From positions 345,409 through 409,408 of the forward strand of contig CAWGLD010000007.1 of NCBI GenBank assembly GCA_963823335.1: a DNA stretch of 64,000 nucleotides, given 5' to 3'. The notes under the pieces are model-generated. The model did no database searches, was not told where the DNA came from, and saw only the letters and a program-made list of their open reading frames with translations. This DNA comes from an uncultured delta proteobacterium (GTDB taxonomy: Bacteria; Desulfobacterota; Desulfobacteria; Desulfobacterales; B30-G6). Position numbers and translations under genes: made by a program. This document shows positions 1-64,000 of this stretch, one piece after another; the stretch's first letter is position 1; each line of letters starts with the position of its first letter.

Positions 1-1
1 T

Positions 2-841
2 GCCAATGAACGGCTCAAACAAAAATGGATACCCAGATGCATAAGCGGGGAAAGCATACTCGCCCTTGCCATGACGGAACCCGAGGTGGGTTCGGATATC
101 GCCCGACTGACGACTTCCGCCCGGCGAGAGGGCGACCATTATGTTGTCAATGGAAGCAAAACCTTTATCAGTAACGGCCAGTTGGCCGATGTATGTATCG
201 TGGCGGTACGAACCGCCGAAACCGATCGAGCCCATGATGGCATCAGTCTGTTACTTGTCGAGACAGATAGAAAAGGCTTTCACAAGGGCGCGAACCTGAA
301 AAAAATCGGTCTGCATGCTCAGGATACGTCTGAACTGTTTTTTAATGACTGCCGGGTTCCAATTGAAAACCTTCTGGGCGTTGAAGGATGCGGTTTCAAA
401 TACCTGATGGAAAACCTGCAACAGGAGCGGCTCTTATTGGCCATCGGCGCATGCGCTGCGGCCAGGGGTGCTTTCGATTTAACCTTAAAGTATGTCAAAA
501 AGCGCCGGGCTTTCGGGCAATCGCTTGGTGAATTTCAGAATACCCGCTTTAGCATGGCAGAGATGCTCACCAAAATTCAACTGGCCCAATCCTTCCTGGA
601 TGATTTGATCCCGAGACATATGGCGGGTGAAGACATCGTCAGTGAAGTCAGTATGGCCAAGTACTGGATAACGGATTTGCAGTTCGACGTGGCCCATCGT
701 TGCCTGCAGTTTTTTGGTGGTTACGGATACATGAAGGAATTCCCCATTTCACGGCATTTTGTTGACGCCCGGGTCCAAAGCATTTATGGAGGAAGCAATG
801 AAATCATGAAAGAGCTCATTGCGCGTCGGATGGGTCTATGA
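2..841 (+). CDS. Acyl-CoA dehydrogenase (5'-truncated by window edge)
   Basis: Frame is open from position 2. Motifs AMTEPEVGSD, NGSKTFISNG, FFGGYGYMKEFPI and IYGGSNEIMK are typical of ACAD. Confidence 0.95.
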   Translation, partial: ANERLKQKWIPRCISGESILALAMTEPEVGSDIARLTTSARREGDHYVVNGSKTFISNGQLADVCIVAVRTAETDRAHDGISLLLVETDRKGFHKGANLKKIGLHAQDTSELFFNDCRVPIENLLGVEGCGFKYLMENLQQERLLLAIGACAAARGAFDLTLKYVKKRRAFGQSLGEFQNTRFSMAEMLTKIQLAQSFLDDLIPRHMAGEDIVSEVSMAKYWITDLQFDVAHRCLQFFGGYGYMKEFPISRHFVDARVQSIYGGSNEIMKELIARRMGL

Positions 842-985
842 ATTTCCATCAGACATGACGATACAAAATTCTCGTATGCGGCCGCTGAAACCCGGTGTTA
901 TAAAACTTTAAAGGATAAATTAATTTGGATGCTTGTTTGGTTAATTATTAGAACCCATCTGAAAAATCGATCCGGCACCGCTTCG

Positions 986-2014
986 TTATTGCCCGCCGGA
1001 AAGCGATTTCACACCCAGTGTTTCGATCAAGCGGTTGATGTTTGTGGTTTTGAGATTCATTCCACCCTCCGAGACCGGCAACAGTATAATACGCTTTCCT
1101 TGAATCGCCTCGGCAATTCTCAGTTTTACAATCGCCTCGCCACCTGATCCGGCAAGCGCATTGTTCATTTCCTGGATTCCGGTCGCTTCTGCAATGCCTT
1201 CTGCCTGGATGGCTTTGGCGAGAAGCTGTTGCTGTTCCTGGTATACATCTGCCTCGATCTTGTCCTTGAGGTATTGACCGTCGGCATCCGCCACCATCTT
1301 GTTGACTTCGCCACGGGCTTCTTCCAGTTTTCGCTTGTATTCCTCTGCAGCGGCGTGCTGGGCCGACTTGTTCTTCTCCACCTGCTGATCAGCCACTTTC
1401 TTGTCCTCGATGGCTTTCTGATACTCGGGGTTGAAACGATAATCATTGGTCAGCACTTTCTCCACGACGATACCCATGGGCCCTAAGATCTCCTGAAGCG
1501 CCTCCTTGGCCTTGATCGCCTGGGCCTCCCGAGCATCGGCCACATAGAAGGCTTCCGTTTTAAGTTCGCCGAAAATGTCTCTCGGCTTGCTGCGGGCCAC
1601 GGTTCGGACAATTTTATCCCGCAGGGTTGCGTCATTGCGGGCCACGTACTGGAGGATGTGGGGAGCCATCTTCGCATCGATGCGGTAGGCGATGATCACA
1701 TCCAGGCTGATGTCGTTGCCGTCAATGGTTTTGAGTACCAGATCATCTCTGGATTTGCGGTCTCCCCGCACTTGCGAATATGTCATCTCAAGATTCTGCA
1801 GTTTGGTGTCAAAAACATCCCAGTCATTGATAAACGGCAGAAAAAAATAGGTGGCTCCCGGAGCGTAGGACCGGTCCTCAACGCCCTTTGGTCCGAAAAA
1901 AGCCATTTTACGGGTCCTGACCCCCACCTCTGTCTCCCCGGTGGTATGGGGGACACAACCGGCCACGGTTAACAGGGCCAGCAATATCACAATCCAGTAA
2001 AAAAAGTGTTTCAT
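986..2014 (-). CDS. SPFH (band 7/prohibitin) domain protein, probable lipoprotein
   Basis: Hydrophobic N-terminus ending VAGC (lipobox-like), SPFH-like core (LKTIDGNDISLDVIIAYRI), Ala/Glu-rich coiled coil. Overlaps the upstream SPFH gene by ATGA. Confidence 0.8.
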   Translation of the reverse strand: MKHFFYWIVILLALLTVAGCVPHTTGETEVGVRTRKMAFFGPKGVEDRSYAPGATYFFLPFINDWDVFDTKLQNLEMTYSQVRGDRKSRDDLVLKTIDGNDISLDVIIAYRIDAKMAPHILQYVARNDATLRDKIVRTVARSKPRDIFGELKTEAFYVADAREAQAIKAKEALQEILGPMGIVVEKVLTNDYRFNPEYQKAIEDKKVADQQVEKNKSAQHAAAEEYKRKLEEARGEVNKMVADADGQYLKDKIEADVYQEQQQLLAKAIQAEGIAEATGIQEMNNALAGSGGEAIVKLRIAEAIQGKRIILLPVSEGGMNLKTTNINRLIETLGVKSLSGGQ

Positions 2015-3111
2015 TTGCCGTCTCCTTTGCGAACATCGAATAATTGCAGGGTGTTGTCCAAATTCAGCGGGTTGACCCCGTCCGGACCGTCACTGGGCAG
2101 GATGATCACCTCGAGCCCCTGGTAGGCATCGGCCATTTTCAGACCCACCATCCGTTCGGAGCCGATCCCTTTCAGGGCCTCGTTTTTAAGGCGTACGCGT
2201 TCCGCTTCTGCCAGCTTCACCAGAAGGTCGGCTTCTGCTTTTTTCTTGCGAACGTAAAAATCCTTTTCAGCCATCTTGCGGGTGACATAGGCTTTGCCCT
2301 TTTCGAGCTCAACAGCGGCGATGACCATACCTTCTTGCACGATTTTCTTCAATTCGGCTTCTTCCTTGGCCGCACGGGCCGCCGCCTGATTGGTGAACAC
2401 CATCTGGTCCTGGAGTTTTTTTTCTTCGATGTTTTTCTGGATTTCTTTACTGTATATAAAATAGCGAACCAGCACCTGGTCTACCTCGAGACCTTTTAAA
2501 TTCAATTCTTTGTTGAGCCGTTGCTTGGCCTCTTCCGCTTTTTGGACTCGCATGGGGCTGTTATAAAATTCCTCGGTGGTCAGCTTACCCAGGGTCTCCT
2601 TGAGAGCCGGCTCTGCCTTGGGAATAATGCCGTTGTCTTCAAAAAGGGTTCCAGGACCGATGGTGGTAAAAACCATGTAGGGGTCCTTGATGTGGTAAAG
2701 AAAAGAAACGTCCACATCGACAAAAAAGCCATCCGATGTCTGAATGTGTGCCGCCCGGTCTTTGCGCGCCATCGCTGCGGCAGTATCGGGAAAATTGGTC
2801 AACTCCAGCACCTGAATGCCCTTGGGGAGCTGGTACATCTGCTGCAGCCCGAAGGGTAAAACAAACGTCAGGCCCGCCGGATAGATCTTTTTCTGAACGC
2901 CGCGGTTTATTCCGACTCTGGCCACCTTGATCCCGTATTTGTCCGGCTGCACATAAACGAAAAAGAGATTAAAGCCGATAACTATCAGCACGATCACCAC
3001 AATGAAGATCTTAACGCTGCCGGCCAGCCGGAGATTGAGCCGGGGAAACTTGAATCTTCCTATCCATTCATTGATGTTCGATGACATCTTGTCCATCGGG
3101 TCATTCTCCAT
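2011..3111 (-). CDS. SPFH (band 7/prohibitin) domain membrane protein
   Basis: Single TM helix, IQTSDGFFVDVDVSFLYHI SPFH core, coiled-coil tail. Confidence 0.8.
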   Translation of the reverse strand: MENDPMDKMSSNINEWIGRFKFPRLNLRLAGSVKIFIVVIVLIVIGFNLFFVYVQPDKYGIKVARVGINRGVQKKIYPAGLTFVLPFGLQQMYQLPKGIQVLELTNFPDTAAAMARKDRAAHIQTSDGFFVDVDVSFLYHIKDPYMVFTTIGPGTLFEDNGIIPKAEPALKETLGKLTTEEFYNSPMRVQKAEEAKQRLNKELNLKGLEVDQVLVRYFIYSKEIQKNIEEKKLQDQMVFTNQAAARAAKEEAELKKIVQEGMVIAAVELEKGKAYVTRKMAEKDFYVRKKKAEADLLVKLAEAERVRLKNEALKGIGSERMVGLKMADAYQGLEVIILPSDGPDGVNPLNLDNTLQLFDVRKGDGK

Positions 3112-3301
3112 GATCCATTTCTCCTTTCAAATCGTATCGCCTCGACTGACGAGGTTGATGGGTGTCTTATCGTTTGTTTCTCCTGAGGGAATGCGCTCGC
3201 TGTTTCGGTTCATTTCTTGATGGATTGATAGGATCATACAAGATGCATCGGGATCGATCAATAGCGTAACGTGACATCATTGCACGATAGAGCAGCCATG
3301 G

Positions 3302-4168
3302 CTACCCGAGTATCGGCCGGATCCATGCCGTCACCAACACAACGACCACACAGGCGAGCGCTCCAAACTGAATTCGCCACGCGAAGGGATATCGGACCAA
3401 CCGGTAATAGACGAGCCCCAGAGCCACACCCGACAAAAAGCCGAACAGATGGGCCATGATGTCCGTGTGGCTGGACGACCCTAAAAATGCCAGGAGAGCC
3501 AGACCGGCCCCCAAGGGCAGCAGGACCTGAAATCGGGAAAACGGTGTGTGTATTTTTTTCAGGAACTGGTAGGAAGACAGAAGACCCAGGGCGCCGAAAA
3601 CGGCGGTGGATGCACCGATGGAGCTGTGGCCGTACCCATACGCATAGGCATTGATGAGATTGCCGGATATGCCGGAGGCAAGAATCAGCAGCCACCCCAC
3701 CCCCCATCCAGTAATGGAACAGACCGCCGTGGCAAAAATTGCCATTCCCGCCAGATTCCCTGCCAGGTGCAGACTGTCTGCGTGAAGAAGCAGTGCTGTG
3801 GCGCAGCGGTACCATTCACCATTGACAACAAGGCCTGCGGACGATCCATACAACCTGTGCAACAGACCGGCATCATTCCCCGCCAGCGTAAGGCCTATAT
3901 GCAGGACCAGCAGAACGAACACACCCCCTGCACCTGACCAGGTTCTTGGGTACGTCTCCCCAAGAGATTTTTTTGAGGTTTTGAAGCCCTTGTTCTCCTC
4001 CAGATAGGTTTTCAACAGGCTTTCAGCCACTTCCGATGCATCTTCCGCAACCCACAGTGCCCAGTCCTTTTCCCCTCGCCGGATCTCATGGTCTATCCCC
4101 GAGGACAAAAGAACGAGTCCAAAAGTGTCTGCCTGTTCTCTGCTTAGATTGCCGAGAAGGATCTGCAT
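3302..4168 (-). CDS. Rhomboid-family intramembrane serine protease
   Basis: WYR, HADSLHLAGN, catalytic GAS (SIGASTAVFG) and AHLFGFLSG. Start placed at ATG 4168 after a GAGGGG RBS. Confidence 0.9.
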   Translation of the reverse strand: MQILLGNLSREQADTFGLVLLSSGIDHEIRRGEKDWALWVAEDASEVAESLLKTYLEENKGFKTSKKSLGETYPRTWSGAGGVFVLLVLHIGLTLAGNDAGLLHRLYGSSAGLVVNGEWYRCATALLLHADSLHLAGNLAGMAIFATAVCSITGWGVGWLLILASGISGNLINAYAYGYGHSSIGASTAVFGALGLLSSYQFLKKIHTPFSRFQVLLPLGAGLALLAFLGSSSHTDIMAHLFGFLSGVALGLVYYRLVRYPFAWRIQFGALACVVVVLVTAWIRPILG

Positions 4169-4205
4169 GCCGCTCCCCTCTTCGCACTGCTTCAGCACTT
4201 CGATA

Positions 4206-4257
4206 TTGAAGAACCTCGCAGTAAGCTACGAGGAATGTGCTCGCTTTTTCGGTTCAA
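4206..4257. repeat. 52-bp dispersed element (family E, TTGAAGAACCTCGCAG...CGGTTCAA)
   Basis: Similar copies at 48201-48252, 30711-30762 (inverted), 16834-16912 (inverted, with insert) and a partial copy at ~3185-3212. Ends are TTGAA/TTCAA. Confidence 0.8.
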
Positions 4258-4305
4258 TATTCCTTGTTCGACATTCTGCGGTTCAATAAAATATCCAACT
4301 GCCGA

Positions 4306-5289
4306 TTATAGACCGTGTCCTTCATTCAACCAGCAAGCCACCCTATGACCCACAGCAATTTCGACAAGTTTTGGCCGCTCCACCCGACAGCGGTCAAAAC
4401 AATACGGGCATCGCGTATGAAACAAGCAGCCGGAAGGCGGGTCCACCGGGCTGGGAATCTCTCCCTCCAGAGCAACGGGTAACTGTTTTCGGTGTGGATC
4501 CGGTATGGGGACTGCGGAAACAAGCGCCGCTGTATAGGGGTGCCGCTGGTTGCTGTCGAACATGCTGGACGACGCCATCTCCACGATAACACCCAGATAC
4601 ATGACGGCAACACGTTCACACATGTGACTGACGACACTCAAATCATGGGAAATGATCAGACTGGAAAAATCGAATGACGTCTTGAGGTCTGCCAGAAGAT
4701 TCAACACCTGGGCCTGAATGGACATATCGAGGGCGCTCACCGGTTCATCGGCAACAATCAGACTCGGGTTGAGACAAAGAGCCCTGGCAATACCGATACG
4801 TTGCCGCTCACCGCCTGAGAAAGCATGGGGGTACTTATCCAGATCAGCCGCCTTCAGACCGACCTTTTCCAGCAGGTTCACCGCCCTGGCGCGAAGTTCC
4901 TGCCTGCCGACCTTCTGAAACGCGCGCAGGGGCTCCGTAACGATCGACGCCACCGTCATCCTTGGATCCAGGCTCGCGTGGGGATCCTGAAAAACCATCT
5001 GTACATCCCGGCGAAGAGGTCGCATCTCTCTTCGATTCAACCGGGTAATTTCAACACCATTGAGCCGGATTTCACCGGAAGTAGGCTCCAGCAACCGGAG
5101 TATGATGCGCCCCAAGGTGGTTTTACCGCAGCCGGATTCCCCCACCAGACCGAAATTTTCACCTTTGTGTATCTGGAAAGAGACACCATCGATGGCTTTT
5201 ATCCAGGATTTCGGCTTTGACCAGAGACCCGTCGCCACAGGAAAGTATTTAACGATATCCTGAACGTCAAGTAGGGGCTTTTGTGGCAT
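4306..5289 (-). CDS. Oligopeptide/dipeptide ABC transporter ATP-binding protein (OppF/DppF-like)
   Basis: GESGCGKT, FSGGERQR, IVADEP and C-terminal HPYT...CxFHTRC...C...VACW. Confidence 0.95.
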   Translation of the reverse strand: MPQKPLLDVQDIVKYFPVATGLWSKPKSWIKAIDGVSFQIHKGENFGLVGESGCGKTTLGRIILRLLEPTSGEIRLNGVEITRLNRREMRPLRRDVQMVFQDPHASLDPRMTVASIVTEPLRAFQKVGRQELRARAVNLLEKVGLKAADLDKYPHAFSGGERQRIGIARALCLNPSLIVADEPVSALDMSIQAQVLNLLADLKTSFDFSSLIISHDLSVVSHMCERVAVMYLGVIVEMASSSMFDSNQRHPYTAALVSAVPIPDPHRKQLPVALEGEIPSPVDPPSGCLFHTRCPYCFDRCRVERPKLVEIAVGHRVACWLNEGHGL

Positions 5290-5413
5290 GTCAGTTATGT
5301 TCCTTCCTATAACATATAGCCTTTTAGGGGGTTGGACTGTAGGCTATAGGCCGCTTATTGCCGATAGATTTTTACTCTCGAACCCTTGTATCACCCTCGG
5401 ACCCTGGACCCTG

Positions 5414-6397
5414 TCATACACCATAAAGCCAGCACCGCGCCTGCTGGCCATCCTGAACACGTAACAGGACAGGTCTTTTTTGCCTGCAGGGTTCGAAGAC
5501 CTCAGGGCATCTGTCTGCAAACCTGCACCCGTATATGGGTTTGTCCAGGGACGGCAGCGAACCCCGTATCTCCTGCAAGCGCGCTCCAGGTCCATCTGCG
5601 GACCGCCCCATACGGGGTATGGATTTCAGCAAACCCTTTGTATATGGATGCGCAGGTCTGTCAAATATGTCGATAACCGTCGCCGTCTCTACAACCTGTC
5701 CGGCATACATTACCACCACCCGATTGGCCGTCTGGGCCACGATGCCCAGGTCGTGTGTTATGAACAGTACCGACATCTTGAGCTCTGTCTTGAGATTCTC
5801 GATAAGGGTGAGTATTTGGGCCTGCGTACTCACATCCAGCGCAGTGGTGGGTTCGTCCGCAATCAGCAGAGCGGGTCTGCAGATCATGGCCATGGCTATC
5901 ATCACACGCTGCCGCATACCCCCGGAAAGCTGGAAGGGATATTCCCTGATCCGCCTCCCGGCCATGGGTATGTTGACACGTTCCAGCCATGCCTCTGCCG
6001 AAATGTAGGCTTCGGTTTTTGACAGCCCCTGGTGAACCATGAGGGGTTCGGCGATCTGTCTACCCACAGGCAGAATCGGATTGAGAGATGTCATAGGCTC
6101 CTGAAAAACCATGGAGATCTCATTACCCCGCAACCGACGCAGTGCTTGCGGGCTGATGTTCAGAAGATCTTGCCCTCTGAACAGAATACGCCCTGAGTCC
6201 ACGACACCCGTTGACCTATCCACCAAGCCGAGAATACTCAGAGCGGTTACACTTTTGCCACATCCGGATTCGCCCACAAGCCCCAGGGTCTCTCCTTCTT
6301 GCAGGGAGAAGGAGACATGCTCCACCGCACCCTTAACACCTTGCGGTGTATGAAAGGAAACCGACAGATCCTGGATTTCCAGAAGCGTTGCGGGCAT
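5414..6397 (-). CDS. Oligopeptide/dipeptide ABC transporter ATP-binding protein (OppD/DppD-like)
   Basis: GESGCGKS, YPFQLSGGMRQR, LIADEPTTALD, HPYT and C-terminal Cys motif. Confidence 0.95.
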   Translation of the reverse strand: MPATLLEIQDLSVSFHTPQGVKGAVEHVSFSLQEGETLGLVGESGCGKSVTALSILGLVDRSTGVVDSGRILFRGQDLLNISPQALRRLRGNEISMVFQEPMTSLNPILPVGRQIAEPLMVHQGLSKTEAYISAEAWLERVNIPMAGRRIREYPFQLSGGMRQRVMIAMAMICRPALLIADEPTTALDVSTQAQILTLIENLKTELKMSVLFITHDLGIVAQTANRVVVMYAGQVVETATVIDIFDRPAHPYTKGLLKSIPRMGRSADGPGARLQEIRGSLPSLDKPIYGCRFADRCPEVFEPCRQKRPVLLRVQDGQQARCWLYGV

Positions 6398-6576
6398 GGT
6401 GATTATCCTTTTAGCGGTAAGTTTTAGGTTTTAAGTAGCTTACAGCTTAGTGCTTAGTGCTCAACTTTCGGGTTTCACCGCAGATAGAGCAAAATGGGTG
6501 ATCCAATGGCGATTTGCGCTGTTTGAGCCAATTAGGGGATGATTCATTTCGCGTTTCCTGAATCCCGAAAGTTGAG

Positions 6577-7392
6577 TTATAGCATATACGGATCCAGATT
6601 GTCCCGGATACCATCGCCCAGCAGGTTGAAACCGAGCACGGTCCAGGCAATGGCAATACCCGGAAATATGGACATCCAGGGTGATATTTCCATGAATGTT
6701 TGAGCTTCGTAGAGCATTCTGCCCCACGAGGCATGCGGTGGTTGGGTACCGAGCCCCAGATAACTCAAACCAGCCTCGGCCAAAATAGCGACGGCAAATT
6801 GAATGGTGGCCTGGACAATCAGAGGGGACATTAAATTGGGCAGTACATGCCGGACGGTGATATCCCAGTCACTGGCACCGCTGGCCCGGGCAGCATCGAT
6901 AAATTCCCGCCCCCACAGGGTCAGGGCCACAGCCCTGGTGAGTCTGGCAAAAACAGGAATGTAAAAAATACCGATGGCCACCATGACATTGCCCACAGAA
7001 GGCCCCCATATGGCGGAAATAAGTATGGCTGTCAGAACGGCGGGGAACCCGAAAAGAAGGTCGGAAAAGCGCATAATGGACTCGTCCGCCCATTTCCCGA
7101 AATAGGCCGCGATCAAACCCAGAACAACACCTGCCATCATACCGATGGCAACAGTGGCCAGTCCCACAAGAATCGAATTGACGGAACCTACCATGACACG
7201 GGACATAATATCCCGTCCGTACTGATCCGTACCCAGCAGATACTGGAAAGACGGCGCCTCCAGTCGGTGGCCGGGATTCATTGTGTTGGCCTCGTAAGGC
7301 GTCCAGACAAGGCTGATGGCTGCTGTCAAAAGAACCACGGCAGTTAAGACAACACCACATCTGAAGTTAAACTTTTTGAAATGCTTCTTCAT
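6577..7392 (-). CDS. Peptide ABC transporter permease (OppC/DppC-like)
   Basis: LLGTDQYGRD, EAA loop (EFIDAARASG), AGLSYLGLG, FNLLGDGIRD. Confidence 0.95.
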   Translation of the reverse strand: MKKHFKKFNFRCGVVLTAVVLLTAAISLVWTPYEANTMNPGHRLEAPSFQYLLGTDQYGRDIMSRVMVGSVNSILVGLATVAIGMMAGVVLGLIAAYFGKWADESIMRFSDLLFGFPAVLTAILISAIWGPSVGNVMVAIGIFYIPVFARLTRAVALTLWGREFIDAARASGASDWDITVRHVLPNLMSPLIVQATIQFAVAILAEAGLSYLGLGTQPPHASWGRMLYEAQTFMEISPWMSIFPGIAIAWTVLGFNLLGDGIRDNLDPYML

Positions 7393-8336
7393 CTCTCGAG
7401 TCTTATTCTGGGGTCGATGAAAGCATATGCCAGATCCACGAGAAAGTGAACGATGACCACCGCCGCTGCCATAAACAGGACAATTTCCCTGACGACCGGC
7501 AAATCCCTTTGCCCGATGGCCTGGAACACCAGACGCCCAAGCCCGGGCAGGTAAAAAACATTTTCAATGATGATGGCACCGGCCAACAACTGACCCATCT
7601 GAAGACCCAGAATGGTCAGCACGGGTATAAGGGCATTCCTCAAGGCATGCACATACAGAACGGTTCTTTCCCTAAGCCCCTTTGCCCGTGCAGTGCGGAT
7701 ATAATCCTCCTGCAGCACATCCAGAACAGATGAACGCGTTACGCGGGTGAGAATGGATGCTCTAACAACCCCCAGGGCGAATGCGGGCAGGAGCAGGGAC
7801 TTGAAAGAACCCTGGAAATCCGCCAACCAGCCGGGGAAACCACCTGCCGGAAACACTCCCAGCTTAACGGAAAAAAAGAGTATCAACAAAATTCCCAGCC
7901 AGAATTCAGGTGTTGCCAGACCCAGCTGTGTAAATGTCATCACCGAAATATCACCGCTTCGATTCTGGTGACGCGCCGCAAATATCCCCAGGGGCAGAGA
8001 AATGGCCACGGCGATCAGCATGGCCATGAGTGCCAGTGGACCCGTGACGGCCAGGCGCGAAATGATCAGATCGAACACCGGTATGTCATAATGAATGGAG
8101 CGACTGCCAATACCGGAAAGGGTGCGACCGATCCAGTCAACATACTGAACCCGGAAGGGTCGGTCGAGCCCCAGCTCACTTCTCAGATTGGCCAGGGTTT
8201 CCGGCGTGGCATTGATGCCCAGCATAATCTGGGCCGGATCACCAGGCAGGATAAACAGGACCGCGAAAACAATCCATGACACCAGGAACAGAAGAATACC
8301 AAGGGTGAGGATTTTTTTAATGATATATTTAGACAT
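7389..8336 (-). CDS. Peptide ABC transporter permease (OppB/DppB-like)
   Basis: PGDPA, DYIRTARAKGL, HALRNA, DPRIR. Confidence 0.95.
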   Translation of the reverse strand: MSKYIIKKILTLGILLFLVSWIVFAVLFILPGDPAQIMLGINATPETLANLRSELGLDRPFRVQYVDWIGRTLSGIGSRSIHYDIPVFDLIISRLAVTGPLALMAMLIAVAISLPLGIFAARHQNRSGDISVMTFTQLGLATPEFWLGILLILFFSVKLGVFPAGGFPGWLADFQGSFKSLLLPAFALGVVRASILTRVTRSSVLDVLQEDYIRTARAKGLRERTVLYVHALRNALIPVLTILGLQMGQLLAGAIIIENVFYLPGLGRLVFQAIGQRDLPVVREIVLFMAAAVVIVHFLVDLAYAFIDPRIRLER

Positions 8337-8354
8337 ATCGAATTGATGAAACTT

Positions 8355-8531
8355 TAAATTCGAAAACCGAAATCCGTATGAAATATCCCGACGGGGATAA
8401 ACAAATTCTAATATGGAATGCTCAAATGACCAAAACTTGACTCAAGAATTATGATCTGAATGACTTGTTTAAAGCATTCGTGTTTAGGTCATTATAGATT
8501 GTTTAGGATTTGGAATTTCGTGCTTCGTATT
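8355..8531. repeat. Long imperfect inverted repeat, family C (AAATxCGAAA...CAAATGACCAAAAC / GTTTAGGATTTxGAATTTCGTGCTTCG)
   Basis: Same architecture at 52994-53148 and 55178-55338. Confidence 0.7.
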
Positions 8532-8854
8532 TACGGATCTTCTCCCAATAAGTTGGGAGAAAGGGTTCAAGGAGTCCAGGATTCAAGGATTCAAGTGTTT
8601 GTTTTCCAGGGATGTGATCATGGCTTTTAGCATTCTCTCTTCATCCCCAAGCGCCTCTCTTAATTCCTGAAGCTTTTCCTTGTTCATATAATCCAAATCA
8701 CCGGATATCATCGTCTGCGTTTCCAATTCACAACCTTTAACTCTTTATAATTTTTAAGTATTCAGCTGGTGCCTCACGTCATCTCACTCGAACCCTGGAC
8801 CCCTAGAATCCTTGAATCCTTAATTTGGATCAACTCTTTGGGAGATGATCCGTA
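8532..8854. mobile_element. MITE-like cassette carrying a four-helix-bundle relic
   Basis: Terminal inverted repeats TACGGATCTTCTCCCAA / TTGGGAGATGATCCGTA (16/17 match), TA at both ends, internal inverted octamer arrays. Confidence 0.65.
8583..8761 (-). pseudogene. Internally deleted four-helix-bundle protein gene (23S rRNA IVP/bAvd-like family)
   Basis: Minus strand reads (I)LKNYKELKV, then out of frame CELETQTMISGDLDYMNKEKLQELREALGDEERMLKAMITSLENKHLNP*. These match the family N- and C-termini with the middle missing. Confidence 0.75.
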
Positions 8855-8855
8855 T

Positions 8856-10352
8856 TTACTTCTTCAGCCACACCCGGGTACAATCCAGGGCCACGGTGGG
8901 ATAGTTCTCCCACCAGCCCATGACGTTGCTTTTCATGGTCGGCAACCCCGAGGCCGAAAACAGATAGCCGTTGACGGCATCATCGGCGATAATCTCCTGG
9001 CACCGGCCGAACCATTTGGCTTTCTCTGTTTCATTAGGAGCTTTCAGGGCCATTGCATAGGCATCCCTGAACGCCTGAGAGTCATACTGAAAGTAATAAT
9101 CCGGATTGGCATAGATGCCGATATCCCAGGCTTCCACATGACCGATCATGGTCAGCTGGTATTCTCTTTTCTTGAAAATCCGCTCAATCCACTGACCCCA
9201 TTCCACAATTTCGATCTTCAAACGGATACCGACCTTCCCGAGCATGTCCGCAATGACTTCCCCCGCTCTTTTGGAGTAGCTGTAGATGGCCGGCAGTTTG
9301 ATGGTGGCATCAAAACCATCCGGGAAACCTGCTGCGGCCAGCAATTCTCTGGCTTTTTCCGGGTTATAGGAAAACTTTTCCGTTAAATCGACATAATAGG
9401 GTGTCGACGGGGACCAGTGCGAACCAATAGGTGTGCCATAGCCGAACATCACCAGATCGACAACCGTCTGCCGGTCGATGGCATATGCCATGGCTTGTCG
9501 CACACGCACATCATCAAACGGTTTGGCTTTATTGTTGGTGGACATGATGACTTCGCCGGTGGTCGAGCCGGCAAAAACCTTGAACCGTGGATCCTTTGAA
9601 AGTGCCATCACCGACTCCGGAGCCCCGATATAACCGATGACATCGATATCACCGGCTTTAAGCGCCGCTATCTGAGCGCTGTCATCACCGATAAATTTGA
9701 AGACCACCCTGTCCAGATACGGAAGCGCCGGATCCCAGTAATCGTCAAACCGCTGCATTTCAACGCGATCTCCCCGCAGCCAGGTGACAAATCTGAAGGG
9801 TCCGGTTCCGATGGGGTTCGACTTGGCCGACGCGTAACCCTTCATGGGGAGCATCACGGCATCTCCTTCAGCCATGTGAGCAATGAAAAGGGCATCCACT
9901 TCCTTGAGTACGATACGAAGGGTATGGGTACCCATGATATCAATCTTCTGGATGCCCCTGAAATACTCCGGATGCGGATTGACGGTCCCCTCACCCATGG
10001 CACGTTCGAGATTCCATTTGGCTACCGGGGCATCGAACACTTCACCGTTGTGAAAGCGCACCTCTTTTCGAAGATTGAAATCATAGCTAAGCCCGTCCGC
10101 TGACACCGACCAGTCCGTGGCCAGTCCCGGTACAAACCGGCCGTTACTGTCAACTTTGATGAGCCCTTCAAAAATATTTGCATACACCACCCTGTCGATG
10201 GCGGCGGCTGTGTTGGCTGTCGGATCCAGACCCGGCGGTTCCGCAGGCTGGCAGACAGTCAGGCTGCCGCCCTTTTGGGGATCGGATGCCAGGGCATGCA
10301 ACACAGGAAGAACAAAAACCAGCAACAGAACGAGAAATGTAATTTTCTTCAT
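8856..10352 (-). CDS. ABC transporter substrate-binding protein, family 5 (peptide/nickel type)
   Basis: Signal peptide, LDP, PGLATDW...FHNG, PIGTGPF, DVRVRQAMAYAIDR. Confidence 0.95.
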   Translation of the reverse strand: MKKITFLVLLLVFVLPVLHALASDPQKGGSLTVCQPAEPPGLDPTANTAAAIDRVVYANIFEGLIKVDSNGRFVPGLATDWSVSADGLSYDFNLRKEVRFHNGEVFDAPVAKWNLERAMGEGTVNPHPEYFRGIQKIDIMGTHTLRIVLKEVDALFIAHMAEGDAVMLPMKGYASAKSNPIGTGPFRFVTWLRGDRVEMQRFDDYWDPALPYLDRVVFKFIGDDSAQIAALKAGDIDVIGYIGAPESVMALSKDPRFKVFAGSTTGEVIMSTNNKAKPFDDVRVRQAMAYAIDRQTVVDLVMFGYGTPIGSHWSPSTPYYVDLTEKFSYNPEKARELLAAAGFPDGFDATIKLPAIYSYSKRAGEVIADMLGKVGIRLKIEIVEWGQWIERIFKKREYQLTMIGHVEAWDIGIYANPDYYFQYDSQAFRDAYAMALKAPNETEKAKWFGRCQEIIADDAVNGYLFSASGLPTMKSNVMGWWENYPTVALDCTRVWLKK

Positions 10353-10462
10353 GGTGTCTCCTCATGGGCTCTGATGTGAACAATCTACAGCGCGTCAGCA
10401 GTCTTTTGACAATGACCGATGGACTATAGGGTATTTTTCGATGATATTCAAGGAGATAAGTC

Positions 10463-11470
10463 TTAAGCTCTATCCAGCAGATCCCTGAATGATGGAAAGT
10501 CACCCTGGGTTTCAGCGGCAAGAATTCCATGGATAATGGCTCTTGACATGCATTGGGCGGCCGCATGCCCCAAATCGTTAATGGCCTGGGCACAATTACC
10601 GGGCAGAATTCCCTGAATTTCCGGAAGCTCCTGCCTGCCCGTAGCCAGGCAAAAGATGGTATCCCCGTCAAACATGGTGTGGGATGGCCTGACGGCCCTT
10701 GCCAAACCGTCGTGAGCCATCTGGGCTATCTTACAGGCCTGGACCTTGGTCATCTTGGCATCGGTTGCGACAATACCGATGGTTGTATTGGCAATCGGCA
10801 AGGACGACGGTTGCTGAGGCAATTGGACCCTTCTTTTCCCCTGGTCACCATACTCATTGTTTATCTCTGTACCCCGCTCCCATATCATTCCCGTGTGAGG
10901 GTTTACCACCGAACCAAAGGAATTGACGGCTGCAACGGCTGCAACGGTAATCCCCGATGCCATCACAAGGCTCGCTGACCCCAATCCGCCCTTAATGGCA
11001 CCAGACACTGCCCCGGTGCCTGCGCCCAGGCAGCCATTCGGCAGGGGTCCAGAGTCGGCGGCCGCACACGCGCTGACACCCCAGTCTGCCTGAATCGGGG
11101 GAATAAAATCAGCGCCCCTCCCCAGATCACACAGGACCGCTGCGGGCACAATGGGTACGACATTGTTTTCACCCATGGGAAAGCCAAGCTGTCTATCCGC
11201 CAGCCAGCGCACAACCCCGTCCGCAGCCGCCAGGCCATAGACAGACCCACCGCAAAGCACCACTGCCTGTACGCTCTCTACCAGGTTGATGGGGTTCAGA
11301 AGATCGGTTTCGCGGGTACCGGGAGCAGACCCCCGAACATCAACCCCGGCAACGGCCCCTTGCTTACACAAAATGACCGTCACACCGCTGGCGGCCGCCT
11401 TGTCTGTGTAATTCCCGGCCCTTATTCCGGCTACGTCCGTAATCGAGTTATGCCTTCCCACTATCGCCAT
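10463..11470 (-). CDS. P1/S58 family (DmpA/NylC-like) Ntn peptidase
   Basis: SITDVAGI, GVDVRGSAPGTRETDLL, autocleavage-type NTTIGIVATDA, AHDGLARAVRPSHTMFDGDTIF. Confidence 0.9.
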   Translation of the reverse strand: MAIVGRHNSITDVAGIRAGNYTDKAAASGVTVILCKQGAVAGVDVRGSAPGTRETDLLNPINLVESVQAVVLCGGSVYGLAAADGVVRWLADRQLGFPMGENNVVPIVPAAVLCDLGRGADFIPPIQADWGVSACAAADSGPLPNGCLGAGTGAVSGAIKGGLGSASLVMASGITVAAVAAVNSFGSVVNPHTGMIWERGTEINNEYGDQGKRRVQLPQQPSSLPIANTTIGIVATDAKMTKVQACKIAQMAHDGLARAVRPSHTMFDGDTIFCLATGRQELPEIQGILPGNCAQAINDLGHAAAQCMSRAIIHGILAAETQGDFPSFRDLLDRA

Positions 11471-11791
11471 CGCAGATTCCTCACACAGCTTTTTTATTGA
11501 CAGCAGCCGGACGATCACCTAATTTTTGGTGTAAACGTCTCTGCCTGCCATTTATTTATACTCGAATCTATCGCCGTCCTACCATTTTCTTCACTCGATG
11601 AAAAGTCCTTTACATTGGGCTCAAGGTTCGAACACCCCGAAGATATTGTCCTGCGTGGCCTCTACAACCATATCAGCTCCCTGCCCTTCACGGACATGGA
11701 ATTTTTGTTAATACCTTAACTACTTGTAACATTTAAACATCTCACTCGACACCTTGGGTCCTTGACCCCTCGAACCCTAAATTTCTTAAAA

Positions 11792-11838
11792 ACACCACAT
11801 ATAGTACTACGTTGTTCTTGACACACTATATATATAGC
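11792..11838 (+). promoter_or_regulatory. Tandem NrdR-box-like operators
   Basis: ACACCACATATAGTAC (11792) and ACACTATATATATAGC (11823) start 31 bp apart, resemble acaCwAtATaTwGtgt, overlap a TTGACA (11818) and lie upstream of an NrdD-like gene. Confidence 0.7.
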
Positions 11839-11997
11839 GCTATACATTTTTATCGCTTGTAAAGAGGTTTGTCTCCCTGTTCTTTCTCAATCTAAATCCC
11901 ACACACTCCCCTGGCAAATATACCCCTGGTTCCAACCTGGGTTTTATTTATAAACAACTATTGACCTTATAAACAGAATGCAGAAAAAAGACGGAGG

Positions 11998-12354
11998 ATG
12001 TTTATGGCTACTATGACGATCAAAAGACTTCACGAACTATTGGATAACAATGCCGACAAAGATGTGCTGGCATGGGCAGGGGCCTGCCACGATTGCAGGA
12101 CCGAGGCCCAGGTTACGGCGATACCAAAAGAAGACGGCATCCATATCAATGGGGGAAGCGTGTACGAACCCGCCGCCAACAAGTTCATGATCAAGTGTGA
12201 TGCCTGTTTTGAAAAAGATCCTGTTCTGAGGGATTATCAGGATTGTGAGGTCTACAGCAGGGTGGTAGGATACCTGCGGCCCGTTGCCCAGTGGAATGAT
12301 GCCAAGCAGGCGGAGTTCAAGGACAGGAAACTGTATGATCCAAGTATCTGCTAA
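11998..12354 (+). CDS. Small protein with Zn-ribbon-like CxxC pairs and NrdD C-terminal glycyl-radical-type motif
   Basis: CHDC...CDAC followed by CEVYSRVVGYLRPVAQWNDAKQAEFKDRK, resembling the class III RNR C-terminus. Confidence 0.8.
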   Translation: MFMATMTIKRLHELLDNNADKDVLAWAGACHDCRTEAQVTAIPKEDGIHINGGSVYEPAANKFMIKCDACFEKDPVLRDYQDCEVYSRVVGYLRPVAQWNDAKQAEFKDRKLYDPSIC

Positions 12355-12429
12355 CCATTAAAATCACAGATCGATTCTAATGGATGTCTTGAAAAAGCAT
12401 GATCCGCCAGAGGTGATATCACTGGCGGA

Positions 12430-12588
12430 TCAGTTGTTTTCGGCATCCTGTGGTTTAGCTTCCGGTGGTTTGCTTGCCACCTGGCAAGCATTGCGAGCTC
12501 AGGTGGATATACCGAGTTTTGGGAGGATATATACCTGAAGTAATATCCAGACACCTACAACGATGAACAATATAATGGCTTCTTTCAT
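12430..12588 (-). CDS. Probable small membrane selenoprotein, 52 aa (UGA = Sec at codon 30)
   Basis: GGAAAGGA RBS; MKEAIILFIVVGVWILLQVYILPKLGIST-UGA-ARNACQVASKPPEAKPQDAENN*; one TM helix; UxxxxC motif; perfect hairpin starting 9 nt after the UGA. Absent from the ORF track. Confidence 0.7.
12471..12490 (-). promoter_or_regulatory. Bacterial SECIS-like hairpin
   Basis: TGCTTGCC-AGGT-GGCAAGCA with the loop 16 nt after the UGA at 12501-12499 and G in the second loop position. Confidence 0.7.
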
Positions 12589-12682
12589 GGGGTTCCTTTC
12601 CTGGCGCCGTTCAGCACAGGATCGTTATTAATTTATAAACATCAATATGGGATCAAATTAAGCCCCGAGACAACAATTGTCA

Positions 12683-14164
12683 ATGAAATACAAAAGAAAA
12701 CAATTCCCGATACTTTTTAGCGCTCTTTTCGGTACGATTTTTCTGTCTCTTCTCTTCACCCGCATGGGAGTATTTGACAGTCAGCCGGGACGGACGGAAA
12801 TCGCCGACATATCGTCATCGGAAATCATTGCAGATCGGGATACCTGGATGAATATCTTCCAGGACAAGAAAAAGATCGGCTTTTCCCATTCACACTATGC
12901 GCGACTGGACCAGGGATATCGTTTCAACGAAACCCTGTTTATGAGAATCAACACCATGGGGATGGTTCAGGACATCGGTCTCAACACCAGCGGTCTCCTC
13001 AACACGGATTTTTCGCTCAAGTCCTTTGATTTTGAAATTGCCTCCGGGCGTTTCAATTTCTCTGCGGCCGGCAGCATAACCAACAAAACCCTTGCTTTGA
13101 ACACCCAAAGCGCCGGTGCAGAACAGACCTACAAGTTGAGCCTGACCGATGATATCTACTTCACTTCCGGTATTGTTCAGGCAGCCAGCGCCGGCAAGTT
13201 GAAACCGGGAGACCAGCTTGCTTTGAAGGTCTTCGACCCCATTGCCATGGGCCAGGAATCGATTCTGCTGCATGTCCTGGAAGAAGAAGCGATCACCATC
13301 ATGGGACAGGTGAAAAAAGCGACCAAGATTTCACTGAAATTCAAAGGTGCCACCCAATTGGCGTGGATGGATGAAAAAGGAGATCTTTTAAGGGAAAAGG
13401 GCATGCTGGGGATTATTCTCGAGAAAACATCCCGTGAAGACGCCATGCACGGCCTCCCCATCCAGTCAAGTCAGGATCTCACAGAAGCCGCATCAATTCC
13501 ATCCAACATCGATATCCACAATCCAGGTGAACTGATGCAAATGCGATTCGAGATAACCGGTTCAGGTGATTTCGCAGAACAGCTTCAGGGTGGCAGACAG
13601 ACCTATGATTCCCCGGTTCTCTCGATCCAAAAGGAGTCCCTCGACGACCTTGGGCAACAAGATCCTCCTCTGGTTCCCACGGAAAATATCACGGCCTTTC
13701 TGGCACCCAGCCCCTTTATTCAGTCAGATCATCCTGCCATACACAGACTGGTATCCGATCTGCTTACCGACAAGACTCCCCCGCTTGAAAAAGCGCGTAA
13801 ACTGGTTGACTGGATGCAGGCACATATTCAAAAACGCCCGGTCATTTCTCTCCCCGATGCCCTGTCCACCCTTGAAAACCGCGTGGGGGACTGCAATGAA
13901 CATGCGGTGCTCTTTGCAGCCCTGGCAAGAGCTGCCGGAATCCCCACCAGGCTCGAAGCCGGTGTGGTCTTTCTACGAAAACGTTTCTTTTATCATGCAT
14001 GGAACAGTATTTATGTCGGCAGATGGATCACTGTCGATGCGCTGTTTGACCAGATACCGGCCGATGTCACCCACATTCGTCTTGCCAGCGGTATGCAGAA
14101 AGACCAGCTCGACATATTAGGACTCATCGGAAATTTGAAAATCCAGATCCTGAACGGAATATGA
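12683..14164 (+). CDS. Transglutaminase-like domain protein with N-terminal TM anchor
   Basis: Catalytic-triad motifs GDCNEHA, YHAW and WITVD. Confidence 0.85.
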   Translation: MKYKRKQFPILFSALFGTIFLSLLFTRMGVFDSQPGRTEIADISSSEIIADRDTWMNIFQDKKKIGFSHSHYARLDQGYRFNETLFMRINTMGMVQDIGLNTSGLLNTDFSLKSFDFEIASGRFNFSAAGSITNKTLALNTQSAGAEQTYKLSLTDDIYFTSGIVQAASAGKLKPGDQLALKVFDPIAMGQESILLHVLEEEAITIMGQVKKATKISLKFKGATQLAWMDEKGDLLREKGMLGIILEKTSREDAMHGLPIQSSQDLTEAASIPSNIDIHNPGELMQMRFEITGSGDFAEQLQGGRQTYDSPVLSIQKESLDDLGQQDPPLVPTENITAFLAPSPFIQSDHPAIHRLVSDLLTDKTPPLEKARKLVDWMQAHIQKRPVISLPDALSTLENRVGDCNEHAVLFAALARAAGIPTRLEAGVVFLRKRFFYHAWNSIYVGRWITVDALFDQIPADVTHIRLASGMQKDQLDILGLIGNLKIQILNGI

Positions 14165-14168
14165 TCAA

Positions 14169-14897
14169 ATGATAGAACTTAAACATCTCACCAAACGCTA
14201 CGGCGATGTCGTTGCGGTGAACGAGCTGAACATCCATATCCCCCAAGGTGAAATTTTCGGGTTCATCGGTCCAAACGGCGCTGGAAAAACAACCACCATC
14301 AAAATGATCGGGGGCATACTGGTGCCGACCTTCGGAGACATCCGGATCTGCGATATCGCCATGGCCGAAAATCCGGAAGCGGCAAAACTCAAGATCGGAT
14401 TCATTCCCGACCGCCCATACCTTTATGAGAAACTCACCGGTATGGAATTCTTGAAATTCATCGCCGATCTGTATCGGATGGACTCCCGTGATTTCCTGAA
14501 AAAAGCCCATGAAAAACTGGAACTGTTTACTCTCTCGGACTGGTCGGAAGAGCTCATCGAGTCTTACTCCCACGGTATGAAGCAGCGTTTGATCATGGCC
14601 TCGGCCCTCCTGCACGAACCAGAGGTCATCATTGTCGATGAGCCCATGGTCGGGCTCGATCCTCTGGGTATCAAACTGGTCAAGGATCTTTTCAAACATC
14701 TGTCCGAAAACGGCACCACTGTTTTTATCTCCACGCACACCCTCCAGGTAGCGGAGGATCTGTGCCATCGTGTTGGCATTATCAATAAAGGCGCCTTGAT
14801 CGCAATCGATTCCCCTGAAAAACTGAAACAGGACATGCAAGACGCCGATGCCGACCTGGAGGATGTGTTTTTAAGATTGACCAACCCGGGCATGTAA
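14169..14897 (+). CDS. ABC-2 type transporter ATP-binding protein
   Basis: GPNGAGKT, YSHGMKQR, IIVDEP. Confidence 0.95.
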   Translation: MIELKHLTKRYGDVVAVNELNIHIPQGEIFGFIGPNGAGKTTTIKMIGGILVPTFGDIRICDIAMAENPEAAKLKIGFIPDRPYLYEKLTGMEFLKFIADLYRMDSRDFLKKAHEKLELFTLSDWSEELIESYSHGMKQRLIMASALLHEPEVIIVDEPMVGLDPLGIKLVKDLFKHLSENGTTVFISTHTLQVAEDLCHRVGIINKGALIAIDSPEKLKQDMQDADADLEDVFLRLTNPGM

Positions 14898-15050
14898 AGA
14901 CGCTTCGCTGTCATTTGCTTCGCGTCATTAATAGTCATTTACTTCGTGTCATTTATTGTCGTTATCAGCTATAAGCTACAATTAATAACGCCCGCAGGGC
15001 AAATGTCGTCCGAAGGACAAATGACGCACGCAGTGCTAATGACCCCTGAA
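14898..15050. repeat. Short-hairpin repeat cluster, family D (AATGACGC..., AATGTCGTCCGAAGGACAAATGAC)
   Basis: Related cluster at 48345-48430. Confidence 0.6.
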
Positions 15051-15115
15051 GAACAGCTATTTATTTCTTGGTCCCTATTGTCTTCTACGAATTGTCAAAA
15101 AATGACGAGTTAATT

Positions 15116-16807
15116 ATGAATGACATCCTCACCCTTGTCAGACCCAGGCTCTTGAGTTTCAAGAACGCCTCATTTTTCCGGGGTAAAAAACAGGGCAGCC
15201 TCATGAAACTGCTGCTGTTTGGTGGTATCGGATTCGCTTTCTGGGGGACTATTTTTGGGGTATCGTTCCGAGTTCTACGTTATTTTAAAGGGGTTGAAGA
15301 ACTGGGCCACCTCCTCGCATTCAAACTTTTGTCCATGATACTGATCACGCTCCTGTCTCTGCTCATTTTCAGCAGTATTCTCACATCCCTGTCAAAACTT
15401 TTCTTGAGCAAAGATCTGAATCTGGTACACGCCATGCCGGTTTCCACTTACCGGATCTTTCTGGCCAGATGGATCGAAAGTACGCTGGACAGCTCCTGGA
15501 TGGTCGTCGTCTACCTGCTGCCGGTTTTTCTGGCCTATGGAATCGTGTTTAATGCGGGTCTGTTTTATTACCTCACCGTTGGATCGGCGATTCTCTCCCT
15601 GGCTGTCATCGCTTCCTGCTTGAGTGCCATGATCGTAGTGTCCGCCGTCGTCTTAATACCGGCCAATCGAATTCGAAATCTCTTCGTCTTTCTGGGTCTG
15701 TTGCTTTTTGTTATCCTTTTTATTGCTTTCCGGCTCCTGAAACCCGAAAGGCTGGTCAATCCGGAAGTCTTTTCAACGGCGCTGATGTACCTTTCGGCGC
15801 TTAGGACACCGAATCTGCCCTACCTTCCCAGTACCTGGGCCTTTGATGGTATCCAAGCCGCAATCAATGGATCCATTTCTGAAACCCTCTTTCATATGGG
15901 TCTTTCTTGGTCATGCGCCGGCATGATGGTATTCCTGATGATCCTCATGGCCGACCGGCTCTATCTGACAGGCGTGTCCAAAGCCCAGACGTCACCGGCC
16001 AGGCTTTTGAAGCATAAACTTTCGGGCGACAAAATCCTCCGCTTTCTGCCGGCGCCTCTGAAAGCGTTTGTGGTAAAGGAGATAAAATCGTTTTTTCGAG
16101 ATCAGACCCAATGGTCCCAGATATTCCTCATTGGTGGCCTGGTGCTGATTTATATCTTCAATTTCAAGGCACTTCCCCTTGATAAAGCCCCCATCAAAAC
16201 CGTATATCTGCAGAATCTCCTGTCTTTTCTAAATGTAGGCCTGGCATCATTTGTCCTGATCGCCATTGCCGGGCGTTTTGCCTACCCGGCCATCAGTAAC
16301 GAGAACGAAGCTTTCTGGATTGTCAAATCGTCACCCATCTCCCTGGGGCAGTTTTTATGGGTGAAATTCTTCATCTACCTGCTGCCGCTCCTCATCCTAA
16401 CCGAAATTCTCATCGTGGTCACGAATATCTTTTTGAATGTCACGCCTTTTATGATGTGTCTATCCACCATAACGATCTTTTTCATGGTGCCCGGTGTGGT
16501 AGGCATCGGCATCGGGTTCGGGGCGGCTTATCCGAATTTCAAATCGGAAAACCCGGCTCAGTCGGTCACAAGTTTTGGCGGACTGCTTTTTATGATTTTT
16601 TGCGCCGCGTTTGTCGGCGGGATCGTCATGCTGGAAGCCGGGCCTGTCTATAATCTGTTCATGGCCGGCTTTCATCAAAGAACACTGTCCATTCTGGAAT
16701 GGGTGTGGATCATTGGATCCTTTTTGCTGTCTTTGGTAATTTGCATACTGGCGCTGATCCTGCCCATGCGTTTCGGTGAGAAACGCCTGACAGAGCGCGT
16801 CATCTAA
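15116..16807 (+). CDS. Putative ABC transporter permease (~12 TM)
   Basis: Highly hydrophobic, follows the ABC ATPase, two permease halves (SKDLNLVHAMPV, KEIKSFFRD). Confidence 0.85.
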   Translation: MNDILTLVRPRLLSFKNASFFRGKKQGSLMKLLLFGGIGFAFWGTIFGVSFRVLRYFKGVEELGHLLAFKLLSMILITLLSLLIFSSILTSLSKLFLSKDLNLVHAMPVSTYRIFLARWIESTLDSSWMVVVYLLPVFLAYGIVFNAGLFYYLTVGSAILSLAVIASCLSAMIVVSAVVLIPANRIRNLFVFLGLLLFVILFIAFRLLKPERLVNPEVFSTALMYLSALRTPNLPYLPSTWAFDGIQAAINGSISETLFHMGLSWSCAGMMVFLMILMADRLYLTGVSKAQTSPARLLKHKLSGDKILRFLPAPLKAFVVKEIKSFFRDQTQWSQIFLIGGLVLIYIFNFKALPLDKAPIKTVYLQNLLSFLNVGLASFVLIAIAGRFAYPAISNENEAFWIVKSSPISLGQFLWVKFFIYLLPLLILTEILIVVTNIFLNVTPFMMCLSTITIFFMVPGVVGIGIGFGAAYPNFKSENPAQSVTSFGGLLFMIFCAAFVGGIVMLEAGPVYNLFMAGFHQRTLSILEWVWIIGSFLLSLVICILALILPMRFGEKRLTERVI

Positions 16808-16833
16808 CCCGGGCAGCTCAAAGCATAACGAAG

Positions 16834-16912
16834 AACCGAAATAGCGAGCGCACTCTCCGTGGGTTCTGCCGTACGGCAGAACATTCCTCGCAGTTTGCTG
16901 TGAGGTTCTTCA
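16834..16912. repeat. Family E copy with inserted perfect 20-bp palindrome
   Basis: Inverted family E element containing GTTCTGCCGTACGGCAGAAC at 16863-16882, between convergent genes. Confidence 0.65.
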
Positions 16913-16930
16913 ATTCTTTCTATAAATGCG

Positions 16931-17401
16931 CTACTTGATAATGAAAATCGAAACATTCCTGGCTGCGTTAAGAACCTTTTGCGATGTGCTCCCGAAAAAG
17001 AAATCCTTTATTCCGGAATTCCCCCCCCTGCCGATAACCACTACATCATAGCCGTCTTCAGCCTCGTGAATGATATCCCTGGCAACCCCATCTTTCAGGT
17101 TTTCGTGTTTGATGCTGATGTTTTTTTCCTCGAAACCTTTGTTCATGAGCGTCTCTTTGGCCTGCTGTATGGCGGTCTCCACAAGCTCCTTATTTTTGTC
17201 TGCCATGCTGCAAAAAGCACTCTGCTGGGATTTAAAATAGGGTATCAGGGCAGGACTGTTCATTTTACACAGGGCTTCTGTATCCATGGCTACGCTGAAC
17301 AGAGTGATGTGCGAGTCCCTGGTAAATGTTTCTGCTACTGCGTTCACTGCCCTTTGTGCATTTTCCGAGTCGTCAAGTGCGATCAAGATCTTTTTGCTCA
17401 T
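16931..17401 (-). CDS. Universal stress protein (UspA family)
   Basis: KKILIALDDSENA, YDVVVIGRGG...FFGSTSQKVL. Confidence 0.9.
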   Translation of the reverse strand: MSKKILIALDDSENAQRAVNAVAETFTRDSHITLFSVAMDTEALCKMNSPALIPYFKSQQSAFCSMADKNKELVETAIQQAKETLMNKGFEEKNISIKHENLKDGVARDIIHEAEDGYDVVVIGRGGNSGIKDFFFGSTSQKVLNAARNVSIFIIK

Positions 17402-17555
17402 GGGGTGTCTCCTTTCGATTCCAGGTTAAAACAAATATAAACGTATTACTTTACTGAAAAATGCCTCATGCATCAACTCTGTTTTTCAAACTGTTTGACA
17501 TGCATAACATCTTAATGATTTTATTAGAAGTCATCTCAAAAAAGGAGTCGATATT

Positions 17556-17996
17556 ATGCTGTCCGGTAAGTATCCCCAGCAACCTGTCATTGCGGTCGGT
17601 GCTGTCGTGGTGCGTCAAAACCGCATATTACTGATTCGTCGGGGTAAGGAACCGGCCATGGGGGAATGGGCCATACCCGGAGGGCGGGTTGAATTAGGGG
17701 AAACCATGCATGAAGCAGCGGCAAGGGAAGTTATGGAAGAAACCTGTGTTTCCATCCGTCCAGGGGAATTGGTATATTTCTTTGAAACGATTCTGCCCGA
17801 CCCGGACGGCAGAATTCAGTTTCACTACGCCATCTTCGATTTCATGGCCGAATACCTGGCAGGTGAACCCAATCCCCGGGACGATGCCATGGATGCCAGG
17901 TGGGTATCGGCCGAAGACGCCGACACCTACAACCTGAACACCAGAACCCGGGAGCTTCTGAACCGTATCGAATTTATCGACAGAACTGGTTTATAG
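17556..17996 (+). CDS. NUDIX hydrolase
   Basis: Nudix box GGRVELGETMHEAAAREVMEET. Confidence 0.95.
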   Translation: MLSGKYPQQPVIAVGAVVVRQNRILLIRRGKEPAMGEWAIPGGRVELGETMHEAAAREVMEETCVSIRPGELVYFFETILPDPDGRIQFHYAIFDFMAEYLAGEPNPRDDAMDARWVSAEDADTYNLNTRTRELLNRIEFIDRTGL

Positions 17997-18091
17997 ATAT
18001 ACGTGCCTATAACCACTGCAAAAGTAAGGCCCTAGGGCCGATGGGTGATCCTTGAGCGACCGTGAAACGAGTCTGCCCGTTATCTTTTCCC

Positions 18092-18703
18092 TTACGATGT
18101 CAGCTTGGATGCAATGCTGGCCACATGCCGTCCCTGAAATCGGGCTGCTTCCAGTTCGTTAGCGCTCGGCATTCTCTCACCGGACCCACCGGCAATCGTG
18201 GAAGCACCATAGGGAGATCCACCTGTTATCTCGTCGATTCTCATCTGACCCTGAAAGGTATATGGCAGCCCCACAACCACCATACCATGATGCAGTAGCG
18301 TTACATGAAAGGTCAGGGCAGTCGATTCCTGCCCCCCATGCTGGGTAGCGGTACTTGTAAACACACTGCCGGCCTTGCCCACCAGCGTCCCCTCGGCCCA
18401 CAATTGCCCGGTGGCATCCAGGAACTGACGCATCTGGCCACACATATTGCCAAAGCGGGTCGGTGTACCAAAAATTACGGCATCCGCCGATGCCAGGTCT
18501 TCCACCGTGGCCACCGGCACATCCGCCTGTGCTTTTTGGGCATCCAGGGCACCCATTTTTTCAAGAACCGCTTCCGGGAGTGTTTCCGGTACGCGCCGCA
18601 GAACAGCTTCTGAATGCGGCACCGAATCAACACCGGCTGCCACCGCCTCTGCCATTTGGCGAACATGTCCATAGGTCGAATAATATAAAACGAGTACTTT
18701 CAT
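18092..18703 (-). CDS. wrbA: NAD(P)H:quinone oxidoreductase WrbA
   Basis: [35 protein letters not shown]. Confidence 0.95.
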
Positions 18704-18887
18704 GTCGTTGTCCTCCTTTTTGGGTCATATTTACAATGCAATTTCAGGATTTGTCACACCCATTGCATTTTTTTTATTGCATGTTTTTTGTTTCTGGTTA
18801 TCATGGAGTATGGTTCGTTCATATACAATTCGGACCTGTCATTACGGGTCCGATCGAAACAGGTGACTTGGCAAGGGAGATTAGGTC

Positions 18888-19118
18888 ATGAAAGAACTCA
18901 TCAGTAAAATTGCGCAGGCGCTAGTTGACAAACCCGAAGTTGTGTCGGTTGATGAAGTACATGGCGAGCATACAACGGTTCTTAAACTGACTGTGGACAA
19001 ATCAGACCTGGGAAAAATCATTGGTAAAAAGGGCAACACCGCCCGGGCCATCCGGACACTTTTGAGCGCCGCTTCCGGAAAAGTGCAACGACGGCATTTC
19101 CTTGAAATAGTTGAGTAA
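18888..19118 (+). CDS. khpA: KH-domain RNA-binding protein (KhpA/YlqC family)
   Basis: 76 aa; ALVDKPE, DLGKIIGKKGNTARAIRTLL. Confidence 0.85.
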   Translation: MKELISKIAQALVDKPEVVSVDEVHGEHTTVLKLTVDKSDLGKIIGKKGNTARAIRTLLSAASGKVQRRHFLEIVE

Positions 19119-19261
19119 AAAAATAATTACCCGATTATATTGAGCCTTTTAACGCCTTGCTCAGGGCTGGGATATGCAGCCACTGCTGCAGTGGGCCACT
19201 CTTCTGAGCATAAATCGTTTGCTAATCATAATCTCACCTCCCTTCTTTCTGTTCGTCCATC

Positions 19262-19528
19262 TCAAATGAATTTTGCGCCAAAAACACCCTCTTCAGACCA
19301 CATAACGTTGGCATCCCGGGTGTTTTCCTGGTCATCACATGATATGGCGAGACGGATTCTCATTCCCTTTTCCACGCAACCAGGGGTCTCCGCATGTATA
19401 CTGGCACCATAGTTGCTCATATTTTCAATGGCGCCGTTGTAGGTTCTCTCACCCACAATAAACGTCACATCCCTCTTACAGACAGCTCTATCAGCAAATC
19501 TTTTGTCGTTCATATTGTCACCCCTCAT
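19262..19528 (-). CDS. PilZ-domain protein
   Basis: KRFADR and NMSNYGA fit the c-di-GMP-binding motifs RxxxR and (D/N)xSxxG. Confidence 0.8.
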   Translation of the reverse strand: MRGDNMNDKRFADRAVCKRDVTFIVGERTYNGAIENMSNYGASIHAETPGCVEKGMRIRLAISCDDQENTRDANVMWSEEGVFGAKFI

Positions 19529-19707
19529 TATTTTTCACTGCCCTGCCATGGGGGCACCTGTATATGTTATTTTACCTGGTATATACTACATCGTGGTATA
19601 GATTTGTCAAGATCAATTGAAAATCAAATTTGCAGATTTGTGGGTTTGAAACAAGAGCCCAACACAGGATTTTGAGCAAAAGACATTTTTGGGATGGGTT
19701 TTAACGA

Positions 19708-21303
19708 TCAATCGTCTTCCCAGTCATATGCCCTGCCGTCCTCATGGCACGCAATATTTCCGACACTTCTGACCCCACAGCTTCGAGCACCGGAGGCGTA
19801 ATCTAAATTGTCCTGAATCGTCTGACTGGGGGCTTGCTCGAACCTGGCCGTATCCAGGCCCACAAAATGTCCGACAGCCAGTTTTTGCGTAGCATGACAG
19901 ATCGTGCAGAAGATGTCTTTCTCCTCCACGTGCTTTCTGTGCTCGCCGGAATTGAAACTGTTATACTGGTCGTTTCCACGCTCGTGGCATTCCAGACAAT
20001 CCGTATCCACATTGATGGTACCGTCGACCCAACTCCGGGTGGATTGGCCGCCATGGCAACGCACCCCGCTACAGGATGCATTGCCGGAATTATAACTGAA
20101 CCCACCCGTTTCCGCACGGTAGTTAGCCGATAGTGCTACATTGGCCGGTGAATCATCATCAAAATGAACCTCTGTGTCGGTACCGGAACCATTGTGACAG
20201 GCGCTGCACTGCCCGGTGACCCGGTTGAGAGCGTTGTGAAGCACATGGGCTCCCGATCGATTGGGTCGCTGATCTCCAACCGGAAGCAGGGCGTCGGGTG
20301 GATCGTTGTGACAGGTAACACAGTTTTGATCCACCAGGGGGTCTCCGGTCAGATGACAGCCGCCGCAGGCCGTTCCGACACCCCCTTCCGCAGCTCCCAA
20401 CAGGTTTGCGCCATGACACAGCGTACAGGCAGTCTCAAAATTATCGGCTGCCTTGTGACTGTTGCCAACAGCTCCCATCCAGGGCAGGGGATGGGCGGTT
20501 CGTTTCGAATGACAGTCTTCACACCCTTCTGCCAGCTCTCCGACAAGAAGGTCGAAGCGGGGGTTGCTGCCCGGACCGCCGTCAAAGGGGCGGGCATGAC
20601 ATCTCTGGCAATAGGTCAGGTCGGCTCTGGCCTCCGGCCCATGAAGATCCGGGTCTGTAAAAGGAATGTCGTGCGGCTTGGCAGGACCATCAGCGTGGCA
20701 CCCGGATAGAATATTATCGGTGTTCCTGAACGTGTCGCTAAAGCAACTGGGCGCCTCTGAATTGGGTGCTGGACGGTTCTTTGTAAAATCGTGACAGATG
20801 CTGCAGGTAATGCTCTGTCTGCCGGCATTGCGGTGACTCGACAAGTAGTCCGGGGTCACGTCCGTGCTGCCCTGCCATCGTACAGGATGGGCGCCTGCCT
20901 CCGGGTGGCATCCAATTGCCGAACATCCCGTCGTAGCAAAGCCACCGTCGAATCGTATGGTCCCTGGTTCACCATGGCATTCCTGGCAATAATAAAGATC
21001 TGCCTTGGCGGCAGGCCCGTGGTCAACGGCGTCTGTAAACGGTAGGGCATGCATGCTGAAAGGAGGTCCGGCCGGATGACATTCCAGACAACTGGGGGAC
21101 TTCCCGGCACCTTTAAAATCAATACCGTGACACACTTGGCATCCGGACAAATCATCGTTGGCCACTTCTCCGTGCTCCTCAATGTACTTGGCCGGATGTG
21201 ACGCACGGGGTCCCGGCGCTTCCGGGTTGCTTGTGGAACAGGCCAGCAGACCGCTGAAGATCAGCGTCAATACGATCAGAAGGGATGTTTGTCTGATGGC
21301 CAT
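19708..21303 (-). CDS. Multiheme c-type cytochrome lipoprotein (CxxxxCH/CxxCH type)
   Basis: Lipobox LLAC; 12 CxxCH, 2 CxxxxCH and 2 longer C-Xn-CH motifs. Confidence 0.9.
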   Translation of the reverse strand: MAIRQTSLLIVLTLIFSGLLACSTSNPEAPGPRASHPAKYIEEHGEVANDDLSGCQVCHGIDFKGAGKSPSCLECHPAGPPFSMHALPFTDAVDHGPAAKADLYYCQECHGEPGTIRFDGGFATTGCSAIGCHPEAGAHPVRWQGSTDVTPDYLSSHRNAGRQSITCSICHDFTKNRPAPNSEAPSCFSDTFRNTDNILSGCHADGPAKPHDIPFTDPDLHGPEARADLTYCQRCHARPFDGGPGSNPRFDLLVGELAEGCEDCHSKRTAHPLPWMGAVGNSHKAADNFETACTLCHGANLLGAAEGGVGTACGGCHLTGDPLVDQNCVTCHNDPPDALLPVGDQRPNRSGAHVLHNALNRVTGQCSACHNGSGTDTEVHFDDDSPANVALSANYRAETGGFSYNSGNASCSGVRCHGGQSTRSWVDGTINVDTDCLECHERGNDQYNSFNSGEHRKHVEEKDIFCTICHATQKLAVGHFVGLDTARFEQAPSQTIQDNLDYASGARSCGVRSVGNIACHEDGRAYDWEDD

Positions 21304-21465
21304 TTTTTTGGAATTCCTTGTAAAATTGGATGCGTGATATTTATTTACACGTTGTTCCTGCTGATTGTCAAGAAAGTCGCACCGGACTTAGCGAAAGATC
21401 CACTAGATGGTTTGAATATTTTAACTGTCAATGATAACAAGAATAGAATTATAGGAACGATTTAT

Positions 21466-22944
21466 ATGAAAAAATCAAAAGCCGTCATCGCGACCCCTTC
21501 CTTTTCCGACTTCTACACCACCACCCATCGCCTGTCGGCTCTGGGCGAAAAAATCGTTGAAAAAATTCTGCGCCGCCGGGCATGGGACACCCGCTTGCTG
21601 CATTTTCCCAGGACGGGAAAACAGACCCTGCCACTACCAGCGGCCCTCTCCCATCTGAAAACCTGTCTGGTTCCAGGTGAGTTCGGTCCCACCGCATTCT
21701 TTTCCAAATATCAGCGTTTTGGGCCCTCTGCCGAAGACAGTGCCGCCGTCATTCTGACGGAAAATCCCGATGCTGTTTTCCTATCCTGTTTTGCCTTCGC
21801 CTACGCCGACGACACCCTGTCTCTTGCCAGACATCTCAAGGCGCAACGCCCATCCGTGCCCGTCTATGTGGGGGGGGCCGGGGTCAGCGTACTCCCGGGA
21901 TATTTTCAAGCCGAAAAAAGTATCGATGCGGTTATTGCCGGTGAAGCAGAATGGGCCCTGGCAAATTTTCTGGGAGAAGATACAGCCCCGGATGACAGTA
22001 TCGATCCTCACCTCGATAGCCCGGTCCGTATCGACGTCGCCATTGCAAGCACACAGTCTGCCAAAACCGGACAGTGGCTGACAACGGCCCTCAGTCGGGG
22101 ATGCCCCCGAAAGTGTCGTTTCTGCGCCAATCACCTGACCCATGGCAGGGTCTTTCGAACCGTCCCCATCGAGGCGTTTTTAGCGGCCCTCCAGACCTTT
22201 TCCAGGGACGTTCCCCTGCACATCAACTTTGAAGACGACAATCTTCTCTTGGGCAAGGACTATTTCTTTGCCCTGCTGGAAGCCATCCGAAACCGATTCC
22301 CCCGGGTGGATTTCAGCGCAGAAAACGGCATGGACTACCTATTGCTCGACGTCAGCACACTGGACAGGCTCATTGCCCTAGGTTTCAGACAGTTCAATCT
22401 TTCCATGGCATCCCTGTCCCCATCCATTCTGAAGGAATCGCACCGTCAGGGAAACCCGGAACACCTGCAGGAGATTCTTTCTTACCTGAGGCACAAAAAT
22501 ATCCCGTCCATCACCTATTTCATTTGCGGTCTGAAACAGGACACACCCGATTCCGTACTTGAAAACCTACGCTTTCTATCCAGACAACCGACGCTTATCG
22601 GCATATCGCTGTTTTATCCGGTACCGGGTCTGCCGGGATTCAGGGACACCCGACCCTTTTTCGAATCCGACTCCCATCTCTGCACCGGAAGCGCTGCGTT
22701 TCCATGGTCAGGATCCCTCACCACGGCCCAGATGATCACCGCCTTCCGTTTGGCCCGTTTTGTCAATTTCATCCAAAAAAAAGAATACCAGTCACACGAG
22801 GGCGATCTGTTGACACGTATTAAAAATGAAAGAAAACTCTATACCTTCCAGCGCAAGGGAAGGCAAAAATGGATGCTGCGACCGCCGGGTCTGGATAAAG
22901 ACATGGAAAAGGCGTTTTTTGAAAATATATATTTTCAGTTTTAG
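21466..22944 (+). CDS. B12-binding-domain radical SAM protein
   Basis: SRGCPRKCRFC, FEDDN, and N-terminal VYVGGAG...GEAE typical of cobalamin-binding radical SAMs. Start moved to ATG 21466. Confidence 0.85.
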   Translation: MKKSKAVIATPSFSDFYTTTHRLSALGEKIVEKILRRRAWDTRLLHFPRTGKQTLPLPAALSHLKTCLVPGEFGPTAFFSKYQRFGPSAEDSAAVILTENPDAVFLSCFAFAYADDTLSLARHLKAQRPSVPVYVGGAGVSVLPGYFQAEKSIDAVIAGEAEWALANFLGEDTAPDDSIDPHLDSPVRIDVAIASTQSAKTGQWLTTALSRGCPRKCRFCANHLTHGRVFRTVPIEAFLAALQTFSRDVPLHINFEDDNLLLGKDYFFALLEAIRNRFPRVDFSAENGMDYLLLDVSTLDRLIALGFRQFNLSMASLSPSILKESHRQGNPEHLQEILSYLRHKNIPSITYFICGLKQDTPDSVLENLRFLSRQPTLIGISLFYPVPGLPGFRDTRPFFESDSHLCTGSAAFPWSGSLTTAQMITAFRLARFVNFIQKKEYQSHEGDLLTRIKNERKLYTFQRKGRQKWMLRPPGLDKDMEKAFFENIYFQF

Positions 22945-23197
22945 GTGTTACGTTTTAGGTTTTAGGTTCAGGTTGGACTTGCTCGCTGGGATTCTGGAAG
23001 CGGGAGGCTGCATATAACATGGCGTTCTATACTAAGGACGACCCCTCAAACCCTCCAAACCTCCAACCCTAAAACCCTGCTCTTCCATCCCTCGGACCCT
23101 TGAATCCTTGATCCCTTGAATCCTCTGCCCAACCAGTCGGAAGAAGATCTACCAATAAAGATTTTGACAGATCTGACACACTCGGCAGGATGCAACA

Positions 23198-24673
23198 TCA
23201 CGCCTCCATATGCTCATTCTTCAACGTTTCCAATGCCCTTTCTCGTATCTGATCCAGGGATTGCTGAACATCGGCAGGCAATTTCAGCGGCCGGTGGTTT
23301 TCGAGAATGTCCATGGCCTTACTGACCGCTTTTTGGCCCCATGTTTTTTGCCCCTGGGCCATCCAGGGTTCAAGGGTTTCACGGTTGCAGAGCTGGGGTT
23401 GCCAATGTTCCTGTTTAAAATATTTCATGGTCTGTTCGGTTGAAATAAAGGCGCCCTGGGGACCCACCTGGCGGATCACATCCATGCCGATATGCTCCGG
23501 GTCGATGTCAAAACCGCGAATAACACGCCTCACGTAGCTGATGATCTCCGCATTCATTACAAGTGCCGCCGGAGACCCCACCAGGCCCTGTCCCAGATAT
23601 CCAATGTCATGAATCAGATTGGCACCGTCCAGTCCGGCCATGAGTAAAGAGATAGACCATTCCATGCCGGCCTGCTCATCAGGCACGTGTGCGTCGCTGA
23701 CCCCGGCTGTTCCCCACATGGGAATGCCGTAATAATGATACAGATCCGCGCAGGCCGACAGAGCCAGCCTGTATTCCGGACAACCATATACACATGCAGA
23801 TGTCTTCATATCCAGGGTGGACATACCGAACCCGGAAATGATCGGCGCACCTTTGGCCCTTAACTGATGAAGGACGATGCCACTCAAGGCTTCGGCATTT
23901 CCAACGGTAATGGCACCGGCCAGGGTCACCGGTGCGCTGGCCCCGGACATCATACCGGGTGTATAGTTTACCGGGACCGCATTGTCGGCACAAAAAAAGA
24001 GTTTTTTGATGGCCCCCGATGAGTGCATCAACGGCGTCAGTGGCTCAGCATAATGGATATGAATCGGCTTTTCCCTCAAGACATCTTTTCCGCCAACGAC
24101 AGCCGCAGCCATCTCATTGATGATGGCGATGTCTTTGGTTCCGGCCGCAGTAAAAAAAATGGGCTTTATGGCGTTTTCCAACTGGGTCTTGAAGGAATCG
24201 ATGTACATCAGGTTGGTGGGTGAGTCATATGGCAGGGCATAGGATCCCAAAAAATCGATCTCTTCGAGGGAATCGGCTATCCTGGCGGCATTTGCCACAT
24301 CCGCCAGTCTCGACTCTCTCAACACGCCGGACACCAGGTCATAGGTTTTGATCAAATCCGTCCCCATACCGAAATAGGATTTATTGCCTTCCAGGAGCAT
24401 GGCCTCCTGACCTAAGCGGTTATAGATGGTGATCCGTGAAGGCGCACTGCGGATGCAGTCTTCAACCAGCCAGTTGGGAATCTGGACGATGTTGTCTGGT
24501 TTTATCCGGCAACCGGCATGGGCCATCATATCCAGGGCCTCCGGATGCATCACCTTGACACCCACCGTTTCCAGGAGTTCCAGGGTGGCACAATGAATAT
24601 GTTCGATCTGATCCCGGGTCAGCACCCGATAGACCGGCAGACATTGTGATTTAAAGCCTGTGTTCATTACCAT
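23198..24673 (-). CDS. MttB-superfamily corrinoid methyltransferase, pyrrolysine-free (copy 1)
   Basis: IHCATLELLETVGV, GASAPVTLAG, GNAEALSG, DEQAGME, IRQVGPQG-F. No in-frame stop. Confidence 0.92.
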   Translation of the reverse strand: MVMNTGFKSQCLPVYRVLTRDQIEHIHCATLELLETVGVKVMHPEALDMMAHAGCRIKPDNIVQIPNWLVEDCIRSAPSRITIYNRLGQEAMLLEGNKSYFGMGTDLIKTYDLVSGVLRESRLADVANAARIADSLEEIDFLGSYALPYDSPTNLMYIDSFKTQLENAIKPIFFTAAGTKDIAIINEMAAAVVGGKDVLREKPIHIHYAEPLTPLMHSSGAIKKLFFCADNAVPVNYTPGMMSGASAPVTLAGAITVGNAEALSGIVLHQLRAKGAPIISGFGMSTLDMKTSACVYGCPEYRLALSACADLYHYYGIPMWGTAGVSDAHVPDEQAGMEWSISLLMAGLDGANLIHDIGYLGQGLVGSPAALVMNAEIISYVRRVIRGFDIDPEHIGMDVIRQVGPQGAFISTEQTMKYFKQEHWQPQLCNRETLEPWMAQGQKTWGQKAVSKAMDILENHRPLKLPADVQQSLDQIRERALETLKNEHMEA

Positions 24674-24748
24674 CTGTTTCTCCTCCCAACATCCGTTTCA
24701 CCCTCGACAGAGCGAAATGGGTGATCCTATGGCGATTTGCCATGTTGT

Positions 24749-26899
24749 TTATGCAAATTTAGGGTTCATCCGTTTGCATGCCCCGCACACATGTATTGTT
24801 TCCGGCGCAACCCCATATGGTTTGACCTGTTTTTCCATATACGAAATGTATCTGCCTGCTCCCAGTTCTTTGCCGCATCCATGACAGTATACCAGGATAT
24901 CCCTGCAGAGGGTGATACCGCAAAGCCTGAGAACACACTGACCGTTTTCATGGGTCATGGTCATGGCGCCGGTGGGGCAGCTGTTGACACAAGCACCGCA
25001 CAGGATGCACCTTCCGGCGGTTAACTCGAAATCGGTCGGCCCCGGAGCCTGGTGATCAAAATAACCGAGACCCAGTGCTTGAAAACCCAATTTTTCATGA
25101 CATGCGTCCACGCATCTGCCGCACTGAATGCACACATCGCACCTGAGGCACCGTAAAGCCTCTGTCCTGGCTGCCTGCGGTGCAAGCGTCAATTCCACCT
25201 GTTCGAAAGTCTTTTTCCTTTTCTCTATATCAAGCAGGGGCAACGATGGTCTGGTTAGCGTTGTTTTCTGAGATGCCGTTGTTTCAAGAAAAGCTGTCTG
25301 TGTCCTGCGGGCCGAAAGATATCGTGTTTTCAGCAAAGGCTGTCCCTGGAAGTATCGATGGACGTTCTCCGCCGCTAGTTTTCCAGCCGCAATGGCCTCG
25401 ATAATGGTGGCCGGACCTGTAACCAAATCGCCGCCTGCAAAAACACCTTTTGCTCCTGTCTGCCCCGTCAAAGGATCCGCGACGATGGTGTTGTGTTCCG
25501 TCCACGTCAGACCATTAAAGGCCGAAAGCCCTTCCCGGTCAGACCACTGCCCTATGGCATGAAGAACAGCATCGGTCTTGAGCTCATGCATGCTCCCCTG
25601 GATGGGGATGGGTCTTTTTCTGCCGTTTTCATCGGCCTCCCCGAGCCTGGCGTCCACACAACAAATACCGGACACCTTGCTCTGGGACCCCGATATCTCC
25701 ACAGGAATCTTCAAAAAGGACACCCGGACACCCTCCTGCTCCGCCTGGATGACATCCTCCTTCAGGGCCGGCATTTCACTCCGGGTCCGTCGGTACAGAA
25801 CCGTAACATCGCTGCTACCCAAACGCAGTGCCGTTCGGGCGGCATCCAGCGCGACATTACCTCCCCCCACAACTGCCACACGAGAACCAATGGAAGGTGC
25901 ATGCCCCAGACCGGCCTGATGTAAATACGTAATGGCATCCATGACCGGTGAAAAATCATTTTCACCTTTTATACCCATTCGCAGCCCTTTGTGGGCTCCC
26001 GTTGCAACATAGAAGGATTCAAACCCTTCCTGTCGCAACGCTTCAACCGTTATGTCCTTTCCCATACGCGTGTTGAAACGAAAGACAACACCCAGTTCTT
26101 GAATCAAAGAAATCTCTCTTTCGAGAACGGACAGGGGCAGCCGGTATCTTGGGATGCCAACACGCATCATCCCGCCGGCCCACGGCAGAGATTCGATGAC
26201 GGTTACACCATAGCCCTTGAGGGATAAATAGTAGGCCGCGCTGAGTCCGGATGGTCCGGCACCCACAATACAGACTTTGTGACCGTTGTCCTGTGCCCTG
26301 GCAGGGTTTTTAAAGCCATCACCCTCAAGGACAATTTTGGATGAAAAGGCTTTGAGGGCCTTGATGGCAACAGGTGTGTCGATGTTTTTCCTCAGGCAGG
26401 CTGTTTCACACGGATGTGTACAGGTCAGGCCGCACACCCATGGGAAAGGGTTGGCTTCCCGAATCAGCGCTATTGCTTCATGATCTCTACCCTGCCCGAT
26501 CAAGGTCACGTAGCTTGCCACATCGATACCGGCTGGGCAGGCACATTGACACGCTGCCGGTGACAAAATTTCGCAATCACCCGTCAGACAGACATGATCC
26601 CTCATATGGGTCTCAAAACAGACACCTTCTGAAAACAGTACCGCTGCAATGGTTTTGCCCAAGAATGCGACCATTTCATTTTGTGAGGATTCAAGATATT
26701 TCCCCAGAGATTCGACCCTGGACAGGTCTTGGGGAAGTGCTTTTCCAAGAGAGATTTTTTCCAGGCTGGCACACAGCGATAAAAGCGCTTTTATTAAATG
26801 AGGGGCGAGTTGTTTCTGTGATAAACAGGTGCAATCCGAGAGTAGTCGGAACACCGGGCATGAAGGACGTTTTCCTTTCTCAACACTTGTAACTTTCAT
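24749..26899 (-). CDS. FAD/NAD(P)-dependent Fe-S oxidoreductase (GltD/SudA/NfnB-like) with extra C-terminal ferredoxin
   Basis: CQCACP, CGLTCTHPCE, VGAGPSG, VGGGNVA, FAGGD, CIQCGRC, CILCGACVNSCP. Confidence 0.9.
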   Translation of the reverse strand: MKVTSVEKGKRPSCPVFRLLSDCTCLSQKQLAPHLIKALLSLCASLEKISLGKALPQDLSRVESLGKYLESSQNEMVAFLGKTIAAVLFSEGVCFETHMRDHVCLTGDCEILSPAACQCACPAGIDVASYVTLIGQGRDHEAIALIREANPFPWVCGLTCTHPCETACLRKNIDTPVAIKALKAFSSKIVLEGDGFKNPARAQDNGHKVCIVGAGPSGLSAAYYLSLKGYGVTVIESLPWAGGMMRVGIPRYRLPLSVLEREISLIQELGVVFRFNTRMGKDITVEALRQEGFESFYVATGAHKGLRMGIKGENDFSPVMDAITYLHQAGLGHAPSIGSRVAVVGGGNVALDAARTALRLGSSDVTVLYRRTRSEMPALKEDVIQAEQEGVRVSFLKIPVEISGSQSKVSGICCVDARLGEADENGRKRPIPIQGSMHELKTDAVLHAIGQWSDREGLSAFNGLTWTEHNTIVADPLTGQTGAKGVFAGGDLVTGPATIIEAIAAGKLAAENVHRYFQGQPLLKTRYLSARRTQTAFLETTASQKTTLTRPSLPLLDIEKRKKTFEQVELTLAPQAARTEALRCLRCDVCIQCGRCVDACHEKLGFQALGLGYFDHQAPGPTDFELTAGRCILCGACVNSCPTGAMTMTHENGQCVLRLCGITLCRDILVYCHGCGKELGAGRYISYMEKQVKPYGVAPETIHVCGACKRMNPKFA

Positions 26900-27014
26900 A
26901 CCTGCACCATATATATACGCTCTATTTAAACCAGGGGTCGCGGAGTTTTTCCACCAAACCTTTCGTTGGAGCGGGAGGGGTGATCAGCAGCGAAAGCGGC
27001 ACTGTCTGAATGTA

Positions 27015-28085
27015 TTAGGCTCTATCCAGATTTTCCTCTATATTCTCGAAATCAAAGCCTTCAGGATACTTGGAATAATACTCATGGTACCATTCCCTTG
27101 CCTCATAAGCCTGGATCAGATGTTCCGCCGGAACACCGAATGGGAGATCTCAGCCGGGGGCAAATGTGAACCCCTGGGTACCGCCTGCCGCAAGACTGAT
27201 CAGGGCATCTTCTCTGGGTGACAGAAGTCCCAGGCCGAGGGCAAGGGTCAACTTCAGATTTCCACCAAACCCTTTACCGTATTTTCTTGCGATATCACGG
27301 ACAAAATTCAGGTTCATCTGTTCATCGATGGCAAATCCGTGGGTACCGACCTTGCAGACATCTTCAATGACCTTTGTGCAGTCACCACAGATGAAGAAGC
27401 TGGAAGTCTTGCCGGCATCATGTATGGCTGTTACGGCTTCCTGGCAGTTGGGTGTCACATATTCCTGAAAAGTCTCAGGTCGAATCTGCGACGCTACCGG
27501 ATCCACGATAGCGATGATATCACACCCCATTTGCGTATAAAACCGGGCAGACTCGGCACAGAGTTTACCGGCATAGGCTATAATGGCATGAGCGAAATCC
27601 TTCTTTTTTTTCAATGCCGTAAAAATACGCACACCGGCCAGATGAGAAGCCAGGGTCAGGGGTCCGGTCACCAGGCCGAGCATGGCGCAGTCCATTTCGT
27701 CGAGTTGCGGTTTGACCTTGGCTGCCGCCTGGAAAATGATCGGCCACCTTCCGGATGTTTTTGTAAACACCCCCAGCCCGAGTTCTTCGGGTGTCAACTT
27801 TTCACAGGGATGGGTCTTCACCGAAGGCACATTGTCTTCCCAGTATTCCAGTTCACAACCAATGGATTCCGCTTCCAGGGAGAGATCGAACAAGAGGGGG
27901 ATGCCATCCGCATGATAGGTTTTGGCGGCATGGACAACTCCCCGGGAAAGGATATCCGCATCCTTGAGATACCTGTCTGCTTTTTCATTGATAAGATAGG
28001 CACAGTTGACACCGGCATACGGAACCCAGGGGGCCTTGTCCGTTTCTTTCCCCCGTGTGGCGTCGATGAGCATCTGTTTGGCCAT
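27015..28085 (-). CDS. MtaA/CmuA (URO-D family) methylcobamide methyltransferase-like selenoprotein, 356 aa, UGA at codon 312
   Basis: URO-D family motifs (DLSLEAESIGC, GPLTLA, DPVAS, FICGD, GGNL). The ORF track stops at FTFAPG-TGA, but the frame continues DLPFGVPAEHL...RA-TAA, matching the family APGC(D/E)LP motif. A hairpin follows the UGA. Confidence 0.85.
27114..27149 (-). promoter_or_regulatory. Bacterial SECIS-like hairpin
   Basis: After the UGA: GATCTCCCATTCGG-TGTTCC-GGC-GGAACA-TCTGATC. The G-led loop is ~20 nt downstream; core at 27121-27135. Confidence 0.7.
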
Positions 28086-28135
28086 GAAATGCCTCCTTTA
28101 TGATTTTTTAATTACCTCAGGATTCCCAAAACCTC

Positions 28136-28246
28136 TTTTCTTCAATACTGCTCGGTGATATTCGATGGTAAGGCAAGCGTTGATCCTCTGATTTTTAAGG
28201 TCAAGAAGGTCACTCGAACCCTCGACCCCTTGAATCCTTGAACCCT
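28136..28246 (-). pseudogene. Four-helix-bundle gene relic with octamer repeats
   Basis: 28195-28136 translates KIRGSTLALPSNITEQY*RK (family motif QIRRSAVSIPSNIAEGYGR), next to a CACTCGAACCCTCGACCCCTTGAATCC array. Confidence 0.5.
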
Positions 28247-28996
28247 TTATTTTTCTCGTATAGATCTGAACTGGCAGTGTTTCATCGCGCATTGCAGGCA
28301 TTTACTGCCCACGGGCTTTTGCTGCGCCGAATCACTGTATATGACAAAACCGGATATGGATTTTGCCGGTTGCATGACAAACGCATCATTCAGGTGCACA
28401 CCGGCTGTGTCTTGTCCCAACAGATCGAATATCAGGGTCTGGCTTTCCAGGGCCACGCCATTCAGACCCGGTCCCATCCGACATCCGGAAAAAAGACCCA
28501 TCCGTTGTGCATGCATCTCAATCATGTCATTGCATATCAACCCCATGGCATCCAGCATGGCTGTGCCAACAGCATCCAGCAGCAGGGATTGGTATATGCT
28601 GTTGCGTTTTGCAAGATCCCGGCACATGGTCTCGAGGGCACTGCCCAGGCTGCCGACAAAAACAGCAACATACCGGGCATCACTCTCCCACCTGTCAGGA
28701 AGCATGTCAGCATATGCGCCCCTTGACAAAACGATTCCGTATACTTCTTCAATCATGTCCATCGGAATCGCTCGATAACAAATAACCGCCTGTATCATCC
28801 CGACAGTCTGCCGGATGCCCTGGCATACCTGTTGACGTGTCTCCGGGGTCATGGGATAGTCCGGCCCCCCGAAGTAGCGGGCAACAGCCTCTGGTGACGG
28901 CCTGACATCTTCCGGGTCGACGTCAATTCTCACCGTCGATGAATCACCTGCCCCGAATATATCGGCAGTTATGAGTTTTTTCGGTTTGACAGTCAT
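28247..28996 (-). CDS. Stand-alone MetH activation-domain-like protein
   Basis: LLLDAVG, RMGPG, GVHLNDAFVMQPAKSISG and C-terminal CLQCAMKHCQFR. Confidence 0.8.
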   Translation of the reverse strand: MTVKPKKLITADIFGAGDSSTVRIDVDPEDVRPSPEAVARYFGGPDYPMTPETRQQVCQGIRQTVGMIQAVICYRAIPMDMIEEVYGIVLSRGAYADMLPDRWESDARYVAVFVGSLGSALETMCRDLAKRNSIYQSLLLDAVGTAMLDAMGLICNDMIEMHAQRMGLFSGCRMGPGLNGVALESQTLIFDLLGQDTAGVHLNDAFVMQPAKSISGFVIYSDSAQQKPVGSKCLQCAMKHCQFRSIREK

Positions 28997-29113
28997 TCCA
29001 TAAAAAACCGTTTTACGGTCACCACAGGAGTGTTCAACGACCGAAACACGAAAGATCCGACCATGCTTGAGAAAGGTCGTAATTTGGCTTTAAAAAAGCG
29101 GCGCAGCCGCGTC

Positions 29114-29140
29114 AAATAAAATCGCCCGGCGATTTTATTT
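29114..29140 (-). terminator. Hairpin directly after mtmB-like gene
   Basis: AAATAAAATCGCC-C-GGCGATTTTATTT, perfect inverted repeat with A/T tails. Confidence 0.55.
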
Positions 29141-30522
29141 TAGTAGGGAAACTCAATTCCCATGTCTGCGATTTCATCTTTGATTCTGCGGTACATATCG
29201 TAATGTTCCTGGGTCGGCACCGCTTTGGCGACATCGTAGCATTCATGGTACTCACTCCCGATGGGCGCATCTGCGGCATGGTCCTCGTATTTTGCCAGCA
29301 ATTTCTTGGCAATCGCATTGACTTCGGCCCGGGACAAGCCCTGGCACGCGACAGCATGGCCCACTTCCATGCCGATTCTGGCTTCCAGCGGTGTTGCACG
29401 ATTCTTGTATTTGTTGCGGGTCGAAGCCATCTCCCACAGGTGCCATCCAGTGACCGTCGAGACCATGGCGTGAACCGCGGTTTCCCGAAACAGCATCTCC
29501 GTCATGGGACCGGCATTGGCGAATCCATTGGAAGTATGCAGCAGTTTACTGTTTCTGGCCAGCGCCTGCCCTGCCATGGCGATGGCCCACAGCAACTCCC
29601 GGGTGGTGTTGGAACCGTAATTCAAATGAAATGGAAAGTGCTGATTGAAAACAGCACCGTGAATCACCAGACCGATAAGACTGTAGGCGACCGTGGTCAC
29701 CGCCGTTCCCTCTGAGCCGCCGCACCATCCACCGTAAATCGCCCCGGTCAGGTTCCCGGTATAGCAGCCATACTGGGCATAATGAAGGGAGCGATTGAGA
29801 AGTGTGTCGGCGGTCTTGAACTCGGTCAGGGACCCTACAAGCCGTGCATCTGATTTTTGAACGCCCCACTCCTGGTTTGATACGGCGATTTGACCGCTGT
29901 CGTGCTCCGCGGTCCCCACGGCAACCATAAATGTTCCCGGCCGTCCCAGCAGTCTTGCCGCCAGCTTCTGATTGGTGATGTGCTGGATACAGCCGCTGAT
30001 TTCAGAGGGACCCGAAGATTCGATCAGATGACCAAAGGTCTCTTCCAGGATCGGCCCGCAAATGCCGTCCAGAAGTGGTTCCTTGAGATAGGCCATGCAC
30101 ATGGACTGGTGGTACTGCTCGTCACAGGTGATGTCCGGGCTCATGATACAGAATGGGGGGGCCGTGTCTTCCACCTGCCGGTGTTTCCACAGGACAGCGT
30201 CTTTTCCGGCACCCACCCAATATTGATCATGGGCCATATACAGCGCTTCCCGAATCTCTTCATCGGTGACCTGGATCAGCCGGTGGGAATCGGTATTGTA
30301 ATACCCCACATCCCGGAACAGCTCCCAGGCAGCCTGCCAGATTCTGTCAGCCATGGCATCGTCTGTGGGGCACGGGTTTTCCGGGTCATATTTTATTTCA
30401 TATTTTTTGATAAGTTTTTTCAGGGTCGGTGTAAAGTGCTTGGGAAGAAAATCATCCTCCTCCATAAAAGGACCGGTCTGGGATCGTTCGAGAATCTCCC
30501 AGTGCCTGTAGGCTGTTGTCAT
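29140..30522 (-). CDS. MtmB-family (monomethylamine-type) corrinoid methyltransferase, pyrrolysine-free
   Basis: 460 aa; ERSQTGP, DDAMADRIW, GRPG, AGPMTEML, TPLEARI, ECYD. No amber codon. Confidence 0.88.
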   Translation of the reverse strand: MTTAYRHWEILERSQTGPFMEEDDFLPKHFTPTLKKLIKKYEIKYDPENPCPTDDAMADRIWQAAWELFRDVGYYNTDSHRLIQVTDEEIREALYMAHDQYWVGAGKDAVLWKHRQVEDTAPPFCIMSPDITCDEQYHQSMCMAYLKEPLLDGICGPILEETFGHLIESSGPSEISGCIQHITNQKLAARLLGRPGTFMVAVGTAEHDSGQIAVSNQEWGVQKSDARLVGSLTEFKTADTLLNRSLHYAQYGCYTGNLTGAIYGGWCGGSEGTAVTTVAYSLIGLVIHGAVFNQHFPFHLNYGSNTTRELLWAIAMAGQALARNSKLLHTSNGFANAGPMTEMLFRETAVHAMVSTVTGWHLWEMASTRNKYKNRATPLEARIGMEVGHAVACQGLSRAEVNAIAKKLLAKYEDHAADAPIGSEYHECYDVAKAVPTQEHYDMYRRIKDEIADMGIEFPY

Positions 30523-30599
30523 GTCACTCCTCCTTATCTTTCCTGGCAGTTACTCAGGGTATTCATTCTATGGCTCTTCTTCAATTTCATTGGTAAAAA

Positions 30600-30787
30600 A
30601 GGGTCCGAGGGGTCAAGGGGGTCACGTGTTTGATTACCAGGTATTTGACCATCGTTTGGGTTTCCAATTTTCCAAAACATTTAACGATTGATGGCCCGCC
30701 ACCATTTCACTTGAACCGCGACAGCGAGCGCATTCCCCGTAGCTTGCTGCGAGGTTCTTCAATCCTGGAACCCTTGAATCCTTGAAC
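30600..30787. repeat. Inverted octamer arrays with four-helix-bundle relic and a nested family E element (30711-30762)
   Basis: Minus strand reads KLETQTMVKYLVIKHVTP. The family E copy is 51/52 identical to the reverse complement of 48201-48252. Confidence 0.65.
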
Positions 30788-30797
30788 TTTGATCATC

Positions 30798-31433
30798 TCA
30801 TTTTGAGATGATCAAGTTTGCTAAAAGTTCAGGCGCACTCTTGGCGTCCTTACAGTAAAGGTCGGCACCGATCTGGTCGGCCCAAAGCTGGGAAGTGGGC
30901 GCACCACCGATAACAACCTTATATTGATCCCTTATCCCTTTTGAATTTAAAATCTCTATGATTTCTTTCTGACGTGGCATGGTGGTGGTCATCAGCGATG
31001 AAGCGCCGATGAAATCAGCACCCATGGCCTCGGCCTCCTTGATAAAGGTCAGCGGATCCACGTTGTATCCCAGATCCTTCACCACGAAACCATTGGTTTC
31101 CAGGATGAGCTTGACGATATTTTTGCCGATTTCATGCAGGTCCCCTTTGACCACGCCGATCACGATCTTGCCTTTGACTTCCTGTCCGCCGACCTCGTCC
31201 AGATAGGGCGCCATTACCTCGACCACAGCGGACAAGGCCTCTCCGGCCAGCATGATCTCGGGAAGGAAAATTTCCAGTTTTGAAAACAGGTCCCCCACAT
31301 GTGCCATGGTCCTGGTCATGGCCGCTATCATTTCCAGAGGGTTTGCACCGTCCTTGAGAAGCCTTTCGGCAAGCTCCCGGGCCTCCTCTGCTTCACCGTC
31401 TTCCACAAATTTGCTCAATTCCTCCAACGACAT
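30798..31433 (-). CDS. Corrinoid (B12-binding) protein, MttC/MtmC-like
   Basis: FLPEIMLAG, GDLHEIGKNIV, SSLMTTT, VIGGAP. Start moved to ATG 31433 after AGGAGG. Confidence 0.95.
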   Translation of the reverse strand: MSLEELSKFVEDGEAEEARELAERLLKDGANPLEMIAAMTRTMAHVGDLFSKLEIFLPEIMLAGEALSAVVEVMAPYLDEVGGQEVKGKIVIGVVKGDLHEIGKNIVKLILETNGFVVKDLGYNVDPLTFIKEAEAMGADFIGASSLMTTTMPRQKEIIEILNSKGIRDQYKVVIGGAPTSQLWADQIGADLYCKDAKSAPELLANLIISK

Positions 31434-31639
31434 GTCAGGCCTCCTTGCTATCAGCTCTTTTAGGATAATAATATAGATTGTTATAATAACGCATTTCACC
31501 TTGCCCTGAAGCAAGATGTTGCCGTAAAAAATCAGAAATTCCGGAGAACTAGATGAACATCGAATCCCGTCACGGCGGGAAACGTTCAGCATCCAACGTC
31601 GAATACGACAGGTCTCCGCATTTTGTACGGCTTCCTAAG

Positions 31640-31690
31640 GTTGTATATACAACTTCTGTGTCTATAAAATAGGATTTTGCTTTTTGTCAA
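31640..31690 (-). promoter_or_regulatory. Promoter with HutC-type operator for the methyltransferase operon
   Basis: Perfect palindrome GTTGTATATACAAC (31640-31653) just downstream of a minus-strand TTGACA (31690-31685) and a TATAGA-like -10. Confidence 0.8.
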
Positions 31691-31712
31691 GGCATAACAT
31701 GGCACTACGATG

Positions 31713-32459
31713 TTATGGGGTCATGTTTTCCTGTTTAAAGAAATCGGCTGGGTCGAACTGGGGCGAGAAGGTATCCCGGAAAGCCATCTCACCGCGCATG
31801 TAATACTCCACATAGGTAACCGGATCGTCAAATGAATAGATCGTCCGCTTGATATGGAACACAGGATAACCCGGTTTTACACCAAAGATGGGGGCGGTCT
31901 CTTCTGAAAGAACGATCGCCTCCATACTCTGGCTGATCCTGGTAAGCTGCAGTTTGTATTTATTGATCAGAATGCTGTGAATGGATTCGTTTTTGAGATC
32001 CTCCCAGAGAATACCGGCACAGATATCAGGCCGTAGGTACCGTATTTCGTAACGCACCGGCTTTTGATCGAAATACCACAGACGGCTGATAAGAATCAAC
32101 TGCTCCCCGGTTTCCAGCTGTTTTGAAACATCGGCCGGAGGGTCTACCACCTGTGCCTTTTGAACATCCGTTGTCAGAACCACGTTCAGATCGTCAGCCC
32201 ACTTCTGAAACGGTCTGACCCGGAAAAATCCGGTGGTGTAATGCTTCTTCTTCACGAAGGTACCCTTGCCCGGCACGCGCTCAACAAACCCTTCCCTCTC
32301 TATGGCATCGATGGCTTTTCTGGCCGTCATGCGGCTGACACCAAAGGTTTCCGCCAGCCTGTTTTCCGAAGGCACAACATCCAAAAAATTTCGTGCCTTG
32401 ATGCCTTTGATGACATACTCCTTTATCTTTTCGTATTTCGGAATCTTTTTTTGCATCAT
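31713..32459 (-). CDS. hutC: GntR/HutC-family regulator (wHTH + UTRA)
   Basis: PSENRLAETFGVSRMTARKA...GKGTFV plus UTRA domain. Divergent from hutU. Confidence 0.85.
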   Translation of the reverse strand: MMQKKIPKYEKIKEYVIKGIKARNFLDVVPSENRLAETFGVSRMTARKAIDAIEREGFVERVPGKGTFVKKKHYTTGFFRVRPFQKWADDLNVVLTTDVQKAQVVDPPADVSKQLETGEQLILISRLWYFDQKPVRYEIRYLRPDICAGILWEDLKNESIHSILINKYKLQLTRISQSMEAIVLSEETAPIFGVKPGYPVFHIKRTIYSFDDPVTYVEYYMRGEMAFRDTFSPQFDPADFFKQENMTP

Positions 32460-32487
32460 ACATCCCCGTTTCACGGTCTGAAAACCC

Positions 32488-32597
32488 TGTATATACATCT
32501 GGCACACTATAGCCCCACCCGTTTGGATTGTCGAGAGCAAATTCCGCTTGACAAGTCCGGGAACGATGGTCATAACTACTCTTTGATTGTATATACA
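32488..32597. promoter_or_regulatory. Two HutC-type boxes and hutU promoter
   Basis: TGTATATACA at 32488-32497 and 32588-32597; TTGACA(32548)-17bp-CATAAC promoter between them. Confidence 0.8.
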
Positions 32598-32654
32598 GGT
32601 CTGGCTCGTCTCCGCCTGGCTTTATAGAACCTTTCAGGGTGCAAAGGAGGTCCC

Positions 32655-34688
32655 GTGACAACCCATCCCCTTGCTGGTGATACCATGATGATCGAACCGG
32701 ACCAAAATCTCCCCGAACTGCCTGAGTTTGAAAGAGATATTCGCCGGGCCCCGGACCGCGGCTTTCGTCTGACACCCCAACAGGCTGAAATATCGCTGAA
32801 AAATGCCCTGCGCTATATTCCCGTAAAATGGCACGAAACCCTGGCATCCGAATTTCTGAATGAGTTGATGACACGTGGGAGGATCTATGGTTACCGGTAT
32901 AGACCCGCAGGGCCCATCAAGGCCAGGCCGGTTCATTCCTACACAGGCAGATGTCTTGCCGGAAAAGCCTTCCAGGTGATGATCGACAACAACCTTGATT
33001 TTGACGTCGCCCTCTATCCTTATGAACTGGTGACCTATGGAGAAACCGGGTCTGTCTGCCAGAACTGGATGCAGTATCGCCTGATAAAAAAATATCTGGA
33101 AGTACTCACCGAGGACCAGACTCTGGTGGTGGCATCCGGTCATCCCCTGGGGCTTTTTCAATCAAGACCGACCAACCCCCGGGTCATCATTACCAACGGA
33201 TTGATGGTTGGCAGATATGACAACCTGGATGATTGGGAAATTGCCGCCCAGATGGGAGTGGCAAGTTACGGCCAGATGACGGCTGGAGGATGGATGTATA
33301 TCGGTCCCCAGGGTATTGTGCATGGGACCTACAATACACTCCTGAACGCAGGTAGAATAAGATTCGGTCTGAGCAAGGAAGCCAATCTTGCCGGACGACT
33401 GTTTGTCTCTTCAGGCCTGGGGGGCATGAGCGGCGCTCAACCAAAAGCCGCAGAGATCGCCGGAGCCGTATCCATTATCGCCGAGGTTGATGGCTCCAGG
33501 ATACTGACCCGGCACCAGCAGGGCTGGGTAAAACATGTCTCTGACGATCTGGAAGAAACCTTTGCCCTGGCGGCTCAGGCCACTCAGAAGGGGGAACCGC
33601 TCTCCATCGCTTTTGCCGGGAACATCGTCGATCTGCTGGAGTACGCGGTGGACCACAACATAAAAATCGACCTGCTTTCGGATCAGACGTCATGCCATGT
33701 GGCCTATACCGGCGGGTACTGCCCCCAGGGCATCACCTTTGAAGAAAGAACCCGGCTCCTGGCAGAAAACAGAGGGACATTCTGTAAGCTTGTGGATAAA
33801 AGCCTCCGTCGCCACTTTGAATTGATCAAGATTCTCACGTCCAGGGGTGTCTATTTTTTTGATTACGGCAATGCGTTTCTAAAAGCGGTTTTCGACGCAG
33901 GCGTAACCGAAATTTCCAACAATGGCCTCGACGAAAAGGACGGGTTCATCTTTCCATCCTACTTTGAGGACATCATGGGACCCCATATTTTTGATTTCGG
34001 ATACGGCCCGTTCCGCTGGGTCTGTTTGAGCGGTGATCATAATGACCTGGTAAAGACCGACAAGGCAGCCATGGACTGCATCGATCCCCTTCGCAGGTAT
34101 CAGGACAGGGACAACTGGACCTGGATCAGGGATGCGGAAAAGTACCATCTCGTAGTGGGAACCCAGGCCAGGATCCTGTATCAGGACGCGGAAGGCAGAA
34201 TCAGGATCGCACTGAAATTCAACGAGATGGTAAGAAAGGGAGACGTGGGCCCCATAATGATCGGCCGGGATCACCACGATCCCGGCGGGACGGATTCACC
34301 CTTCCGGGAAACAGCCAATATAAATGATGGCAGCAATGTGATGGCCGACATGGCCACCCACTGTTTTGGTGGAAACTGCGCCAGGGGTATGTCCATGGTC
34401 GCTCTGCACAACGGTGGCGGGACAGGGATAGGAAATGCCATAAACGGCGGGTTTGGCCTGGTGCTGGACGGCAGTCAGAGAGTGGACGACACCATCCGGT
34501 CCGCTATTTCCTGGGATGTCATGGGCGGTGTGGCCAGACGGAACTGGGCCCGCAATACCAATGCCATGGAGGTCTGCCGAACCTTCAATGAGGCGAACAA
34601 GGGTGTGGGTCATGTCACCATTCCCTATCTGCCGGAAGAAAGCCTGGTTAAGGATATCGTGTCCAACGCTTTTAAGAAAAGGTCCTGA
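32655..34688 (+). CDS. hutU: Urocanate hydratase, long form, canonical
   Basis: YGQMTAGGWMYIGPQGIVHGT, GLGGMSGAQP, SDQTSCH, GRDHHD, HNGGG. GTG start after AAGGAGG. Confidence 0.95.
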   Translation: MTTHPLAGDTMMIEPDQNLPELPEFERDIRRAPDRGFRLTPQQAEISLKNALRYIPVKWHETLASEFLNELMTRGRIYGYRYRPAGPIKARPVHSYTGRCLAGKAFQVMIDNNLDFDVALYPYELVTYGETGSVCQNWMQYRLIKKYLEVLTEDQTLVVASGHPLGLFQSRPTNPRVIITNGLMVGRYDNLDDWEIAAQMGVASYGQMTAGGWMYIGPQGIVHGTYNTLLNAGRIRFGLSKEANLAGRLFVSSGLGGMSGAQPKAAEIAGAVSIIAEVDGSRILTRHQQGWVKHVSDDLEETFALAAQATQKGEPLSIAFAGNIVDLLEYAVDHNIKIDLLSDQTSCHVAYTGGYCPQGITFEERTRLLAENRGTFCKLVDKSLRRHFELIKILTSRGVYFFDYGNAFLKAVFDAGVTEISNNGLDEKDGFIFPSYFEDIMGPHIFDFGYGPFRWVCLSGDHNDLVKTDKAAMDCIDPLRRYQDRDNWTWIRDAEKYHLVVGTQARILYQDAEGRIRIALKFNEMVRKGDVGPIMIGRDHHDPGGTDSPFRETANINDGSNVMADMATHCFGGNCARGMSMVALHNGGGTGIGNAINGGFGLVLDGSQRVDDTIRSAISWDVMGGVARRNWARNTNAMEVCRTFNEANKGVGHVTIPYLPEESLVKDIVSNAFKKRS

Positions 34689-34689
34689 A

Positions 34690-36255
34690 ATGCAATCCAT
34701 TGTTATCGACAAGGAAAATTTGACCATTGAGGATGTGGTGGCCATCGCCCGAAAAGGTGTGCGGGTCGATGCCTCCAGCCAGGGCGTGCTGCGGGTCGAA
34801 AAAGCCCGTGAGCTGATCGCCAAATGGGTCAGTGAAAAAAAAGTGATCTATGGAATCACCACCGGGTTTGGCGCCTTGTGCAATGTTCCCATTTCGGAAT
34901 CCGACACCCGGTTGCTGCAGAATAAAATCATCATGAGCCACGCCTCGGGCGTGGGGTCACCCCTTCCCGAAGATGTTGTTCGGGCTGTAATGGCCGTCCG
35001 GCTGCATGACCTGTTCATGGGATACTCCGGCTGTTCAATCACGACCCTGCGGTACTTGATGGCCTTTCTCAACCAGGGGCTGACACCGGTCGTGCCTGAA
35101 AAGGGATCGGTGGGATCCAGCGGAGACCTGGCACCCATGGCTCACCTGGGTCTGGTTCTGTTAGGAAAAGGCGAGGCTTTTTATAAGGGCGAACGCCTCA
35201 GCGGTGCCAGGGCACTGGAAAAGATCGGACTTTCCCCCATCAGCCTTGCAGCCGGGGAAGGTCTGGCCCTTATCAACGGTACCCAGGTAATGACCGGCAT
35301 CGCCACCCTGGTGGTTCACGATGCCATCCGCCTGGCAAAAATGGCTGACATCGCCTGCGCCATGAGCCTGGAAGTGCTCATGGGAAGCAATTCTGAATTC
35401 GACCCGCGAATTCATCAGATACGACCTCATCCGGGGCAGATTGCGTCAGCCGAAAATATGCTGCGACTGACCAGTGAAAGTGAAATCATTCTCTCCCACG
35501 AAGGATGCGCCCGTGTTCAGGATGCCTATACCCTGCGATGTTCGCCCCAGATTCACGGTGCCAGTAAGGATGCCGTCGTACATGCTCAAAATGTTGTGAA
35601 GATTGAAATCAATGCATCCACCACCAACCCGTTGATCTTCACCGACACCCAGGAGATCCGCCTGGGAGGAAATTTTCACGGCCAGCCCATCGCCATGGCA
35701 GCCGATTACCTCTCCATGGGGATTGCCGAATTAGGGAATGTGTCCGAACGTCGCATCGAAAGGCTGGTCAACCCGCAATTGAGCGAACTGCCCGCCTTTC
35801 TGGTAAAAAACGGCGGACTCAATTCAGGATTCATGATAGCCCAGTACACGGCCGCCGCCCTGGTTTCCGAAAACAAAGTGCTGGCACATCCAGCTTGTGT
35901 GGACTCGATTCCCACTTCTGCGAACAAGGAAGACCATGTCAGCATGGGCACCATCGCTATTCGACAGTGCCGGGAAATTCTGGATAATGTAGAGCATGTT
36001 CTTGCCGTGGAGATGCTGTGCGCTGCTCAGGCCTATGATCTCCTGAATGAAAAGAACAAAATGATGGGAGGCAGGGGCACTCGGGTAGCCCACCAGGTAA
36101 TTCGAGAAACAATTTCCTATCTTGAAGAAGACCGGGAGCTGTTCATAGATATCGAAAAGATGGTGGCCCTGATCCGCTCAGGTAAAATAATACACGCAGT
36201 GGAAAAGGCTGTGGGTAAGCTCGATCTGGTCAGCTTTGATAAACAGAGCTGCTGA
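34690..36255 (+). CDS. hutH: Histidine ammonia-lyase, canonical
   Basis: YGITTGFG, SHASGVG, MIO triad SSG, QDAYTLRC, GGNFHGQP, EDHVSMG. Start moved to ATG 34690. Confidence 0.93.
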   Translation: MQSIVIDKENLTIEDVVAIARKGVRVDASSQGVLRVEKARELIAKWVSEKKVIYGITTGFGALCNVPISESDTRLLQNKIIMSHASGVGSPLPEDVVRAVMAVRLHDLFMGYSGCSITTLRYLMAFLNQGLTPVVPEKGSVGSSGDLAPMAHLGLVLLGKGEAFYKGERLSGARALEKIGLSPISLAAGEGLALINGTQVMTGIATLVVHDAIRLAKMADIACAMSLEVLMGSNSEFDPRIHQIRPHPGQIASAENMLRLTSESEIILSHEGCARVQDAYTLRCSPQIHGASKDAVVHAQNVVKIEINASTTNPLIFTDTQEIRLGGNFHGQPIAMAADYLSMGIAELGNVSERRIERLVNPQLSELPAFLVKNGGLNSGFMIAQYTAAALVSENKVLAHPACVDSIPTSANKEDHVSMGTIAIRQCREILDNVEHVLAVEMLCAAQAYDLLNEKNKMMGGRGTRVAHQVIRETISYLEEDRELFIDIEKMVALIRSGKIIHAVEKAVGKLDLVSFDKQSC

Positions 36256-36341
36256 AAAGTATAGTCTTGTGTATTGATAGCCGTTAGATTATAGCGCTTT
36301 CTTTAAATCCGAATGTTCAAATGACAATAGAAGAGTGCTGA

Positions 36342-36833
36342 ATGAATGTTGTATTTGTTGAACTTGATCGGTGCATTGCCTGCTTGAGTTGTGAAAAGGC
36401 ATGTCTGTTTCAACAGGCAGCCAGAAACACAGAGGCAAGCCCGAATATCTTTGTTCGCGTGGACCTGGACCGACGCCGGATTTATGCCGGCACATGCCTG
36501 CAGTGTGAAACCGCTCTCTGCCTGGAAGTATGCCCGATCAAAGCCATAACACGAGATCCGGAAACGTCGGCCGTTATCGTCGATCAGAAGATTTGTCTCG
36601 GGTGTGGTATGTGCGTATCGGCCTGCCCTTTTGGATACATGTACCTGGAAGACTCCTGCCAAAAGGCAACCAAATGCGACCTGTGCGGCGGTACGCCGAA
36701 GTGCGTTCAGATGTGCATGGCCAGGGCCTTACATTTCGGCAGCATCAATTCTCTTGCCGAACGCAAACGTAAACAGACCGATTTGCGCCTGAGTCTTAGG
36801 GCCGTCCCAATCCATACGGGTGAAGAAAAATGA
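36342..36833 (+). CDS. 4Fe-4S dicluster electron-transfer subunit (DmsB/HydN-like)
   Basis: CIACLSCEKAC, CLQCETALCLEVCP, CLGCGMCVSACP, KCDLC. Confidence 0.92.
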   Translation: MNVVFVELDRCIACLSCEKACLFQQAARNTEASPNIFVRVDLDRRRIYAGTCLQCETALCLEVCPIKAITRDPETSAVIVDQKICLGCGMCVSACPFGYMYLEDSCQKATKCDLCGGTPKCVQMCMARALHFGSINSLAERKRKQTDLRLSLRAVPIHTGEEK

Positions 36834-38890
36834 CGGGCAGGACCTTTGTTGAAAACGCGGTCGTAAAAACCCTGTGCCGCATGTGCAGCAACCGCTGCAG
36901 CATCGATGTACACGTCCAGGATGGCCGTATGGTTGAAATCACACCCGGGCAGGGAAACCCCTGCAACCAGGGCAGGATGTGCCCCCGGGGAGGTGCTGCG
37001 CTGGATATGTTTTATCACCCCGACCGTATCCGCACACCCTTGAAGAGACTTGACGACGGCTCATTTGTGAAAATCAGCCGCGAAACAGCCATTGCTGAAA
37101 TTGCCGAGAAGATGATGCAGATTAAGCATCGCTATGGTGCCCGGTCCATGGGGGTATGGAAAGGCGAGGCGATCGGTTTCCTTCAGCAGGAGGAGTATGC
37201 CCGCAGGTTTGCCCACGCATTCGGCACACCCAATTATTTTTCCAACGATTCTGCCTGTTACAATGGCCGATTTCTGGGGCACATGCTGGTAAACGGTTTC
37301 TGGAATCCCTTTTCCTACTATGCCAAGGCGGACCTGATTCTGATTTTCGGCACCAACCCACCTGTGTGCCACCCGCCTTTCATGGCCGAATTTGCCGATG
37401 CCAAGGCAAACGGTGCCAATCTGGTGGTGATCGATCCGAGACTGAATCCCATTGCCTGCTACGCCGATGTTTTTGCCCAGCCCCTGCCGGGCACCGATGG
37501 TGCCATAGCCTGGGGTCTGATTCGTTATATTGTCAAGGCCGGTGAATATGATCACGAGCTGATGGATCGCTACAGCATCGGATTTGAGGAAGTAGTCGCC
37601 TACGCGGAAAAATTCAGCCCTGATTATGTCGAAGAACAAACCGGTGTCTATGCCGATGTTGTGGTCAAAATCGCTCAACTGATTGTTGAGAACCGTCCCA
37701 AGATCAGTTTTTATATGGGTGCCGGTCTGGAGCACCACGACAACGGCGTCGACAACATCCGTGCCCTGGTGATCCTGTCCTGCATTACGGGTGCCTTTGA
37801 TATGGATTGCGGGCTTTACTGGCCCGACGACATGCCCAGGAACGCCTTGACTCTGTATGACGAACTGCCTCTGGAAAAGGAAAAACCCATCGGTGCCGAC
37901 CGCTTCCCGGTGCTTTACGAGCTTCGCAAGGAGTGCCATTCCATGACCGCCATGGATTATATGCTCGGCAAGGGCGAGTATCCGTTGAAGGGACTCATCG
38001 TCACCGCCGCCAATCCAGCCGTCACCAATCCCAACACCCGCAAGGTGGAAGCGGCCCTGGGATCTCTGGACCTCCTGGTGGTCAATGACCTGTTTCTGAC
38101 GAAGACCGCCCGGCTGGCACATTATATCCTGCCCGCCGCCTCCTTTTTGGAACGTTCCGAAATCCACATCGACCCTAAATATCAACGTGTCTATCTCACC
38201 AGCAAGGTGGCGGAAATTCCGGGAATAAAAGACGAATACATGCTCTGGCACGACCTGGCCCATGTCCTGGGCTTTGGTGAGCGCTACTTCCCGTGGGAAA
38301 ACGAGACCCAGGTCAACCAGTTTATACTGGAGCCTTCCAATATCCGGCTCGAACAGCTGCAGGCCCATCCGGAAGGGATTCAGTATAAACCACTGACGTT
38401 CCAGAAACATCTCTCGCGACCCCTGCCGACAGCCTCAGGAAAAATCGAACTGGCTTCCTCTTACTTAAAAAAGCTCGGTTTTTCAGCAATCCCCGAATAC
38501 GTGCCGCCCTATCACCTGCGCGAGAAGTCAGAGGACTACCCTTTCATTCTCACCACAGGTGCACGCAAGACCCTGTTGTATCACTCCAGACATCAGAACT
38601 TAGAGCATTTCCGGAAGATACATCCCAACGCGCGGGTGGAAATTCACCCCGACGATGCTGCAGCGCTGGAAATCAGCGACGGAAACCCGGTTCGAATCGT
38701 TTCAAGTATCGGAGAACTGGTGGTGGAGGCAAACATCGTGCACAAAAACGAGCTTCTCCGGGGTGTTATAGAGATGTATCACGCCTGGGAAGATTGGCGC
38801 ATCAATTTCACCACTTTCGACAGTGTCAACGATCCCATCAGCGGATTCCCCCTCCTGAAGGGTGTACCTGTACGGTTGGAAAAAATATGA
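36830..38890 (+). CDS. Mo/W-bisPGD oxidoreductase catalytic subunit, cytoplasmic (copy 1)
   Basis: CRMCSNRC...CPRG, NDSAC (putative Cys ligand), ILPAASFLE, VEIHPDDAAAL. No Tat signal. Confidence 0.9.
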   Translation: MTGRTFVENAVVKTLCRMCSNRCSIDVHVQDGRMVEITPGQGNPCNQGRMCPRGGAALDMFYHPDRIRTPLKRLDDGSFVKISRETAIAEIAEKMMQIKHRYGARSMGVWKGEAIGFLQQEEYARRFAHAFGTPNYFSNDSACYNGRFLGHMLVNGFWNPFSYYAKADLILIFGTNPPVCHPPFMAEFADAKANGANLVVIDPRLNPIACYADVFAQPLPGTDGAIAWGLIRYIVKAGEYDHELMDRYSIGFEEVVAYAEKFSPDYVEEQTGVYADVVVKIAQLIVENRPKISFYMGAGLEHHDNGVDNIRALVILSCITGAFDMDCGLYWPDDMPRNALTLYDELPLEKEKPIGADRFPVLYELRKECHSMTAMDYMLGKGEYPLKGLIVTAANPAVTNPNTRKVEAALGSLDLLVVNDLFLTKTARLAHYILPAASFLERSEIHIDPKYQRVYLTSKVAEIPGIKDEYMLWHDLAHVLGFGERYFPWENETQVNQFILEPSNIRLEQLQAHPEGIQYKPLTFQKHLSRPLPTASGKIELASSYLKKLGFSAIPEYVPPYHLREKSEDYPFILTTGARKTLLYHSRHQNLEHFRKIHPNARVEIHPDDAAALEISDGNPVRIVSSIGELVVEANIVHKNELLRGVIEMYHAWEDWRINFTTFDSVNDPISGFPLLKGVPVRLEKI

Positions 38891-40896
38891 AAACAGCCAT
38901 GGTTATTTTTCAACCTTCGGGCAGGCGGGGACAGGTGCCCCTGGGGATTTCCATCGTGGAAGCATCCCGGCGTCTGGGCGTGGATATCGAAGCTCCCTGC
39001 GGTGGAAAGCAGATCTGTGGCAAATGCAAGATCCGCATCGAACAGGGCTCGTTCCAGAAACTGAACATCGAATCAACCTGTCTGCACGCCGGTCCCTGGC
39101 AGGCCGGGGAAGAAAACTATATCTCACTTGAAGAAAAAGAAATGGGCTATCGTATGGGTTGTGTGGCCACCGTGGAAGGGGACCTGCTGGTTTTCGTTCC
39201 GGAAGCGGCAAGGGCCGGCAAGCAGGTGGTAAGCAAAGCCCCAAGACCCCTTGATATAAAGCTTAACCCTGCTGTGAAACAGTACCCTGTCGAACTGGTG
39301 CCGCCCTCTCTCAAAGATCCTGCCGGAGATTTTGAAAGAGTCTGTGCCGCCCTGGACAAACAGCACGGTCTCAAATCCCTTAGCATCGACCTATCCGTGC
39401 TGCGTGGTCTCCATGACATCCTGGAGGCGGGTCAATGGAAGGCCACTGTCTCGGTCTGGATGGATAAGGAAATCATCCATGTCCAGTCCGGAACAGGATC
39501 AGGAATATTCGGACTGGCCATCGACGTCGGCACCACCACCGTGGCCGCCTATCTGTGTGATCTGGCTTCCGGTCAGGTGATAGACACACTTTCCATGATG
39601 AATCCGCAGGTCAAGTACGGTGAGGACGTGGTCTCCCGGATCTCTTTTCACATGGAAAACCCCGACGGCTTGAAACGCATGAGTGCCGATATGGTGGCAG
39701 GTCTGAACAGCCTGGTGGAACAGGCATTGTCCCGGGAATATAGCCTGTCTTCACCAAATGGAACTGATCCCGTCAAAGATCAGGTCATTCGCATTCAGCC
39801 TGAGAATATTCTGGATGTGAGCATTGCCGGTAACACGGCCATGCACCACATTCTACTGCAACTGAACCCGGAACCTCTGGGTGTCATCCCTTTCACTCCT
39901 TCGGTACACCACAGTCTTGACATCAAAGCCCATGAATTAGGCCTGAAAGTCAATCCTGCGGCCCACATTTTCATTCTACCCAATGAAGCCGGATTTGTGG
40001 GTGGCGACAACGTGGGTGTCATTCTGGCAGAGGAACCACACCGTCAGGACCAGATTCAGCTGATTATCGACATCGGTACCAACGGCGAGCTGGTGCTGGG
40101 AAATAAAGACCGCCTGATCTGCTCATCCTGTGCCACAGGACCGGCCCTGGAAGGCGCCCAGATCGAATTCGGCATGCGGGCGGCCCCAGGAGCCATCGAA
40201 CGGGTAGCCATCGATCCTGAAACCCACGATGTGGACTTCAAAGTCATCGGCAGAGATCCCTGGCGAAGCTACTCCACGCCCAAGGACATGAAAACCAAGG
40301 GTATCTGCGGGTCCGGCATCCTGGATGCCATCGCCCAGCTGTTTCTGGCCGGTATCGTGGATAAAAGCGGCGCTTTCAGCAAGCATCAATTTTCGAATCG
40401 TTTTCGAACACACCCCGAAACCGGTATGAAGTCATTTGTATTGGCCTGGGCGGAAGAAACCAGTATTGAAAAGGATATCGTCGTGACACAACAGGATGTC
40501 CGGCAGATTCAGCTGGCCAAAGCATCCATTTATACCGGATGCAAACTCATGATGAGAAAACTGGGCGTCGACAGTGTGGACAGCGTCAAGATAGCCGGCG
40601 CTTTTGGATCCCACATTGACTGCAGACTTGCGCTGGTTATCGGCATGTTCCCGGATTGTGCCCTGGATAAAATCGTTTCCGTGGGCAATGCCGCCGGGGA
40701 CGGGTGCAGGATAGCGCTGCTGAACCGGGACAAGCGGGTTGAAGCCGACTGGATTGCCGACAATGTTCAGTATATGGAGCTGACCCTGGAGGAAAACTTT
40801 CAATGGCAGCTCATGGAGGCCATTCACCTGCCCCACATGACCGATACCTTTGATCATCTAGTGGGTGTACTTCCCGAGCCGGCACCAAAAAAATGA
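38887..40896 (+). CDS. ASKHA-domain corrinoid reductive activator (RamA/RACo-like) with N-terminal 2Fe-2S
   Basis: CGGKQICGKC, AIDVGTTT, DIGTNGE, GPALEG, GICGSG, AGAFG, VGNAA. ATGA-coupled to the Mo enzyme. Confidence 0.92.
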   Translation: MKTAMVIFQPSGRRGQVPLGISIVEASRRLGVDIEAPCGGKQICGKCKIRIEQGSFQKLNIESTCLHAGPWQAGEENYISLEEKEMGYRMGCVATVEGDLLVFVPEAARAGKQVVSKAPRPLDIKLNPAVKQYPVELVPPSLKDPAGDFERVCAALDKQHGLKSLSIDLSVLRGLHDILEAGQWKATVSVWMDKEIIHVQSGTGSGIFGLAIDVGTTTVAAYLCDLASGQVIDTLSMMNPQVKYGEDVVSRISFHMENPDGLKRMSADMVAGLNSLVEQALSREYSLSSPNGTDPVKDQVIRIQPENILDVSIAGNTAMHHILLQLNPEPLGVIPFTPSVHHSLDIKAHELGLKVNPAAHIFILPNEAGFVGGDNVGVILAEEPHRQDQIQLIIDIGTNGELVLGNKDRLICSSCATGPALEGAQIEFGMRAAPGAIERVAIDPETHDVDFKVIGRDPWRSYSTPKDMKTKGICGSGILDAIAQLFLAGIVDKSGAFSKHQFSNRFRTHPETGMKSFVLAWAEETSIEKDIVVTQQDVRQIQLAKASIYTGCKLMMRKLGVDSVDSVKIAGAFGSHIDCRLALVIGMFPDCALDKIVSVGNAAGDGCRIALLNRDKRVEADWIADNVQYMELTLEENFQWQLMEAIHLPHMTDTFDHLVGVLPEPAPKK

Positions 40897-40992
40897 GGAT
40901 CTTCTTCCAACAACTTGGGAGAAAGGGTTCAACCCTTTGGGAGATACTCCTAAAAATAAAAAGCCTTGACCCGGAATTTTCACTCCCGGTCG

Positions 40993-41958
40993 TCACTGGA
41001 TGCGTGTCTTGAGCCATGCAGCCAGTTTTGAATAGGGGTTGAAGCCCAGAAAGTCGGCGGCTTTGGGGTGATAGGTGGACACCGGGTTGATGTCGAAAAA
41101 ACAGGGGCTCGATTCTCCTTTGGGAATCAGATACTCGACACTGCCCACTTCCATGTGGGTTAGCCTGCAGATGTGGGCCAAAGAACCCCTCAGCAGGGTG
41201 TCCGGCACCTGGTCCAAAGTGACCGGATCATCAGGGAGTCCAGGGCCTGTTAAACTGCCCGCATTTCCCAAACAGTTGTTGAAGCTATGCGGTTCAACAG
41301 GCACCCTGGCTCGGTAAAGTACCTCACCACCCAGCAGTTCCACCCGGTAAATAACCCCATCCCGGGGGTTATATCGTCGCTGCCACACGGCCATGCCGTC
41401 TGCCGCGAAAGCCGCACTTAAAACCGCAGGCGGCACCTCCTGGTCGGGTGACTCAGGCGCCCAGACACCCGCACCAAAGCCACCCACATTGGATTTCAGC
41501 ATGCCGTCCGGCATTTGTTTTCGAGCGTCTGCAAGCATGGCCTTGTCATGCATCACCAGCGTTTTGGGGCTCATCACGCCGGCGTGCTCAAAAACCAGTG
41601 CCTGCAGGGCTTTGCTGGAACCCACATGATGGCAGTGGCGGTTGTTGATGATGTGCTTGCCCTGTAATTGGAGGGCCGACAGCAGATCTCTGACCAGGGA
41701 GACAAGTCCCGGAGACCCCATGGCCGTACGAATGGCCACACGATTGAAGATCACTTCAGGATAGGCACCTCCATCAAATTCGGTGAACGACGGATGGGAC
41801 AAGGGGATGATTCGGTTTGGAACTCCGGCCGCGTCCATCGCCCGTGCCAGAGGCTGGACCCAATTTAGGTTGTCGCTCAACAGGCCGATGGGCTGCTGCA
41901 TAACGAGCTCCGTATTTTTGCGCTGATTTAAGGAGATTGTTTCTATCATTTTCTGCAA
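40993..41958 (-). CDS. ATP-grasp (RimK-like) protein
   Basis: SKALQ...SPKT, LKSNVGGFGAGV, VEYL...FFDINPVS. Start uncertain. Confidence 0.75.
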   Translation of the reverse strand: MQKMIETISLNQRKNTELVMQQPIGLLSDNLNWVQPLARAMDAAGVPNRIIPLSHPSFTEFDGGAYPEVIFNRVAIRTAMGSPGLVSLVRDLLSALQLQGKHIINNRHCHHVGSSKALQALVFEHAGVMSPKTLVMHDKAMLADARKQMPDGMLKSNVGGFGAGVWAPESPDQEVPPAVLSAAFAADGMAVWQRRYNPRDGVIYRVELLGGEVLYRARVPVEPHSFNNCLGNAGSLTGPGLPDDPVTLDQVPDTLLRGSLAHICRLTHMEVGSVEYLIPKGESSPCFFDINPVSTYHPKAADFLGFNPYSKLAAWLKTRIQ

Positions 41959-42013
41959 CGCATGTCAATTATATGGAACCGATTGAAATGCTATGGAAAT
42001 TGTTCATTTAATT

Positions 42014-43441
42014 TCAATAAACTGAAGGCTTAATGTTTTGATTCATGTGAAATCGATTTTCCGGATCCCACTTGTTTTTAACTTCCACCAATCGATTCCA
42101 TACCTTATCTGTGTAGGCATCCTTGATTCTGTCCTCACCCTCCTCACTCAGAAAATTTACATAAACCCCGCTGGCGTACGCCTGGGTTTTTGCGTGAAAT
42201 TCTCTGGCCCATTTAAAACACTTTTCATCATTTTCAGTTTCCTGCCAGCGTGTGTGAATGTTGAGCACAAAAGGCGTGCTGCGGTGGGAAAATGCGGTGT
42301 TGTTTTCGGGGATGCGGCTCGGGGCACCCTCCATGTGCGGGATGAAGACCTCACATTCCTCAGAAGGCAACCTGCCGGCAAAATCAACTACCTGATCGAT
42401 GCAGGCATCACTGAGATTCTTCAGATGATGCGACTTCCAGTAATTACGGGCACCGTGGCCAACGAGCCCATCGAAACCGGACTGCCAGCCGACCCAGGAA
42501 TTCATACCGAAACCTTCACCCAGAGACTTGGTTGCCGCTCGAATAGGCGCGATGAATTTTTCGCCCTCCTCCGGCTCACCCAGCCACACAAAGGGTACGA
42601 TAACCACCATTTTTCCATGTACGTCCTCCGGCAGAAACGGCAGTGGGGGTGCGTGGCGTGCAACCATCCATACGGTCATTTCATCCGGCAATGTTCTCAC
42701 ATAGTCGCGATGGAATTGCATGTATTTTCGGGCATCGGTGAAATCCTTGACAATCAGACCGGAATAGACCTCTCGGCCGATATCCGCGCACTTGAATTCA
42801 AAGGAGGTGACAATACCGAAGTTTCCCCCGCCGCCACGGATACCCCAGAACAGATCCGGGTTTTTCTTTTCACTTGCCGTAACCACCTTTCCTTCAGCAG
42901 TGACCACTTCGGCCGAAATCAGATTGTCCACGGAGAGACCGTACTTGCGGCTGATCCAGCCGAAGCCGCCACCCAGGGCAAGTCCACCCACACCTGTATG
43001 AGACACGATGCCGGCCGATACGGCCAGACCATAAAGCTGGGTTTCGGTATCAACGTCACCAAGCAAACAGCCCCCGTCAACCCTGGCTGTTTGCTTCTGC
43101 TGGTTCACGGTAACCCGCCGCATGAGTGACAGGTCAATCATCAAACCGTCATCGCAGACAGCAGTACCGGCCGAGTTGTGGCCACCGCCCTTGACCGAGA
43201 TTTCTAAATCATTGCGGCGCGCAAAATTGACCGCCTGTATGACGTCACTTGTCCCAACGCAACGGGCGATGAGCGCCGGTCTTCTGTCGAACATGCCATT
43301 CCATATTTTACGAGCCTGATCATATCCATGTGTACCTGCTGGAAGTAGACTGCCGCGAAAGTTGATTTTAAGTTCTTCAATTTTGCTCTGTTCGATATTA
43401 TTTTGGGCACCATCGGTGCTTTTCGTATTTGTGGAATTCAT
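42014..43441 (-). CDS. FAD-binding oxidoreductase, VAO/berberine-bridge-enzyme family
   Basis: RRPALIARC, KGGGHN (covalent-FAD His), DLFWGIRGGGGNFG, YVNF...KWDPENRF. Confidence 0.92.
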   Translation of the reverse strand: MNSTNTKSTDGAQNNIEQSKIEELKINFRGSLLPAGTHGYDQARKIWNGMFDRRPALIARCVGTSDVIQAVNFARRNDLEISVKGGGHNSAGTAVCDDGLMIDLSLMRRVTVNQQKQTARVDGGCLLGDVDTETQLYGLAVSAGIVSHTGVGGLALGGGFGWISRKYGLSVDNLISAEVVTAEGKVVTASEKKNPDLFWGIRGGGGNFGIVTSFEFKCADIGREVYSGLIVKDFTDARKYMQFHRDYVRTLPDEMTVWMVARHAPPLPFLPEDVHGKMVVIVPFVWLGEPEEGEKFIAPIRAATKSLGEGFGMNSWVGWQSGFDGLVGHGARNYWKSHHLKNLSDACIDQVVDFAGRLPSEECEVFIPHMEGAPSRIPENNTAFSHRSTPFVLNIHTRWQETENDEKCFKWAREFHAKTQAYASGVYVNFLSEEGEDRIKDAYTDKVWNRLVEVKNKWDPENRFHMNQNIKPSVY

Positions 43442-43519
43442 TATTTTACCCTCCTTCTCCGGTTCATAAATTGTATTGGATCAAGACCCAAACTAACCAC
43501 AAGGTGGCATGCTGTCAAA

Positions 43520-45637
43520 CTATCGTAACTGGAAATTGGACAGATGAAGAACCTCGCAGCATGATGACAGGCATGATATTTTTTCGATGCGCACCGGTAC
43601 GATCTTTAGATTGGGAAATCCGCCTACAGGGTCCACGTCCCGGTCATCCGTGAGACAGTTGACATTGGGTTCGTTCCAGCCATGAGGAATTTCAATAAAT
43701 CCTTTTAATATCTTGTCGCTTTCCATTACTTTTACCGGGATGGAGATCTCCCCGGTCCTGGATACGATCCGGACAATCTCACCGTCCTGGATGCCCAACG
43801 CGGCCGCATCGTCGGCATGTATTTCGGCCTGGGCACCTGGGATCGCCTTTTTGAATTTTTCGATCTCATGGAACCGTGAGTGATAGAAAATCGCTTTTCT
43901 GGTACCACTGATCATCCGTAGAGGAAACTGAGACTCAAGCGCGGTCAAATAATCGGGCGGTTTGTATATCGGATGCGCTGAACAGCCCAGCGGTTCCAGC
44001 TTGGCCGAGACGAATTCGAATTTTCCTGAAGGTGTTGGAAATGGCCGGGTTTTGAATTTTTGATGCGTGACCCTGTCATTGATGACCCGTCCCTGCGGGT
44101 TGGCTATCAAATCTTCCAGAGAGATTCCGGTCGGTTCCAGAAGCCATCGGTTGACAGCACGTTCGTCCTCCCAGGGGAAATATGTTTGCCCAAAACCGAG
44201 TCTGTGTGCCAGATCATGCCAGAAGGTATACTCATCCCACACGCCTTCCACTTTCAGGACTTTTTGTGAAAGCGCCACCCGCTGTGCATCCGCATAAAAA
44301 TGAAGTTCAGAGCGCTCTAAAAAGGAGGCCGCCGGAATGATGTAGTGGGCCAGTCTGGCACTTTCCGTCATGAAAAGATCTCTTGCCACAAGAAGATTCA
44401 GGTTTGAAAAAGCCTTGGCCACTTTATTGGCGTTGGGGTTGGTCAACACAGGATTGGTACCGGAAAAGATCAAACCCTCGATGGGATATTCCCCCTTGCC
44501 GAGCATACAATCGATGCCGGGAAGCGAATGACACTTGCGCATGACATCGTAAAATAGCGGATAGCGCGCATAGCCTGCCGGGGTCATCTCTTTGAACTGC
44601 CTGTCACTCAAGGGGTTGAGCGGGTTGACCTGTATGTCCCCGTTCCAGGGCTCACCGCCCTGGATGTCGATGGCTCCGCACAAAGCACTCAAAGAGGCAA
44701 TGGCCCGGATGGTGTTGAACCCGTTGGTCTGGTGTTCCAGGGAGATTCCCGTAAAGCTGACACACCGGGGAAGGCTTTGCAGCATCATGTCCTGCATTTG
44801 ACCGAGAATCTGTTCTGAAACACCTGTCTGCCGTGCCACGTAAGACAAGCTGAATCTTTCCGCATATGCGGCCAGTTCTTCAAACCCGAGGCTGTATGAT
44901 CTGACAAATTCCTGATCATAGGCTTTCTCATGAATGAGAAACCGGATCAGGCAAAGGGCCAGGGCCGCGTCAGTGCCGGGACGCACCTGTAAAAAGAGAT
45001 CCGCTTTTTTAGCTGCCAAAGAACGCCGGGGGTCCACCACCACCAGTTTGCCACCCTGGCGTCTGGATCGATTGATGCGTTGCATGAACGGCGGATGAGA
45101 ATAGGCAGGGTTAGTCCCCCACAAAATGATCATTGCGGCCTTTTCGAAATCAGGCGGGTAAGACCAGTATCCCTGACAGGCCTGATAGGCCATGAGACGC
45201 AGTGCAAAACAAACGGAATCCGCGGTAAAAAAATTGGGCGAGCCAAAGGCGTGGATGAAGCGCTGGGCATAAGCCTCCTGCTGAAGAAAACCTATGGCCT
45301 CGCCGGTCCAGGCGCTCATGGCACGAGCACCGGACCTATCTCTGATATCCAGCATCTTCCACGCAATTTCATCCAGCGCATCATCATAGGAGATGGCCTC
45401 AAAACCGCCCTTTGCCGTCCTCTTGAGACAGCCGCTCAAACGCTCTGAATGATATACCCATTGCGGTGCTTCGCGCCCCTTGGGACATACCATGCCCCGA
45501 TTTTCGTGATGACATTTATTGCCCGAGACCGTTGCCACCCGTCCGTCTTTAACGTGCACGTATATCCCGCAATGGTGGGCACACTGCCGACAAAGGGTGT
45601 GGATGGCACCGTTATGGATGATGGTTTTGGACTGCAT
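43520..45637 (-). CDS. Mo/W-bisPGD oxidoreductase catalytic subunit, cytoplasmic (copy 2)
   Basis: CRQCAHHC...CPKG; WTGEAIGFLQQEAYA shared with copy 1; ADSVC; IIPAASFLE. Confidence 0.9.
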   Translation of the reverse strand: MQSKTIIHNGAIHTLCRQCAHHCGIYVHVKDGRVATVSGNKCHHENRGMVCPKGREAPQWVYHSERLSGCLKRTAKGGFEAISYDDALDEIAWKMLDIRDRSGARAMSAWTGEAIGFLQQEAYAQRFIHAFGSPNFFTADSVCFALRLMAYQACQGYWSYPPDFEKAAMIILWGTNPAYSHPPFMQRINRSRRQGGKLVVVDPRRSLAAKKADLFLQVRPGTDAALALCLIRFLIHEKAYDQEFVRSYSLGFEELAAYAERFSLSYVARQTGVSEQILGQMQDMMLQSLPRCVSFTGISLEHQTNGFNTIRAIASLSALCGAIDIQGGEPWNGDIQVNPLNPLSDRQFKEMTPAGYARYPLFYDVMRKCHSLPGIDCMLGKGEYPIEGLIFSGTNPVLTNPNANKVAKAFSNLNLLVARDLFMTESARLAHYIIPAASFLERSELHFYADAQRVALSQKVLKVEGVWDEYTFWHDLAHRLGFGQTYFPWEDERAVNRWLLEPTGISLEDLIANPQGRVINDRVTHQKFKTRPFPTPSGKFEFVSAKLEPLGCSAHPIYKPPDYLTALESQFPLRMISGTRKAIFYHSRFHEIEKFKKAIPGAQAEIHADDAAALGIQDGEIVRIVSRTGEISIPVKVMESDKILKGFIEIPHGWNEPNVNCLTDDRDVDPVGGFPNLKIVPVRIEKISCLSSCCEVLHLSNFQLR

Positions 45638-45688
45638 GGGAGATATTTTCCTTTTATCGATTATGAACCGAAAATATCAAAAATAATT

Positions 45689-45845
45689 TGAACGTCGAAC
45701 ATCGAACGTCCAACATCCAACTTCGAATGTGGCTGTCAGTCACACAGCGTAAAAGAATGCGCCGCGTGTCGCTTTGTCTCATTTATCAAAGAGATAGAAT
45801 TCCACATTCGATGTTCAGCGTTCGATGTTCGATGTTGGACGTTCA
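45689..45845. repeat. Inverted heptamer arrays, family B (AACATCG/AACGTCC)n
   Basis: ~44-bp arms at 45689-45732 and 45802-45845. Related copies at 31554-31603, 53187-53345 and 59590-59635. Confidence 0.8.
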
Positions 45846-45852
45846 TCTTTTC

Positions 45853-47322
45853 TCAGACGGAAAGCTGTTCACCGGCCAGTCTGTCTGCTGCCTTATCTAC
45901 TATGGCGTCGAGTCGTTCAATGGATCCATGGGACAAGCGCTCGGGTTTATGGTTGGCCAGAATCTCCAGTGCCTTTTCAACCACCACCTCGCTGTACCGT
46001 TTTCCGCCGTTCTTTTTCCAGATTTCCGGACTCTGGCGGTTGACAAAATGCGGGGTCCAGTGTTCCTCCCTGCAATACTTGAGGGTCTGCCCATGGGCCA
46101 GGAAATTGCCCCCCGGTCCCACTTCGTGGATAACGTCCAGACCAATCCGGTTGCGGGAGATCTCAAAACCGCGCTGGATTCTGCGGACATAACTGATAAT
46201 CTCACTGCACATGACCACCGAAGCTACAGACCCCACCAGACCCTGCCCGAGATAACCCACATCGTGCACCAGATTGCAGCCATCCAGGGTCGCCATCATG
46301 ATGGAGGCCATGCATTCCAGGGCAGCCTGCTCGTCCAGAGTTCCGGCATCGCTGCAGCCAGCCTCACCCCAGACCGGAAGCCCGTAGTAATGGTAGAGAT
46401 CACAACAGGCAGAATGGGTCAGCCGCTCATCTGGACTGGCATAGACGGTGGTACCGGTACGCATATCCATGGGCGTAGCTGAAAATCCGGTAATCGCAGG
46501 GGCACCTTTGGCTCTCAGTTGCTGGATGACGAGACCGCTGAGCGCTTCGGCATTAGCCACGACAATCGCACCGGCCAGGGTGACCGGTCCACTGCCGCCT
46601 GACAGAAGGGCGGGCGAGTAGTTCAGGGGGATACCCTTGTCCGCACACATGAACAGCTTGTCCACAGCACCGCAAGAATGGACCAGGGGGCTGATAGGCT
46701 CGGCATAGTGGATGATAAATGGCTTTTCCCGCAAGCGGTCTTTACCACCCAGAACATCTGAGGCCATCTCCAGGATCACACCCAGATCATGGGAGCCTGC
46801 GGATGTAAAATAGATGGGCTTGGGCGAATTTTCCATCAGGGCCTTGAATTCCATCACAAAAGCCAGGTGTCCGGGCACGTCCAGGGGAAAAGCGTTGGAG
46901 GCGATAAAATCGATCTCTTCGCAGTAATCGCCCACAACCGCGGAATCGATGACATCCTGCAGGCACGAGGGTCTCAGCTGGCCTGTTTTAAGATCCCATG
47001 TATTGAGAAGGTCGGTTCCCATACCAAAACAGACATTGGTTCCCCCCAGTTCCATGGCGGGCTCACCCTTGCGGTTATACACGGTAACATGCGAGGGTGC
47101 CCACTGTATGCTCTCTTCCACCAACCCGGCAGGAATCTTGACGATGGTTTCATCAACGATTCTGCACCCGGCATGCTTTAAAAGCTGAAGCGCCTCTTTA
47201 TTCAGAACCTTTATCCCGGTTTTCTCCAGAAGCGCAAGGGTGGCCTGGTGGATCTCCTGGATCTGTTCTTCCGTCAACAGACGGTAGTCGGGAATACATT
47301 GTGTTTTAAAACCTGTTTGCAT
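45853..47322 (-). CDS. MttB-superfamily corrinoid methyltransferase, pyrrolysine-free (copy 2)
   Basis: Close paralog of copy 1 (FGMGTDL, IIHYAEPISPL, NLVHDVGYLGQGLVGS). Start moved to ATG 47322. Confidence 0.92.
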   Translation of the reverse strand: MQTGFKTQCIPDYRLLTEEQIQEIHQATLALLEKTGIKVLNKEALQLLKHAGCRIVDETIVKIPAGLVEESIQWAPSHVTVYNRKGEPAMELGGTNVCFGMGTDLLNTWDLKTGQLRPSCLQDVIDSAVVGDYCEEIDFIASNAFPLDVPGHLAFVMEFKALMENSPKPIYFTSAGSHDLGVILEMASDVLGGKDRLREKPFIIHYAEPISPLVHSCGAVDKLFMCADKGIPLNYSPALLSGGSGPVTLAGAIVVANAEALSGLVIQQLRAKGAPAITGFSATPMDMRTGTTVYASPDERLTHSACCDLYHYYGLPVWGEAGCSDAGTLDEQAALECMASIMMATLDGCNLVHDVGYLGQGLVGSVASVVMCSEIISYVRRIQRGFEISRNRIGLDVIHEVGPGGNFLAHGQTLKYCREEHWTPHFVNRQSPEIWKKNGGKRYSEVVVEKALEILANHKPERLSHGSIERLDAIVDKAADRLAGEQLSV

Positions 47323-47414
47323 ACCTGTTCCTATTGTGATTTGTGATTTTAGTGTTTCACTCGAATCCTCGAATCCTCGAACCCTGGAATCCTTGATCAA
47401 CTTTTTTGCGTTGA

Positions 47415-48050
47415 TCAGAAGATATTTTCTTTAATCACCGTACTGAAGTGATCGATGTGCCGCTCCATGATCTCTCTGGCATCCTTGTGTTTTCTTTTTT
47501 TAATGGCCATCAGGAGTTCCGCCAACTCCTCAAACTGTTCACGAAACTCGGCGGCCGAAAATCCAACCTGGAACCAGTACATGGACATCTTGTAAAGGAG
47601 TGATTCGATCATTTCCTTGAGCTGTCTGTTTCCCGAAGCATCATATAAAATCCCATGGAACTCCATGTCGATATCCGACATTTTTTTTAGATCATCCATG
47701 GTGTTGGTTTTTACCTGGGCGGTCAATTCGAGCAGGTGCTGCAGTCTCTGAAACTGATCGGGTTCCATATTCAGCGCGGCCAGCTCTGCAGCCAGACCTT
47801 CCAGTTCCCGGCGCAACTGGATTGTATCGCGTAATGTCCGCATATCCAGGCTGATTACACGCGTTCCCAGTTTGGGTATAATCTCGATGAGACCGTTTCG
47901 CTGAAGTTCCTGAAAGATTTCCCGCAGGGGTGTCCTGCCGATCTGATATTCATGCATCAACACCTTTTCATACAGCTGTTGACCGGCATGAAATTCATTG
48001 GTTATAATCCGGTATCGCAAGTTCTCATATATTTTCTTTTTCGGAGACAT
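47415..48050 (-). CDS. GntR/FadR-family regulator (wHTH + FCD)
   Basis: IGRTPLRE HTH; DMEFHGILYDASGN; MERHI. Confidence 0.9.
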   Translation of the reverse strand: MSPKKKIYENLRYRIITNEFHAGQQLYEKVLMHEYQIGRTPLREIFQELQRNGLIEIIPKLGTRVISLDMRTLRDTIQLRRELEGLAAELAALNMEPDQFQRLQHLLELTAQVKTNTMDDLKKMSDIDMEFHGILYDASGNRQLKEMIESLLYKMSMYWFQVGFSAAEFREQFEELAELLMAIKKRKHKDAREIMERHIDHFSTVIKENIF

Positions 48051-48102
48051 CCTCCCCTCCCAACCCGTTATTGATCTCCCTCAAAGTATGCTGTAATAAT
48101 GC

Positions 48103-48154
48103 TTGACAGATCGATGCGCTACTTATATATGTCTTATATATAACATGTATATCA
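48103..48154 (+). promoter_or_regulatory. Putative promoter/operator of the second hut operon
   Basis: TTGACA at 48103, direct repeat CTTATATAT x2 and TGTATATCA in the divergent gntR intergenic region. Confidence 0.45.
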
Positions 48155-48200
48155 GAAGATTTGCAAGACCTTTTTTCCGATCACCTCCAGATTGAGTTGA

Positions 48201-48430
48201 TTGAAGAACCTCGCAGCAAGCTACGGGGAATGCGCTCGCTGTTGCGGTTCAACATAAGGGTTCGTGGGGATTAAGACCTTGGTTGGAGGGTGACCGAAAG
48301 CTATTAGCAGTAAGCAGTTTATGGCTATTAGCTCACCGCTAAAAGCAACAATAAATGACGCGCGAAGCGCTAATGTCGTCCGATAGGACAAATGACAGCC
48401 GAAGGCTAAATGTCGCCCACAGGGCAAAAG
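48201..48430. repeat. Family E element (48201-48252) and family D cluster (48345-48430)
   Basis: Matches to the copies at 30711, 4206 and 14898-15050. Confidence 0.75.
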
Positions 48431-48484
48431 GCACCCAACAGCCTACAGCCTAAATTCCTAAAAAGCTAAAAATGGAGCCTCCTC

Positions 48485-49048
48485 ATGCAAGAAAACATCA
48501 ATGCCTTTTTACGTGTCCTGGATGCCACCGACAATTCCACCGGCGGCGGGACCGCCTCGAGCATTGCGGGCGCCATGGCCGCTGGACTGGCAGCCATGGT
48601 GGCGCGCCTATCCATGGACAAAAAAAACCTTGCACCCACACAGACCTATCAATCCATAGCAGCAGAAGCGGAAATACTTTCTGCAGAACTTTTTAATGGC
48701 GGTCAAGAGGATGCCGCCGCCTTTGACCGGGTCACCAGGACCTATAAGATGCCAAAGGATACCACAGCCGCCAAAGACGCGCGGACCCAGGCCGTTCAAG
48801 AGGCCATGCAGCACGCGGCAGAAGTACCCCTCTCAAACGCTGCACGATGTAAGCGGGTTCTGGAAATCTGCCAGCGTCTGGGAAAAAGCTACAACACCAA
48901 TGCGGCCTCTGATCTCGAATGTGCCCTCCACCTGGCAACAGCCGGCCTGAAAGGATGTGCCGCCAATGTCAGAATCAATCTGCCCTATATAAAAGATGAG
49001 AGCATTCGCAAAGATATCGAGGAAAAATTGGAAGCGATTCTGCAGTAA
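48485..49048 (+). CDS. Formiminotetrahydrofolate cyclodeaminase (FTCD C-terminal family)
   Basis: GGGTASSIAGAMAAGL, DAAAFD, NAASD, NVRINL. Confidence 0.9.
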   Translation: MQENINAFLRVLDATDNSTGGGTASSIAGAMAAGLAAMVARLSMDKKNLAPTQTYQSIAAEAEILSAELFNGGQEDAAAFDRVTRTYKMPKDTTAAKDARTQAVQEAMQHAAEVPLSNAARCKRVLEICQRLGKSYNTNAASDLECALHLATAGLKGCAANVRINLPYIKDESIRKDIEEKLEAILQ

Positions 49049-49138
49049 ATCGTGTAACAATCACTTGAACCCTTGAGTCCTTGACCCCTTGAACCCTTTC
49101 TCCCGAAAAACGGGCAGAAACACAAAGGAGAACCTGGA

Positions 49139-50044
49139 ATGAAAGCTTTAATGTGTGTCCCCAACATCAGTGAGGGTACCGATCTGTCTGTCGTGGAAAA
49201 AGTGGTGGACTCCGTTCGGTCTGCTCCCGGCGTCATGCTCCTCGACTACTCATCCAACCCAGACCATAACCGATCCGTAATTACCTATATCGGCCGTCCC
49301 GAACCCGTGGCGCTCGCCACAAGGAAACTGGCCGAAACCGCTCTGGAACTCATCGACATGACCTGCCACAAAGGGTCACACCCCCGCCAGGGTGCCGTGG
49401 ATGTGGTTCCCTTTATCCCCATCCGGGGAATCACCGAGGAAGCGTCTATCTCCATTGCAAAGGACTTTGGCCGATACGTTGGAAACACCTTGGGTGTTCC
49501 GGTCTATTTTTATGAGGATGCAGCCACGCGACCCGAACGACAGAATCTTGCCAAAGTCAGGAAAGGCCAATACGAAGCCCTGGCCCAGAAGCTTGAAGAT
49601 CCGGCCTGGGTACCTGATGAAGGTCCCTGTCAGTTCATACCCAGAAGCGGATCCATGCAGGTATCCTCCCGCTTTCCCCTGGTGGCGTTCAATGTCAACC
49701 TCGCCACCACCGATCTTGACATTGCCCAGAACATTGCCGAAAGCGTCCGTTTTATCAATGGTGGTTTCAGGAATGTTCGAGCCATCGGGCTCTCCCTGAA
49801 AGAGGCAGGTATGGTTCAGGTATCCATGAACCTGACCCACTATGAAAAAACACCCATTCCCATGGTTGCAGAGGCGGTAAAGCGTGAAGCCGCGCGTTAT
49901 GGGGTCAGCGTGGTGGGCACGGAACTGGTGGGGCCGGTACCTTTGGGCGCCATGGGGCAGATCTTTCGCTACTATCTCCAGGCGCATGATTTCCGCGTGG
50001 ACCAGATCATCGAAAATTCACTGATCGGGTGGACAGGCGAATAA
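49139..50044 (+). CDS. ftcD: Glutamate formiminotransferase
   Basis: CVPNISEG, DHNRSV, HPRQGAVDVVPF, VQVSMNL, ELVG. Confidence 0.93.
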   Translation: MKALMCVPNISEGTDLSVVEKVVDSVRSAPGVMLLDYSSNPDHNRSVITYIGRPEPVALATRKLAETALELIDMTCHKGSHPRQGAVDVVPFIPIRGITEEASISIAKDFGRYVGNTLGVPVYFYEDAATRPERQNLAKVRKGQYEALAQKLEDPAWVPDEGPCQFIPRSGSMQVSSRFPLVAFNVNLATTDLDIAQNIAESVRFINGGFRNVRAIGLSLKEAGMVQVSMNLTHYEKTPIPMVAEAVKREAARYGVSVVGTELVGPVPLGAMGQIFRYYLQAHDFRVDQIIENSLIGWTGE

Positions 50045-50170
50045 AATCGTTTCACGATTTTTTTCGTGCTTTCGTCGTTTCGTGATTTCGTGATAAAAGA
50101 GCTGTTTTCTTTCCCGGCTTGTCCGAATAGACGCCAGTAATTAGACAATCAGACTTTCAGAGGTTGAACA

Positions 50171-51430
50171 ATGCAAAAACCCAAAGCAGATCTGTTAATC
50201 GACAATACCACCGAGCTCATCACCTGTATTCCAACGGGAAGCGATCCCCTGGGAAGAATTCAAAACGGTGCCGTTGCCGTGGCGGGTGGGCGGATACTCG
50301 CAACAGGCTCACGGGCTGATCTGGAGCAGCGCCTGGATCTGACCGGGACCCAAGTCCTGGACACCCAGGGAAAGATTGTAGCGCCCGGCTTTGTGGATTG
50401 CCACACCCATCTGATATTCGGTGGATCACGGGTTAAGGAGTATGCCCTCAAGATGACCAGGAGTCTTGCTGAAATAGAGGCCATGGGGCTGAAAACCGGT
50501 ATTCCCGCCTCCATTGCCATGACCAGGGAAGCCAGTGAGGAGGATCTCTTTCTCGGTGCGCTGGATCGCCTGGGGCGGATGCTCCACTACGGAACCACCA
50601 CCGTTGAAAGCAAGAGTGGTTACGGCATCAGCTGGCCCGCCGAGCTTAAGATGCTGCGGGTCAATCAACGACTCGCCCAGGCCCAGCCGGTTGATGTGGT
50701 ATCCACGTTTCTCGGGGCGCACGATTTTCCGCCGGAAATGGACCGTGAAGATCCAAATCAGCGTAAGGCCTATATTCGTGAACTGACCCAGGAGATGATC
50801 CCCCGGGTGGCACAAGACAACCTGGCAGCATTCTGCGACATCTACTGTGATGTGGGTTACTACACGGCCGGAGAATCGGAAATCGTGCTCAGGGCAGGCA
50901 TGGACCATGGCCTGGCACCCAGGATTCACACCGATGCTTATGCCAACATCGGCGGCAGCACACTGGCGGCAACACTTCCGGCGGTATCTGCCGATCATCT
51001 CAACTATACGTCTGAAAACGAAATGCGTCGTTTGGCACAAAACAATGTGGTGGGTGTGGTGTTGCCGGCCCTAGACTTCGCCGTGGCCCATCCAGACCCG
51101 TTTGATGCACGGCCCATGCTGAAAGCCGGCATGACCCTGGCACTGGGTACCAATTTAAACCCCGGCAACTGGACCGAATCCATGCAGCTCGTCATGCAGC
51201 TGGCTTGCAGAAACCACGGGATGGCTCCGGAAGAAGCCATGCTGGCGGCTACCACCGGCGCAGCGCGTGCCATCCAGCGCCACCATCAGATCGGATGCCT
51301 TGCCGAGGGATATGCGGCTGATATTCAGATTTGGGATCTGCCTTGTTTTGAAGATGTCATTTACAGAATCGGCAACAACGCTGTCTGGATGGTCATCAAG
51401 AACGGTAAGATCATTGTGAGGAACAGATGA
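50171..51430 (+). CDS. hutI: Imidazolonepropionase-like amidohydrolase, divergent
   Basis: PGFVDCHTH, GTTTVESKSGYG, TFLGAH and SADHL are conserved; HTDA and TNLNPG are atypical. Confidence 0.85.
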   Translation: MQKPKADLLIDNTTELITCIPTGSDPLGRIQNGAVAVAGGRILATGSRADLEQRLDLTGTQVLDTQGKIVAPGFVDCHTHLIFGGSRVKEYALKMTRSLAEIEAMGLKTGIPASIAMTREASEEDLFLGALDRLGRMLHYGTTTVESKSGYGISWPAELKMLRVNQRLAQAQPVDVVSTFLGAHDFPPEMDREDPNQRKAYIRELTQEMIPRVAQDNLAAFCDIYCDVGYYTAGESEIVLRAGMDHGLAPRIHTDAYANIGGSTLAATLPAVSADHLNYTSENEMRRLAQNNVVGVVLPALDFAVAHPDPFDARPMLKAGMTLALGTNLNPGNWTESMQLVMQLACRNHGMAPEEAMLAATTGAARAIQRHHQIGCLAEGYAADIQIWDLPCFEDVIYRIGNNAVWMVIKNGKIIVRNR

Positions 51431-52995
51431 GAATAACAGAAATTGAAATTTCAGGGAAAGCGCTGACCATCGAGGAGGTCAATGCGGTAGCCAACAACAG
51501 GGCAACGGTAAAGCCTCTCAGCCCGGAGACAAGATCCCGCATGAACGCCACATACCAGTGGTTGAATCAGGCTATTCAAAAGCGGGATACCGTGTTTTAC
51601 GGTATCAACACCGGCTTCGGGTCCCATGCCAACGAGACCATTCATCCGGACCAGGCCGGTATCCTGTCCAGAAATGTCATTCTTGCGGATGTAGCCGGTA
51701 TCGGCAAGCCTTTGCCCGAACCCATCGTCCGGGCCATGATGGTTATCCGGGCCAACACCATGGCCGGAGGACCATCCGGTATCCGGCCGGTGGTGGTTGA
51801 AACCCTTGTGAATATGCTCAACAAGGGGGTTATCCCTTTTGTCCCGGAAAAGGGCTCCCTGGGGGCCAGTGGTGATCTGGTGCCCCTGGCCACCATTGCG
51901 TCTGTTGCAACCTGCGATGCCGACGGTGGAGGATACAGCGGCAAGGCCTGGTACAGGGGTGAATTGATGAGTGGTGAAGAGGCCATGCGTCAGGCCGGCA
52001 TCCCCAGGCTCAAACTGGTGGCCAAGGAAGGAAATTCCATGATCAACGGCACAGCTTTCATGGCTGCCGTGGGTTGCCTGGCTGTTGAAAGATGCGAAAA
52101 ACTGATTCGCCATTCTGAAATCGCCGCAGCCATGAGTCTCGAAGCCCTGCTGGCAGTGTCGTCTGCCTTTCACCCGTCTCTGCACCAGGCTGCAAACCAG
52201 AAAGGGCAGATATCCGTGGCCAAAAACTTGAGAAGTCTGATCAAGGGCAGTCGGCTGGTGGATTCCACGGACAAGGTTCAGGATGCCTACTGTCTGCGGT
52301 GTATCCCTCAGGTATTGGGACCGGTCAAAGACACGGTCGCATTTGCCCGGGGCTACATTGAAAGGACATTGAACGCCGGAATCGACAACCCGCTGATCCT
52401 TGATTCCAATGAGGACGAGCCTTATGTCTGCATATCCGGCGGAAACTTTCACGGGGAAGGCCTGGCATTCATAATGGATTTTTTGTCCATCGTGATGTCC
52501 GAAGTGGCCAATATTTCCGATAGACGTTCATTCGCCCTGCTCACACCCGCCCTGAATTTCGGACTGCCCTCCATGTTGATACCTGCAAACGGTCTCAACA
52601 CCGGGTTAATGGTTGCGCAATATGCCGCCGCTGCGCTGGTATCGGACAACAAGACCCTTGCCCATCCGGACAGCGTCGATTCCATTCCCACCAGCGCAAA
52701 TCAGGAGGATCATGTGAGCATGGGGGCCAACGGGGCCCGTCATCTATGGGAGATCCTTGAAAATGTTACCAACGTTATCGCCATCGAATTTCTCTGTGCG
52801 GCCCAGGCTGTGGATCTACGGGAAGAAGGCCCCAAGCGTCTGGGAGAGGGGTCCCACATCGCCCATACTGTGATCCGACAACATGTGGACTTCTATGACA
52901 AGGACAAGGAGATGTCGCCGGATATCGCCCGGCTGGCGCAGTTGATCAAGGAAGAGGAGCTGCTGGAGAAAATTGATGGCAGCGAGAAATCCTAA
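51427..52995 (+). CDS. Aromatic amino-acid ammonia-lyase (HutH paralog) with altered specificity residues
   Basis: YGINTGFG, MIO triad ASG, QDAYCLRC, GGNFHG, NQEDHVSMG. The HAL SH motif is replaced by AD. Confidence 0.9.
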   Translation: MRITEIEISGKALTIEEVNAVANNRATVKPLSPETRSRMNATYQWLNQAIQKRDTVFYGINTGFGSHANETIHPDQAGILSRNVILADVAGIGKPLPEPIVRAMMVIRANTMAGGPSGIRPVVVETLVNMLNKGVIPFVPEKGSLGASGDLVPLATIASVATCDADGGGYSGKAWYRGELMSGEEAMRQAGIPRLKLVAKEGNSMINGTAFMAAVGCLAVERCEKLIRHSEIAAAMSLEALLAVSSAFHPSLHQAANQKGQISVAKNLRSLIKGSRLVDSTDKVQDAYCLRCIPQVLGPVKDTVAFARGYIERTLNAGIDNPLILDSNEDEPYVCISGGNFHGEGLAFIMDFLSIVMSEVANISDRRSFALLTPALNFGLPSMLIPANGLNTGLMVAQYAAAALVSDNKTLAHPDSVDSIPTSANQEDHVSMGANGARHLWEILENVTNVIAIEFLCAAQAVDLREEGPKRLGEGSHIAHTVIRQHVDFYDKDKEMSPDIARLAQLIKEEELLEKIDGSEKS

Positions 52996-53345
52996 ATCCT
53001 AATATCGAAATACGAAACAAACTCAAATTTCAAATGTTCAAATTATCAAGACATAGCAATTTGGCTCGGATGGCTTCACTTGTTTCGGTCATTGGGATTT
53101 ATATCATTTGGTATTGTTTAGGATTTCTTATTTCATGCTTCGAATTTAGTTGGGCTTCGATATCTGCAAAGTTCACAGACACTAACATGAACGTCCAACA
53201 TCGAACGTCCAACATCGAATTTTGAATGGGTAGAAAGGAAGAAATAGAAATTAGCTCATAGGGCTTGATCAGGTAACAGCTATCACCTATCAGCTATTAG
53301 TGTGTTTTCATTCGACGTTGGACTAGTTCGATGTTCGATGTTCAT
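52994..53345. repeat. Family C (52994-53148) and family B (53187-53345) inverted-repeat elements inside the operon
   Basis: Two stacked long hairpin-forming elements between the hutH-like and hutU-like genes. Confidence 0.75.
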
Positions 53346-53441
53346 CTTTTTAAAATTTTAAATACCTCCGAAGGCTTGGGGTTCAAGGATCCAAAATATT
53401 ATACCTTTAATGTGCATACAATAATGAAGGAGGCTCAGACT

Positions 53442-55175
53442 ATGAAACCGGAAATCTTATATGAAGTGAAAGCCCAGCGCGGGGATACCCTGCGCTGCAA
53501 AGGGTGGAAACAGGAAACCCTTTTGAGAATGCTGGAAAACAATATGGAAAACGCCGAAGCACCGGAATACCTCGTAATCTACGGGGGTATCGGCAAGTGT
53601 GCCAGAAACTGGGAATCCTACCACGCCATCGTGGATTCTCTCAAAAATATGGAAAATGACGAAACCCTGGTGGTACAGTCGGGCATGCCCGTTGCCATAT
53701 TCAAAACCCACAAGCTGGCACCCCGGGTGGTCATGGCAACCACGAACATCATGAAAGCAACCTGGCCCACATTCTACGATCTTCAGGATAAAAATCTCAC
53801 CATGTTTGCACAGTATACGGCAGCACCCTGGGAATATATCGGAACTCAGGGGGTTATCCAGGGCACGTTCGAGACCCTGGGCGCCATCGCAGACCAGCAC
53901 TTCAACAGTTCTTTGGTGGGGAAAATTCTCCTGACCGCCGGCCACGGCGGCATGGGGGCCAATCAGCCCCGGGCCATGAACATGCACGGCGGTGTGTGTA
54001 TCGACGTGGATGTCAACGAAGCCACCATCGACAAACGCATCAAGATCGGGTTCACCGATGTCAAGGCGGAAAGTCTGGATGCAGCCTTTGACATGGCCAA
54101 ACAGGCCGCCGCAGAGAAAAAGGCCCTTGCCATCGGTGTCGTTGGGAATGCCGCCACCCTGTTCTGGGAAGCCTATGACAAGGGCTTTAAACCCGACATC
54201 GTCACTGAAATGTGTCCCTGTCACGATCCCCTCTCATACATACCCGAAGGATATTCCCCGGCGGAAGCCGAAGACCTCAGGGTTGCAGACCGCGATGGCT
54301 ATCTTGAAAAAGCGCGTCAGTCCATGGTCAAACAGTTGAGAGCCATGAATGCTTATTCCAAAAAAGAGGGCATCCAGGTATTTGAATATGGCACCTCCAT
54401 TCGCAAGGAGTGCCGTGATGCCGGTATGCCTGAAGAAGAGGCCATGACCATACCGGGCTTTGTGGCGGAGTATATCCGGCCCCTTTTCTGTGAAGGCCGG
54501 GGCCCATTCCGCTGGACCTGCATCTCCGGAGATGAGGGCGATCTTAAACGCCTGGACGACCTGGTGCTGGACATGTTTCCGGAAGACAAACTGACCGTCA
54601 AATGGATCAACCTGGCCCGCAAAACACTGCCCATCGAGGCACTCCCTGCCCGGGTGTGCTACCTGGGTTTCGGGGAAAGAAAGGCCTTCGCCCTCAAAGT
54701 CAACGCGCTCATCAAAAAGGGTGAGGTGAAAGGCCCGGTTGCTTTTTCACGGGATAACCTGGACTCCGGCTCCATCGTGAACCCCACCTTTGAATCGGAG
54801 AAAATGAAGGACGGCGGGGACCTGATATCCGACTGGCCCATGCTCAATGCGCTTTTAAACTGCGCGGCCATGTGTGACCTCATCGCCATTCAGGCCAACT
54901 ACTCCATGGGGGAAGCTGTCCATACCGGTGTGACCATGATCGCCGATGGCAGCGATGAAGCTGATTTCCGTCTGGATGCATGCATGACCACCGACTCCGG
55001 TATCGGTGTGGTACGGCATGCCCAGGCAGGCTATGAAACAGCCCGGGAAACCGCAGAAGGGCGTGGAAAGCTGACAAGTGAAAGCATAAAAGTGCCTCTC
55101 TGGTGGAGTCCTGTGGCAACCTTCGGACCCGAAGGCGGCCGGCAGTTGCGACGAAGTGCGCATACGAAAGAATAA
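53442..55175 (+). CDS. Urocanate hydratase paralog, divergent subfamily
   Basis: LVIYGGIGKCARNW, YIGTQGVIQGT, GPFRW, LPARVC, GIGVVRHAQAGY, with several active-site motifs altered. Start moved to ATG 53442 after AAGGAGG. Confidence 0.9.
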   Translation: MKPEILYEVKAQRGDTLRCKGWKQETLLRMLENNMENAEAPEYLVIYGGIGKCARNWESYHAIVDSLKNMENDETLVVQSGMPVAIFKTHKLAPRVVMATTNIMKATWPTFYDLQDKNLTMFAQYTAAPWEYIGTQGVIQGTFETLGAIADQHFNSSLVGKILLTAGHGGMGANQPRAMNMHGGVCIDVDVNEATIDKRIKIGFTDVKAESLDAAFDMAKQAAAEKKALAIGVVGNAATLFWEAYDKGFKPDIVTEMCPCHDPLSYIPEGYSPAEAEDLRVADRDGYLEKARQSMVKQLRAMNAYSKKEGIQVFEYGTSIRKECRDAGMPEEEAMTIPGFVAEYIRPLFCEGRGPFRWTCISGDEGDLKRLDDLVLDMFPEDKLTVKWINLARKTLPIEALPARVCYLGFGERKAFALKVNALIKKGEVKGPVAFSRDNLDSGSIVNPTFESEKMKDGGDLISDWPMLNALLNCAAMCDLIAIQANYSMGEAVHTGVTMIADGSDEADFRLDACMTTDSGIGVVRHAQAGYETARETAEGRGKLTSESIKVPLWWSPVATFGPEGGRQLRRSAHTKE

Positions 55176-55177
55176 AT

Positions 55178-55338
55178 TTTAAATTCGAATAGCGAAATAC
55201 GAAACAAATCCAAATAGCGAATGCTCAAATGACCAAAACATAACTCTTGGACTTGAATGCAATACGATTTGTTTTGATCGTTCGATATTTGTGTCATTTG
55301 ATATTGTTTAGAATTTCGAATTTCGTGCTTCGGATTTG
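55178..55338. repeat. Family C inverted repeat
   Basis: Similar to 8355-8531 and 52994-53148. Confidence 0.75.
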
Positions 55339-55363
55339 AAACTTGAATGTAAGGAGATTCAAA

Positions 55364-56821
55364 ATGCCCCACAACCCACGTCTTCGATTCCTCACCGAAA
55401 ACGAAGAAGGTCTGATTTTTGAAAAGTGCCTCTATATTCTTTCGAATAAGGGTGTGAAAATAGACTATCCAAAGGCACTGGCCCTGCTGAAAAAAGCAGG
55501 TGCCGATGTCAATGAGAAGACCGAACAGGTTTGTTTCAGCCGCAATATGATCGAAACAGCCCTGAAAACAGTACCCCGTGAATTCACGGTCAAAGGCAGC
55601 CAAGCGAAACACGATTTTGTGGTCCCCCATCCCGAGGGATCCTTTTATACCAGCACCTGTGTTCAGACCATGCAGTATCACGACCCGGATATCAACGGGT
55701 TCGTGGCTGTCACCAGGCAAAACCTGGCCGAGTGGACGCAGCTCGCTGACGGGCTGGACAACATCCACAAAATCGCCATGCAGACACCCACAGATGCTCC
55801 CCATGAAACAGCCGATGTACATTCTCTGAGCATTCATCTGCAGAATACAACCAAACCCTTGATGGTGCTTGCATACTGCCCGGAAACCGTTCCGTTTCTA
55901 TTTGAACTGATGCTTGCCAGGGCTGGCAGCGTCGAAGCGTTGCAGGAAAGACCGATGCTCCTCACCTACCCTACCTCTTTGTCGCCGCTGCAATTCAAAG
56001 CCATGGATATGGAAACCATCCTTCAGTCATGCCGGTACGGCGTCCCCGTAGTGGCGAACTCTCTGGCCATATCAGGGGCCACAGCACCGGTAACCGTGGC
56101 CGGAACCGTTCTACTGGCCAGTGTCGAGATTCTGGCCATGCTGGTGATGACTCAGATTTTTCAGCCTGGATTGCCGGTAATCGGTTCTGTTTACACCACC
56201 AGTATGGACATGGCCACCGGCAACGCGCTGCTGGGAAATGCGGAGAGCATGCTGGGTCGGGCGGCATCGTCCCAGTTCATCAAGAGCAGATTCCACATCC
56301 CTGTTGAAACGTTTTCCTTCATGACCGATTCTTTTCTGTCGGATGGGCAGGCCATGGTTGAAAAATCCTTAATGCCGGCTCTTCTGGATCTGGCAGGGAG
56401 TGACATTCAATACGGCGCCGGAAGACTGGGCGGTGCAACGGCAGCCAGTCCGATTCAGTTGATCATCGATGATCAGTTGTTCACCATCATCCAGAAATGC
56501 AACAGCGGCGTGGTGGTAAACGATGACACCCTGGCGTTGCAGGATATTCTGGAAAATGCACCCCAGGGTAATTTTATTACCAGCGGGCACACTCTGCGAT
56601 ATTGCAGGGAAAACATCCGCCCCAGCCTGTTCGTCGCCGATAATTTGGACAACTGGCAATCAAAAGGTGCCAAAAGTCTTTACGAACGCGCCGTGGAAAG
56701 GTATAAGGAACTTCGATCGCAACTGTCCCCGCCATCTTTACCCGATGAGATTCTGCGGGATATGAGCAGCGTCGTAAAAAAAGCCGATGACCATCTGGTG
56801 GGAAAACTGGGATCCAAGTAA
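55364..56821 (+). CDS. MttB-superfamily corrinoid methyltransferase, pyrrolysine-free (copy 3, divergent)
   Basis: SPLQF, SGATAPVTVAG, MDMATG, TDSFLSDGQAMVEK, GNFITSGHTL. Start moved to ATG 55364. Confidence 0.9.
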   Translation: MPHNPRLRFLTENEEGLIFEKCLYILSNKGVKIDYPKALALLKKAGADVNEKTEQVCFSRNMIETALKTVPREFTVKGSQAKHDFVVPHPEGSFYTSTCVQTMQYHDPDINGFVAVTRQNLAEWTQLADGLDNIHKIAMQTPTDAPHETADVHSLSIHLQNTTKPLMVLAYCPETVPFLFELMLARAGSVEALQERPMLLTYPTSLSPLQFKAMDMETILQSCRYGVPVVANSLAISGATAPVTVAGTVLLASVEILAMLVMTQIFQPGLPVIGSVYTTSMDMATGNALLGNAESMLGRAASSQFIKSRFHIPVETFSFMTDSFLSDGQAMVEKSLMPALLDLAGSDIQYGAGRLGGATAASPIQLIIDDQLFTIIQKCNSGVVVNDDTLALQDILENAPQGNFITSGHTLRYCRENIRPSLFVADNLDNWQSKGAKSLYERAVERYKELRSQLSPPSLPDEILRDMSSVVKKADDHLVGKLGSK

Positions 56822-56825
56822 GCTT

Positions 56826-57626
56826 ATGATACATTCAATCTATCGATTTGTTAAACGGATGCACCTTTTTGATATATCGGCATACCTGTTTCTTATGATC
56901 GGTGGGGGCATCCTCCTTTTAAAAGGCGCTGAAGACCAGGGATATTACTGGCAGTGGTTTCGGATTCCCAAATATCTATATGAAATCGATGACGGCCGAT
57001 TTATTGCCGGGCCCATTTTAAAGGGGCTCAAGATAACCCTGAACCTCACCTGGATCAGTCTTATTCTGACCTACATCATCGGGCTGGTCACCGCCCTGAT
57101 GCGGCTTTCCAACTCGCTGCTGGCAAGAGGTATTGCCCGGGTCTATCTTGAGATTACACGCAATACGCCCTTACTGGTGCAGATATTTTTCATGTACTTC
57201 GTTGTGGCGCCGATTCTGGACATCGACCGGTTTGTTGCGGGTGTGCTGGCACTGAGCCTTTTTGAAGGGTCCTATGCGTCGGAAATTTACCGCTCCGGCA
57301 TCGTCGCCGTCAACAAGGGACAATGGGAAGCCTCCTACACCCTGGGTCTGAGCACCTACCAGAACTATCGCTATATCGTTCTGCCCCAGGCCATACGGCG
57401 GATACTTCCGCCCTTGACCAGCCAGGCCGTTTCCCTGATCAAGGACTCATCCCTGGTCAGCGTTATCGCCATATACGAGATGACCATGCACGCCAATGAA
57501 ATCGCCTCGGAAACTTTTCTGGTTTTTGAGATATTCTTTACCATCGCCGCGATTTATCTGGCACTGACCATCACCTTGTCACAGATCGTGGCTTATTTTG
57601 AAAAGCGATACAGGGTAATATCTTGA
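56826..57626 (+). CDS. Polar amino-acid ABC transporter permease
   Basis: RNTPLLVQ, GQWEAS, PQAIRRILPPL, LIKDSSL. Confidence 0.95.
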   Translation: MIHSIYRFVKRMHLFDISAYLFLMIGGGILLLKGAEDQGYYWQWFRIPKYLYEIDDGRFIAGPILKGLKITLNLTWISLILTYIIGLVTALMRLSNSLLARGIARVYLEITRNTPLLVQIFFMYFVVAPILDIDRFVAGVLALSLFEGSYASEIYRSGIVAVNKGQWEASYTLGLSTYQNYRYIVLPQAIRRILPPLTSQAVSLIKDSSLVSVIAIYEMTMHANEIASETFLVFEIFFTIAAIYLALTITLSQIVAYFEKRYRVIS

Positions 57627-57685
57627 CACCCCAAGCATTTAGGCTGATAGGCTGTTAGACTGTAGGCTGTAGGAGAGGAACACAC

Positions 57686-58438
57686 ATGAGTGCCAAAGAG
57701 TTTGGTGATTACATTGTCCGCGTTGACGGTATTGGCAAGACCTTTTCCAACGGAGTCGTGGCGCTAAAGGATTTTTCCACGAACATTCGCCGCAGAGAAG
57801 TGGTGGTTCTCATAGGGCCGTCAGGATCCGGAAAATCGACTTTTTTACGCTGTCTGAACGGACTGGAGGAGATCGATTCCGGCACCATCACCATCGACGG
57901 CATTCCCCTTGACGACAACAAGAAGAACCGTCTGGAAATCCGCAAGGAAGTGGGTATGGTGTTCCAGCATTTCAATTTATTCCCACACCTGACGGTTTTT
58001 AGAAACATTACTCTGGCGCAGATGCTCGTGCGCAAAAAATCCAAGAATGACGCCCAGGATGAAGCCATGCAGCTGCTGAAAAAAGTGGGCATTTCAGAAA
58101 AAGCGGACGCATTCCCGAGCCAACTCAGCGGCGGACAGCAGCAGCGCGTGGCCATCGCCAGAGCGCTGGCAATGAAACCCAAGGTGATGATGTTCGATGA
58201 AGCCACCAGTGCTCTTGACCCGGAAATGATCGGTGAGGTATTGGAAGTGATGAAGGCGCTTGCCATAGAGGGCATGACCATGGTCGTCGTTACCCACGAA
58301 ATGGGATTTGCCCGGGAGGTGAGCGACTGGGTTATTTTTATGGAGGACGGTATGAAGGTGGAAGAAGGAACGGCAGAACACTTTTTTACCGATCCCAAAA
58401 AAGATCGTACCAAGCTGTTTCTGAGTCAGATACTATAA
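57686..58438 (+). CDS. Polar amino-acid ABC transporter ATP-binding protein (GlnQ-like)
   Basis: [28 protein letters not shown]. Confidence 0.95.
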
Positions 58439-58473
58439 AATTTGGATCATCTTCAAAAGAGATGATCCAAATT
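58439..58473. repeat. Perfect 14-bp inverted repeat related to the MITE ends at 8532/8854
   Basis: AATTTGGATCATCT-7nt-AGATGATCCAAATT. Confidence 0.7.
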
Positions 58474-58699
58474 GAGGGTTCACGGGGCGGAGGGTGATAC
58501 AAGGGTCCGAGGGTAGCTGACAGCAATAAGCGGACAGCAGCATCACAGCTTCCTATCATCCTAGCGTCCCAGCATATCAGGGGTCAAGGGTTGCTGAAAG
58601 CAATCAGCAATAAGCAACTAACAGCCTATAGTCTATACCCCTAAAAGGCTAAACAACTGTTGTTTCAATTCACCAACCTTAGAAAAGGAGACCAAGACA

Positions 58700-59548
58700 A
58701 TGAAGAAAATGATCGTGGGAAAAAAAAGAGTCTTAACGATGGTCACGGCAGTCATGCTGGCACTGATGTTCTGCATTGCAGGGACGGTTGTCGCCGATGA
58801 CATCAACCAGGAACTTGCCAAATCCAGCATCATCGACAAGGTCATGCGCAAAGGCACACTGCGGGTGGGTCTCTCTTCATTTGTGCCCTGGGCAATGCAG
58901 GATAAAAAAGGTGAGTGGGTTGGTTTTGAGATCGATGTCGCCAAACAACTGGCCGAGGATATGGGTGTCAAAATTGAATTTGTGCCCACCAAGTGGGAAG
59001 GCCTCATCCCCTCGCTCCTGACTGGTAAGTTCGACATGATTATCGCCGGCATGACCGGAACACCCCAGCGGGCCCTGAAAATCAACTTCACCAATCCTTA
59101 TGACTATTCGGGTATGAATGTCGTGGTCCACAAAGATTTTTCAGCAGGTGTCAGCGACTATATGGATCTGGACAAGAAGGGCAACACCATTGTAGCACGT
59201 CTAGGCACCACCGGCGCCGCATTAGCCAAGGAAACATATAAAAATGCCACGGTCCGCCTGTTTCCCGACGAAGGCCCCATGGTGCAGGAGCTTCTGAACG
59301 GCAAAGCCGCCGCATTTTTGGGTTCGGCACCTCAGCCGGCCCAGCTGGCTGCCAAGTATCCAGATACCCTGGTGTTCCTGGACAAGAACCTGGTCCAGCA
59401 GCCCATCTGTATGGGTGTCCCCAAAGGCGACCCGGATACCCTGGCCTATCTGAACAACTGGATCACGACGGTCCGCAACAATGGCTTCATCCAAAAGAAA
59501 GTCGATTACTGGTGGAAGAGCCTCGAATGGGAGTCCTTACTGCAGTAA
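58700..59548 (+). CDS. Polar amino-acid ABC transporter substrate-binding protein (family 3)
   Basis: Signal peptide, GFEIDVAKQLA, WEGLIPSLLTGKFD, FTNPY. Confidence 0.95.
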   Translation: MKKMIVGKKRVLTMVTAVMLALMFCIAGTVVADDINQELAKSSIIDKVMRKGTLRVGLSSFVPWAMQDKKGEWVGFEIDVAKQLAEDMGVKIEFVPTKWEGLIPSLLTGKFDMIIAGMTGTPQRALKINFTNPYDYSGMNVVVHKDFSAGVSDYMDLDKKGNTIVARLGTTGAALAKETYKNATVRLFPDEGPMVQELLNGKAAAFLGSAPQPAQLAAKYPDTLVFLDKNLVQQPICMGVPKGDPDTLAYLNNWITTVRNNGFIQKKVDYWWKSLEWESLLQ

Positions 59549-59664
59549 CGTCGCTCATAATGCCAGTCATTTGGTTGTCACAGAAACGAGTCAACATCGA
59601 ATCCCGCAGCTGCGGGATTCGATGTTGAGCGTTCATTATTGAAATATCGCAGAGTGAAGCTGGT

Positions 59665-60549
59665 ATGTACAAAAGAAATCTCCGCTTGAAAACATCTGAT
59701 GTCATTGCCGGCGCCATTCTCTTGGCCGTCGCCGTGGCCATCTATTACCGGGTGGAAATCGGGCTCAATTACAAATGGAACTGGGATAAAATCCCCCAGT
59801 TCCTGTACCGCTTTGACGATGAGAGTGGCAAGTGGGTATCCAACGTGTTGATGTGGGGCCTTTTCAACACCATCCGCCTCAGTATCTTCGGCACCATCCT
59901 GGCCATCGTCCTGGGTACGATCATGGGTATCTGCCGGTCTTCAAAGGTGGTGTTCCTCAGGCTCGTCAGCGGCACCTATGTTGAAACCATGCGCAACCTC
60001 CCGCCCCTTGTAATCATCTTTATCGTCTATTTTTTCATCGGAAACCATCTGTTGCCCTACAGCGGCATCGGGGCCGCTCTGGAAGGCCGGGACAACTTCC
60101 TGGTAACCCTCGTGACTTTCTGCTTTTCTCGGCCGGAGCACCTCACCACGTTCCTGTCCGCGCTCTTCACCCTGGCGATCTTCGAAGGCGCCTATATCAC
60201 CGAAATTGTCAGGGCCGGGATCCAGTCCATTCACAGGGGCCAGTGGGAAGCCGCCCACTCCCTGGGAATGACAAAATACCAGATGATGCGTTACATCATT
60301 CTGCCTCAGGCCTTTCAGCGAATATTACCACCAATGGCCGGGCAGTTTGTTTCCCTGATCAAGGATTCCTCCATCGTTTCGGTCATTTCCATACCCGAAC
60401 TCTCCTTCAGGGCCAATGAGCTCATGACCGGCACGCTCCTCACCATGGAGATCTGGATTACGGTAACGATACTATACCTGATGCTGACGCTGCCCTGCTC
60501 GATCGCTATCCAGAAACTGGAGGATCGTGTCTCCAGGGGATTGCGCTAA
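59665..60549 (+). CDS. Polar amino-acid ABC transporter permease
   Basis: RNLPPLV, AYITEIVRAGIQS, GQWEAA, LIKDSS. Confidence 0.95.
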   Translation: MYKRNLRLKTSDVIAGAILLAVAVAIYYRVEIGLNYKWNWDKIPQFLYRFDDESGKWVSNVLMWGLFNTIRLSIFGTILAIVLGTIMGICRSSKVVFLRLVSGTYVETMRNLPPLVIIFIVYFFIGNHLLPYSGIGAALEGRDNFLVTLVTFCFSRPEHLTTFLSALFTLAIFEGAYITEIVRAGIQSIHRGQWEAAHSLGMTKYQMMRYIILPQAFQRILPPMAGQFVSLIKDSSIVSVISIPELSFRANELMTGTLLTMEIWITVTILYLMLTLPCSIAIQKLEDRVSRGLR

Positions 60550-60601
60550 GGACTAAGGATAAAAACCCAGGTCAGGTCAATTTGTTGGATTATGTGGGTC
60601 C

Positions 60602-61645
60602 AAAAGGGGTCAAGTCTACATTTGACTTTTTCTAATTTTTTCCTTTAAAATCTGGATCTCTTTTCCAATTTTTCCATCTGTTTTGGTAAGATGTGATATT
60701 TTATGAACGATACTGCTCACAGTACTGTAAGCGTTAATTTTAAATACTTTTTTTATACTGTTAAGGTCATCTCCGCGCATTTGGCGCATCAAATAGATTG
60801 CAACATTTCTCGGCATATTAAATACACCCCTCCGGGAAATCAATAAATCCTTATGGTAAACGTTGTAATACTTACAAACAGCATCGATTATCACGTCGGG
60901 TGTTGGTGCTAAGCACTTTGATTCCGGAACCTCATACCTGGTTTTATTGAGATAATATTTTTCCTTTATTTGAGAGATGAAACTTTCTGGCCCGAACAAT
61001 GATGGTAAGTTCTTTTTTGAAAACAACAGGGTGACATCCGATGAATCATCTTCCTGCATAAATGCTATGAATTCTTTCGTTCGTCCCTGCTTTTTTGGCG
61101 TGATCATTTCAAATATGTGCTCTTTATATAGCCAGTTCCATTTTTTGGCAAAAGACAGATATCCCTGATAGCTGCTCCAAGGATATTTCTGTATACTTTT
61201 AACAATCCCGGCTTTAACCGGGTTTTTATGTATGTACCTTACCAATTGAAGTAGATAATTGTCATCGGAAACCAAAATTGACTTATACCGTCCCCGAAAA
61301 AGCGGCCCGTCATATCCATGTCGTCGATTGTATTTTTGAGTATAAACGCCGTTCAGGTGTCTCATGCATCTTGAAATATTGCCTTCCGGGGTTTGAAGAA
61401 GAATATGGTAATGATTGTTCATCAAACAATAAGCTGCGATATGGACGTTCCACAGCTCTGATATTTCAATCAATAGATCGATAAAATGATCATAATCCTG
61501 CTTGTCTGAAAATATGGTTTCAGATCTGCGTCCTCGATTGATAACATGATACCATGCATCTGGATATGCTATTCTTAGTGGGCGCGACATAGTTGTTTCA
61601 TATCATTAAAAACAATAAAGGTCAAATATAGACTTGACCCCTTTT
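60602..61645. mobile_element. RAYT-like element bounded by 29-bp inverted, hairpin-forming ends
   Basis: AAAAGGGGTCAAGTCTACATTTGACTTTT (60602-60630) matches the reverse complement of 61617-61645 at 27/29. The interior is AT-rich relative to neighbours. Confidence 0.8.
60616..61590 (-). CDS. HUH Y1 (IS200-like/RAYT) transposase with C-terminal DnaA_C-like HTH
   Basis: MSRPLRI...YHVINRG, YCLMNNHYH (HUH), LFRGRYKS, YIHKNP, WSSY; C-terminal PRNVAIYL...YSTVS. Confidence 0.9.
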   Translation of the reverse strand: MSRPLRIAYPDAWYHVINRGRRSETIFSDKQDYDHFIDLLIEISELWNVHIAAYCLMNNHYHILLQTPEGNISRCMRHLNGVYTQKYNRRHGYDGPLFRGRYKSILVSDDNYLLQLVRYIHKNPVKAGIVKSIQKYPWSSYQGYLSFAKKWNWLYKEHIFEMITPKKQGRTKEFIAFMQEDDSSDVTLLFSKKNLPSLFGPESFISQIKEKYYLNKTRYEVPESKCLAPTPDVIIDAVCKYYNVYHKDLLISRRGVFNMPRNVAIYLMRQMRGDDLNSIKKVFKINAYSTVSSIVHKISHLTKTDGKIGKEIQILKEKIRKSQM

Positions 61646-61664
61646 CTGCACTTTACCTTCCGGC

Positions 61665-62514
61665 TCATTCAACTTTGTAGGTCACTGTAATCATCCAGGA
61701 AGTATAATTCTCATGGAACCTTTTGAGCACCTCGACCACTCTTTCTTTGAATGTCTCCTCGATGATCTTTGTCTGCCCGGGCCAGAGCTTGATCTTGATA
61801 CGCAGATAGCGCCATTGACCCTCTTTGGCATCCTTGATTCCAAAGATTTCCGGCAAGGCAAGAATGATCGATGTGTGTTGGTAATACATTCCCCGGGCAA
61901 TTGACTGGATCGCCTGGGACATCTCCTTTTCATCGATACCCCGGGGCAGTTGAATGTCCACGTAGGCACGGATACAGCCGCCACGAAACTGGCTGATCAC
62001 GGCAATATTTCTGTTGGGGATTAAGATCCGCTGGCCGTGCAGGTTAATCAGTGTGGTGAATCTGAGCCCGATGGTATCGACCCTGCCGATTTCATCACCC
62101 AGTTTGACCACTTCCCCGATATTGAGTGCATCCGAAAAAATCAGCGTCAGCCCAATCACCACATCCTGTACAAATCCCTGCAGGCCAAAACCGACCGCTA
62201 ACCCAATGACCGTTGCACTGGCAAAATAGGCTGTCAGCGAAATTTTAAATTCGCGCAGAATCATGCCAACGGCCACAAAGTAGATCGTAAACGTCGCCGC
62301 ACTGACCAGGAGGGTGACGATGGTGGCAAGCTTCGGATATCTGCGGGCCAGGCTCGCTTCGGTATGTTGCTTTGCTGTCGACCTTCATCATCAGCAAATA
62401 TTGGCTGAACTGGCGGATACCCTTGACGGCAAAGTGTGCGACCAGCGTTAAAGCGACAATGAGAAAAATTCTCAAAACCGGATGAATGTCTGCCAAAATG
62501 TTCACAAGCTTCAT
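61665..62514 (-). pseudogene. MscS-family mechanosensitive channel, frameshifted
   Basis: The N-terminus MKLVNILADIHP... (ATG 62514) and the MscS core (GLAVGFGLQ...IGLRFT...IPN) are in different frames; shift near 62360-62375. Confidence 0.75.
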
Positions 62515-62531
62515 TCTGTTGCCTGCACTTC

Positions 62532-62703
62532 TAGAAGCCATCTCAAAAAAAGGATTTTGGCTCAAGTTCAAGGCGGGCCCGAACTTCAACCCGCAGGTGC
62601 CCGCAGGAAATGCCCTTGGGGTGCATACTCAAGTATTCCGAGGAGTTGAAGCAAGGGACCAACACAGAAATTGGGCTAAAAAACTTTTTTGAGATAGCTT
62701 CTA
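62532..62703. mobile_element. MITE (~170 bp)
   Basis: TIRs TAGAAGCCATCTCAAAAAA / TTTTTTGAGATAGCTTCTA (18/19), TA at both ends, no coding capacity. Confidence 0.8.
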
Positions 62704-63216
62704 ATCTTTTTTAGGCTTTTGCTTACGCAGCCATGCCGCCTGAAACCAGATTCCAGCGGCTATCAAGACCAAAAAGAGAACCACCTCCGCTTGCGGATTC
62801 CAAACCAAGACCTGAACGACGAGAATGGAACCGACAATCGATGACAGCACAATGAGCGCACCGTCGAACAATACATATAGCAGGATCGCTCCTAATAGGC
62901 CCCCCAAAATATTGATCACGGGAACGGATGTAAATCCCATCAGGACCGTGAGATATGCGCCGACAGCACTTCCGGCTGCAAAACCGCCCAAGATGATGGC
63001 CAGGGTCTGAAAAAAAACGGCTACCAATGCGCCTCCCAGCCCGCACAGCAATGCACCTGTCCAAGCCACCCAGGAGGGCTGCAACCCCAGATACTGATGC
63101 GCCACCTGATATCCGGCCACAAAGCCCACGCATCCAACAAACACCCAGAACAGCCTGCGGCCCAGTGTCAGAAGCACGACGCCGATCACACCATGTAGCA
63201 ATTCAATCATGTTCAC
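62701..63216 (-). CDS. Gly-rich multi-TM membrane protein (DUF4203-like)
   Basis: LLTLGRRLFWVFVG, several TM helices, GIWFQ C-terminus. Confidence 0.75.
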   Translation of the reverse strand: MNMIELLHGVIGVVLLTLGRRLFWVFVGCVGFVAGYQVAHQYLGLQPSWVAWTGALLCGLGGALVAVFFQTLAIILGGFAAGSAVGAYLTVLMGFTSVPVINILGGLLGAILLYVLFDGALIVLSSIVGSILVVQVLVWNPQAEVVLFLVLIAAGIWFQAAWLRKQKPKKD

Positions 63217-63293
63217 CTTTTCATTGAATCCATTCCATGTTTTCTGCCAACTACAACCGAAGCAAAAACCACCAAGGTCATGGTCGCATAAAA

Positions 63294-63938
63294 TCAGGCC
63301 TCACGATCCAGGCGATACAGAATGGCAATTATTATCAGACTGCCGATTAGCATCCAGACCGGACCGAACAACCACAGGGCTATCGGCACAGACAGATAAA
63401 ACCCCCGCATACCGATGGTGTAATGCAGCGCCCCGTGATTGAGCACCTGGGTAACGGCTTTCTCGGAAACAGTGGCATCGTTGTGTTCAAAGGTATTGAT
63501 CATGAACCCGGCGTGATTGTAATAACGGATTGATAAGGTAAAGTTAAAAAAGGTGAAAAAGAACACTACACCCAGCAGCATCAGTTTGAACATCCACACT
63601 GCTTCGGTTTTGGTTCCGAGCAGATTGAGCGCATGGGATAGTTCACTGAACACACCCGTTCGAAAGGCTGCGCTGAACGAGCCGAGGCTGATGAGAATCG
63701 CTGTAGACGCCAAAAATGTGGAGGCCATGACCTGGTTGCGCAATGTCTGTACCACCAGGAGGTCGTGTTTGTCTCTTATGACCCCTTTGACCCACATCTG
63801 TCGTGCATGATTCGTAATACCGACACTCGTTGTCAACGGCTTTCGCCGAATCTGTATATAGAGATGCGTGTGATACCCTATAATAATGAGCGCAGTTAAC
63901 ACCACGAGCAGGATTTCCGGCAACAATACCACGGGCAT
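63294..63938 (-). CDS. DUF599-family membrane protein
   Basis: VQTLRN...STFLAST, SIRYYNH, GMRGFY...LWLFGP. Confidence 0.85.
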   Translation of the reverse strand: MPVVLLPEILLVVLTALIIIGYHTHLYIQIRRKPLTTSVGITNHARQMWVKGVIRDKHDLLVVQTLRNQVMASTFLASTAILISLGSFSAAFRTGVFSELSHALNLLGTKTEAVWMFKLMLLGVVFFFTFFNFTLSIRYYNHAGFMINTFEHNDATVSEKAVTQVLNHGALHYTIGMRGFYLSVPIALWLFGPVWMLIGSLIIIAILYRLDREA

Positions 63939-64000
63939 GTTGAGCTCCTAAGTAGAACGTAAAAGGTCGCTTAGAATACTGCTGCAACTGTATATCAGAT

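Follow-up and report, generated by a model that had tools for sequence, protein, structure and literature searches.

Evidence for a small membrane-anchored selenoprotein of a widespread, unannotated family in an uncultured delta proteobacterium

Bacterial selenoprotein genes that depend on SECIS and SelB, of which fdhF is the classic example, carry an in-frame UGA and right after it a conserved stem-loop whose apical loop contains G/U; they have Cys homologues, and SelA, SelB, SelD and tRNA-Sec are encoded in the same genome. The gene described here shares all of these features. Small single-pass membrane selenoproteins are known from eukaryotes, where SELENOK and SELENOS combine an N-terminal helix with a charged, disordered tail in the cytoplasm and carry one Sec, which is located at the far C-terminus, with the SECIS in the 3' UTR. 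The likeness of our peptide to these proteins is one of build only, an analogy, and its Sec in contrast is found 7 residues past the helix, with a Cys five residues further. Among bacterial proteins, TsoA was reportedly presented by Haft and Tolstoy in 2025 as the 'LULAXC motif selenoprotein'. TsoA (NCBIfam NF045695) resembles the peptide in having a Sec and then a Cys a few residues on within a short motif, but the spacing is U-x3-C in TsoA and U-x4-C in the peptide, and the NF045695 model has 144 positions. Identity with TsoA was rejected, as the peptide did not match NF045695 (170-bit cut-off), and a search of the genome with this model gave a best match of 11.8 bits (E 0.64) at another place. 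The MerT-like 'putative mercuric transport protein' selenoproteins (PF02411) form an entry in Table 1 of PMC13188914. They resemble the peptide in that a Sec lies close to a membrane helix and could bind soft metals, but no Pfam match was obtained for the peptide at E up to 10. MerT has several membrane helices. Finally, sulfide-detoxification operons of the bigR/cst type combine an ArsR-type persulfide sensor, a sulfurtransferase-dioxygenase fusion and a TauE exporter, as described in the part of PMC5823870 that concerns them.

The window, i.e. the whole stretch of 64,000 nucleotides that was analysed, carries on its minus strand a frame of 52 codons that starts with the ATG at 12588-12586, has a TGA as codon 30 (12501-12499) and ends with a second TGA at 12432-12430 (full CDS 12430-12588). 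Codons 1-29 encode MKEAIILFIVVGVWILLQVYILPKLGIST and after the first TGA the frame reads on as ARNACQVASKPPEAKPQDAENN, so that the predicted product MKEAIILFIVVGVWILLQVYILPKLGIST-U-ARNACQVASKPPEAKPQDAENN has 52 residues with U30 and C35 (UxxxxC). Cys35, encoded by the TGC at 12486-12484, is the likely resolving partner of U30. The strong ribosome binding site that the earlier note had placed before the frame was found as the Shine-Dalgarno-like AGGAAAGGA at 12602-12594, 5 nt upstream of the ATG, and GGAG or AGGA occupies the matching upstream position in homologues. Ordinary ORF calling was indeed confirmed to miss the gene, as the table-11 listing contains only a 29-aa stub (12499-12588). Judged from sequence comparisons, we consider it very probable that the frame is a true gene and encodes a single-pass membrane selenoprotein of 52 residues, one of a widespread and unannotated family. 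The same comparisons show that the UGA at codon 30 is very probably decoded as selenocysteine by SelB and Sec-tRNA, with a hairpin 8 nt downstream as guide, and that translation terminates at the second UGA, which lies within a terminator.

Based on a search of 61 related genomes, 50 matches were found in 49 of them (E below 1e-6), each with one in-frame TGA. All 50 homologous ORFs had a start codon and a ribosome binding site, a total length of 47-66 aa and a common build, with the TGA at codon 30 (n = 49) or 29 (n = 1). In a phylum-wide sample a match was detected in 176 of 401 genomes and 117 of 255 genera, with TGA in all 150 among the matches listed. The gene was also found outside the phylum, as 26 of the 251 sampled Planctomycetota genomes gave a match and 24 of these 26 had the TGA. 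The earlier note's proposal of an overlooked small selenoprotein that is anchored in the membrane and bears UxxxxC was supported, as homologues keep the UGA as well as the hairpin and the Cys that follow it.

Alternatively, translation might end at the first UGA and yield a hydrophobic peptide of 29 aa, in which case the conservation further on would be that of an RNA element, such as an attenuator or a stability hairpin. A 29-aa product is just what public gene calls show, and UGA is an ordinary stop in the genome: 22 of the 44 long ORFs in the window and 29 of the 50 family genes end on TGA. Some termination at selenoprotein UGA codons is also to be expected when selenium is scarce. However, the frame after the TGA was open for at least 17 codons in 50/50 homologues (the other two frames in 11/50 and 15/50), and the within-genus differences after the UGA fell on codon positions 1, 2 and 3 in the ratio 47/55/176. 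Synonymous to non-synonymous differences in this part amounted to 113:117 in frame, compared to 29:188 and 16:180 out of frame. The tails of the homologues vary in sequence and keep their hydrophilic make-up, while C35 is invariant in alignments A1 and A3 and Q36 nearly invariant in A1. The coding signature and the conservation, which the earlier note had proposed to follow beyond the UGA, thus persist there. Together with the Cys that replaces the UGA in read-through homologues and the terminator located at the second and not the first stop, this makes termination at codon 30 very improbable as the full account of the locus. The Cys at +5 was absent from 5 of 60 phylum-wide homologues, which indicates that the U/C couple is not the whole story.

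Homologues with Cys were likewise found as predicted. Cys occupies the U column in 16 loci from seven other lineages, and these homologues read through as a single ORF. A HMMER search against 1.84 billion representatives yielded 2168 matches (E up to 1e-3). Of the 150 best, 108 had the C..C pair and in 29 the TGA was read as W or G. The Cys relatives thus appear as 2168 cluster representatives, for which any name given is 'hypothetical protein', and the ESM Atlas, queried with the natural Cys homologue P0014, also returned solely unnamed 'hypothetical protein' clusters. In public protein sets the family is present only as 29-aa stubs or with the TGA as Trp or Gly. The Sec form, read with Cys, matched no family in Pfam-A and NCBIfam 20.0 at E up to 10, and seven Cys forms gave chance-level matches only in Pfam and NCBIfam. 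None of the 119 prokaryotic selenoprotein families in Table 1 of PMC13188914 (2026) resembles the peptide, which is far smaller than most of them and anchored by a membrane helix. Among the papers whose main text was searched, none was found to describe the family.

The hairpin that the earlier note had described after the TGA was present as a perfect SECIS-like structure, TGCTTGCC-AGGT-GGCAAGCA, at 12490-12471 of the minus strand, beginning 8 nt past the TGA, with a stem of 8 bp (12490-12483 with 12478-12471) and the loop AGGU (12482-12479). Folded alone, the 66-nt stretch was unexceptional (z -0.83; 39 of 200 shuffles equally stable), and the significance of the hairpin therefore comes from its conservation and covariation and not from its energy. 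In the hairpin alignment 90.1% of the cells were paired, compared to 32-66% with a slid partner. Four of the eight stem pairs had changed on both sides, and the covariation score was reached by 0 of 500 shuffles. Two pairs were especially rich in compensatory changes (UA 24/CG 23 and UA 32/CG 12), and RNAalifold independently recovered a 5-bp core of the stem. In the Planctomycetota genes this position is also taken by a hairpin, which is rich in GC but unrelated in sequence. The z-scores of the hairpins hardly separated Sec forms (-1.4 to -1.75) from Cys forms (-1.24), whereas unbroken stems of at least 6 bp were found in 92 of 123 Sec forms and in 6 of 16 Cys forms.

A second, terminator-like hairpin, followed by UGCUUUUUC, was observed at 12432-12391. 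It has an 11-bp stem (12432-12422 with 12410-12400) that overlaps the final TGA, and the hairpin with its U-run was predicted at -20.5 kcal/mol (z -4.6; 0 of 200 shuffles as stable). This element was absent from the earlier note. As a T-rich run also flanks it on the plus strand, it probably is a two-way terminator, shared with the convergent gene at 11998-12354. The promoter and terminator scan yielded neither a promoter nor a terminator on the minus strand, the terminator being missed because its 11-nt loop exceeds the limit of this simple scan. By eye, a promoter candidate was seen on the minus strand, consisting of TTGACA (12683-12678), a spacer of 17 nt and TAATTT (12660-12655), of which the -10 matches at only 3 of 6 positions. 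Compared with Rfam (E up to 10), the region 12300-12700 had chance-level matches only. Metatranscriptome contigs from four estuary runs span 12088-12639; strand, ends and level are unreadable in these contigs and DNA carry-over is possible. The neighbours in the window, a divergent transglutaminase-like gene and a convergent gene resembling the NrdD C-terminus, are uninformative for function.

The Sec-decoding set was found in the same genome, with SelB (373 bits), tRNA-Sec (75 bits), SelA (610 bits) and SelD (372 bits). The gene of SelD carries a TGA of its own. For the earlier note's suggestion of a genome rich in selenoproteins, the check covered this machinery and the TGA in SelD. SelB was detected in 48 of the 49 related carrier genomes, the exception being G054, and in 5/5 of the Planctomycetota genomes checked that carry the Sec form. 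Carriers without a SelB match in the wider sample numbered at least five (G075, G163, G182, G239 and G333, 85-94% complete), with G054 as a sixth. Overall, SelB was present in 372 of 401 genomes of the phylum and 58 of 61 relatives, and also in families that do not have the gene (f53, f61, f63 and f69). With SelB almost universal in the phylum, its presence says little as a discriminator.

The transmembrane helix that had been noted ahead of the U/C pair was recovered by AlphaFold2 (alignment A3), which predicted a helix at residues 2-24 (12517-12585) and an unstructured remainder, with a mean pLDDT of 69.5 overall and 86-89 for residues 1-20. The hydrophobic helix, also evident from alignments and residue counts, has a conserved W14 and Q18 (Q/N among relatives) and terminates in an invariant L22-P23. 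Lys and Arg were more frequent after than before the helix in 108 of 122 peptides, equal in 14 and less frequent in 0. From this we infer that the peptide is anchored by its N-terminal helix in an N-out/C-in orientation. The T-U-x4-C pair would then be positioned a few residues from the cytoplasmic face of the membrane, and after it a disordered charged tail would follow.

A short N-region, a hydrophobic core and an invariant small residue before the Cys or Sec could also describe a cleaved signal peptide, with T-(U/C) as a processing or lipidation site and a periplasmic peptide with N-terminal Sec or Cys as the product. The CcdA-thioredoxin or TlpA-like genes near copies L067, L091 and L112 would fit such a product. 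The lipobox has the consensus [LVI][ASTVI][GAS]C and follows a hydrophobic core that is free of charges. The residue at -1 to U/C, however, is Thr in alignments A1 and A3 and Ser in 2 variants, and position -6 is Lys or Arg in 117 of 122 peptides, so that the peptides do not conform to a lipoprotein. Furthermore, the charge bias puts the C-terminal side in the cytoplasm, and the thioredoxin and MBL-rhodanese partners described below start without signal peptides. Cleavage and export are accordingly hard to credit, and an anchored peptide with a cytoplasmic Sec is preferred.

Phylum-wide, most neighbours of the gene are unrelated housekeeping genes, and links to thioredoxin and sulfur metabolism were seen in about 10 of 138 loci. 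In L120 a thioredoxin domain is fused onto the tail of the peptide. In L108 a trxA gene has a 4-nt overlap with the stop codon, and L151 has one next to the gene; the fused and overlapping thioredoxins have the classical WCGPC motif. On the same strand, 19 of the 104 Sec loci of the phylum have an ECF sigma gene as the next gene downstream, as does L145 from Planctomycetota, and in 14 loci this gene is followed by one for an RsrA-like ZAS anti-sigma. ArsR regulators adjoin the gene in L096, L109, L133 and L151, and in L077 one is found 2.7 kb upstream in the same operon. MerR-family regulators are located directly upstream in L119 and L130, and a DUF364 'heavy-metal chelation' gene is adjacent in L133. 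The Cys forms L069, L077, L079 and L081 are part of operons with MBL-rhodanese, YgaP-type rhodanese, TauE and a pyridine-nucleotide-disulfide oxidoreductase, and are thus surrounded by the same parts as the bigR/cst-type operons outlined in PMC5823870. However, the relevant part of PMC5823870 names no small Cys-x4-Cys membrane peptide, and the locus in the window is without any such genes. One query for the 4-TM membrane protein encoded ahead of the gene in other families gave no match in this genome. As a separate observation, the CcdA-thioredoxin neighbours would fit a periplasmic location equally well.

The recurrent links to thioredoxin (including one fusion), ECF sigma and ZAS anti-sigma, ArsR and sulfide-detoxification operons led us to a functional model, in which the Sec and Cys would form a redox-active selenol/thiol couple that acts at the membrane as a selenenylsulfide former or as a carrier of sulfane sulfur and is recycled by thioredoxin. 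The peptide would then be part of the handling of thiol, persulfide and sulfide stress. We hold this model tentatively, at slightly less than an even chance. The earlier note had left the choice between a redox and a metal-binding role, and the gene context appears to favour thiol/sulfur redox over metal binding.

The ArsR and MerR neighbours and the DUF364 gene, together with the Met that directly follows the U in 81 of 122 peptides, would also suit a real selenoprotein that binds Hg, Cu(I), Cd or As(III) via Sec30, Cys35 and often Met31, without any redox or sulfur relay. Several known selenoprotein families handle metals, according to Table 1 of PMC13188914. On the other hand, ArsR regulators of the BigR/SqrR kind sense persulfides, as stated in the part of PMC5823870 on these sensors, and the Cys-form loci hold matching sulfide-oxidation genes. 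No recurrent metal pump or MerP/MerA-type gene was found beside the gene among the loci surveyed, and the sole fused domain is a thioredoxin. To our knowledge C-x4-C is also not a classical spacing for metal binding, and metal binding is regarded as unlikely.

The sigma factor genes allow a further reading, in which the peptide would mainly be a sensor or signal and its Sec/Cys state, or how efficiently the UGA is recoded and with it the selenium supply, would control the downstream ECF sigma and ZAS anti-sigma. The ECF sigma gene that follows immediately in 19 of the 104 Sec loci and in L145 is in line with this, as is the small size of the RsrA-like anti-sigma, which has no membrane segment of its own. 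However, a sigma gene is absent downstream in the window, where the gene ends in a terminator, and in most other loci, and the conserved membrane helix and the Cys forms favour a working product over a leader peptide. Such a sensor is rather less likely than metal binding. An extension of the redox model, which we find no more probable than metal binding, would see the family as a new class of minimal, membrane-tethered selenols of roughly 50 residues, with Sec at the cytoplasmic face as the first acceptor of a membrane-derived sulfane sulfur or oxidant signal that is passed to thioredoxin and, in many lineages, straight to the soluble ZAS anti-sigma. The signal could originate from the quinone pool, sulfide:quinone oxidoreductase or polysulfide, and selenopeptide, anti-sigma and ECF sigma would together make up a three-part switch.

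The family has been overlooked because no more than 29 residues precede the UGA, and inventories of selenoproteins rest mostly on Sec/Cys pairs in proteins that are long enough to call. A selenoprotein that is widespread in the sampled genomes of a major anaerobe phylum and occurs in Planctomycetota can thus escape detection entirely. With the family included in annotation, thousands of gene calls would be put right that currently end after 29 aa or have a wrong Trp or Gly in place of Sec, and the bacterial selenoproteome would gain a membrane-anchored member without a thioredoxin fold. Its Cys relatives represent an unstudied family of small proteins with a place in operons for sulfide detoxification and thiol stress. 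The role of this membrane-tethered selenol/thiol pair could be approached directly in a cultured sulfate reducer or planctomycete.

Re-reading the minus strand of the window at 12430..12588 bore out every detail of the earlier note, which had proposed a hidden 52-residue membrane selenoprotein with a UxxxxC motif. An RBS-like AGGAAAGGA (12602-12594) lies upstream of an ATG at 12588, from which the translation runs as MKEAIILFIVVGVWILLQVYILPKLGIST to a first in-frame TGA (12501-12499) and then, in the same frame, as ARNACQVASKPPEAKPQDAENN up to a second TGA (12432-12430). Reading the first TGA as selenocysteine (Sec, U) gives a product of 52 residues, including U30 and C35. A hairpin, TGCTTGCC-AGGT-GGCAAGCA (12490-12471, minus strand), begins its stem 8 nt past this TGA. 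A further hairpin, with an 11-bp stem and UGCUUUUUC behind it (-20.5 kcal/mol, z -4.6), has the second TGA as its opening triplet; it separates the small gene from the convergent gene 11998-12354 and is probably a terminator shared by both. As the note had also expected of ordinary ORF calling, a standard ORF listing overlooks the gene and yields a 29-aa stub alone. We are highly confident, from sequence comparison, that this is a real selenoprotein gene and belongs to a new, widespread family of small proteins.

TGA is an ordinary stop in the window, where it closes 22 of the 44 long ORFs; the alternative that translation terminates at the first UGA of the small gene has, in our estimate, very little chance of being right. 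Searched in six frames, the window's genome and 60 relatives gave 50 matches below E 1e-6 in 49 of the 61 genomes, each with exactly one in-frame TGA, at codon 30 in 49 homologues and codon 29 in one. One relative, G055, has two tandem copies (L041 1501-1677 and 1726-1887, plus strand) with TGA in both. The 50 homologues start with ATG (49) or GTG (1), in most cases behind a GGAG/AGGA box, are 47-66 residues in full length and end with TGA (29), TAA (16) or TAG (5). The earlier note had named loss of conservation past the UGA as evidence against the gene, and no such loss was seen: all 50 homologues have 17 or more open codons in this frame (median 24), a length reached by 11/50 and 15/50 in the other two, and C35 is invariant in an alignment of 46 of them, together with L22, P23, G26, T29 and U30, with Q18 and Q36 near-invariant. 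The tails vary in sequence and share a composition (K 18%, D 11%, E 10%, hardly any L, F, M or Y). In eight same-genus genes of equal length, differences in the post-UGA region numbered 47/55/176 at codon positions 1/2/3, and synonymous to non-synonymous changes numbered 113:117 in frame versus 29:188 and 16:180 in the other frames. The open frame, the third-position excess and the in-frame synonymous counts together argue that the region past the UGA is translated.

Folded alone, the hairpin past the first TGA was not significantly stable (z -0.83), so the case for it rests on comparison with relatives. When 49 of the 50 genes were aligned without gaps (L062 was excluded for a 6-nt insertion), the 8-bp stem was paired in 90.1% of cells, as against 32-66% with the 3' partner shifted by 1-3 columns. 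In pair 21-34, 24 sequences have UA and 23 have CG; in pair 24-31, 32 have UA and 12 have CG. The covariation score was reached by none of 500 column shuffles; RNAalifold independently predicted a 5-bp core of the stem. Stem changes swap Ala/Thr or Ser/Gly in the peptide and are matched by silent third-position changes in the codons for Ala34 and Cys35; selection therefore acts on the RNA structure in addition to the protein. The loop reads AGGU or AGUU; bacterial SelB recognises G and U in an apical loop about 16-37 nt past the UGA. Unbroken stems of at least 6 bp occurred in 92/123 Sec forms versus 6/16 forms with Cys in the U column, whereas energy z-scores failed to separate these two sets. 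The homologue comparison proposed in the note found the UGA, the downstream Cys and the hairpin to be kept, and Cys-containing homologues to exist.

The window's genome encodes SelB, tRNA-Sec, SelA and SelD, and its SelD is itself a selenoprotein with an in-frame TGA (GAG-U-ASKLAPGD; G000:C5:144246-145172, minus strand, locus L143). It also has DsrA, which makes the organism a sulfite or sulfate reducer. SelB was detected in 48/49 related carriers, the exception being G054, a 560-contig assembly, in 5/5 Planctomycetota Sec-form genomes tested and in 3/5 Cys-form genomes tested. As SelB is nearly universal in the phylum (372/401 genomes), its presence in carriers is a weak test; the SelB search gave no match in at least five carriers (G075, G163, G182, G239 and G333, all 85-94% complete). 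Additionally, contigs from four estuary metatranscriptome runs, probably one sampling campaign, cover 12088-12639, and one spans 12121-12639, the entire gene with 51 nt upstream. They are identical to the window within the coding sequence and vary in the flanks; being strandless and without transcript ends, and with DNA carry-over possible, they give a weak hint that the locus is transcribed.

When 401 genomes sampled evenly across the phylum were searched with a profile, 176 genomes and 117/255 genera gave matches, with TGA present in all 150 matches listed. Among 60 matches fetched, 55 had the full motif and TGA, one of them fused to thioredoxin; the other five (L101, L117, L123, L131, L135) keep T-U and an open frame beyond it without the +5 Cys (e.g. 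T-U-LVPNRQVA), and may form a subfamily working with Sec alone. In a Planctomycetota sample 26/251 genomes matched, 24 with TGA; all 20 genes fetched had TGA, preceded by T in 18 and S in 2. About 20 nt past the UGA the Planctomycetota genes have hairpins that are rich in GC, unrelated in sequence and capped by loops such as GGA. With Cys substituted for U, a pattern scanned against one genome per species found 16 Cys-form loci in MAGs named Myxococcales, Deltaproteobacteria, Desulfobacteraceae, Planctomycetes, Leptospira, Acidobacteria, Bacteroidota, Chloroflexota and Cyanobacteriota.

A HMMER search of 1.84 billion cluster representatives gave 2168 matches at E <=1e-3 and 136 at E <=1e-10. 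The best 150 of the 2168 included 108 C..C, 27 W..C and 2 G..C entries, the latter two kinds being TGA translated under another code by the gene caller; full-length but wrong public entries of this sort, with Trp or Gly, include P0016, P0017, P0024, P0026, P0027 and P0043. Other public gene calls end the gene at 29 aa, and a word-indexed search of 5.8 billion proteins returned 13 stubs alone (29-38 residues). Where members have a public name it is 'hypothetical protein'. Neither the Sec form nor seven Cys forms could be assigned to a family in Pfam-A or NCBIfam 20.0, and a Cys homologue fell among unnamed clusters of the ESM Atlas. Table 1 of a May 2026 review (PMC13188914), which gives 119 selenoprotein families with motifs and model accessions, lists no small membrane protein with a U-x4-C motif. 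The models of other hypothetical families described in passages of the deep-Sep (PMC12013277) and Olavius symbiont (PMC1976440) papers did not match the peptide, and full-text literature searches found nothing on such a protein. TsoA has a superficially similar LULAxC motif, but its 144-position model matches neither the peptide nor the locus. Given no database model, no entry in the literature searched and unnamed Atlas clusters, we rate the family as new and the type of gene, a selenoprotein, as already known.

AlphaFold2 predicted a single helix at residues 2-24 and disorder elsewhere. Lys plus Arg were more numerous in the 15 residues past the hydrophobic core than before it in 108/122 peptides and fewer in none, and by the positive-inside rule the N-terminus is therefore predicted to lie outside, with both the tail and the U-x4-C pair on the cytoplasmic side. 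An in-helix Gln or Asn in 119/123 sequences and a Trp four residues before it in 113/123 hint at helix-helix contacts. Signal-peptide-like processing of the N-terminal stretch we consider very improbable.

In the window the neighbours are little informative: a divergent transglutaminase-like gene and the convergent stand-alone 118-aa protein (11998-12354, plus strand), which contains two CxxC pairs and, at its C-terminus, the glycyl-radical motif known from anaerobic ribonucleotide reductase. The matches of this protein to the Pfam NRDD and NCBIfam NrdD models are confined to the final ~40 model positions; it is convergent with the selenopeptide gene in 13/120 loci and may be a 'spare-part' glycyl-radical domain. 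Neighbour clustering of these 120 loci (104 Sec form, 16 Cys form) found mostly unrelated housekeeping genes apart from the recurrent partners; in most cases the selenopeptide gene stands by itself, and the functional links come from a minority of loci. MobB lies upstream in 11 loci, in three of which its end overlaps the start of the selenopeptide gene by 4 nt. This molybdopterin-guanine dinucleotide biosynthesis adaptor is directly upstream on the same strand in L026, L029, L030, L031, L034, L049, L053 and L137, and MoaE adjoins the gene in L086. In 19 loci the next gene downstream, on the same strand, encodes an ECF sigma factor, as it does in L145 by a Pfam check; an RsrA-like ZAS anti-sigma occurs in 14, a HybA/HmcB-like 4Fe-4S protein in 16 and, directly upstream, an unclassified 4-TM protein in 11. 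Other families of the order have a conserved operon of 4Fe-4S protein, 4-TM protein, selenopeptide, ECF sigma and anti-sigma (L046 990-2495; alike in L027, L035, L036, L039, L047, L048, L060, L064, L083 and L084), in which the 4Fe-4S protein bears a C-terminal anchor and the 4-TM protein is ~157 aa, His-rich and without a Pfam or NCBIfam family; one query did not find the latter in the window's genome. That the peptide acts as a sensor for the neighbouring sigma/anti-sigma pair seems to us distinctly unlikely.

Thioredoxin and sulfur genes form another set of neighbours. In L120 (3501-4034, plus strand) the selenopeptide runs stop-free into a classical WCGPC thioredoxin domain (178 aa; one MAG, sequencing error possible), in L108, of the same family, trxA overlaps the selenopeptide stop codon by 4 nt, and a thioredoxin gene lies next to the selenopeptide gene in L151 and a little further off in L067 and L077. 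ArsR regulators are immediately beside the gene in L096, L109, L133 and L151 and within the same operon in L077; hybrid-cluster protein and rubrerythrin are neighbours in L087 and L150. Planctomycetota and Chloroflexota Cys-form operons contain ArsR, a YgaP-type rhodanese, thioredoxin, an MBL-rhodanese fusion, TauE and a pyridine-nucleotide-disulfide oxidoreductase, the same parts list as bigR/cst-type sulfide detoxification in passages of PMC5823870. Metal binding by the peptide is unlikely in our view, if less so than the sensor role.

The reading as a whole, a real selenoprotein gene for which we infer a thiol/sulfur redox role at the membrane, we hold with good confidence as worded; the specific role, taken by itself, is tentative, at slightly below even chances. 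The Sec/Cys couple would be tethered to the membrane at the cytoplasmic face, would cycle via a selenenylsulfide or carry sulfane sulfur, and would be reduced by thioredoxin, and the peptide may thereby take part in the handling of thiol, persulfide and sulfide stress.

Follow-up and report, generated by a model that had tools for sequence, protein, structure and literature searches.

Ergothioneine is broken down by a five-step aerobic route via ergothionase and thiourocanate hydratase, and histidine by the canonical Hut pathway, here taken with its FtcD branch. Among the MttB-superfamily systems that we compared (MtgB/MtgC/MtgA, MtpB, MtcB, MtyB, and MthB with MtqC/MtqA and RamQ), the common parts are a pyrrolysine-free (Pyl-free) MttB, a cognate corrinoid protein, a RACo-type activase and a second methyltransferase with a C1 carrier as acceptor; these systems remove one methyl group and then stop. 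Arg312 (MtgB numbering) binds the substrate carboxylate and is kept in all characterised acidic-betaine methyltransferases, according to the available part of PMC13080624. MtqB is described, in the available part of PMC13044021, as a Pyl-free MtmB homologue for tetramethylammonium or choline in Methanococcoides. Finally, in the ergothioneine synthase MES the C2-S bond of ergothioneine is formed and exchanged by a Mo/W-pterin module. According to the excerpt of PMC9516567, this bis-pterin module has about 700 aa, a Cys ligand and an N-terminal 4Fe-4S cluster; it is a relative of acetylene hydratase and exchanges sulfur between ergothioneine and trimethylhistidine.

We analysed a window of 64,000 nucleotides from an uncultured delta proteobacterium, a sulfate-reducer-type sediment bacterium. 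The original prediction had read positions 23198..60549 as an island for the breakdown of methylated or thiolated histidines, and its author knew of no described system of this composition. Profile searches with Pfam and NCBIfam recovered every gene type that it had listed, each where it had been placed (Table 1), and we found no matching description in the literature that we searched.

Gene content and layout of the island

Gene identities and operon layout could be observed directly, as could the co-conservation and the active-site differences treated below. The island consists of two divergently transcribed units. Module 1 runs leftward from a GntR/UTRA regulator through the corrinoid protein, MtmB, the MetH-activation-like protein and the MtaA-like protein to MttB1, and rightward through HutU1, HutH1, ferredoxin, Mo1 and RACo. 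Module 2 carries a GntR/FCD regulator, MttB2 and Mo2 leftward, and the cyclodeaminase, FtcD, HutI, HutH2, HutU2, MttB3 and the ABC importer rightward. Each module thus has its own regulator and combines hut genes with those for methyltransferases and Mo enzymes, in frames that overlap or nearly touch: HutH1 begins 2 nt past the stop of HutU1, and Fd/Mo1, Mo1/RACo and HutI/HutH2 overlap by 4 nt. The interleaving of gene types within operons, as predicted, is therefore real.

Table 1. Features of the island (positions in the window)
Feature	Position	Strand	Evidence or remark
MttB1, Pyl-free	23198..24673	-	Pfam MTTB 326.6 bits
GltD-like NAD(P)H FeS flavoprotein, 716 aa	24749..26899	-	Pyr_redox_2, Fer4_20, Fer4
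MtaA-like URO-D family methyltransferase	27150..28085	-	URO-D 132 bits
MetH activation-domain-like protein	28247..28996	-	PF02965 36.5 bits
Pyl-free MtmB-family methyltransferase	29140..30522	-	PF05369 292 bits, full length
Corrinoid protein	30798..31592	-	B12-binding, B12-binding_2; MtgC/pyl_corrinoid about 180 bits
GntR/UTRA regulator (HutC-like)	31713..32573	-	GntR, UTRA; divergent promoter region of module 1
HutU1, long (eukaryote-type) urocanate hydratase	32655..34688	+	TIGR01228 434.9 bits (cut-off 375)
HutH1, histidine ammonia-lyase	34690..36255	+	TIGR01225 667 bits (cut-off 539)
4Fe-4S dicluster ferredoxin, Mo1 partner	36342..36833	+	Fer4_11 and others
Mo1, cytoplasmic Mo/W-bisPGD enzyme, 686 aa	36830..38890	+	three molybdopterin domains (Pfam)
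RACo/RamA-type reductive activase of corrinoid proteins	about 38887..40896	+	Pfam RACo domains
321-aa accessory protein, no known family	40993..41958	-	
FAD_binding_4/BBE flavoprotein (accessory)	42014..43441	-	Pfam
Mo2, second Mo/W-bisPGD enzyme, Mo1 type, 705 aa	43520..45637	-	Pfam, NCBIfam
MttB2, Pyl-free	45853..47400	-	Pfam MTTB 299.9 bits
GntR/FCD regulator	47415..48050	-	Pfam; divergent promoter region of module 2
Formimino-THF cyclodeaminase (FTCD_C)	48485..49048	+	170 bits
Glutamate formimidoyltransferase FtcD	49139..50044	+	TIGR02024 398 bits (cut-off 221)
Imidazolonepropionase HutI	50171..51430	+	TIGR01224 373 bits (cut-off 298)
HutH2, MIO ammonia-lyase	51427..52995	+	alignment to 1gkm/7tqr
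HutU2, urocanase-superfamily hydratase, remodelled active site	53331..55175	+	NF058531, TIGR01228
MttB3, divergent Pyl-free MttB	55343..56821	+	Pfam MTTB 242.7 bits
Polar-amino-acid-type ABC importer	56787..60549	+	permease, ATPase, binding protein (58700-59548), permease

Four island genes were absent from the earlier list, namely those for the GltD-like flavoprotein, the MetH-activation-like protein, the BBE/FAD protein and the 321-aa orphan. The orphan has no Pfam or NCBIfam match and no tblastn match in genomes G007 or G004. By neighbourhood comparison, the BBE flavoprotein is present in G007 and was not found in G004. The GltD-like flavoprotein, which likely feeds electrons, scores 501 bits on NF009410 (cut-off 516) and also occurs in G001, L078, L080, L124 and L125.

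Corrinoid methyltransferases, Mo enzymes and importer

All three MttB proteins are full-length for PF06253 (about 465 residues matched) and open under table 11, with no in-frame TAG; the pyrrolysine position of MttB (7xcl) aligns with Val in MttB1, Cys in MttB2 and Met in MttB3. Identity to MttB1 is 55% for MttB2 and 24% for MttB3. In alignments to MtgB (9yce/2qne) and MttB (7xcl), the Arg312 position holds Trp in MttB1 and MttB2 and Glu in MttB3 (6 of 6 MttB3 orthologues), so that the carboxylate-binding Arg of the characterised betaine methyltransferases, as described in the available part of PMC13080624, is missing from all three. The island shares all the common parts with the known MttB-superfamily systems; it further differs from them in that its genes lie within hut operons, together with Mo enzymes.

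The MtmB-family gene, the only one in the genome, also has no in-frame TAG, and Val aligns with the pyrrolysine of M. barkeri MtmB (1l2q). Its orthologues were found at 80 loci with 71-97% identity. Among the 39 well-flanked loci, the corrinoid protein (real start probably near 31445) lies upstream of MtmB in all 39, the ferredoxin is present in 23 and the MetH-activation-like gene adjoins MtmB in 19; orthologues of the ABC importer adjoin it in 24-27, Spirochaetota included. Compared by description (available part of PMC13044021), MtqB and the island protein have in common that a Pyl-free MtmB-family protein adjoins its corrinoid protein. In contrast to MtqB, the island MtmB belongs to a bacterial clade, conserved at the identity given above across Desulfobacterales and Spirochaetota; its linked partners are a Mo-bisPGD enzyme, a ferredoxin and an importer of the amino-acid type.

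The name MtaA-like holds for the URO-D family membership of the protein but not more closely: it scores 121 bits on the MtaA/CmuA family (cut-off 235) and reads FICG for the HICG of MtaA (4ay7), Phe replacing the Zn-ligand His. It is a probable methyl-corrinoid:acceptor enzyme, with tetrahydrofolate (THF) perhaps as the acceptor. The RACo protein belongs to the RACo/RamA family (RACo_C_ter 309, Raco_middle 169, RACo_linker 83 bits).

Mo1 has an N-terminal 4Fe-4S motif and a Cys ligand, and its solved matches include FdhF (212 bits), acetylene hydratase (210.7) and thiosulfate reductase (188.6). At least 120 listed relatives, each at 61% identity or more, carry generic names only. We rejected a formate dehydrogenase: the Cys at the ligand position is followed by Tyr, not by the catalytic His, and TIGR01591 gives 316 bits against a cut-off of 666. 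Mo2 adjoins MttB2 in five other genomes (G007, G004, G006, G013, G578). By the features described in the excerpt of PMC9516567, Mo1 is like MES in its bis-pterin type, Cys ligand, N-terminal FeS motif and acetylene hydratase match. Unlike MES, Mo1 and Mo2 consist of the three molybdopterin domains alone and lack a C-terminal PLP cysteine desulfurase fused to them; they also have a ferredoxin partner and a catabolic setting. The closest solved chain to the importer's binding protein is 9e2b (274.5 bits).

Hut enzymes and conservation of the locus

All five enzyme families of canonical Hut are present in the island; HutH1, HutI and FtcD pass their NCBIfam equivalog cut-offs, and together with HutU1 they look canonical. 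The original prediction had called the HutC/HutU/HutH set canonical as a whole. This stands for HutH1 (Ser-His specificity pair, MIO triplet Ser-Ser-Gly, aligned to 1gkm) and for the motifs of HutU1 (GRDH, FRET and HNGGG kept; best solved match 6uek, 566 bits). It does not stand for the length of HutU1, which is of the long type, nor for the regulator, which reaches 120.5 bits on the HutC repressor model TIGR02018 (cut-off 220) and has only the GntR plus UTRA architecture in common with it.

The altered active sites claimed for the second set are confirmed for HutH2 and HutU2. HutH2 scores 546.8 bits on TIGR01225, just over the cut-off of 539, and keeps the MIO motif, the carboxylate ligands and the N-pi ligand Glu, with a 7-residue insertion after the MIO motif. 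The N-tau ligand of the imidazole, His83 in P. putida numbering, is replaced by Asp in 11 of 11 orthologues, all of which have an (A/S)-Asp pair at the specificity position (residue roles after the available part of preprint 10.1101/2025.08.13.670108). In HutU2 (real start probably near 53442), 24 columns that are invariant in canonical and long urocanases are altered in all 11 members of its clade. It reads EMCPCH, SRDNLD, TFES and Q--AN for the urocanase motifs QTSAH, GRDHLD, NRET and HHGGG, which HutU1 keeps, and still exceeds the TIGR01228 (hutU) cut-off of 375 with 629.9 bits.

Which substrates do these changes suggest? When matching the solved chains 6s7j, 7ned and 8q9u, taken to represent ergothioneine catabolism, we saw that HutU2 shares AFSRD, LNCxxMxDL, W(E/Q)YIG and the loss of the NRET Arg with 7ned and 8q9u. 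We take these two to be thiourocanate-type hydratases; their bank titles say only 'urocanate hydratase'. HutU2 scores higher on the S-methyl-thiourocanate hydratase model NF058531 than on hutU (648.7 against 629.9 bits), whereas a canonical HutU gives 696 against 903. A third hydratase of the genome, HutU3, shares the derived motifs and also scores best on the thio-type models. Both are under the curated cut-offs of 930 (NF058530) and 880 (NF058531), HutU2 with 606.4 and 648.7 and HutU3 with 749 and 778 bits. Judged from the sequence, the HutU2 changes suggest thio-substituted urocanates as substrates. On contig C8, HutU3 is paired with HAL3, a lyase with the canonical Ser-His pair, so the His-to-Asp change of HutH2 is not necessary to explain thio substrates.

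The genome has three HAL-family and three urocanase genes, each less than 10 kb from an MttB-family gene, and our profile search of the genome found no stand-alone hut operon. All three lyases have the MIO triplet (ASG or SSG), which rules out an ergothionase-type, MIO-less lyase among them. This fits the earlier claim of a route that differs from trimethylamine release. The genome (93.9% complete) yielded no EgtD-family gene, which argues for a catabolic rather than a biosynthetic system.

With 18 MttB-family loci in 4.37 Mb, about 0.15 would be expected by chance in 37 kb, and 3 are observed. Conservation across other genomes is the stronger argument. A lack of co-conservation between hut and methyltransferase genes had been set beforehand as a refuting outcome; the two are in fact co-conserved. 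In all 12 contigs that extend past the hut genes (G000, G007, G004, G006, G001, G012, G002, G014, G446, G714, G578, G483), which represent several Desulfobacterales families, HutH2 and/or HutU2 are directly followed by MttB3. HutH2 orthologues occur in 14 of the 401 genomes of the order and MttB3 orthologues in 12, all of them among the 14. In genus g3 and in G001 the genes of module 1 stay together, the two modules of G001 lying on different contigs; in G483 the modules are adjacent again in another order. The GntR/FCD regulator is kept in six genomes (G001, G012, G006, G013, G446, G483), and orthologues of HutH1 (75-79% identity) occur in four differently arranged MtmB/Mo1 loci from other lineages (L077, L124, L125, L141).

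On the other hand, the MtmB-corrinoid-Mo1-ABC core has no hut gene in the fetched flanks of 30 of the 39 well-flanked loci, all Spirochaetota loci included, which counts against a strict link between hut and methyltransferase genes. We also saw no MttB beside the HutU2-like genes of G203, G328 and L179, or beside the HutH2-like genes with Cys for Asp in L178, L179, L210 and G642 (G203 and L179 stop at contig edges). Since most supporting genomes belong to one order, part of the synteny reflects shared descent. The predicted pathway is thus supported in part, by the co-conservation and by the changes in HutH2 and HutU2, and not by the hut-free MtmB loci.

Possible substrates and alternative explanations

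We tentatively favour the view that the island serves to import and break down methylated histidine derivatives, with the betaines ergothioneine and hercynine as the likeliest substrates. What we infer is which substrates are used, how the steps follow one another, which acceptor the MtaA-like enzyme serves and what the Mo enzymes do. The compound would be imported by the ABC importer, and its N-methyl groups would be transferred to the corrinoid protein by the Pyl-free MttB1-3 and MtmB rather than released as trimethylamine, as in the ergothionase route. RACo, perhaps with the MetH-activation-like protein, would keep the corrinoid active, and the MtaA-like enzyme would hand the methyl groups on, probably to THF. 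Ring sulfur may be removed or handled by the acetylene-hydratase-like Mo1 and Mo2, fed with electrons by the ferredoxin and the GltD-like flavoprotein. A MIO lyase would then deaminate the demethylated (thio)histidine, HutH1 acting on histidine and HutH2 on a ring-modified form, followed by hydration by HutU1 or HutU2. HutI would open the ring, and FtcD and the cyclodeaminase would yield glutamate, ammonia and methenyl-THF, in place of the desulfhydrase and hydantoinase of the ergothionase route. A single THF pool would in this way receive both the methyl and the formimino carbon.

Two points weigh on the betaine reading. MIO lyases require a primary amine, and we know of no precedent for Pyl-free removal of all three N-alpha methyls, nor of corrinoid demethylation of tertiary or secondary amines without pyrrolysine; together this counts against it. 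Furthermore, the canonical look of FtcD and HutI means that the sulfur must leave a 2-thio ring before the ring is opened, a step that we assume. The pterin module of the ergothioneine synthase, in the available part of PMC9516567, gives a precedent for sulfur handling by Mo1 and Mo2.

Potentially, the same logic could serve ring-methylated histidines with a free alpha-amino group, such as N-tau- or N-pi-methylhistidine, ovothiols or 1,3-dimethylhistidinium-type imidazolium compounds. Marine animals contain 1,3-dimethylhistidine; the literature has papers on norzooanemonin, and we found none on its breakdown. Here a protonated or quaternary N-methylimidazolium would donate its methyl to the Pyl-free MtmB or MttB, and the ring would still be modified when it reaches HutH2 and HutU2. 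This would need no Pyl-free demethylation of tertiary or secondary amines and would suit the primary-amine need of the three lyases, the polar-amino-acid type of the importer and the fact that N-tau is the sole changed ligand in HutH2; the M20 peptidase and amidase at the third hut locus could release methylhistidine from peptides. The available part of a preprint (10.64898/2026.04.22.720169) describes a lyase specific for N-pi-methyl-histidine betaine, and an Asp modelled as binding N-tau of N-pi-methylurocanate in a Shewanella reductase. However, the N-pi ligand Glu of HutH2 is contrary to an N-pi-methyl substrate, HutU2 and HutU3 resemble thio-type hydratases in their derived motifs, and plain methylhistidines leave unexplained a redox Mo enzyme that is present in 25 of the 39 MtmB loci. 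We consider this explanation unlikely, while giving it real weight.

There is maybe no common substrate at all: the methyltransferases may have unrelated quaternary amines as substrates, with the hut genes serving for ordinary histidine, and the two sets may lie together through a common THF C1 pool or shared descent within one order. The 18 MttB-family loci, with more in many relatives, mean that MttB neighbours arise easily; the hut-free MtmB loci, the canonical look of HutI, FtcD, HutH1 and HutU1 and the supply of most evidence by one order agree with this. It does not sit well with the adjacency in 12 of 12 contigs, the nesting of MttB3 genomes within the HutH2 set, a partnership retained while gene order shuffles between families, or overlapping frames inside mixed operons. 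The lack of a stand-alone hut operon, the lineage-wide active-site changes in HutH2 and HutU2 and the loss of the betaine-carboxylate Arg also speak against it, and we regard it as rather improbable.

Least probable, and to our mind quite doubtful, is a substrate unrelated to histidine for the widespread MtmB-corrinoid-Mo1-ABC core. This would be some other methylated amino acid, for example methylated lysine or arginine, or else a sulfonium or oxide form that needs reduction, and hut genes would have been added beside the core only in some Desulfobacterales. Hut-free cores in Desulfobulbaceae, Spirochaetota, one Gemmatimonadota MAG and one Myxococcota MAG fit this, as does a binding protein nearest to a clade (AncCDT-1 200.8, 3k4u 193.8 bits) whose ligands are presumably cationic amino acids. 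But hut absence is weak evidence because only flanks were searched, a HutH1-type lyase is part of the Fd-Mo1-RACo operon in five or more lineages with different arrangements, and a HutC-like regulator is present in 22 of the 39 MtmB loci.

Returning to the catabolism of imported histidine derivatives, the conserved, interleaved layout suggests an undescribed route for consuming histidine compounds that are methylated and probably carry sulfur, as ergothioneine does.

Gene content and layout of the island

The source genome (G000) comprises 4.37 Mb in 11 contigs and is 93.9% complete and 4.6% contaminated; the window occupies C7:345409-409408. A Pfam scan of 33 reading frames and an NCBIfam scan of 27 found every gene type that the original prediction had listed for the island, each at its predicted position, and added a GltD-like FeS flavoprotein, a MetH-activation-domain-like protein, a BBE-type flavoprotein and a 321-aa orphan. 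The island consists of two divergently transcribed modules (see the table), each with one regulator at its centre, and methyltransferase, Mo enzyme and hut genes are mixed in both.

Features of the island, its surroundings and related loci (unprefixed coordinates are window positions; C-numbers are contigs of G000)
Feature	Coordinates	Strand	Content
Upstream of island	19708-22944		multihaem cytochrome c (531 aa), B12-binding radical SAM protein (551 aa)
Module 1		-	GntR/UTRA regulator, corrinoid protein, MtmB, MetH-activation-like, MtaA-like, GltD-like, MttB1
Module 1		+	HutU1, HutH1, ferredoxin, Mo1, RACo (gaps 1, 86, -4, -4 nt)
Module 2		-	GntR/FCD regulator, MttB2, Mo2, BBE, orphan
Module 2		+	cyclodeaminase, FtcD, HutI, HutH2, HutU2, MttB3, ABC importer
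Importer binding protein	58700-59548
54-nt element	30711-30764, 48199-48252		two copies, 98% complementary
Short dispersed intergenic repeat families	45684-45849, 52987-53228, 55174-55259
8-nt-period arrays	23038-23126, 28206-28256, 30742-30800, 47353-47411, 49057-49107		TTGAAYCC-like, intergenic
Transposase at island boundary	60616-61590	-	Y1 (IS200-like), fused to DnaA C-terminal HTH
38-nt inverted repeats either side of transposase	60602-60639, 61608-61645
Third hut locus (L171)	C8:2100-18805		HutU3, binding protein, ABC genes, M20 peptidase, HAL3, HutI3, amidase, Pyl-free MttB4, decayed MttB, FCD regulator
Other MttB homologues with one in-frame TAG (examples)	C1:1189294-1190700, C1:641234-642637, C2:84127-85536, C7:56470-57873
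HutU2-like cluster of genome G328 (L058, G328:C1:50000-69999)	L058:3059-14900		HutU2-like, HutI2-like, FtcD, cyclodeaminase, TRAP transporter, 2-hydroxyacid dehydrogenase, LarA-like protein, aconitase X
Y1 transposase/DnaA-HTH protein adjoining that cluster	L058:1821-2798

Promoter and terminator scans of the window stayed at background level (22 terminator-like sites against 22.0 expected, and 29 against 20.0, sd 3.7) and gave no help in defining operons. Positions 41000-60900 (30 bins) are covered at low depth, in 28-30 bins, by contigs from four estuary metatranscriptome runs; this stands for presence in RNA libraries and not for transcripts, strands or induction. The dispersed intergenic repeats of the window are pile-up sites for these contigs. 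We considered the 54-nt element as a common operator of both modules and rejected it: with about 200 matches genome-wide it is a dispersed repeat, and so is not evidence for co-regulation. The 8-nt-period arrays recur at about 38 similar places in the genome.

Active sites and candidate substrates

In HutH1 no catalytic residue is changed and the Ser-His pair is intact; the triplet that forms its MIO cofactor is Ser-Ser-Gly. The MIO triplet is also retained in HutH2, together with Tyr53, Asn195, Gln277, Tyr280, Arg283, Phe329 and Glu414. HutH2 has a 7-residue insertion, and His83 (P. putida HutH numbering) is replaced by Asp in 11 of 11 orthologues and by Cys in more distant relatives (56-58% identity). 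The equivalents of His83 and Glu414 are assigned to imidazole N-tau and N-pi in a 2025 preprint (10.1101/2025.08.13.670108).

HutU1 is a urocanase of the long form with unbroken motifs. In the HutU2 clade, whose 11 members belong to several families, 24 columns are changed that canonical and long urocanases hold invariant, including columns of the QTSAH, GRDHLD, NRET and HHGGG motifs. The altered active sites that had been proposed for the second hut set are thus real in both HutH2 and HutU2. In the alignment, HutU2 shares the motifs AFSRD, LNCxxMxDL and W(E/Q)YIG with the solved chains 7ned and 8q9u, which we take to be thiourocanate and S-methyl-thiourocanate hydratases, functions that the structure titles do not state; the Arg of NRET is lost in both HutU2 and 7ned. 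HutU3 carries the thiourocanate-hydratase-like motifs YMSSARAARNW and AFTRDHLD. Independent support for this likeness comes from the NCBIfam scores, those on the thio models all lying under the curated cut-offs: the S-methyl-thiourocanate model outscores the hutU model for HutU2 (648.7 against 629.9) and for HutU3 (778, with 749 on a further thio model, against 715), whereas the canonical HutU of genome G203 scores 696 against 903.

The reading frames of MttB1-3 and MtmB are open under table 11, and the residues aligned to the pyrrolysine of solved archaeal enzymes are Val, Cys and Met in the MttBs and Val in MtmB. In-frame TGA or TAG codons in MttB3 orthologues, which suggested Sec or Pyl, proved to be the true stops, with the reading frame continued past them at the C-terminus. 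Among the other MttB homologues of G000 and its relatives, many contain a single in-frame TAG, as pyrrolysine enzymes should, so that the organism probably uses pyrrolysine as well. At the position of Arg312 (MtgB numbering), conserved in all characterised members according to the MtgB study (PMC13080624), MttB1, MttB2 and MttB3 have Trp, Trp and Glu. The first function for any Pyl-free MtmB, on tetramethylammonium/choline, dates from a 2026 report (PMC13044021).

FdhF, acetylene hydratase and thiosulfate reductase are equally near to Mo1, which retains the Cys ligand and has Tyr in place of the His of formate dehydrogenase; a homologue search and the protein Atlas gave generic names only among the matches listed. 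In the MtaA-like protein the Zn-ligand His is missing. Among solved chains, 9e2b (274.5 bits) is nearest to the importer binding protein; it has no functional name, and a literature search on PDB 9E2B gave nothing relevant. In an alignment to AncCDT-1, Ser replaces the Asp of the TDSP stretch, presumably the alpha-ammonium binder in amino-acid binders. The parts of the island fall into known families, but several of these proteins lack features that define the characterised members.

Anaerobic breakdown of hercynine, ergothioneine and N-pi-methyl-hercynine, as known from two Shewanella preprints (10.64898/2026.04.22.720169, 10.1101/2025.08.13.670108), runs through MIO-less lyases, which set trimethylamine free. 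In metallopterin ergothioneine synthase, an acetylene-hydratase-like pterin enzyme can act on the C2-S bond of such compounds (PMC9516567). We tentatively favour betaines of the ergothioneine/hercynine type as the substrate, because HutU2 and HutU3 have thio-type features, the Mo enzymes have this precedent, the lyases bear MIO and several methyltransferases are present. The main rival, ring-methylated histidines or ovothiols, appears doubtful. MttB together with hercynine was not found in the literature searched, and of 51 matching papers the 15 listed include none that joins ergothioneine or hercynine with corrinoid terms.

Conservation of the modules

The order regulator/FTCD_C-FtcD-HutI-HutH2-(HutU2)-MttB3-(ABC), with MttB2 on the opposite side, is kept in two genera of the family, and the gene string of module 2 is also present in four genomes of other families (G446, G714, G578, G483). 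HutH2 orthologues occur in 14 of 401 genomes of the order. MttB3 orthologues occur in 12 of the same set, all within these 14; the other two genomes are 71% and 75% complete. Leaving out G013 C413, G002 C175, G630 and G642, where contigs end too early, MttB3 directly follows HutH2 and/or HutU2 in 12 of 12 contigs that extend beyond the hut genes, and the predicted co-conservation of hut and methyltransferase genes thus holds. From a metagenome scan with HutH2, only L178, L179, L181 and L210 (56-58% identity) were useful, the other 76 of 80 kept loci being generic lyases (39-48%).

Across G000 we counted three HAL-family, three urocanase and two HutI genes, one FtcD, one cyclodeaminase, 18 MttB-family loci and, as the only MtmB-family gene, the Pyl-free one; a search of this 93.9% complete genome for the EgtD family gave no match. 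An MttB-family gene lies within 10 kb of every HAL/urocanase locus (3/3). MttB4 of the third hut locus has no close orthologue among 40 relatives (best 52% identity). The L058 cluster has neither a lyase nor an MttB and may for this reason feed the same hydratase from another entry point.

Module 1 is intact as a unit in genus g3 and in G001, there on a different contig from module 2; in G483 the two modules are again adjacent, with changed order. A scan for Pyl-free MtmB, with one genome per species, gave 80 loci (71-97% identity) from Desulfobacterales, Desulfobulbaceae, Spirochaetota, one Gemmatimonadota and one Myxococcota MAG, and the cultured Desulfocicer vacuolatum DSM 3385, in which the MtmB core is present (L083). 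At the 39 loci whose flanks extend 6 kb or more on each side, the neighbours are a corrinoid protein (39), an importer ATPase (27), a Mo1-like enzyme (25), an MttB1-like protein (25), ferredoxin (23), an MtaA-like protein (22), a HutC-like regulator (22), a MetH-activation-like protein (19) and RACo (14), so that the conserved core is MtmB, corrinoid protein, Mo enzyme and an amino-acid-type importer. Within these flanks any hut enzyme is found at 9 loci (HutH1 8, HutU1 5). Hut genes stand beside the core in some lineages only (family f1, L077, L106, L124, L125, L141), in varying arrangements, which argues for retention and not mere inheritance.

We see here a real, conserved gene system; as the original prediction had supposed, no description of such a hut-corrinoid-Mo cluster was found in the literature searched. 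There is good support for a functional coupling of the hut-type enzymes to the corrinoid methyltransferases and the Mo enzymes. It is unlikely that their functions are unrelated, with only the THF pool in common, given the constant place of MttB3 and the retention of hut genes, even if hut genes adjoin MtmB in a minority of loci. That minority might also suggest that in most lineages the MtmB core serves an amino acid other than histidine, which we consider improbable.

A possible route and its meaning

Ergothioneine, hercynine, ovothiols and methylhistidines are widespread compounds, and to our knowledge little has been described of what becomes of them in anoxic sediments. The joint proposition, that marine-sediment Desulfobacterales mineralise ergothioneine/hercynine without release of trimethylamine, is rather doubtful as a whole. 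In it, Pyl-free MttB and MtmB would pass all N-methyl groups to the corrinoid, including the tertiary and secondary amine steps, for which we know of demethylation by pyrrolysine enzymes only. The ring sulfur would be removed reductively by an acetylene-hydratase-like Mo/W enzyme, and new HutH and HutU subfamilies would handle the thio-substituted intermediates. The idea is directly testable in the cultured D. vacuolatum strain.

If true, the corrinoid route would send the methyl groups to the THF pool of sulfate reducers instead of to trimethylamine, and expectations about the methylamine supply to methanogens would have to change. Several groups would also gain a first function: the Pyl-free MtmB proteins, a large clade in bacteria; those MttBs that lack the betaine-binding Arg; a large clade of Mo/W-pterin enzymes that has no name; and the new subfamilies of HutH and HutU.

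Follow-up and report, generated by a model that had tools for sequence, protein, structure and literature searches.

A probable Sec-containing MtaA-like methyltransferase family in Desulfobacterales and their kin

Described relatives and the Sec-MtaA gene

The closest described relatives of the gene reported here are MtaA and MtbA of Methanosarcina (4ay7 and 4ay8), which give its best matches in both sequence and fold and share with it the barrel, the Cys of the HxC motif, an APG-C/U motif and an association with a corrinoid protein and with a first methyltransferase of methylamine type. The two differ from it in several respects: identity is 22%, the His is here a Phe, the distal Cys is replaced by a probable Sec, the hosts are bacterial, and the Sec family has additional thioredoxin-like, TrxR-like and COG0523 partners. 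MetE is alike in the order of its zinc ligands and in a 22-residue spacing from Cys to Glu, as described in PMC539065. It is unlike in moving methyl straight from methyl-folate without a corrinoid, in its double barrel and in keeping the His. We know of no Sec form of MetE.

MtaA homologues also occur outside methylotrophic methanogenesis, as Mlp of the type 1 mlp clusters and as SdmBC, both accompanied by a corrinoid protein and an activase (RACo/Ram); these systems are linked to selenium metabolism, and methylcobalamin:selenide activity is reported for ClMlp2 (PMC10418091, PMC11097638). In the portions of these papers available to us they are not described as selenoproteins and their clusters lie mainly in Firmicutes; the accessible text of the type 1 mlp cluster study has no mention of Deltaproteobacteria or of Desulfo- names, apart from a single 'desulfobacter' in an earlier version. 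Here, in contrast, the enzyme itself would carry Sec.

Sec replaces a metal-ligand Cys in [NiFeSe] hydrogenase and in formate dehydrogenase. Both are listed, along with the predicted HgcA and MbdU, in the review table of PMC13188914, and none of the families in the available part of that review has Sec as a ligand of a catalytic zinc. The metals in these cases are Ni, Mo/W or Co, not the zinc considered here as a putative ligand partner. The review tables of PMC9312934 and PMC13188914 contain no MtaA, uroporphyrinogen or PF01208 selenoprotein, and supplementary selenoproteome tables may list the family. NCBIfam 20.0 has no model for a Sec-MtaA family, and literature searches returned no mention of the family. 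We regard Sec-MtaA as likely to be a new selenoprotein family, widespread in Desulfobacterales and kin. A thiol-alkylating, MetE/MtaA-type putative metal site would be a setting for Sec unlike that of the usual redox selenoproteins.

The gene occupies 27015..28085 on the minus strand of the window, the whole 64,000-nucleotide stretch of DNA analysed, and has 356 codons including UGA-312. Read directly from the sequence, its ATG start (28085-28083) is preceded by AGGAGG (28097-28092, minus strand), and translation of the frame from 28085 to 27015 gives a single in-frame TGA at codon 312 (27150..27152, minus strand), then 44 codons, then TAA at 27017-27015. The original prediction had placed this TGA at 27152-27150 within APG-*-DLP, and direct reading and translation confirm it there, in the context ...GFTFAPG-U-DLPFGVPAEHL.... 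The same prediction put Sec at the terminal zinc-ligand Cys. APG[U]DLP aligns on APGCGI of MtaA 4ay7, with UGA on the C of APGC, which in MtaA is the distal Cys ligand of zinc; Sec is a chemical analogue of Cys. The TGA is real, and the reading of the gene as encoding a Sec enzyme is supported.

Pfam URO-D (PF01208) matched residues 3-330, that is, past the TGA, at 1.2e-42 and 146.6 bits (cut-off 23.9), and the best PDB sequence match was MtaA 4ay7 (1.1e-18). The curated NCBIfam cut-offs were missed, by TIGR01463 (126 versus 235.4), NF004889 (115.9 versus 244) and the MtaA equivalog (105 versus 400) alike. We consider it probable that the TGA is a Sec codon and that the product is a full-length, 356-residue MtaA/URO-D TIM-barrel with Sec312 at the barrel mouth, in the position of the distal zinc-ligand Cys, engaged in corrinoid-linked methyl transfer. 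Such an enzyme would transfer methyl between the corrinoid protein encoded nearby and a nucleophile based on sulfur or selenium, the candidate acceptors being sulfide, selenide or a low-molecular-weight thiol and, in the reverse direction, the candidate donors a methyl-thioether or methyl-selenoether.

Operon, neighbours and the direction of methyl flow

We compared the locus with related loci in a set of 80, drawn from one genome per species. On the minus strand of the window, a GntR/UTRA regulator (31713..32573; same place and direction in 10/80 loci) heads the operon and is followed by the cognate corrinoid (B12-binding) protein (30798..31592), a corrinoid protein being found nearby in 56 of the 80 loci. 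Next comes a non-pyrrolysine MtmB homologue (29140..30522; Pfam MtmB, 9.4e-87), adjacent to the Sec gene in 25/80 loci with 78-97% identity. This protein has Val where 1l2q has Pyl202, and is likely to be the substrate:corrinoid methyltransferase of the operon. An ORF with a MetH activation-domain-like region (28247..28996; Met_synt_B12, 4.6e-09; 10/80 loci) lies upstream of the Sec gene; directly downstream are an FeS flavoprotein of the pyridine-nucleotide-disulfide oxidoreductase type (24749..26899; 3/80 loci) and, at the end of the operon, a non-pyrrolysine MttB-family methyltransferase (23198..24673; 10/80 loci). RACo (38794-40896) is encoded 10 kb from the Sec gene on the opposite strand. 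A scan of 48 window ORFs returned only the MttB, MtmB and URO-D proteins as methyltransferase-family matches, with no match to a pterin-type methyltransferase, in agreement with the earlier claim that the Sec protein is the only obvious second-step methyltransferase here.

Across the set, the neighbours of the Sec gene include a thioredoxin-like protein with a CxxC motif, orf129 (60/80 loci), a COG0523 GTPase (55/80) and a TrxR-like protein (29/80). Orf129 has no Pfam match even at E 1; its identity is based on a weak NCBIfam match (33 bits), on identity with the fused C-terminal domain of one relative (P0131) and on Thioredoxin_3 in another (P0128), and in relatives it is fused to MtaA-like proteins. 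COG0523 genes are on record, in the part of PMC2770081 available to us, as clustering with the zinc-dependent mtaA/mtaB. The thioredoxin-like CxxC protein, the TrxR-like flavoprotein and the COG0523 GTPase may together serve to insert a metal and to keep a Cys-Sec pair reduced. At the window locus itself, the thioredoxin-like gene is lost and no COG0523 gene lies nearby.

Two types of locus could be told apart. In the commoner, RACo-linked type (39/80), MtrH/MtgA-like and canonical, HxC-bearing MtaA-like genes, a corrinoid protein and RACo stand beside the Sec gene; in the type of the window (25/80), the partners are MtmB-like and corrinoid proteins. At a second locus in the same genome (L101), a pair of MtaA-like genes runs in one direction with the genes for RACo and a corrinoid protein. 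The window locus can be set against the layout of at least two MtaA-like genes with a corrinoid protein and a co-directional Ram/RACo gene, as far as the source for that layout describes it: it has one MtaA-like gene, and its RACo is distant and on the opposite strand.

In the window operon, with its corrinoid protein, MtmB-like protein and Sec-MtaA, an MtbA-like second-step role is the most likely one. On a bolder reading, which we hold with more reserve, the Sec enzyme would pass methyl from the MtmB-like and MttB-type systems to a thiol, sulfide or selenide. In pyrrolysine-using marine deltaproteobacteria, no MtbA was found and the second methyltransferase was called uncharacterised, according to the accessible text of PMC8318568. 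If the bolder reading is true, the Sec enzyme would be the MtbA-like second methyltransferase reported missing in methylamine-using deltaproteobacteria.

The enzyme may instead run the other way, carrying out a first-step demethylation that loads the corrinoid protein with a methyl group taken from sulfur or selenium, for example in dimethylsulfide, methanethiol, methylmercaptopropionate or dimethylselenide; from there an MtrH/MtgA-like protein would hand it on to tetrahydrofolate. We hold this to be possible, if tentative. The MtrH/MtgA-like and canonical MtaA-like genes of the commoner locus type point that way and leave the direction of methyl flow in those loci ambiguous, and SdmBC of Methanococcus and Mlp2 of Clostridium have been tied to methyl-selenide use in the passages available from PMC11097638 and PMC10418091. 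The window type, in contrast, repeats an mtmCB plus mtbA layout, and no MtrH-like match was found in its 25 loci. Since the reaction can in principle go either way, the enzyme may have one role in some loci and the other elsewhere.

A 'thiol shuttle' between the two locus types was also considered and rated low: more than one match occurs in only 2 of the 42 positive class-level genomes, namely G000 and G251, and the extra matches of G251 are contig-end fragments.

Fold and putative metal site

The AF2 model has a pLDDT of 94.3, and Foldseek returned 4ay8/4ay7 as the best structural matches (TM 0.85-0.90, rmsd 2.1 A), with MetE barrels also in its list. The FFICGD motif (codons 230-235; 27381..27398, minus strand) falls on LHICGN of 4ay7. 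Cys233 is kept and invariant in our alignment (A4), whereas the His of H-x-C is Phe231; FF[IV]CG is found in 117 of the best 120 protein clusters. The original prediction had remarked on the replaced His, and Phe does stand on the His of LHICGN, but the change is clade-wide and includes the Cys forms. It is therefore not tied to Sec, and the loss of the His ligand throughout the clade means that zinc binding is not assured.

Two substitutes for the lost His were considered and dropped: His92 is also present in MtaA, and the Asp that follows the Cys/Sec also occurs in relatives retaining the His. Glu255 (27321..27323, minus strand) lies 22 residues past Cys233, as does the Glu zinc ligand of MetE from its Cys, and D254 and E255 are each at least 90% conserved in the same alignment; a nearby second Cys (C236) is Ala in many members. 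PMC539065, in the part available to us, gives the MetE zinc ligands as His618, Cys620, Glu642 and Cys704, says that MT2-A shares this ligand set and reports that a disulfide joins the two Cys ligands in zinc-free MetE crystals. Such a disulfide would explain a requirement for reductant. We lean slightly towards Cys233, Glu255 and Sec312 forming a remodelled metal site without a His ligand. That this should be the first natural enzyme family to use Sec in binding a catalytic zinc (or a different thiophilic metal) that activates sulfur or selenium nucleophiles to accept methyl from a corrinoid, complete with an MtbA-like second-step role and a dedicated set for maturation of the Se-metal site, is a larger claim, which we put forward as a doubtful one.

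The site might instead be metal-free, with Cys233 and Sec312 forming a redox or nucleophilic centre (selenenylsulfide/selenolate) that thioredoxin-like and TrxR-like partners recycle at every turnover, unlike the Lewis-acid thiol activation of MtaA. The clade-wide loss of the His and the Ala at C236 in many members would fit such a centre, as would the constancy of the thioredoxin-like CxxC protein (the most constant neighbour, and fused in relatives), the TrxR-like gene in some loci and the FeS flavoprotein of disulfide-oxidoreductase type that adjoins the Sec gene in the window. We nevertheless think it unlikely. Cys233, Glu255 with its MetE-like spacing, and residue 312 are retained exactly at the ligand positions; more than half of the loci have the COG0523 metallochaperone-type GTPase, of the kind that clusters with Zn-dependent mtaA (PMC2770081, as available); and the reductases are explicable as upkeep of an oxidation-prone site.

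The UGA codon, its hairpin and the frame beyond

The UGA is not private to this genome. TGA stands at the same column in 78 of the 80 related species-level loci and the other two end upstream of it, which puts the codon beyond chance, since every locus that reaches the column has it. At class level (401 genomes), 41 of the 45 matches have one TGA, the remaining four comprising two fragments that end upstream of the column and two paralogues of 37-39% identity; at phylum level (401 genomes), TGA is present in 10 of the 11 matches that cover the column, the exception being a locus of 55% identity (L113) with TGT, and so Cys. Among the best 120 protein clusters, 97 terminate exactly at the column (...PG), 22 have Cys and one has Trp, and 14 full-length homologues have Cys in 13 cases and Trp in one, the Cys/UGA pairing expected of a Sec position. 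With 97 of these 120 clusters cut at the UGA, the family would be subject to a systematic annotation error.

Selection on the protein continues beyond the UGA. Some 30 codons 3' of it show protein-level selection in the frame of the gene and have no start codon of their own: amino acids are conserved as codons vary, with Ala in 67 of 74 sequences through four codons and Arg in 69 of 74 through five. In the AF2 model, residues 313-336 have pLDDT of 95-98 and include helix 320-336, the last barrel helix; MtaA likewise has a last barrel helix matching the post-UGA codons.

The original prediction also described a TGTTCC-GGC-GGAACA hairpin about 20 nt downstream of the UGA. Its core is correct and the distance matches that of the loop: the SECIS-like hairpin GGUGUUCC-GGC-GGAACAUC (27119..27137, minus strand) is part of the MFE fold, its stem starting 13 nt and its loop 21 nt 3' of the UGA. 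Across the family the stem has 7-8 bp and starts 12-13 nt past the UGA, with 20 nt separating UGA and loop. As a rule of thumb, a bSECIS is a stem-loop just 3' of the UGA with a G in the loop, the loop lying 16-37 nt from the UGA. The loop consensus here, G(G/U)N, places a G in the apical loop. RNAalifold gave a consensus of 7 bp over 74 sequences, and pairing was found in 90.5% of cells at the hairpin versus 20-59% with the partner slid. Within the stem, codon entropy is 0-0.41 bit, versus 0.9-1.9 bit for the same amino acids elsewhere, so that synonymous sites in this conserved hairpin are nearly frozen.

Covariation is sparse: compensatory changes occur at 2 of 8 pairs, a count that 64 of 500 shuffles attain, in sequences that are mutually related. 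The position of the hairpin is retained in the Dethiobacter copy, where the stem has another sequence (ACGUUC/GAACGU), and in the Cys-form DNA of L113, a single locus, the hairpin is down to 4 bp with a CCC loop. The stability of the local fold was not above that of shuffled sequence (z = 0.11 for 71 nt, -0.43 for 48 nt and also -0.78), so the case for the hairpin rests on its conservation. A search of 26950-27250 against all Rfam families, with E up to 10, returned two chance lncRNA matches and no SECIS match.

The genome also has the machinery for Sec, as the original prediction would require: selA (610 bits), selB (373), tRNA-Sec/selC (75) and selD (372) all score above curated cut-offs, and the selD is of Sec type, with a TGA within its own frame (SGAGUASK).

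Were the UGA an ordinary stop, the product would be a 311-residue protein or the gene a pseudogene, and the conserved frame past it would have arisen by accident or belong to a small gene of its own. Gene callers do give a 311-residue protein for 94 of these 120 top-ranking clusters, and the hairpin energy is unexceptional. Against these points stand the recurrence of the codon in all 78 loci that reach the column, the Cys found there in full-length relatives, the 30 following codons that are selected in frame, have no start codon and form the last barrel helix, and the complete Sec machinery; the ordinary-stop reading is close to refuted. That a TGC or TGT was misread or misassembled as TGA, a reading for which we found no supporting point, is still less credible, as TGA is present in contigs derived from the reads of other studies, one of DNA (X3 record 9, 27106-27366, 0 differences) and one from an RNA library (X4 record 18, 27062-27314, one difference, at 27309), and the same codon is found in 78 other assemblies.

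The end of the gene departs from the family. The 44 codons between TGA and TAA had been called family-like; their number holds, but only about 30 are family-like and the last 14 are foreign. This chimeric C-terminal tail, GFDFENIEENLDRA (27015..27060, codons 27060-27018, minus strand), matches the tail of orf129, and in alignment to one related locus (L021) window positions 27200-27061 correspond to 6886-7025 and 27063-27018 to 7480-7525. On this alignment, the last 14 codons derive from the 3' end of the neighbouring thioredoxin-like gene, a fused remnant joined in frame by a deletion of about 455 bp. The deletion junction is spanned by independent contigs (X2 record 2 and X8 record 24).

In a tree of Sec and Cys forms, built without support values, the two are intermixed, with Cys forms on the basal branches; we claim no direction of change from it. 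Carriers of the gene include the cultured Desulfocicer vacuolatum DSM 3385 (L079) and Desulfatitalea alkaliphila (L089), and such cultured carriers make the Sec-MtaA reading testable.

A probable selenocysteine codon at the distal zinc-ligand column

The Sec gene runs on the minus strand from an ATG at 28085, preceded by AGGAGG at 28097-28092, to a TAA at 27017-27015, with a sole in-frame TGA at codon 312 (27152-27150) in the context GFTFAPG-U-DLPFGVPAEHL. Reading through the TGA gives 356 residues, of which 3-330 match Pfam URO-D (1.2e-42); among solved structures the closest is MtaA (4ay7, 1.1e-18), the methylcobalamin:CoM methyltransferase of Methanosarcina mazei. Because alignment to 4ay7 places APG[U]DLP on APGCGI and FFICGD on LHICGN, the TGA falls on the distal Cys in the zinc motif H-x-C...C, which we take to be the ligand set of MtaA, and Phe replaces the His. 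The original prediction had placed the TGA at this column and noted the lost His, and both observations are confirmed.

AlphaFold2, given a 37-row alignment, produced a model (mean pLDDT 94.3) whose top Foldseek match is MtaA (TM 0.85-0.90, rmsd 2.1 Å). Residues 313-336 are modelled at pLDDT 95-98 and include the last barrel helix (320-336), which, on this model, a 311-residue product would lack. No NCBIfam 20.0 model reached its cut-off for the protein.

Occurrence and decoding of the UGA

A protein search recovered 1,033 relatives, and we read the column in the best 120 clusters, of which 97 stop exactly at ...PG (94 of them at 311 residues); the others continue, 22 with Cys and 1 with Trp there. 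When 14 full-length relatives were aligned, 13 had Cys and 1 had Trp at the TGA, bearing out the Cys/UGA pairing proposed as a check. One full-length cluster with Trp is P0069 (SPGWDMPY), placed next to Sec forms in the tree; its Trp is either an error or the outcome of a UGA-to-UGG mutation expected to inactivate the site.

Among species-representative genomes, 102 stretches encode a relative; of the best 80, retained as loci, 78 carry TGA at the column and the other 2 contigs stop ahead of it, so the codon is shared rather than private to this genome. Among the carriers are Desulfocicer vacuolatum DSM 3385, Desulfatitalea alkaliphila, the Olavius Delta 1 symbiont (loci L034 and L099), one Dethiobacter MAG and one Nitrospinaceae MAG. 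A class sample of 401 genomes gave matches in 42, with one TGA in 41 of 45 match rows; the other four are two fragments stopping ahead of the column and two paralogues of 37-39% identity. In a phylum sample, also of 401 genomes, 10 had matches and 10 of 11 rows carry TGA, the remaining row (55% identity) having TGT. Across 74 distinct sequences the residues 3' of the UGA are kept while their codons differ (Ala uses four, Arg five), and the frame beyond the TGA is genuine protein.

All or part of the stretch is present in fifteen studies. The original prediction had asked for the TGA to be verified in reads: contigs of four studies, drawn from two DNA and two RNA-library runs, show no alternative letter at 27150-27152, which upholds the codon at the level of independent contigs, the RNA-library contigs being no proof of transcription. 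One contig (X3 record 9, 27106-27366) is identical to the window and another (X4 record 18, 27062-27314) differs solely at 27309; strain variants beside the codon are synonymous or the Gly-to-Asp seen in relatives.

The window's genome encodes selA, selB, tRNA-Sec and selD, the set named for checking, each over its cut-off, and selD, of the Sec type, has an in-frame TGA of its own in SGAGUASK. PylD is also over cut-off (251 bits); PylD and selD lie at G000:C2:77134-77955 and G000:C5:144246-145172. The organism probably decodes UAG as pyrrolysine and UGA as selenocysteine.

The in-frame TGA is confirmed and its earlier interpretation as a Sec codon supported: judged from sequence, this is a genuine, widespread clade of predicted Sec-containing, MtaA-like corrinoid methyltransferases, uncatalogued as far as can be seen. 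The available text of two prokaryotic selenoprotein catalogues (PMC9312934, PMC13188914) has no entry for uroporphyrinogen, PF01208, MtaA or corrinoid methyltransferase, and a preprint on eight new selenoprotein families yielded no Sec-MtaA-like family. A paper of 2007 describing the Olavius Delta 1 symbiont, one of the carriers, mentions neither decarboxylase nor corrinoid. Our literature search found no Sec-containing URO-D/MtaA protein; its scope was main texts, and supplementary tables may list one. The closest counterparts so far described are the mlp gene clusters and Methanococcus SdmABC, whose MtaA-like enzymes are linked to methyl-selenide use; in the accessible parts of those descriptions they are not presented as selenoproteins, whereas the present clade carries a predicted Sec.

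The 3' hairpin and a chimeric tail

The predicted hairpin, GGUGUUCC-GGC-GGAACAUC, is present at 27137-27119 (minus strand) and begins 13 nt after the UGA. RNAalifold on 74 sequences gave this UGA-proximal hairpin (7 pairs) as the sole consensus structure, with 90.5% of stem cells paired versus 20-59% when the 3' arm was slid. Compensatory changes occur at two pairs (UA to CG and AU to GC, three sequences each), a covarying-pair count matched by 64 of 500 shuffles. The strongest sign is low synonymous-site variation: codon entropies in the stem are 0.12 (Asp), 0 (Val), 0.10 (Pro), 0.36 (Glu) and 0.41 bit (His), and those of Asp, Pro, Gln and Ala outside it are 0.9-1.9 bit. The Dethiobacter copy has a hairpin of different stem sequence in the equivalent position, and in the one case of Cys-form DNA it is down to 4 bp with a CCC loop. 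Fold energy was not exceptional, and Rfam gave no match.

Relatives finish about 31 residues past Sec (...YPE); the window protein continues with GFDFENIEENLDRA, an extension whose match is the C-terminal tail encoded by the small gene 3' of the Sec gene in relatives. Since window 27200-27061 matches 6886-7025 of the related locus L021, and 27063-27018 matches 7480-7525, we infer a deletion of about 455 bp (L021 7026-7479) that lost the small gene and joined its last 14 codons in frame, leaving a thioredoxin-like remnant at 27015-27060 (minus strand). Contigs of two sets (X2 and X8) bridge the junction; other strains' contigs part from the window at 27060, continuing with a stop codon, then a ribosome-binding site and the small-gene start. 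The window has no COG0523 gene; the genome's second locus retains both this and the thioredoxin-like gene.

Neighbourhoods and candidate mechanism

Two locus types recur. In type A, the window's (25 of 80 loci), a GntR/UTRA regulator, a corrinoid protein, an MtmB-like protein and sometimes a MetH-activation-like ORF precede the Sec gene in that order, and an MttB-family gene often comes next. Type B (39 of 80) runs from an MtrH/MtgA-like gene through a canonical MtaA-like gene (LHICGQ, PGCD), a corrinoid protein, the corrinoid activase RACo, DUF6951 and DUF2284 to the Sec gene. It includes the genome's second copy (C5:244017-245048, 69% identical; 10018-11049 of locus L101, G000:C5:234000-253000), whose conserved cluster also holds a thioredoxin-like CxxC protein, a small Thioredoxin_3 protein, two COG0523 GTPases, a TrxR-like gene and MeaB. 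In both types orf129, encoding a 129-residue CxxC protein, lies directly downstream in at least 60 of 80 loci and a COG0523 GTPase downstream in at least 55, with a thioredoxin-reductase-like gene in at least 29, all three counts being minima since contigs run out.

Over 88 residues the orf129 product shares 42% identity with the C-terminal domain that P0131 and other MtaA-like proteins carry as a fusion, and the counterpart in P0128 matches Pfam Thioredoxin_3. Clusters P0128, P0129, P0131 and P0134 (34-36% identity) all join an MtaA-like barrel to a thioredoxin-like CxxC domain. As this domain is separate in Desulfobacterales and fused in those four, the two proteins appear linked.

From the fold, the corrinoid partner and the retention of Cys233, Glu255 (+22) and residue 312, we propose that a methyl group would move between a methyl-corrinoid protein and a metal-held sulfur or selenium nucleophile. 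According to the available text of PMC539065, the zinc ligands of MetE are His/Cys/Glu/Cys, MT2-A is stated to have the identical set, and in zinc-free MetE a disulfide joins the two Cys ligands; by analogy, the latter would explain the thioredoxin-like partner as a putative dedicated reductant for a Cys-Sec pair. Clustering of COG0523 genes with Zn-dependent mtaA/mtaB is documented (accessible text of PMC2770081), and by this comparison both neighbours would fit metal-site methyl transfer. The layout of type A resembles mtmCB plus mtbA and would give the enzyme a second-step role. In type B, where an MtgA-like folate methyltransferase is present, methyl groups could equally flow from a methyl-thioether or methyl-selenoether to folate. 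That the enzyme is instead a metal-free redox or nucleophile centre seems unlikely to us, although the loss of the His throughout the clade, Cys forms included, speaks in its favour.

In the window, the MtmB homologue (29140-30522, minus strand) is full-length, with Val in place of pyrrolysine at the Pyl202 column of 1l2q; it is 78-97% identical across 25 loci, more conserved than the Sec enzyme, and no NCBIfam model matches it. The ORF at 28247-28996 (minus strand), inside the methyltransferase operon, has a MetH activation-domain-like region (Met_synt_B12, 4.6e-09), hinting at SAM-dependent corrinoid reactivation replacing or alongside RACo. Directly after the Sec gene lies a 716-residue FeS flavoprotein (24749-26899, minus strand) that just 3 of the 80 related loci share. 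It combines a glutamate-synthase-small-subunit-like part with ferredoxin domains, and matches YgfK and NCBIfam 'diclust_near_Sec' more weakly.

In the window (32655-36255, 45853-47400, 48485-56821), two histidine ammonia-lyase-type, two urocanase and one imidazolonepropionase-like gene and both formiminotransferase-cyclodeaminase parts are interleaved with three non-Pyl MttB-family genes (23198, 45853, 55343) and a HutC-type regulator. Speculatively, this set may form an island that handles methylated histidines, of which hercynine, ergothioneine and N-methylhistidine are examples. The methyltransferase genes are surrounded, at 36342-38890, 43520-45637, 21289-22944 and 19708-21303, by a pair of molybdopterin oxidoreductases (one having a 4Fe-4S partner), a B12-binding radical SAM protein and a multihaem cytochrome c.
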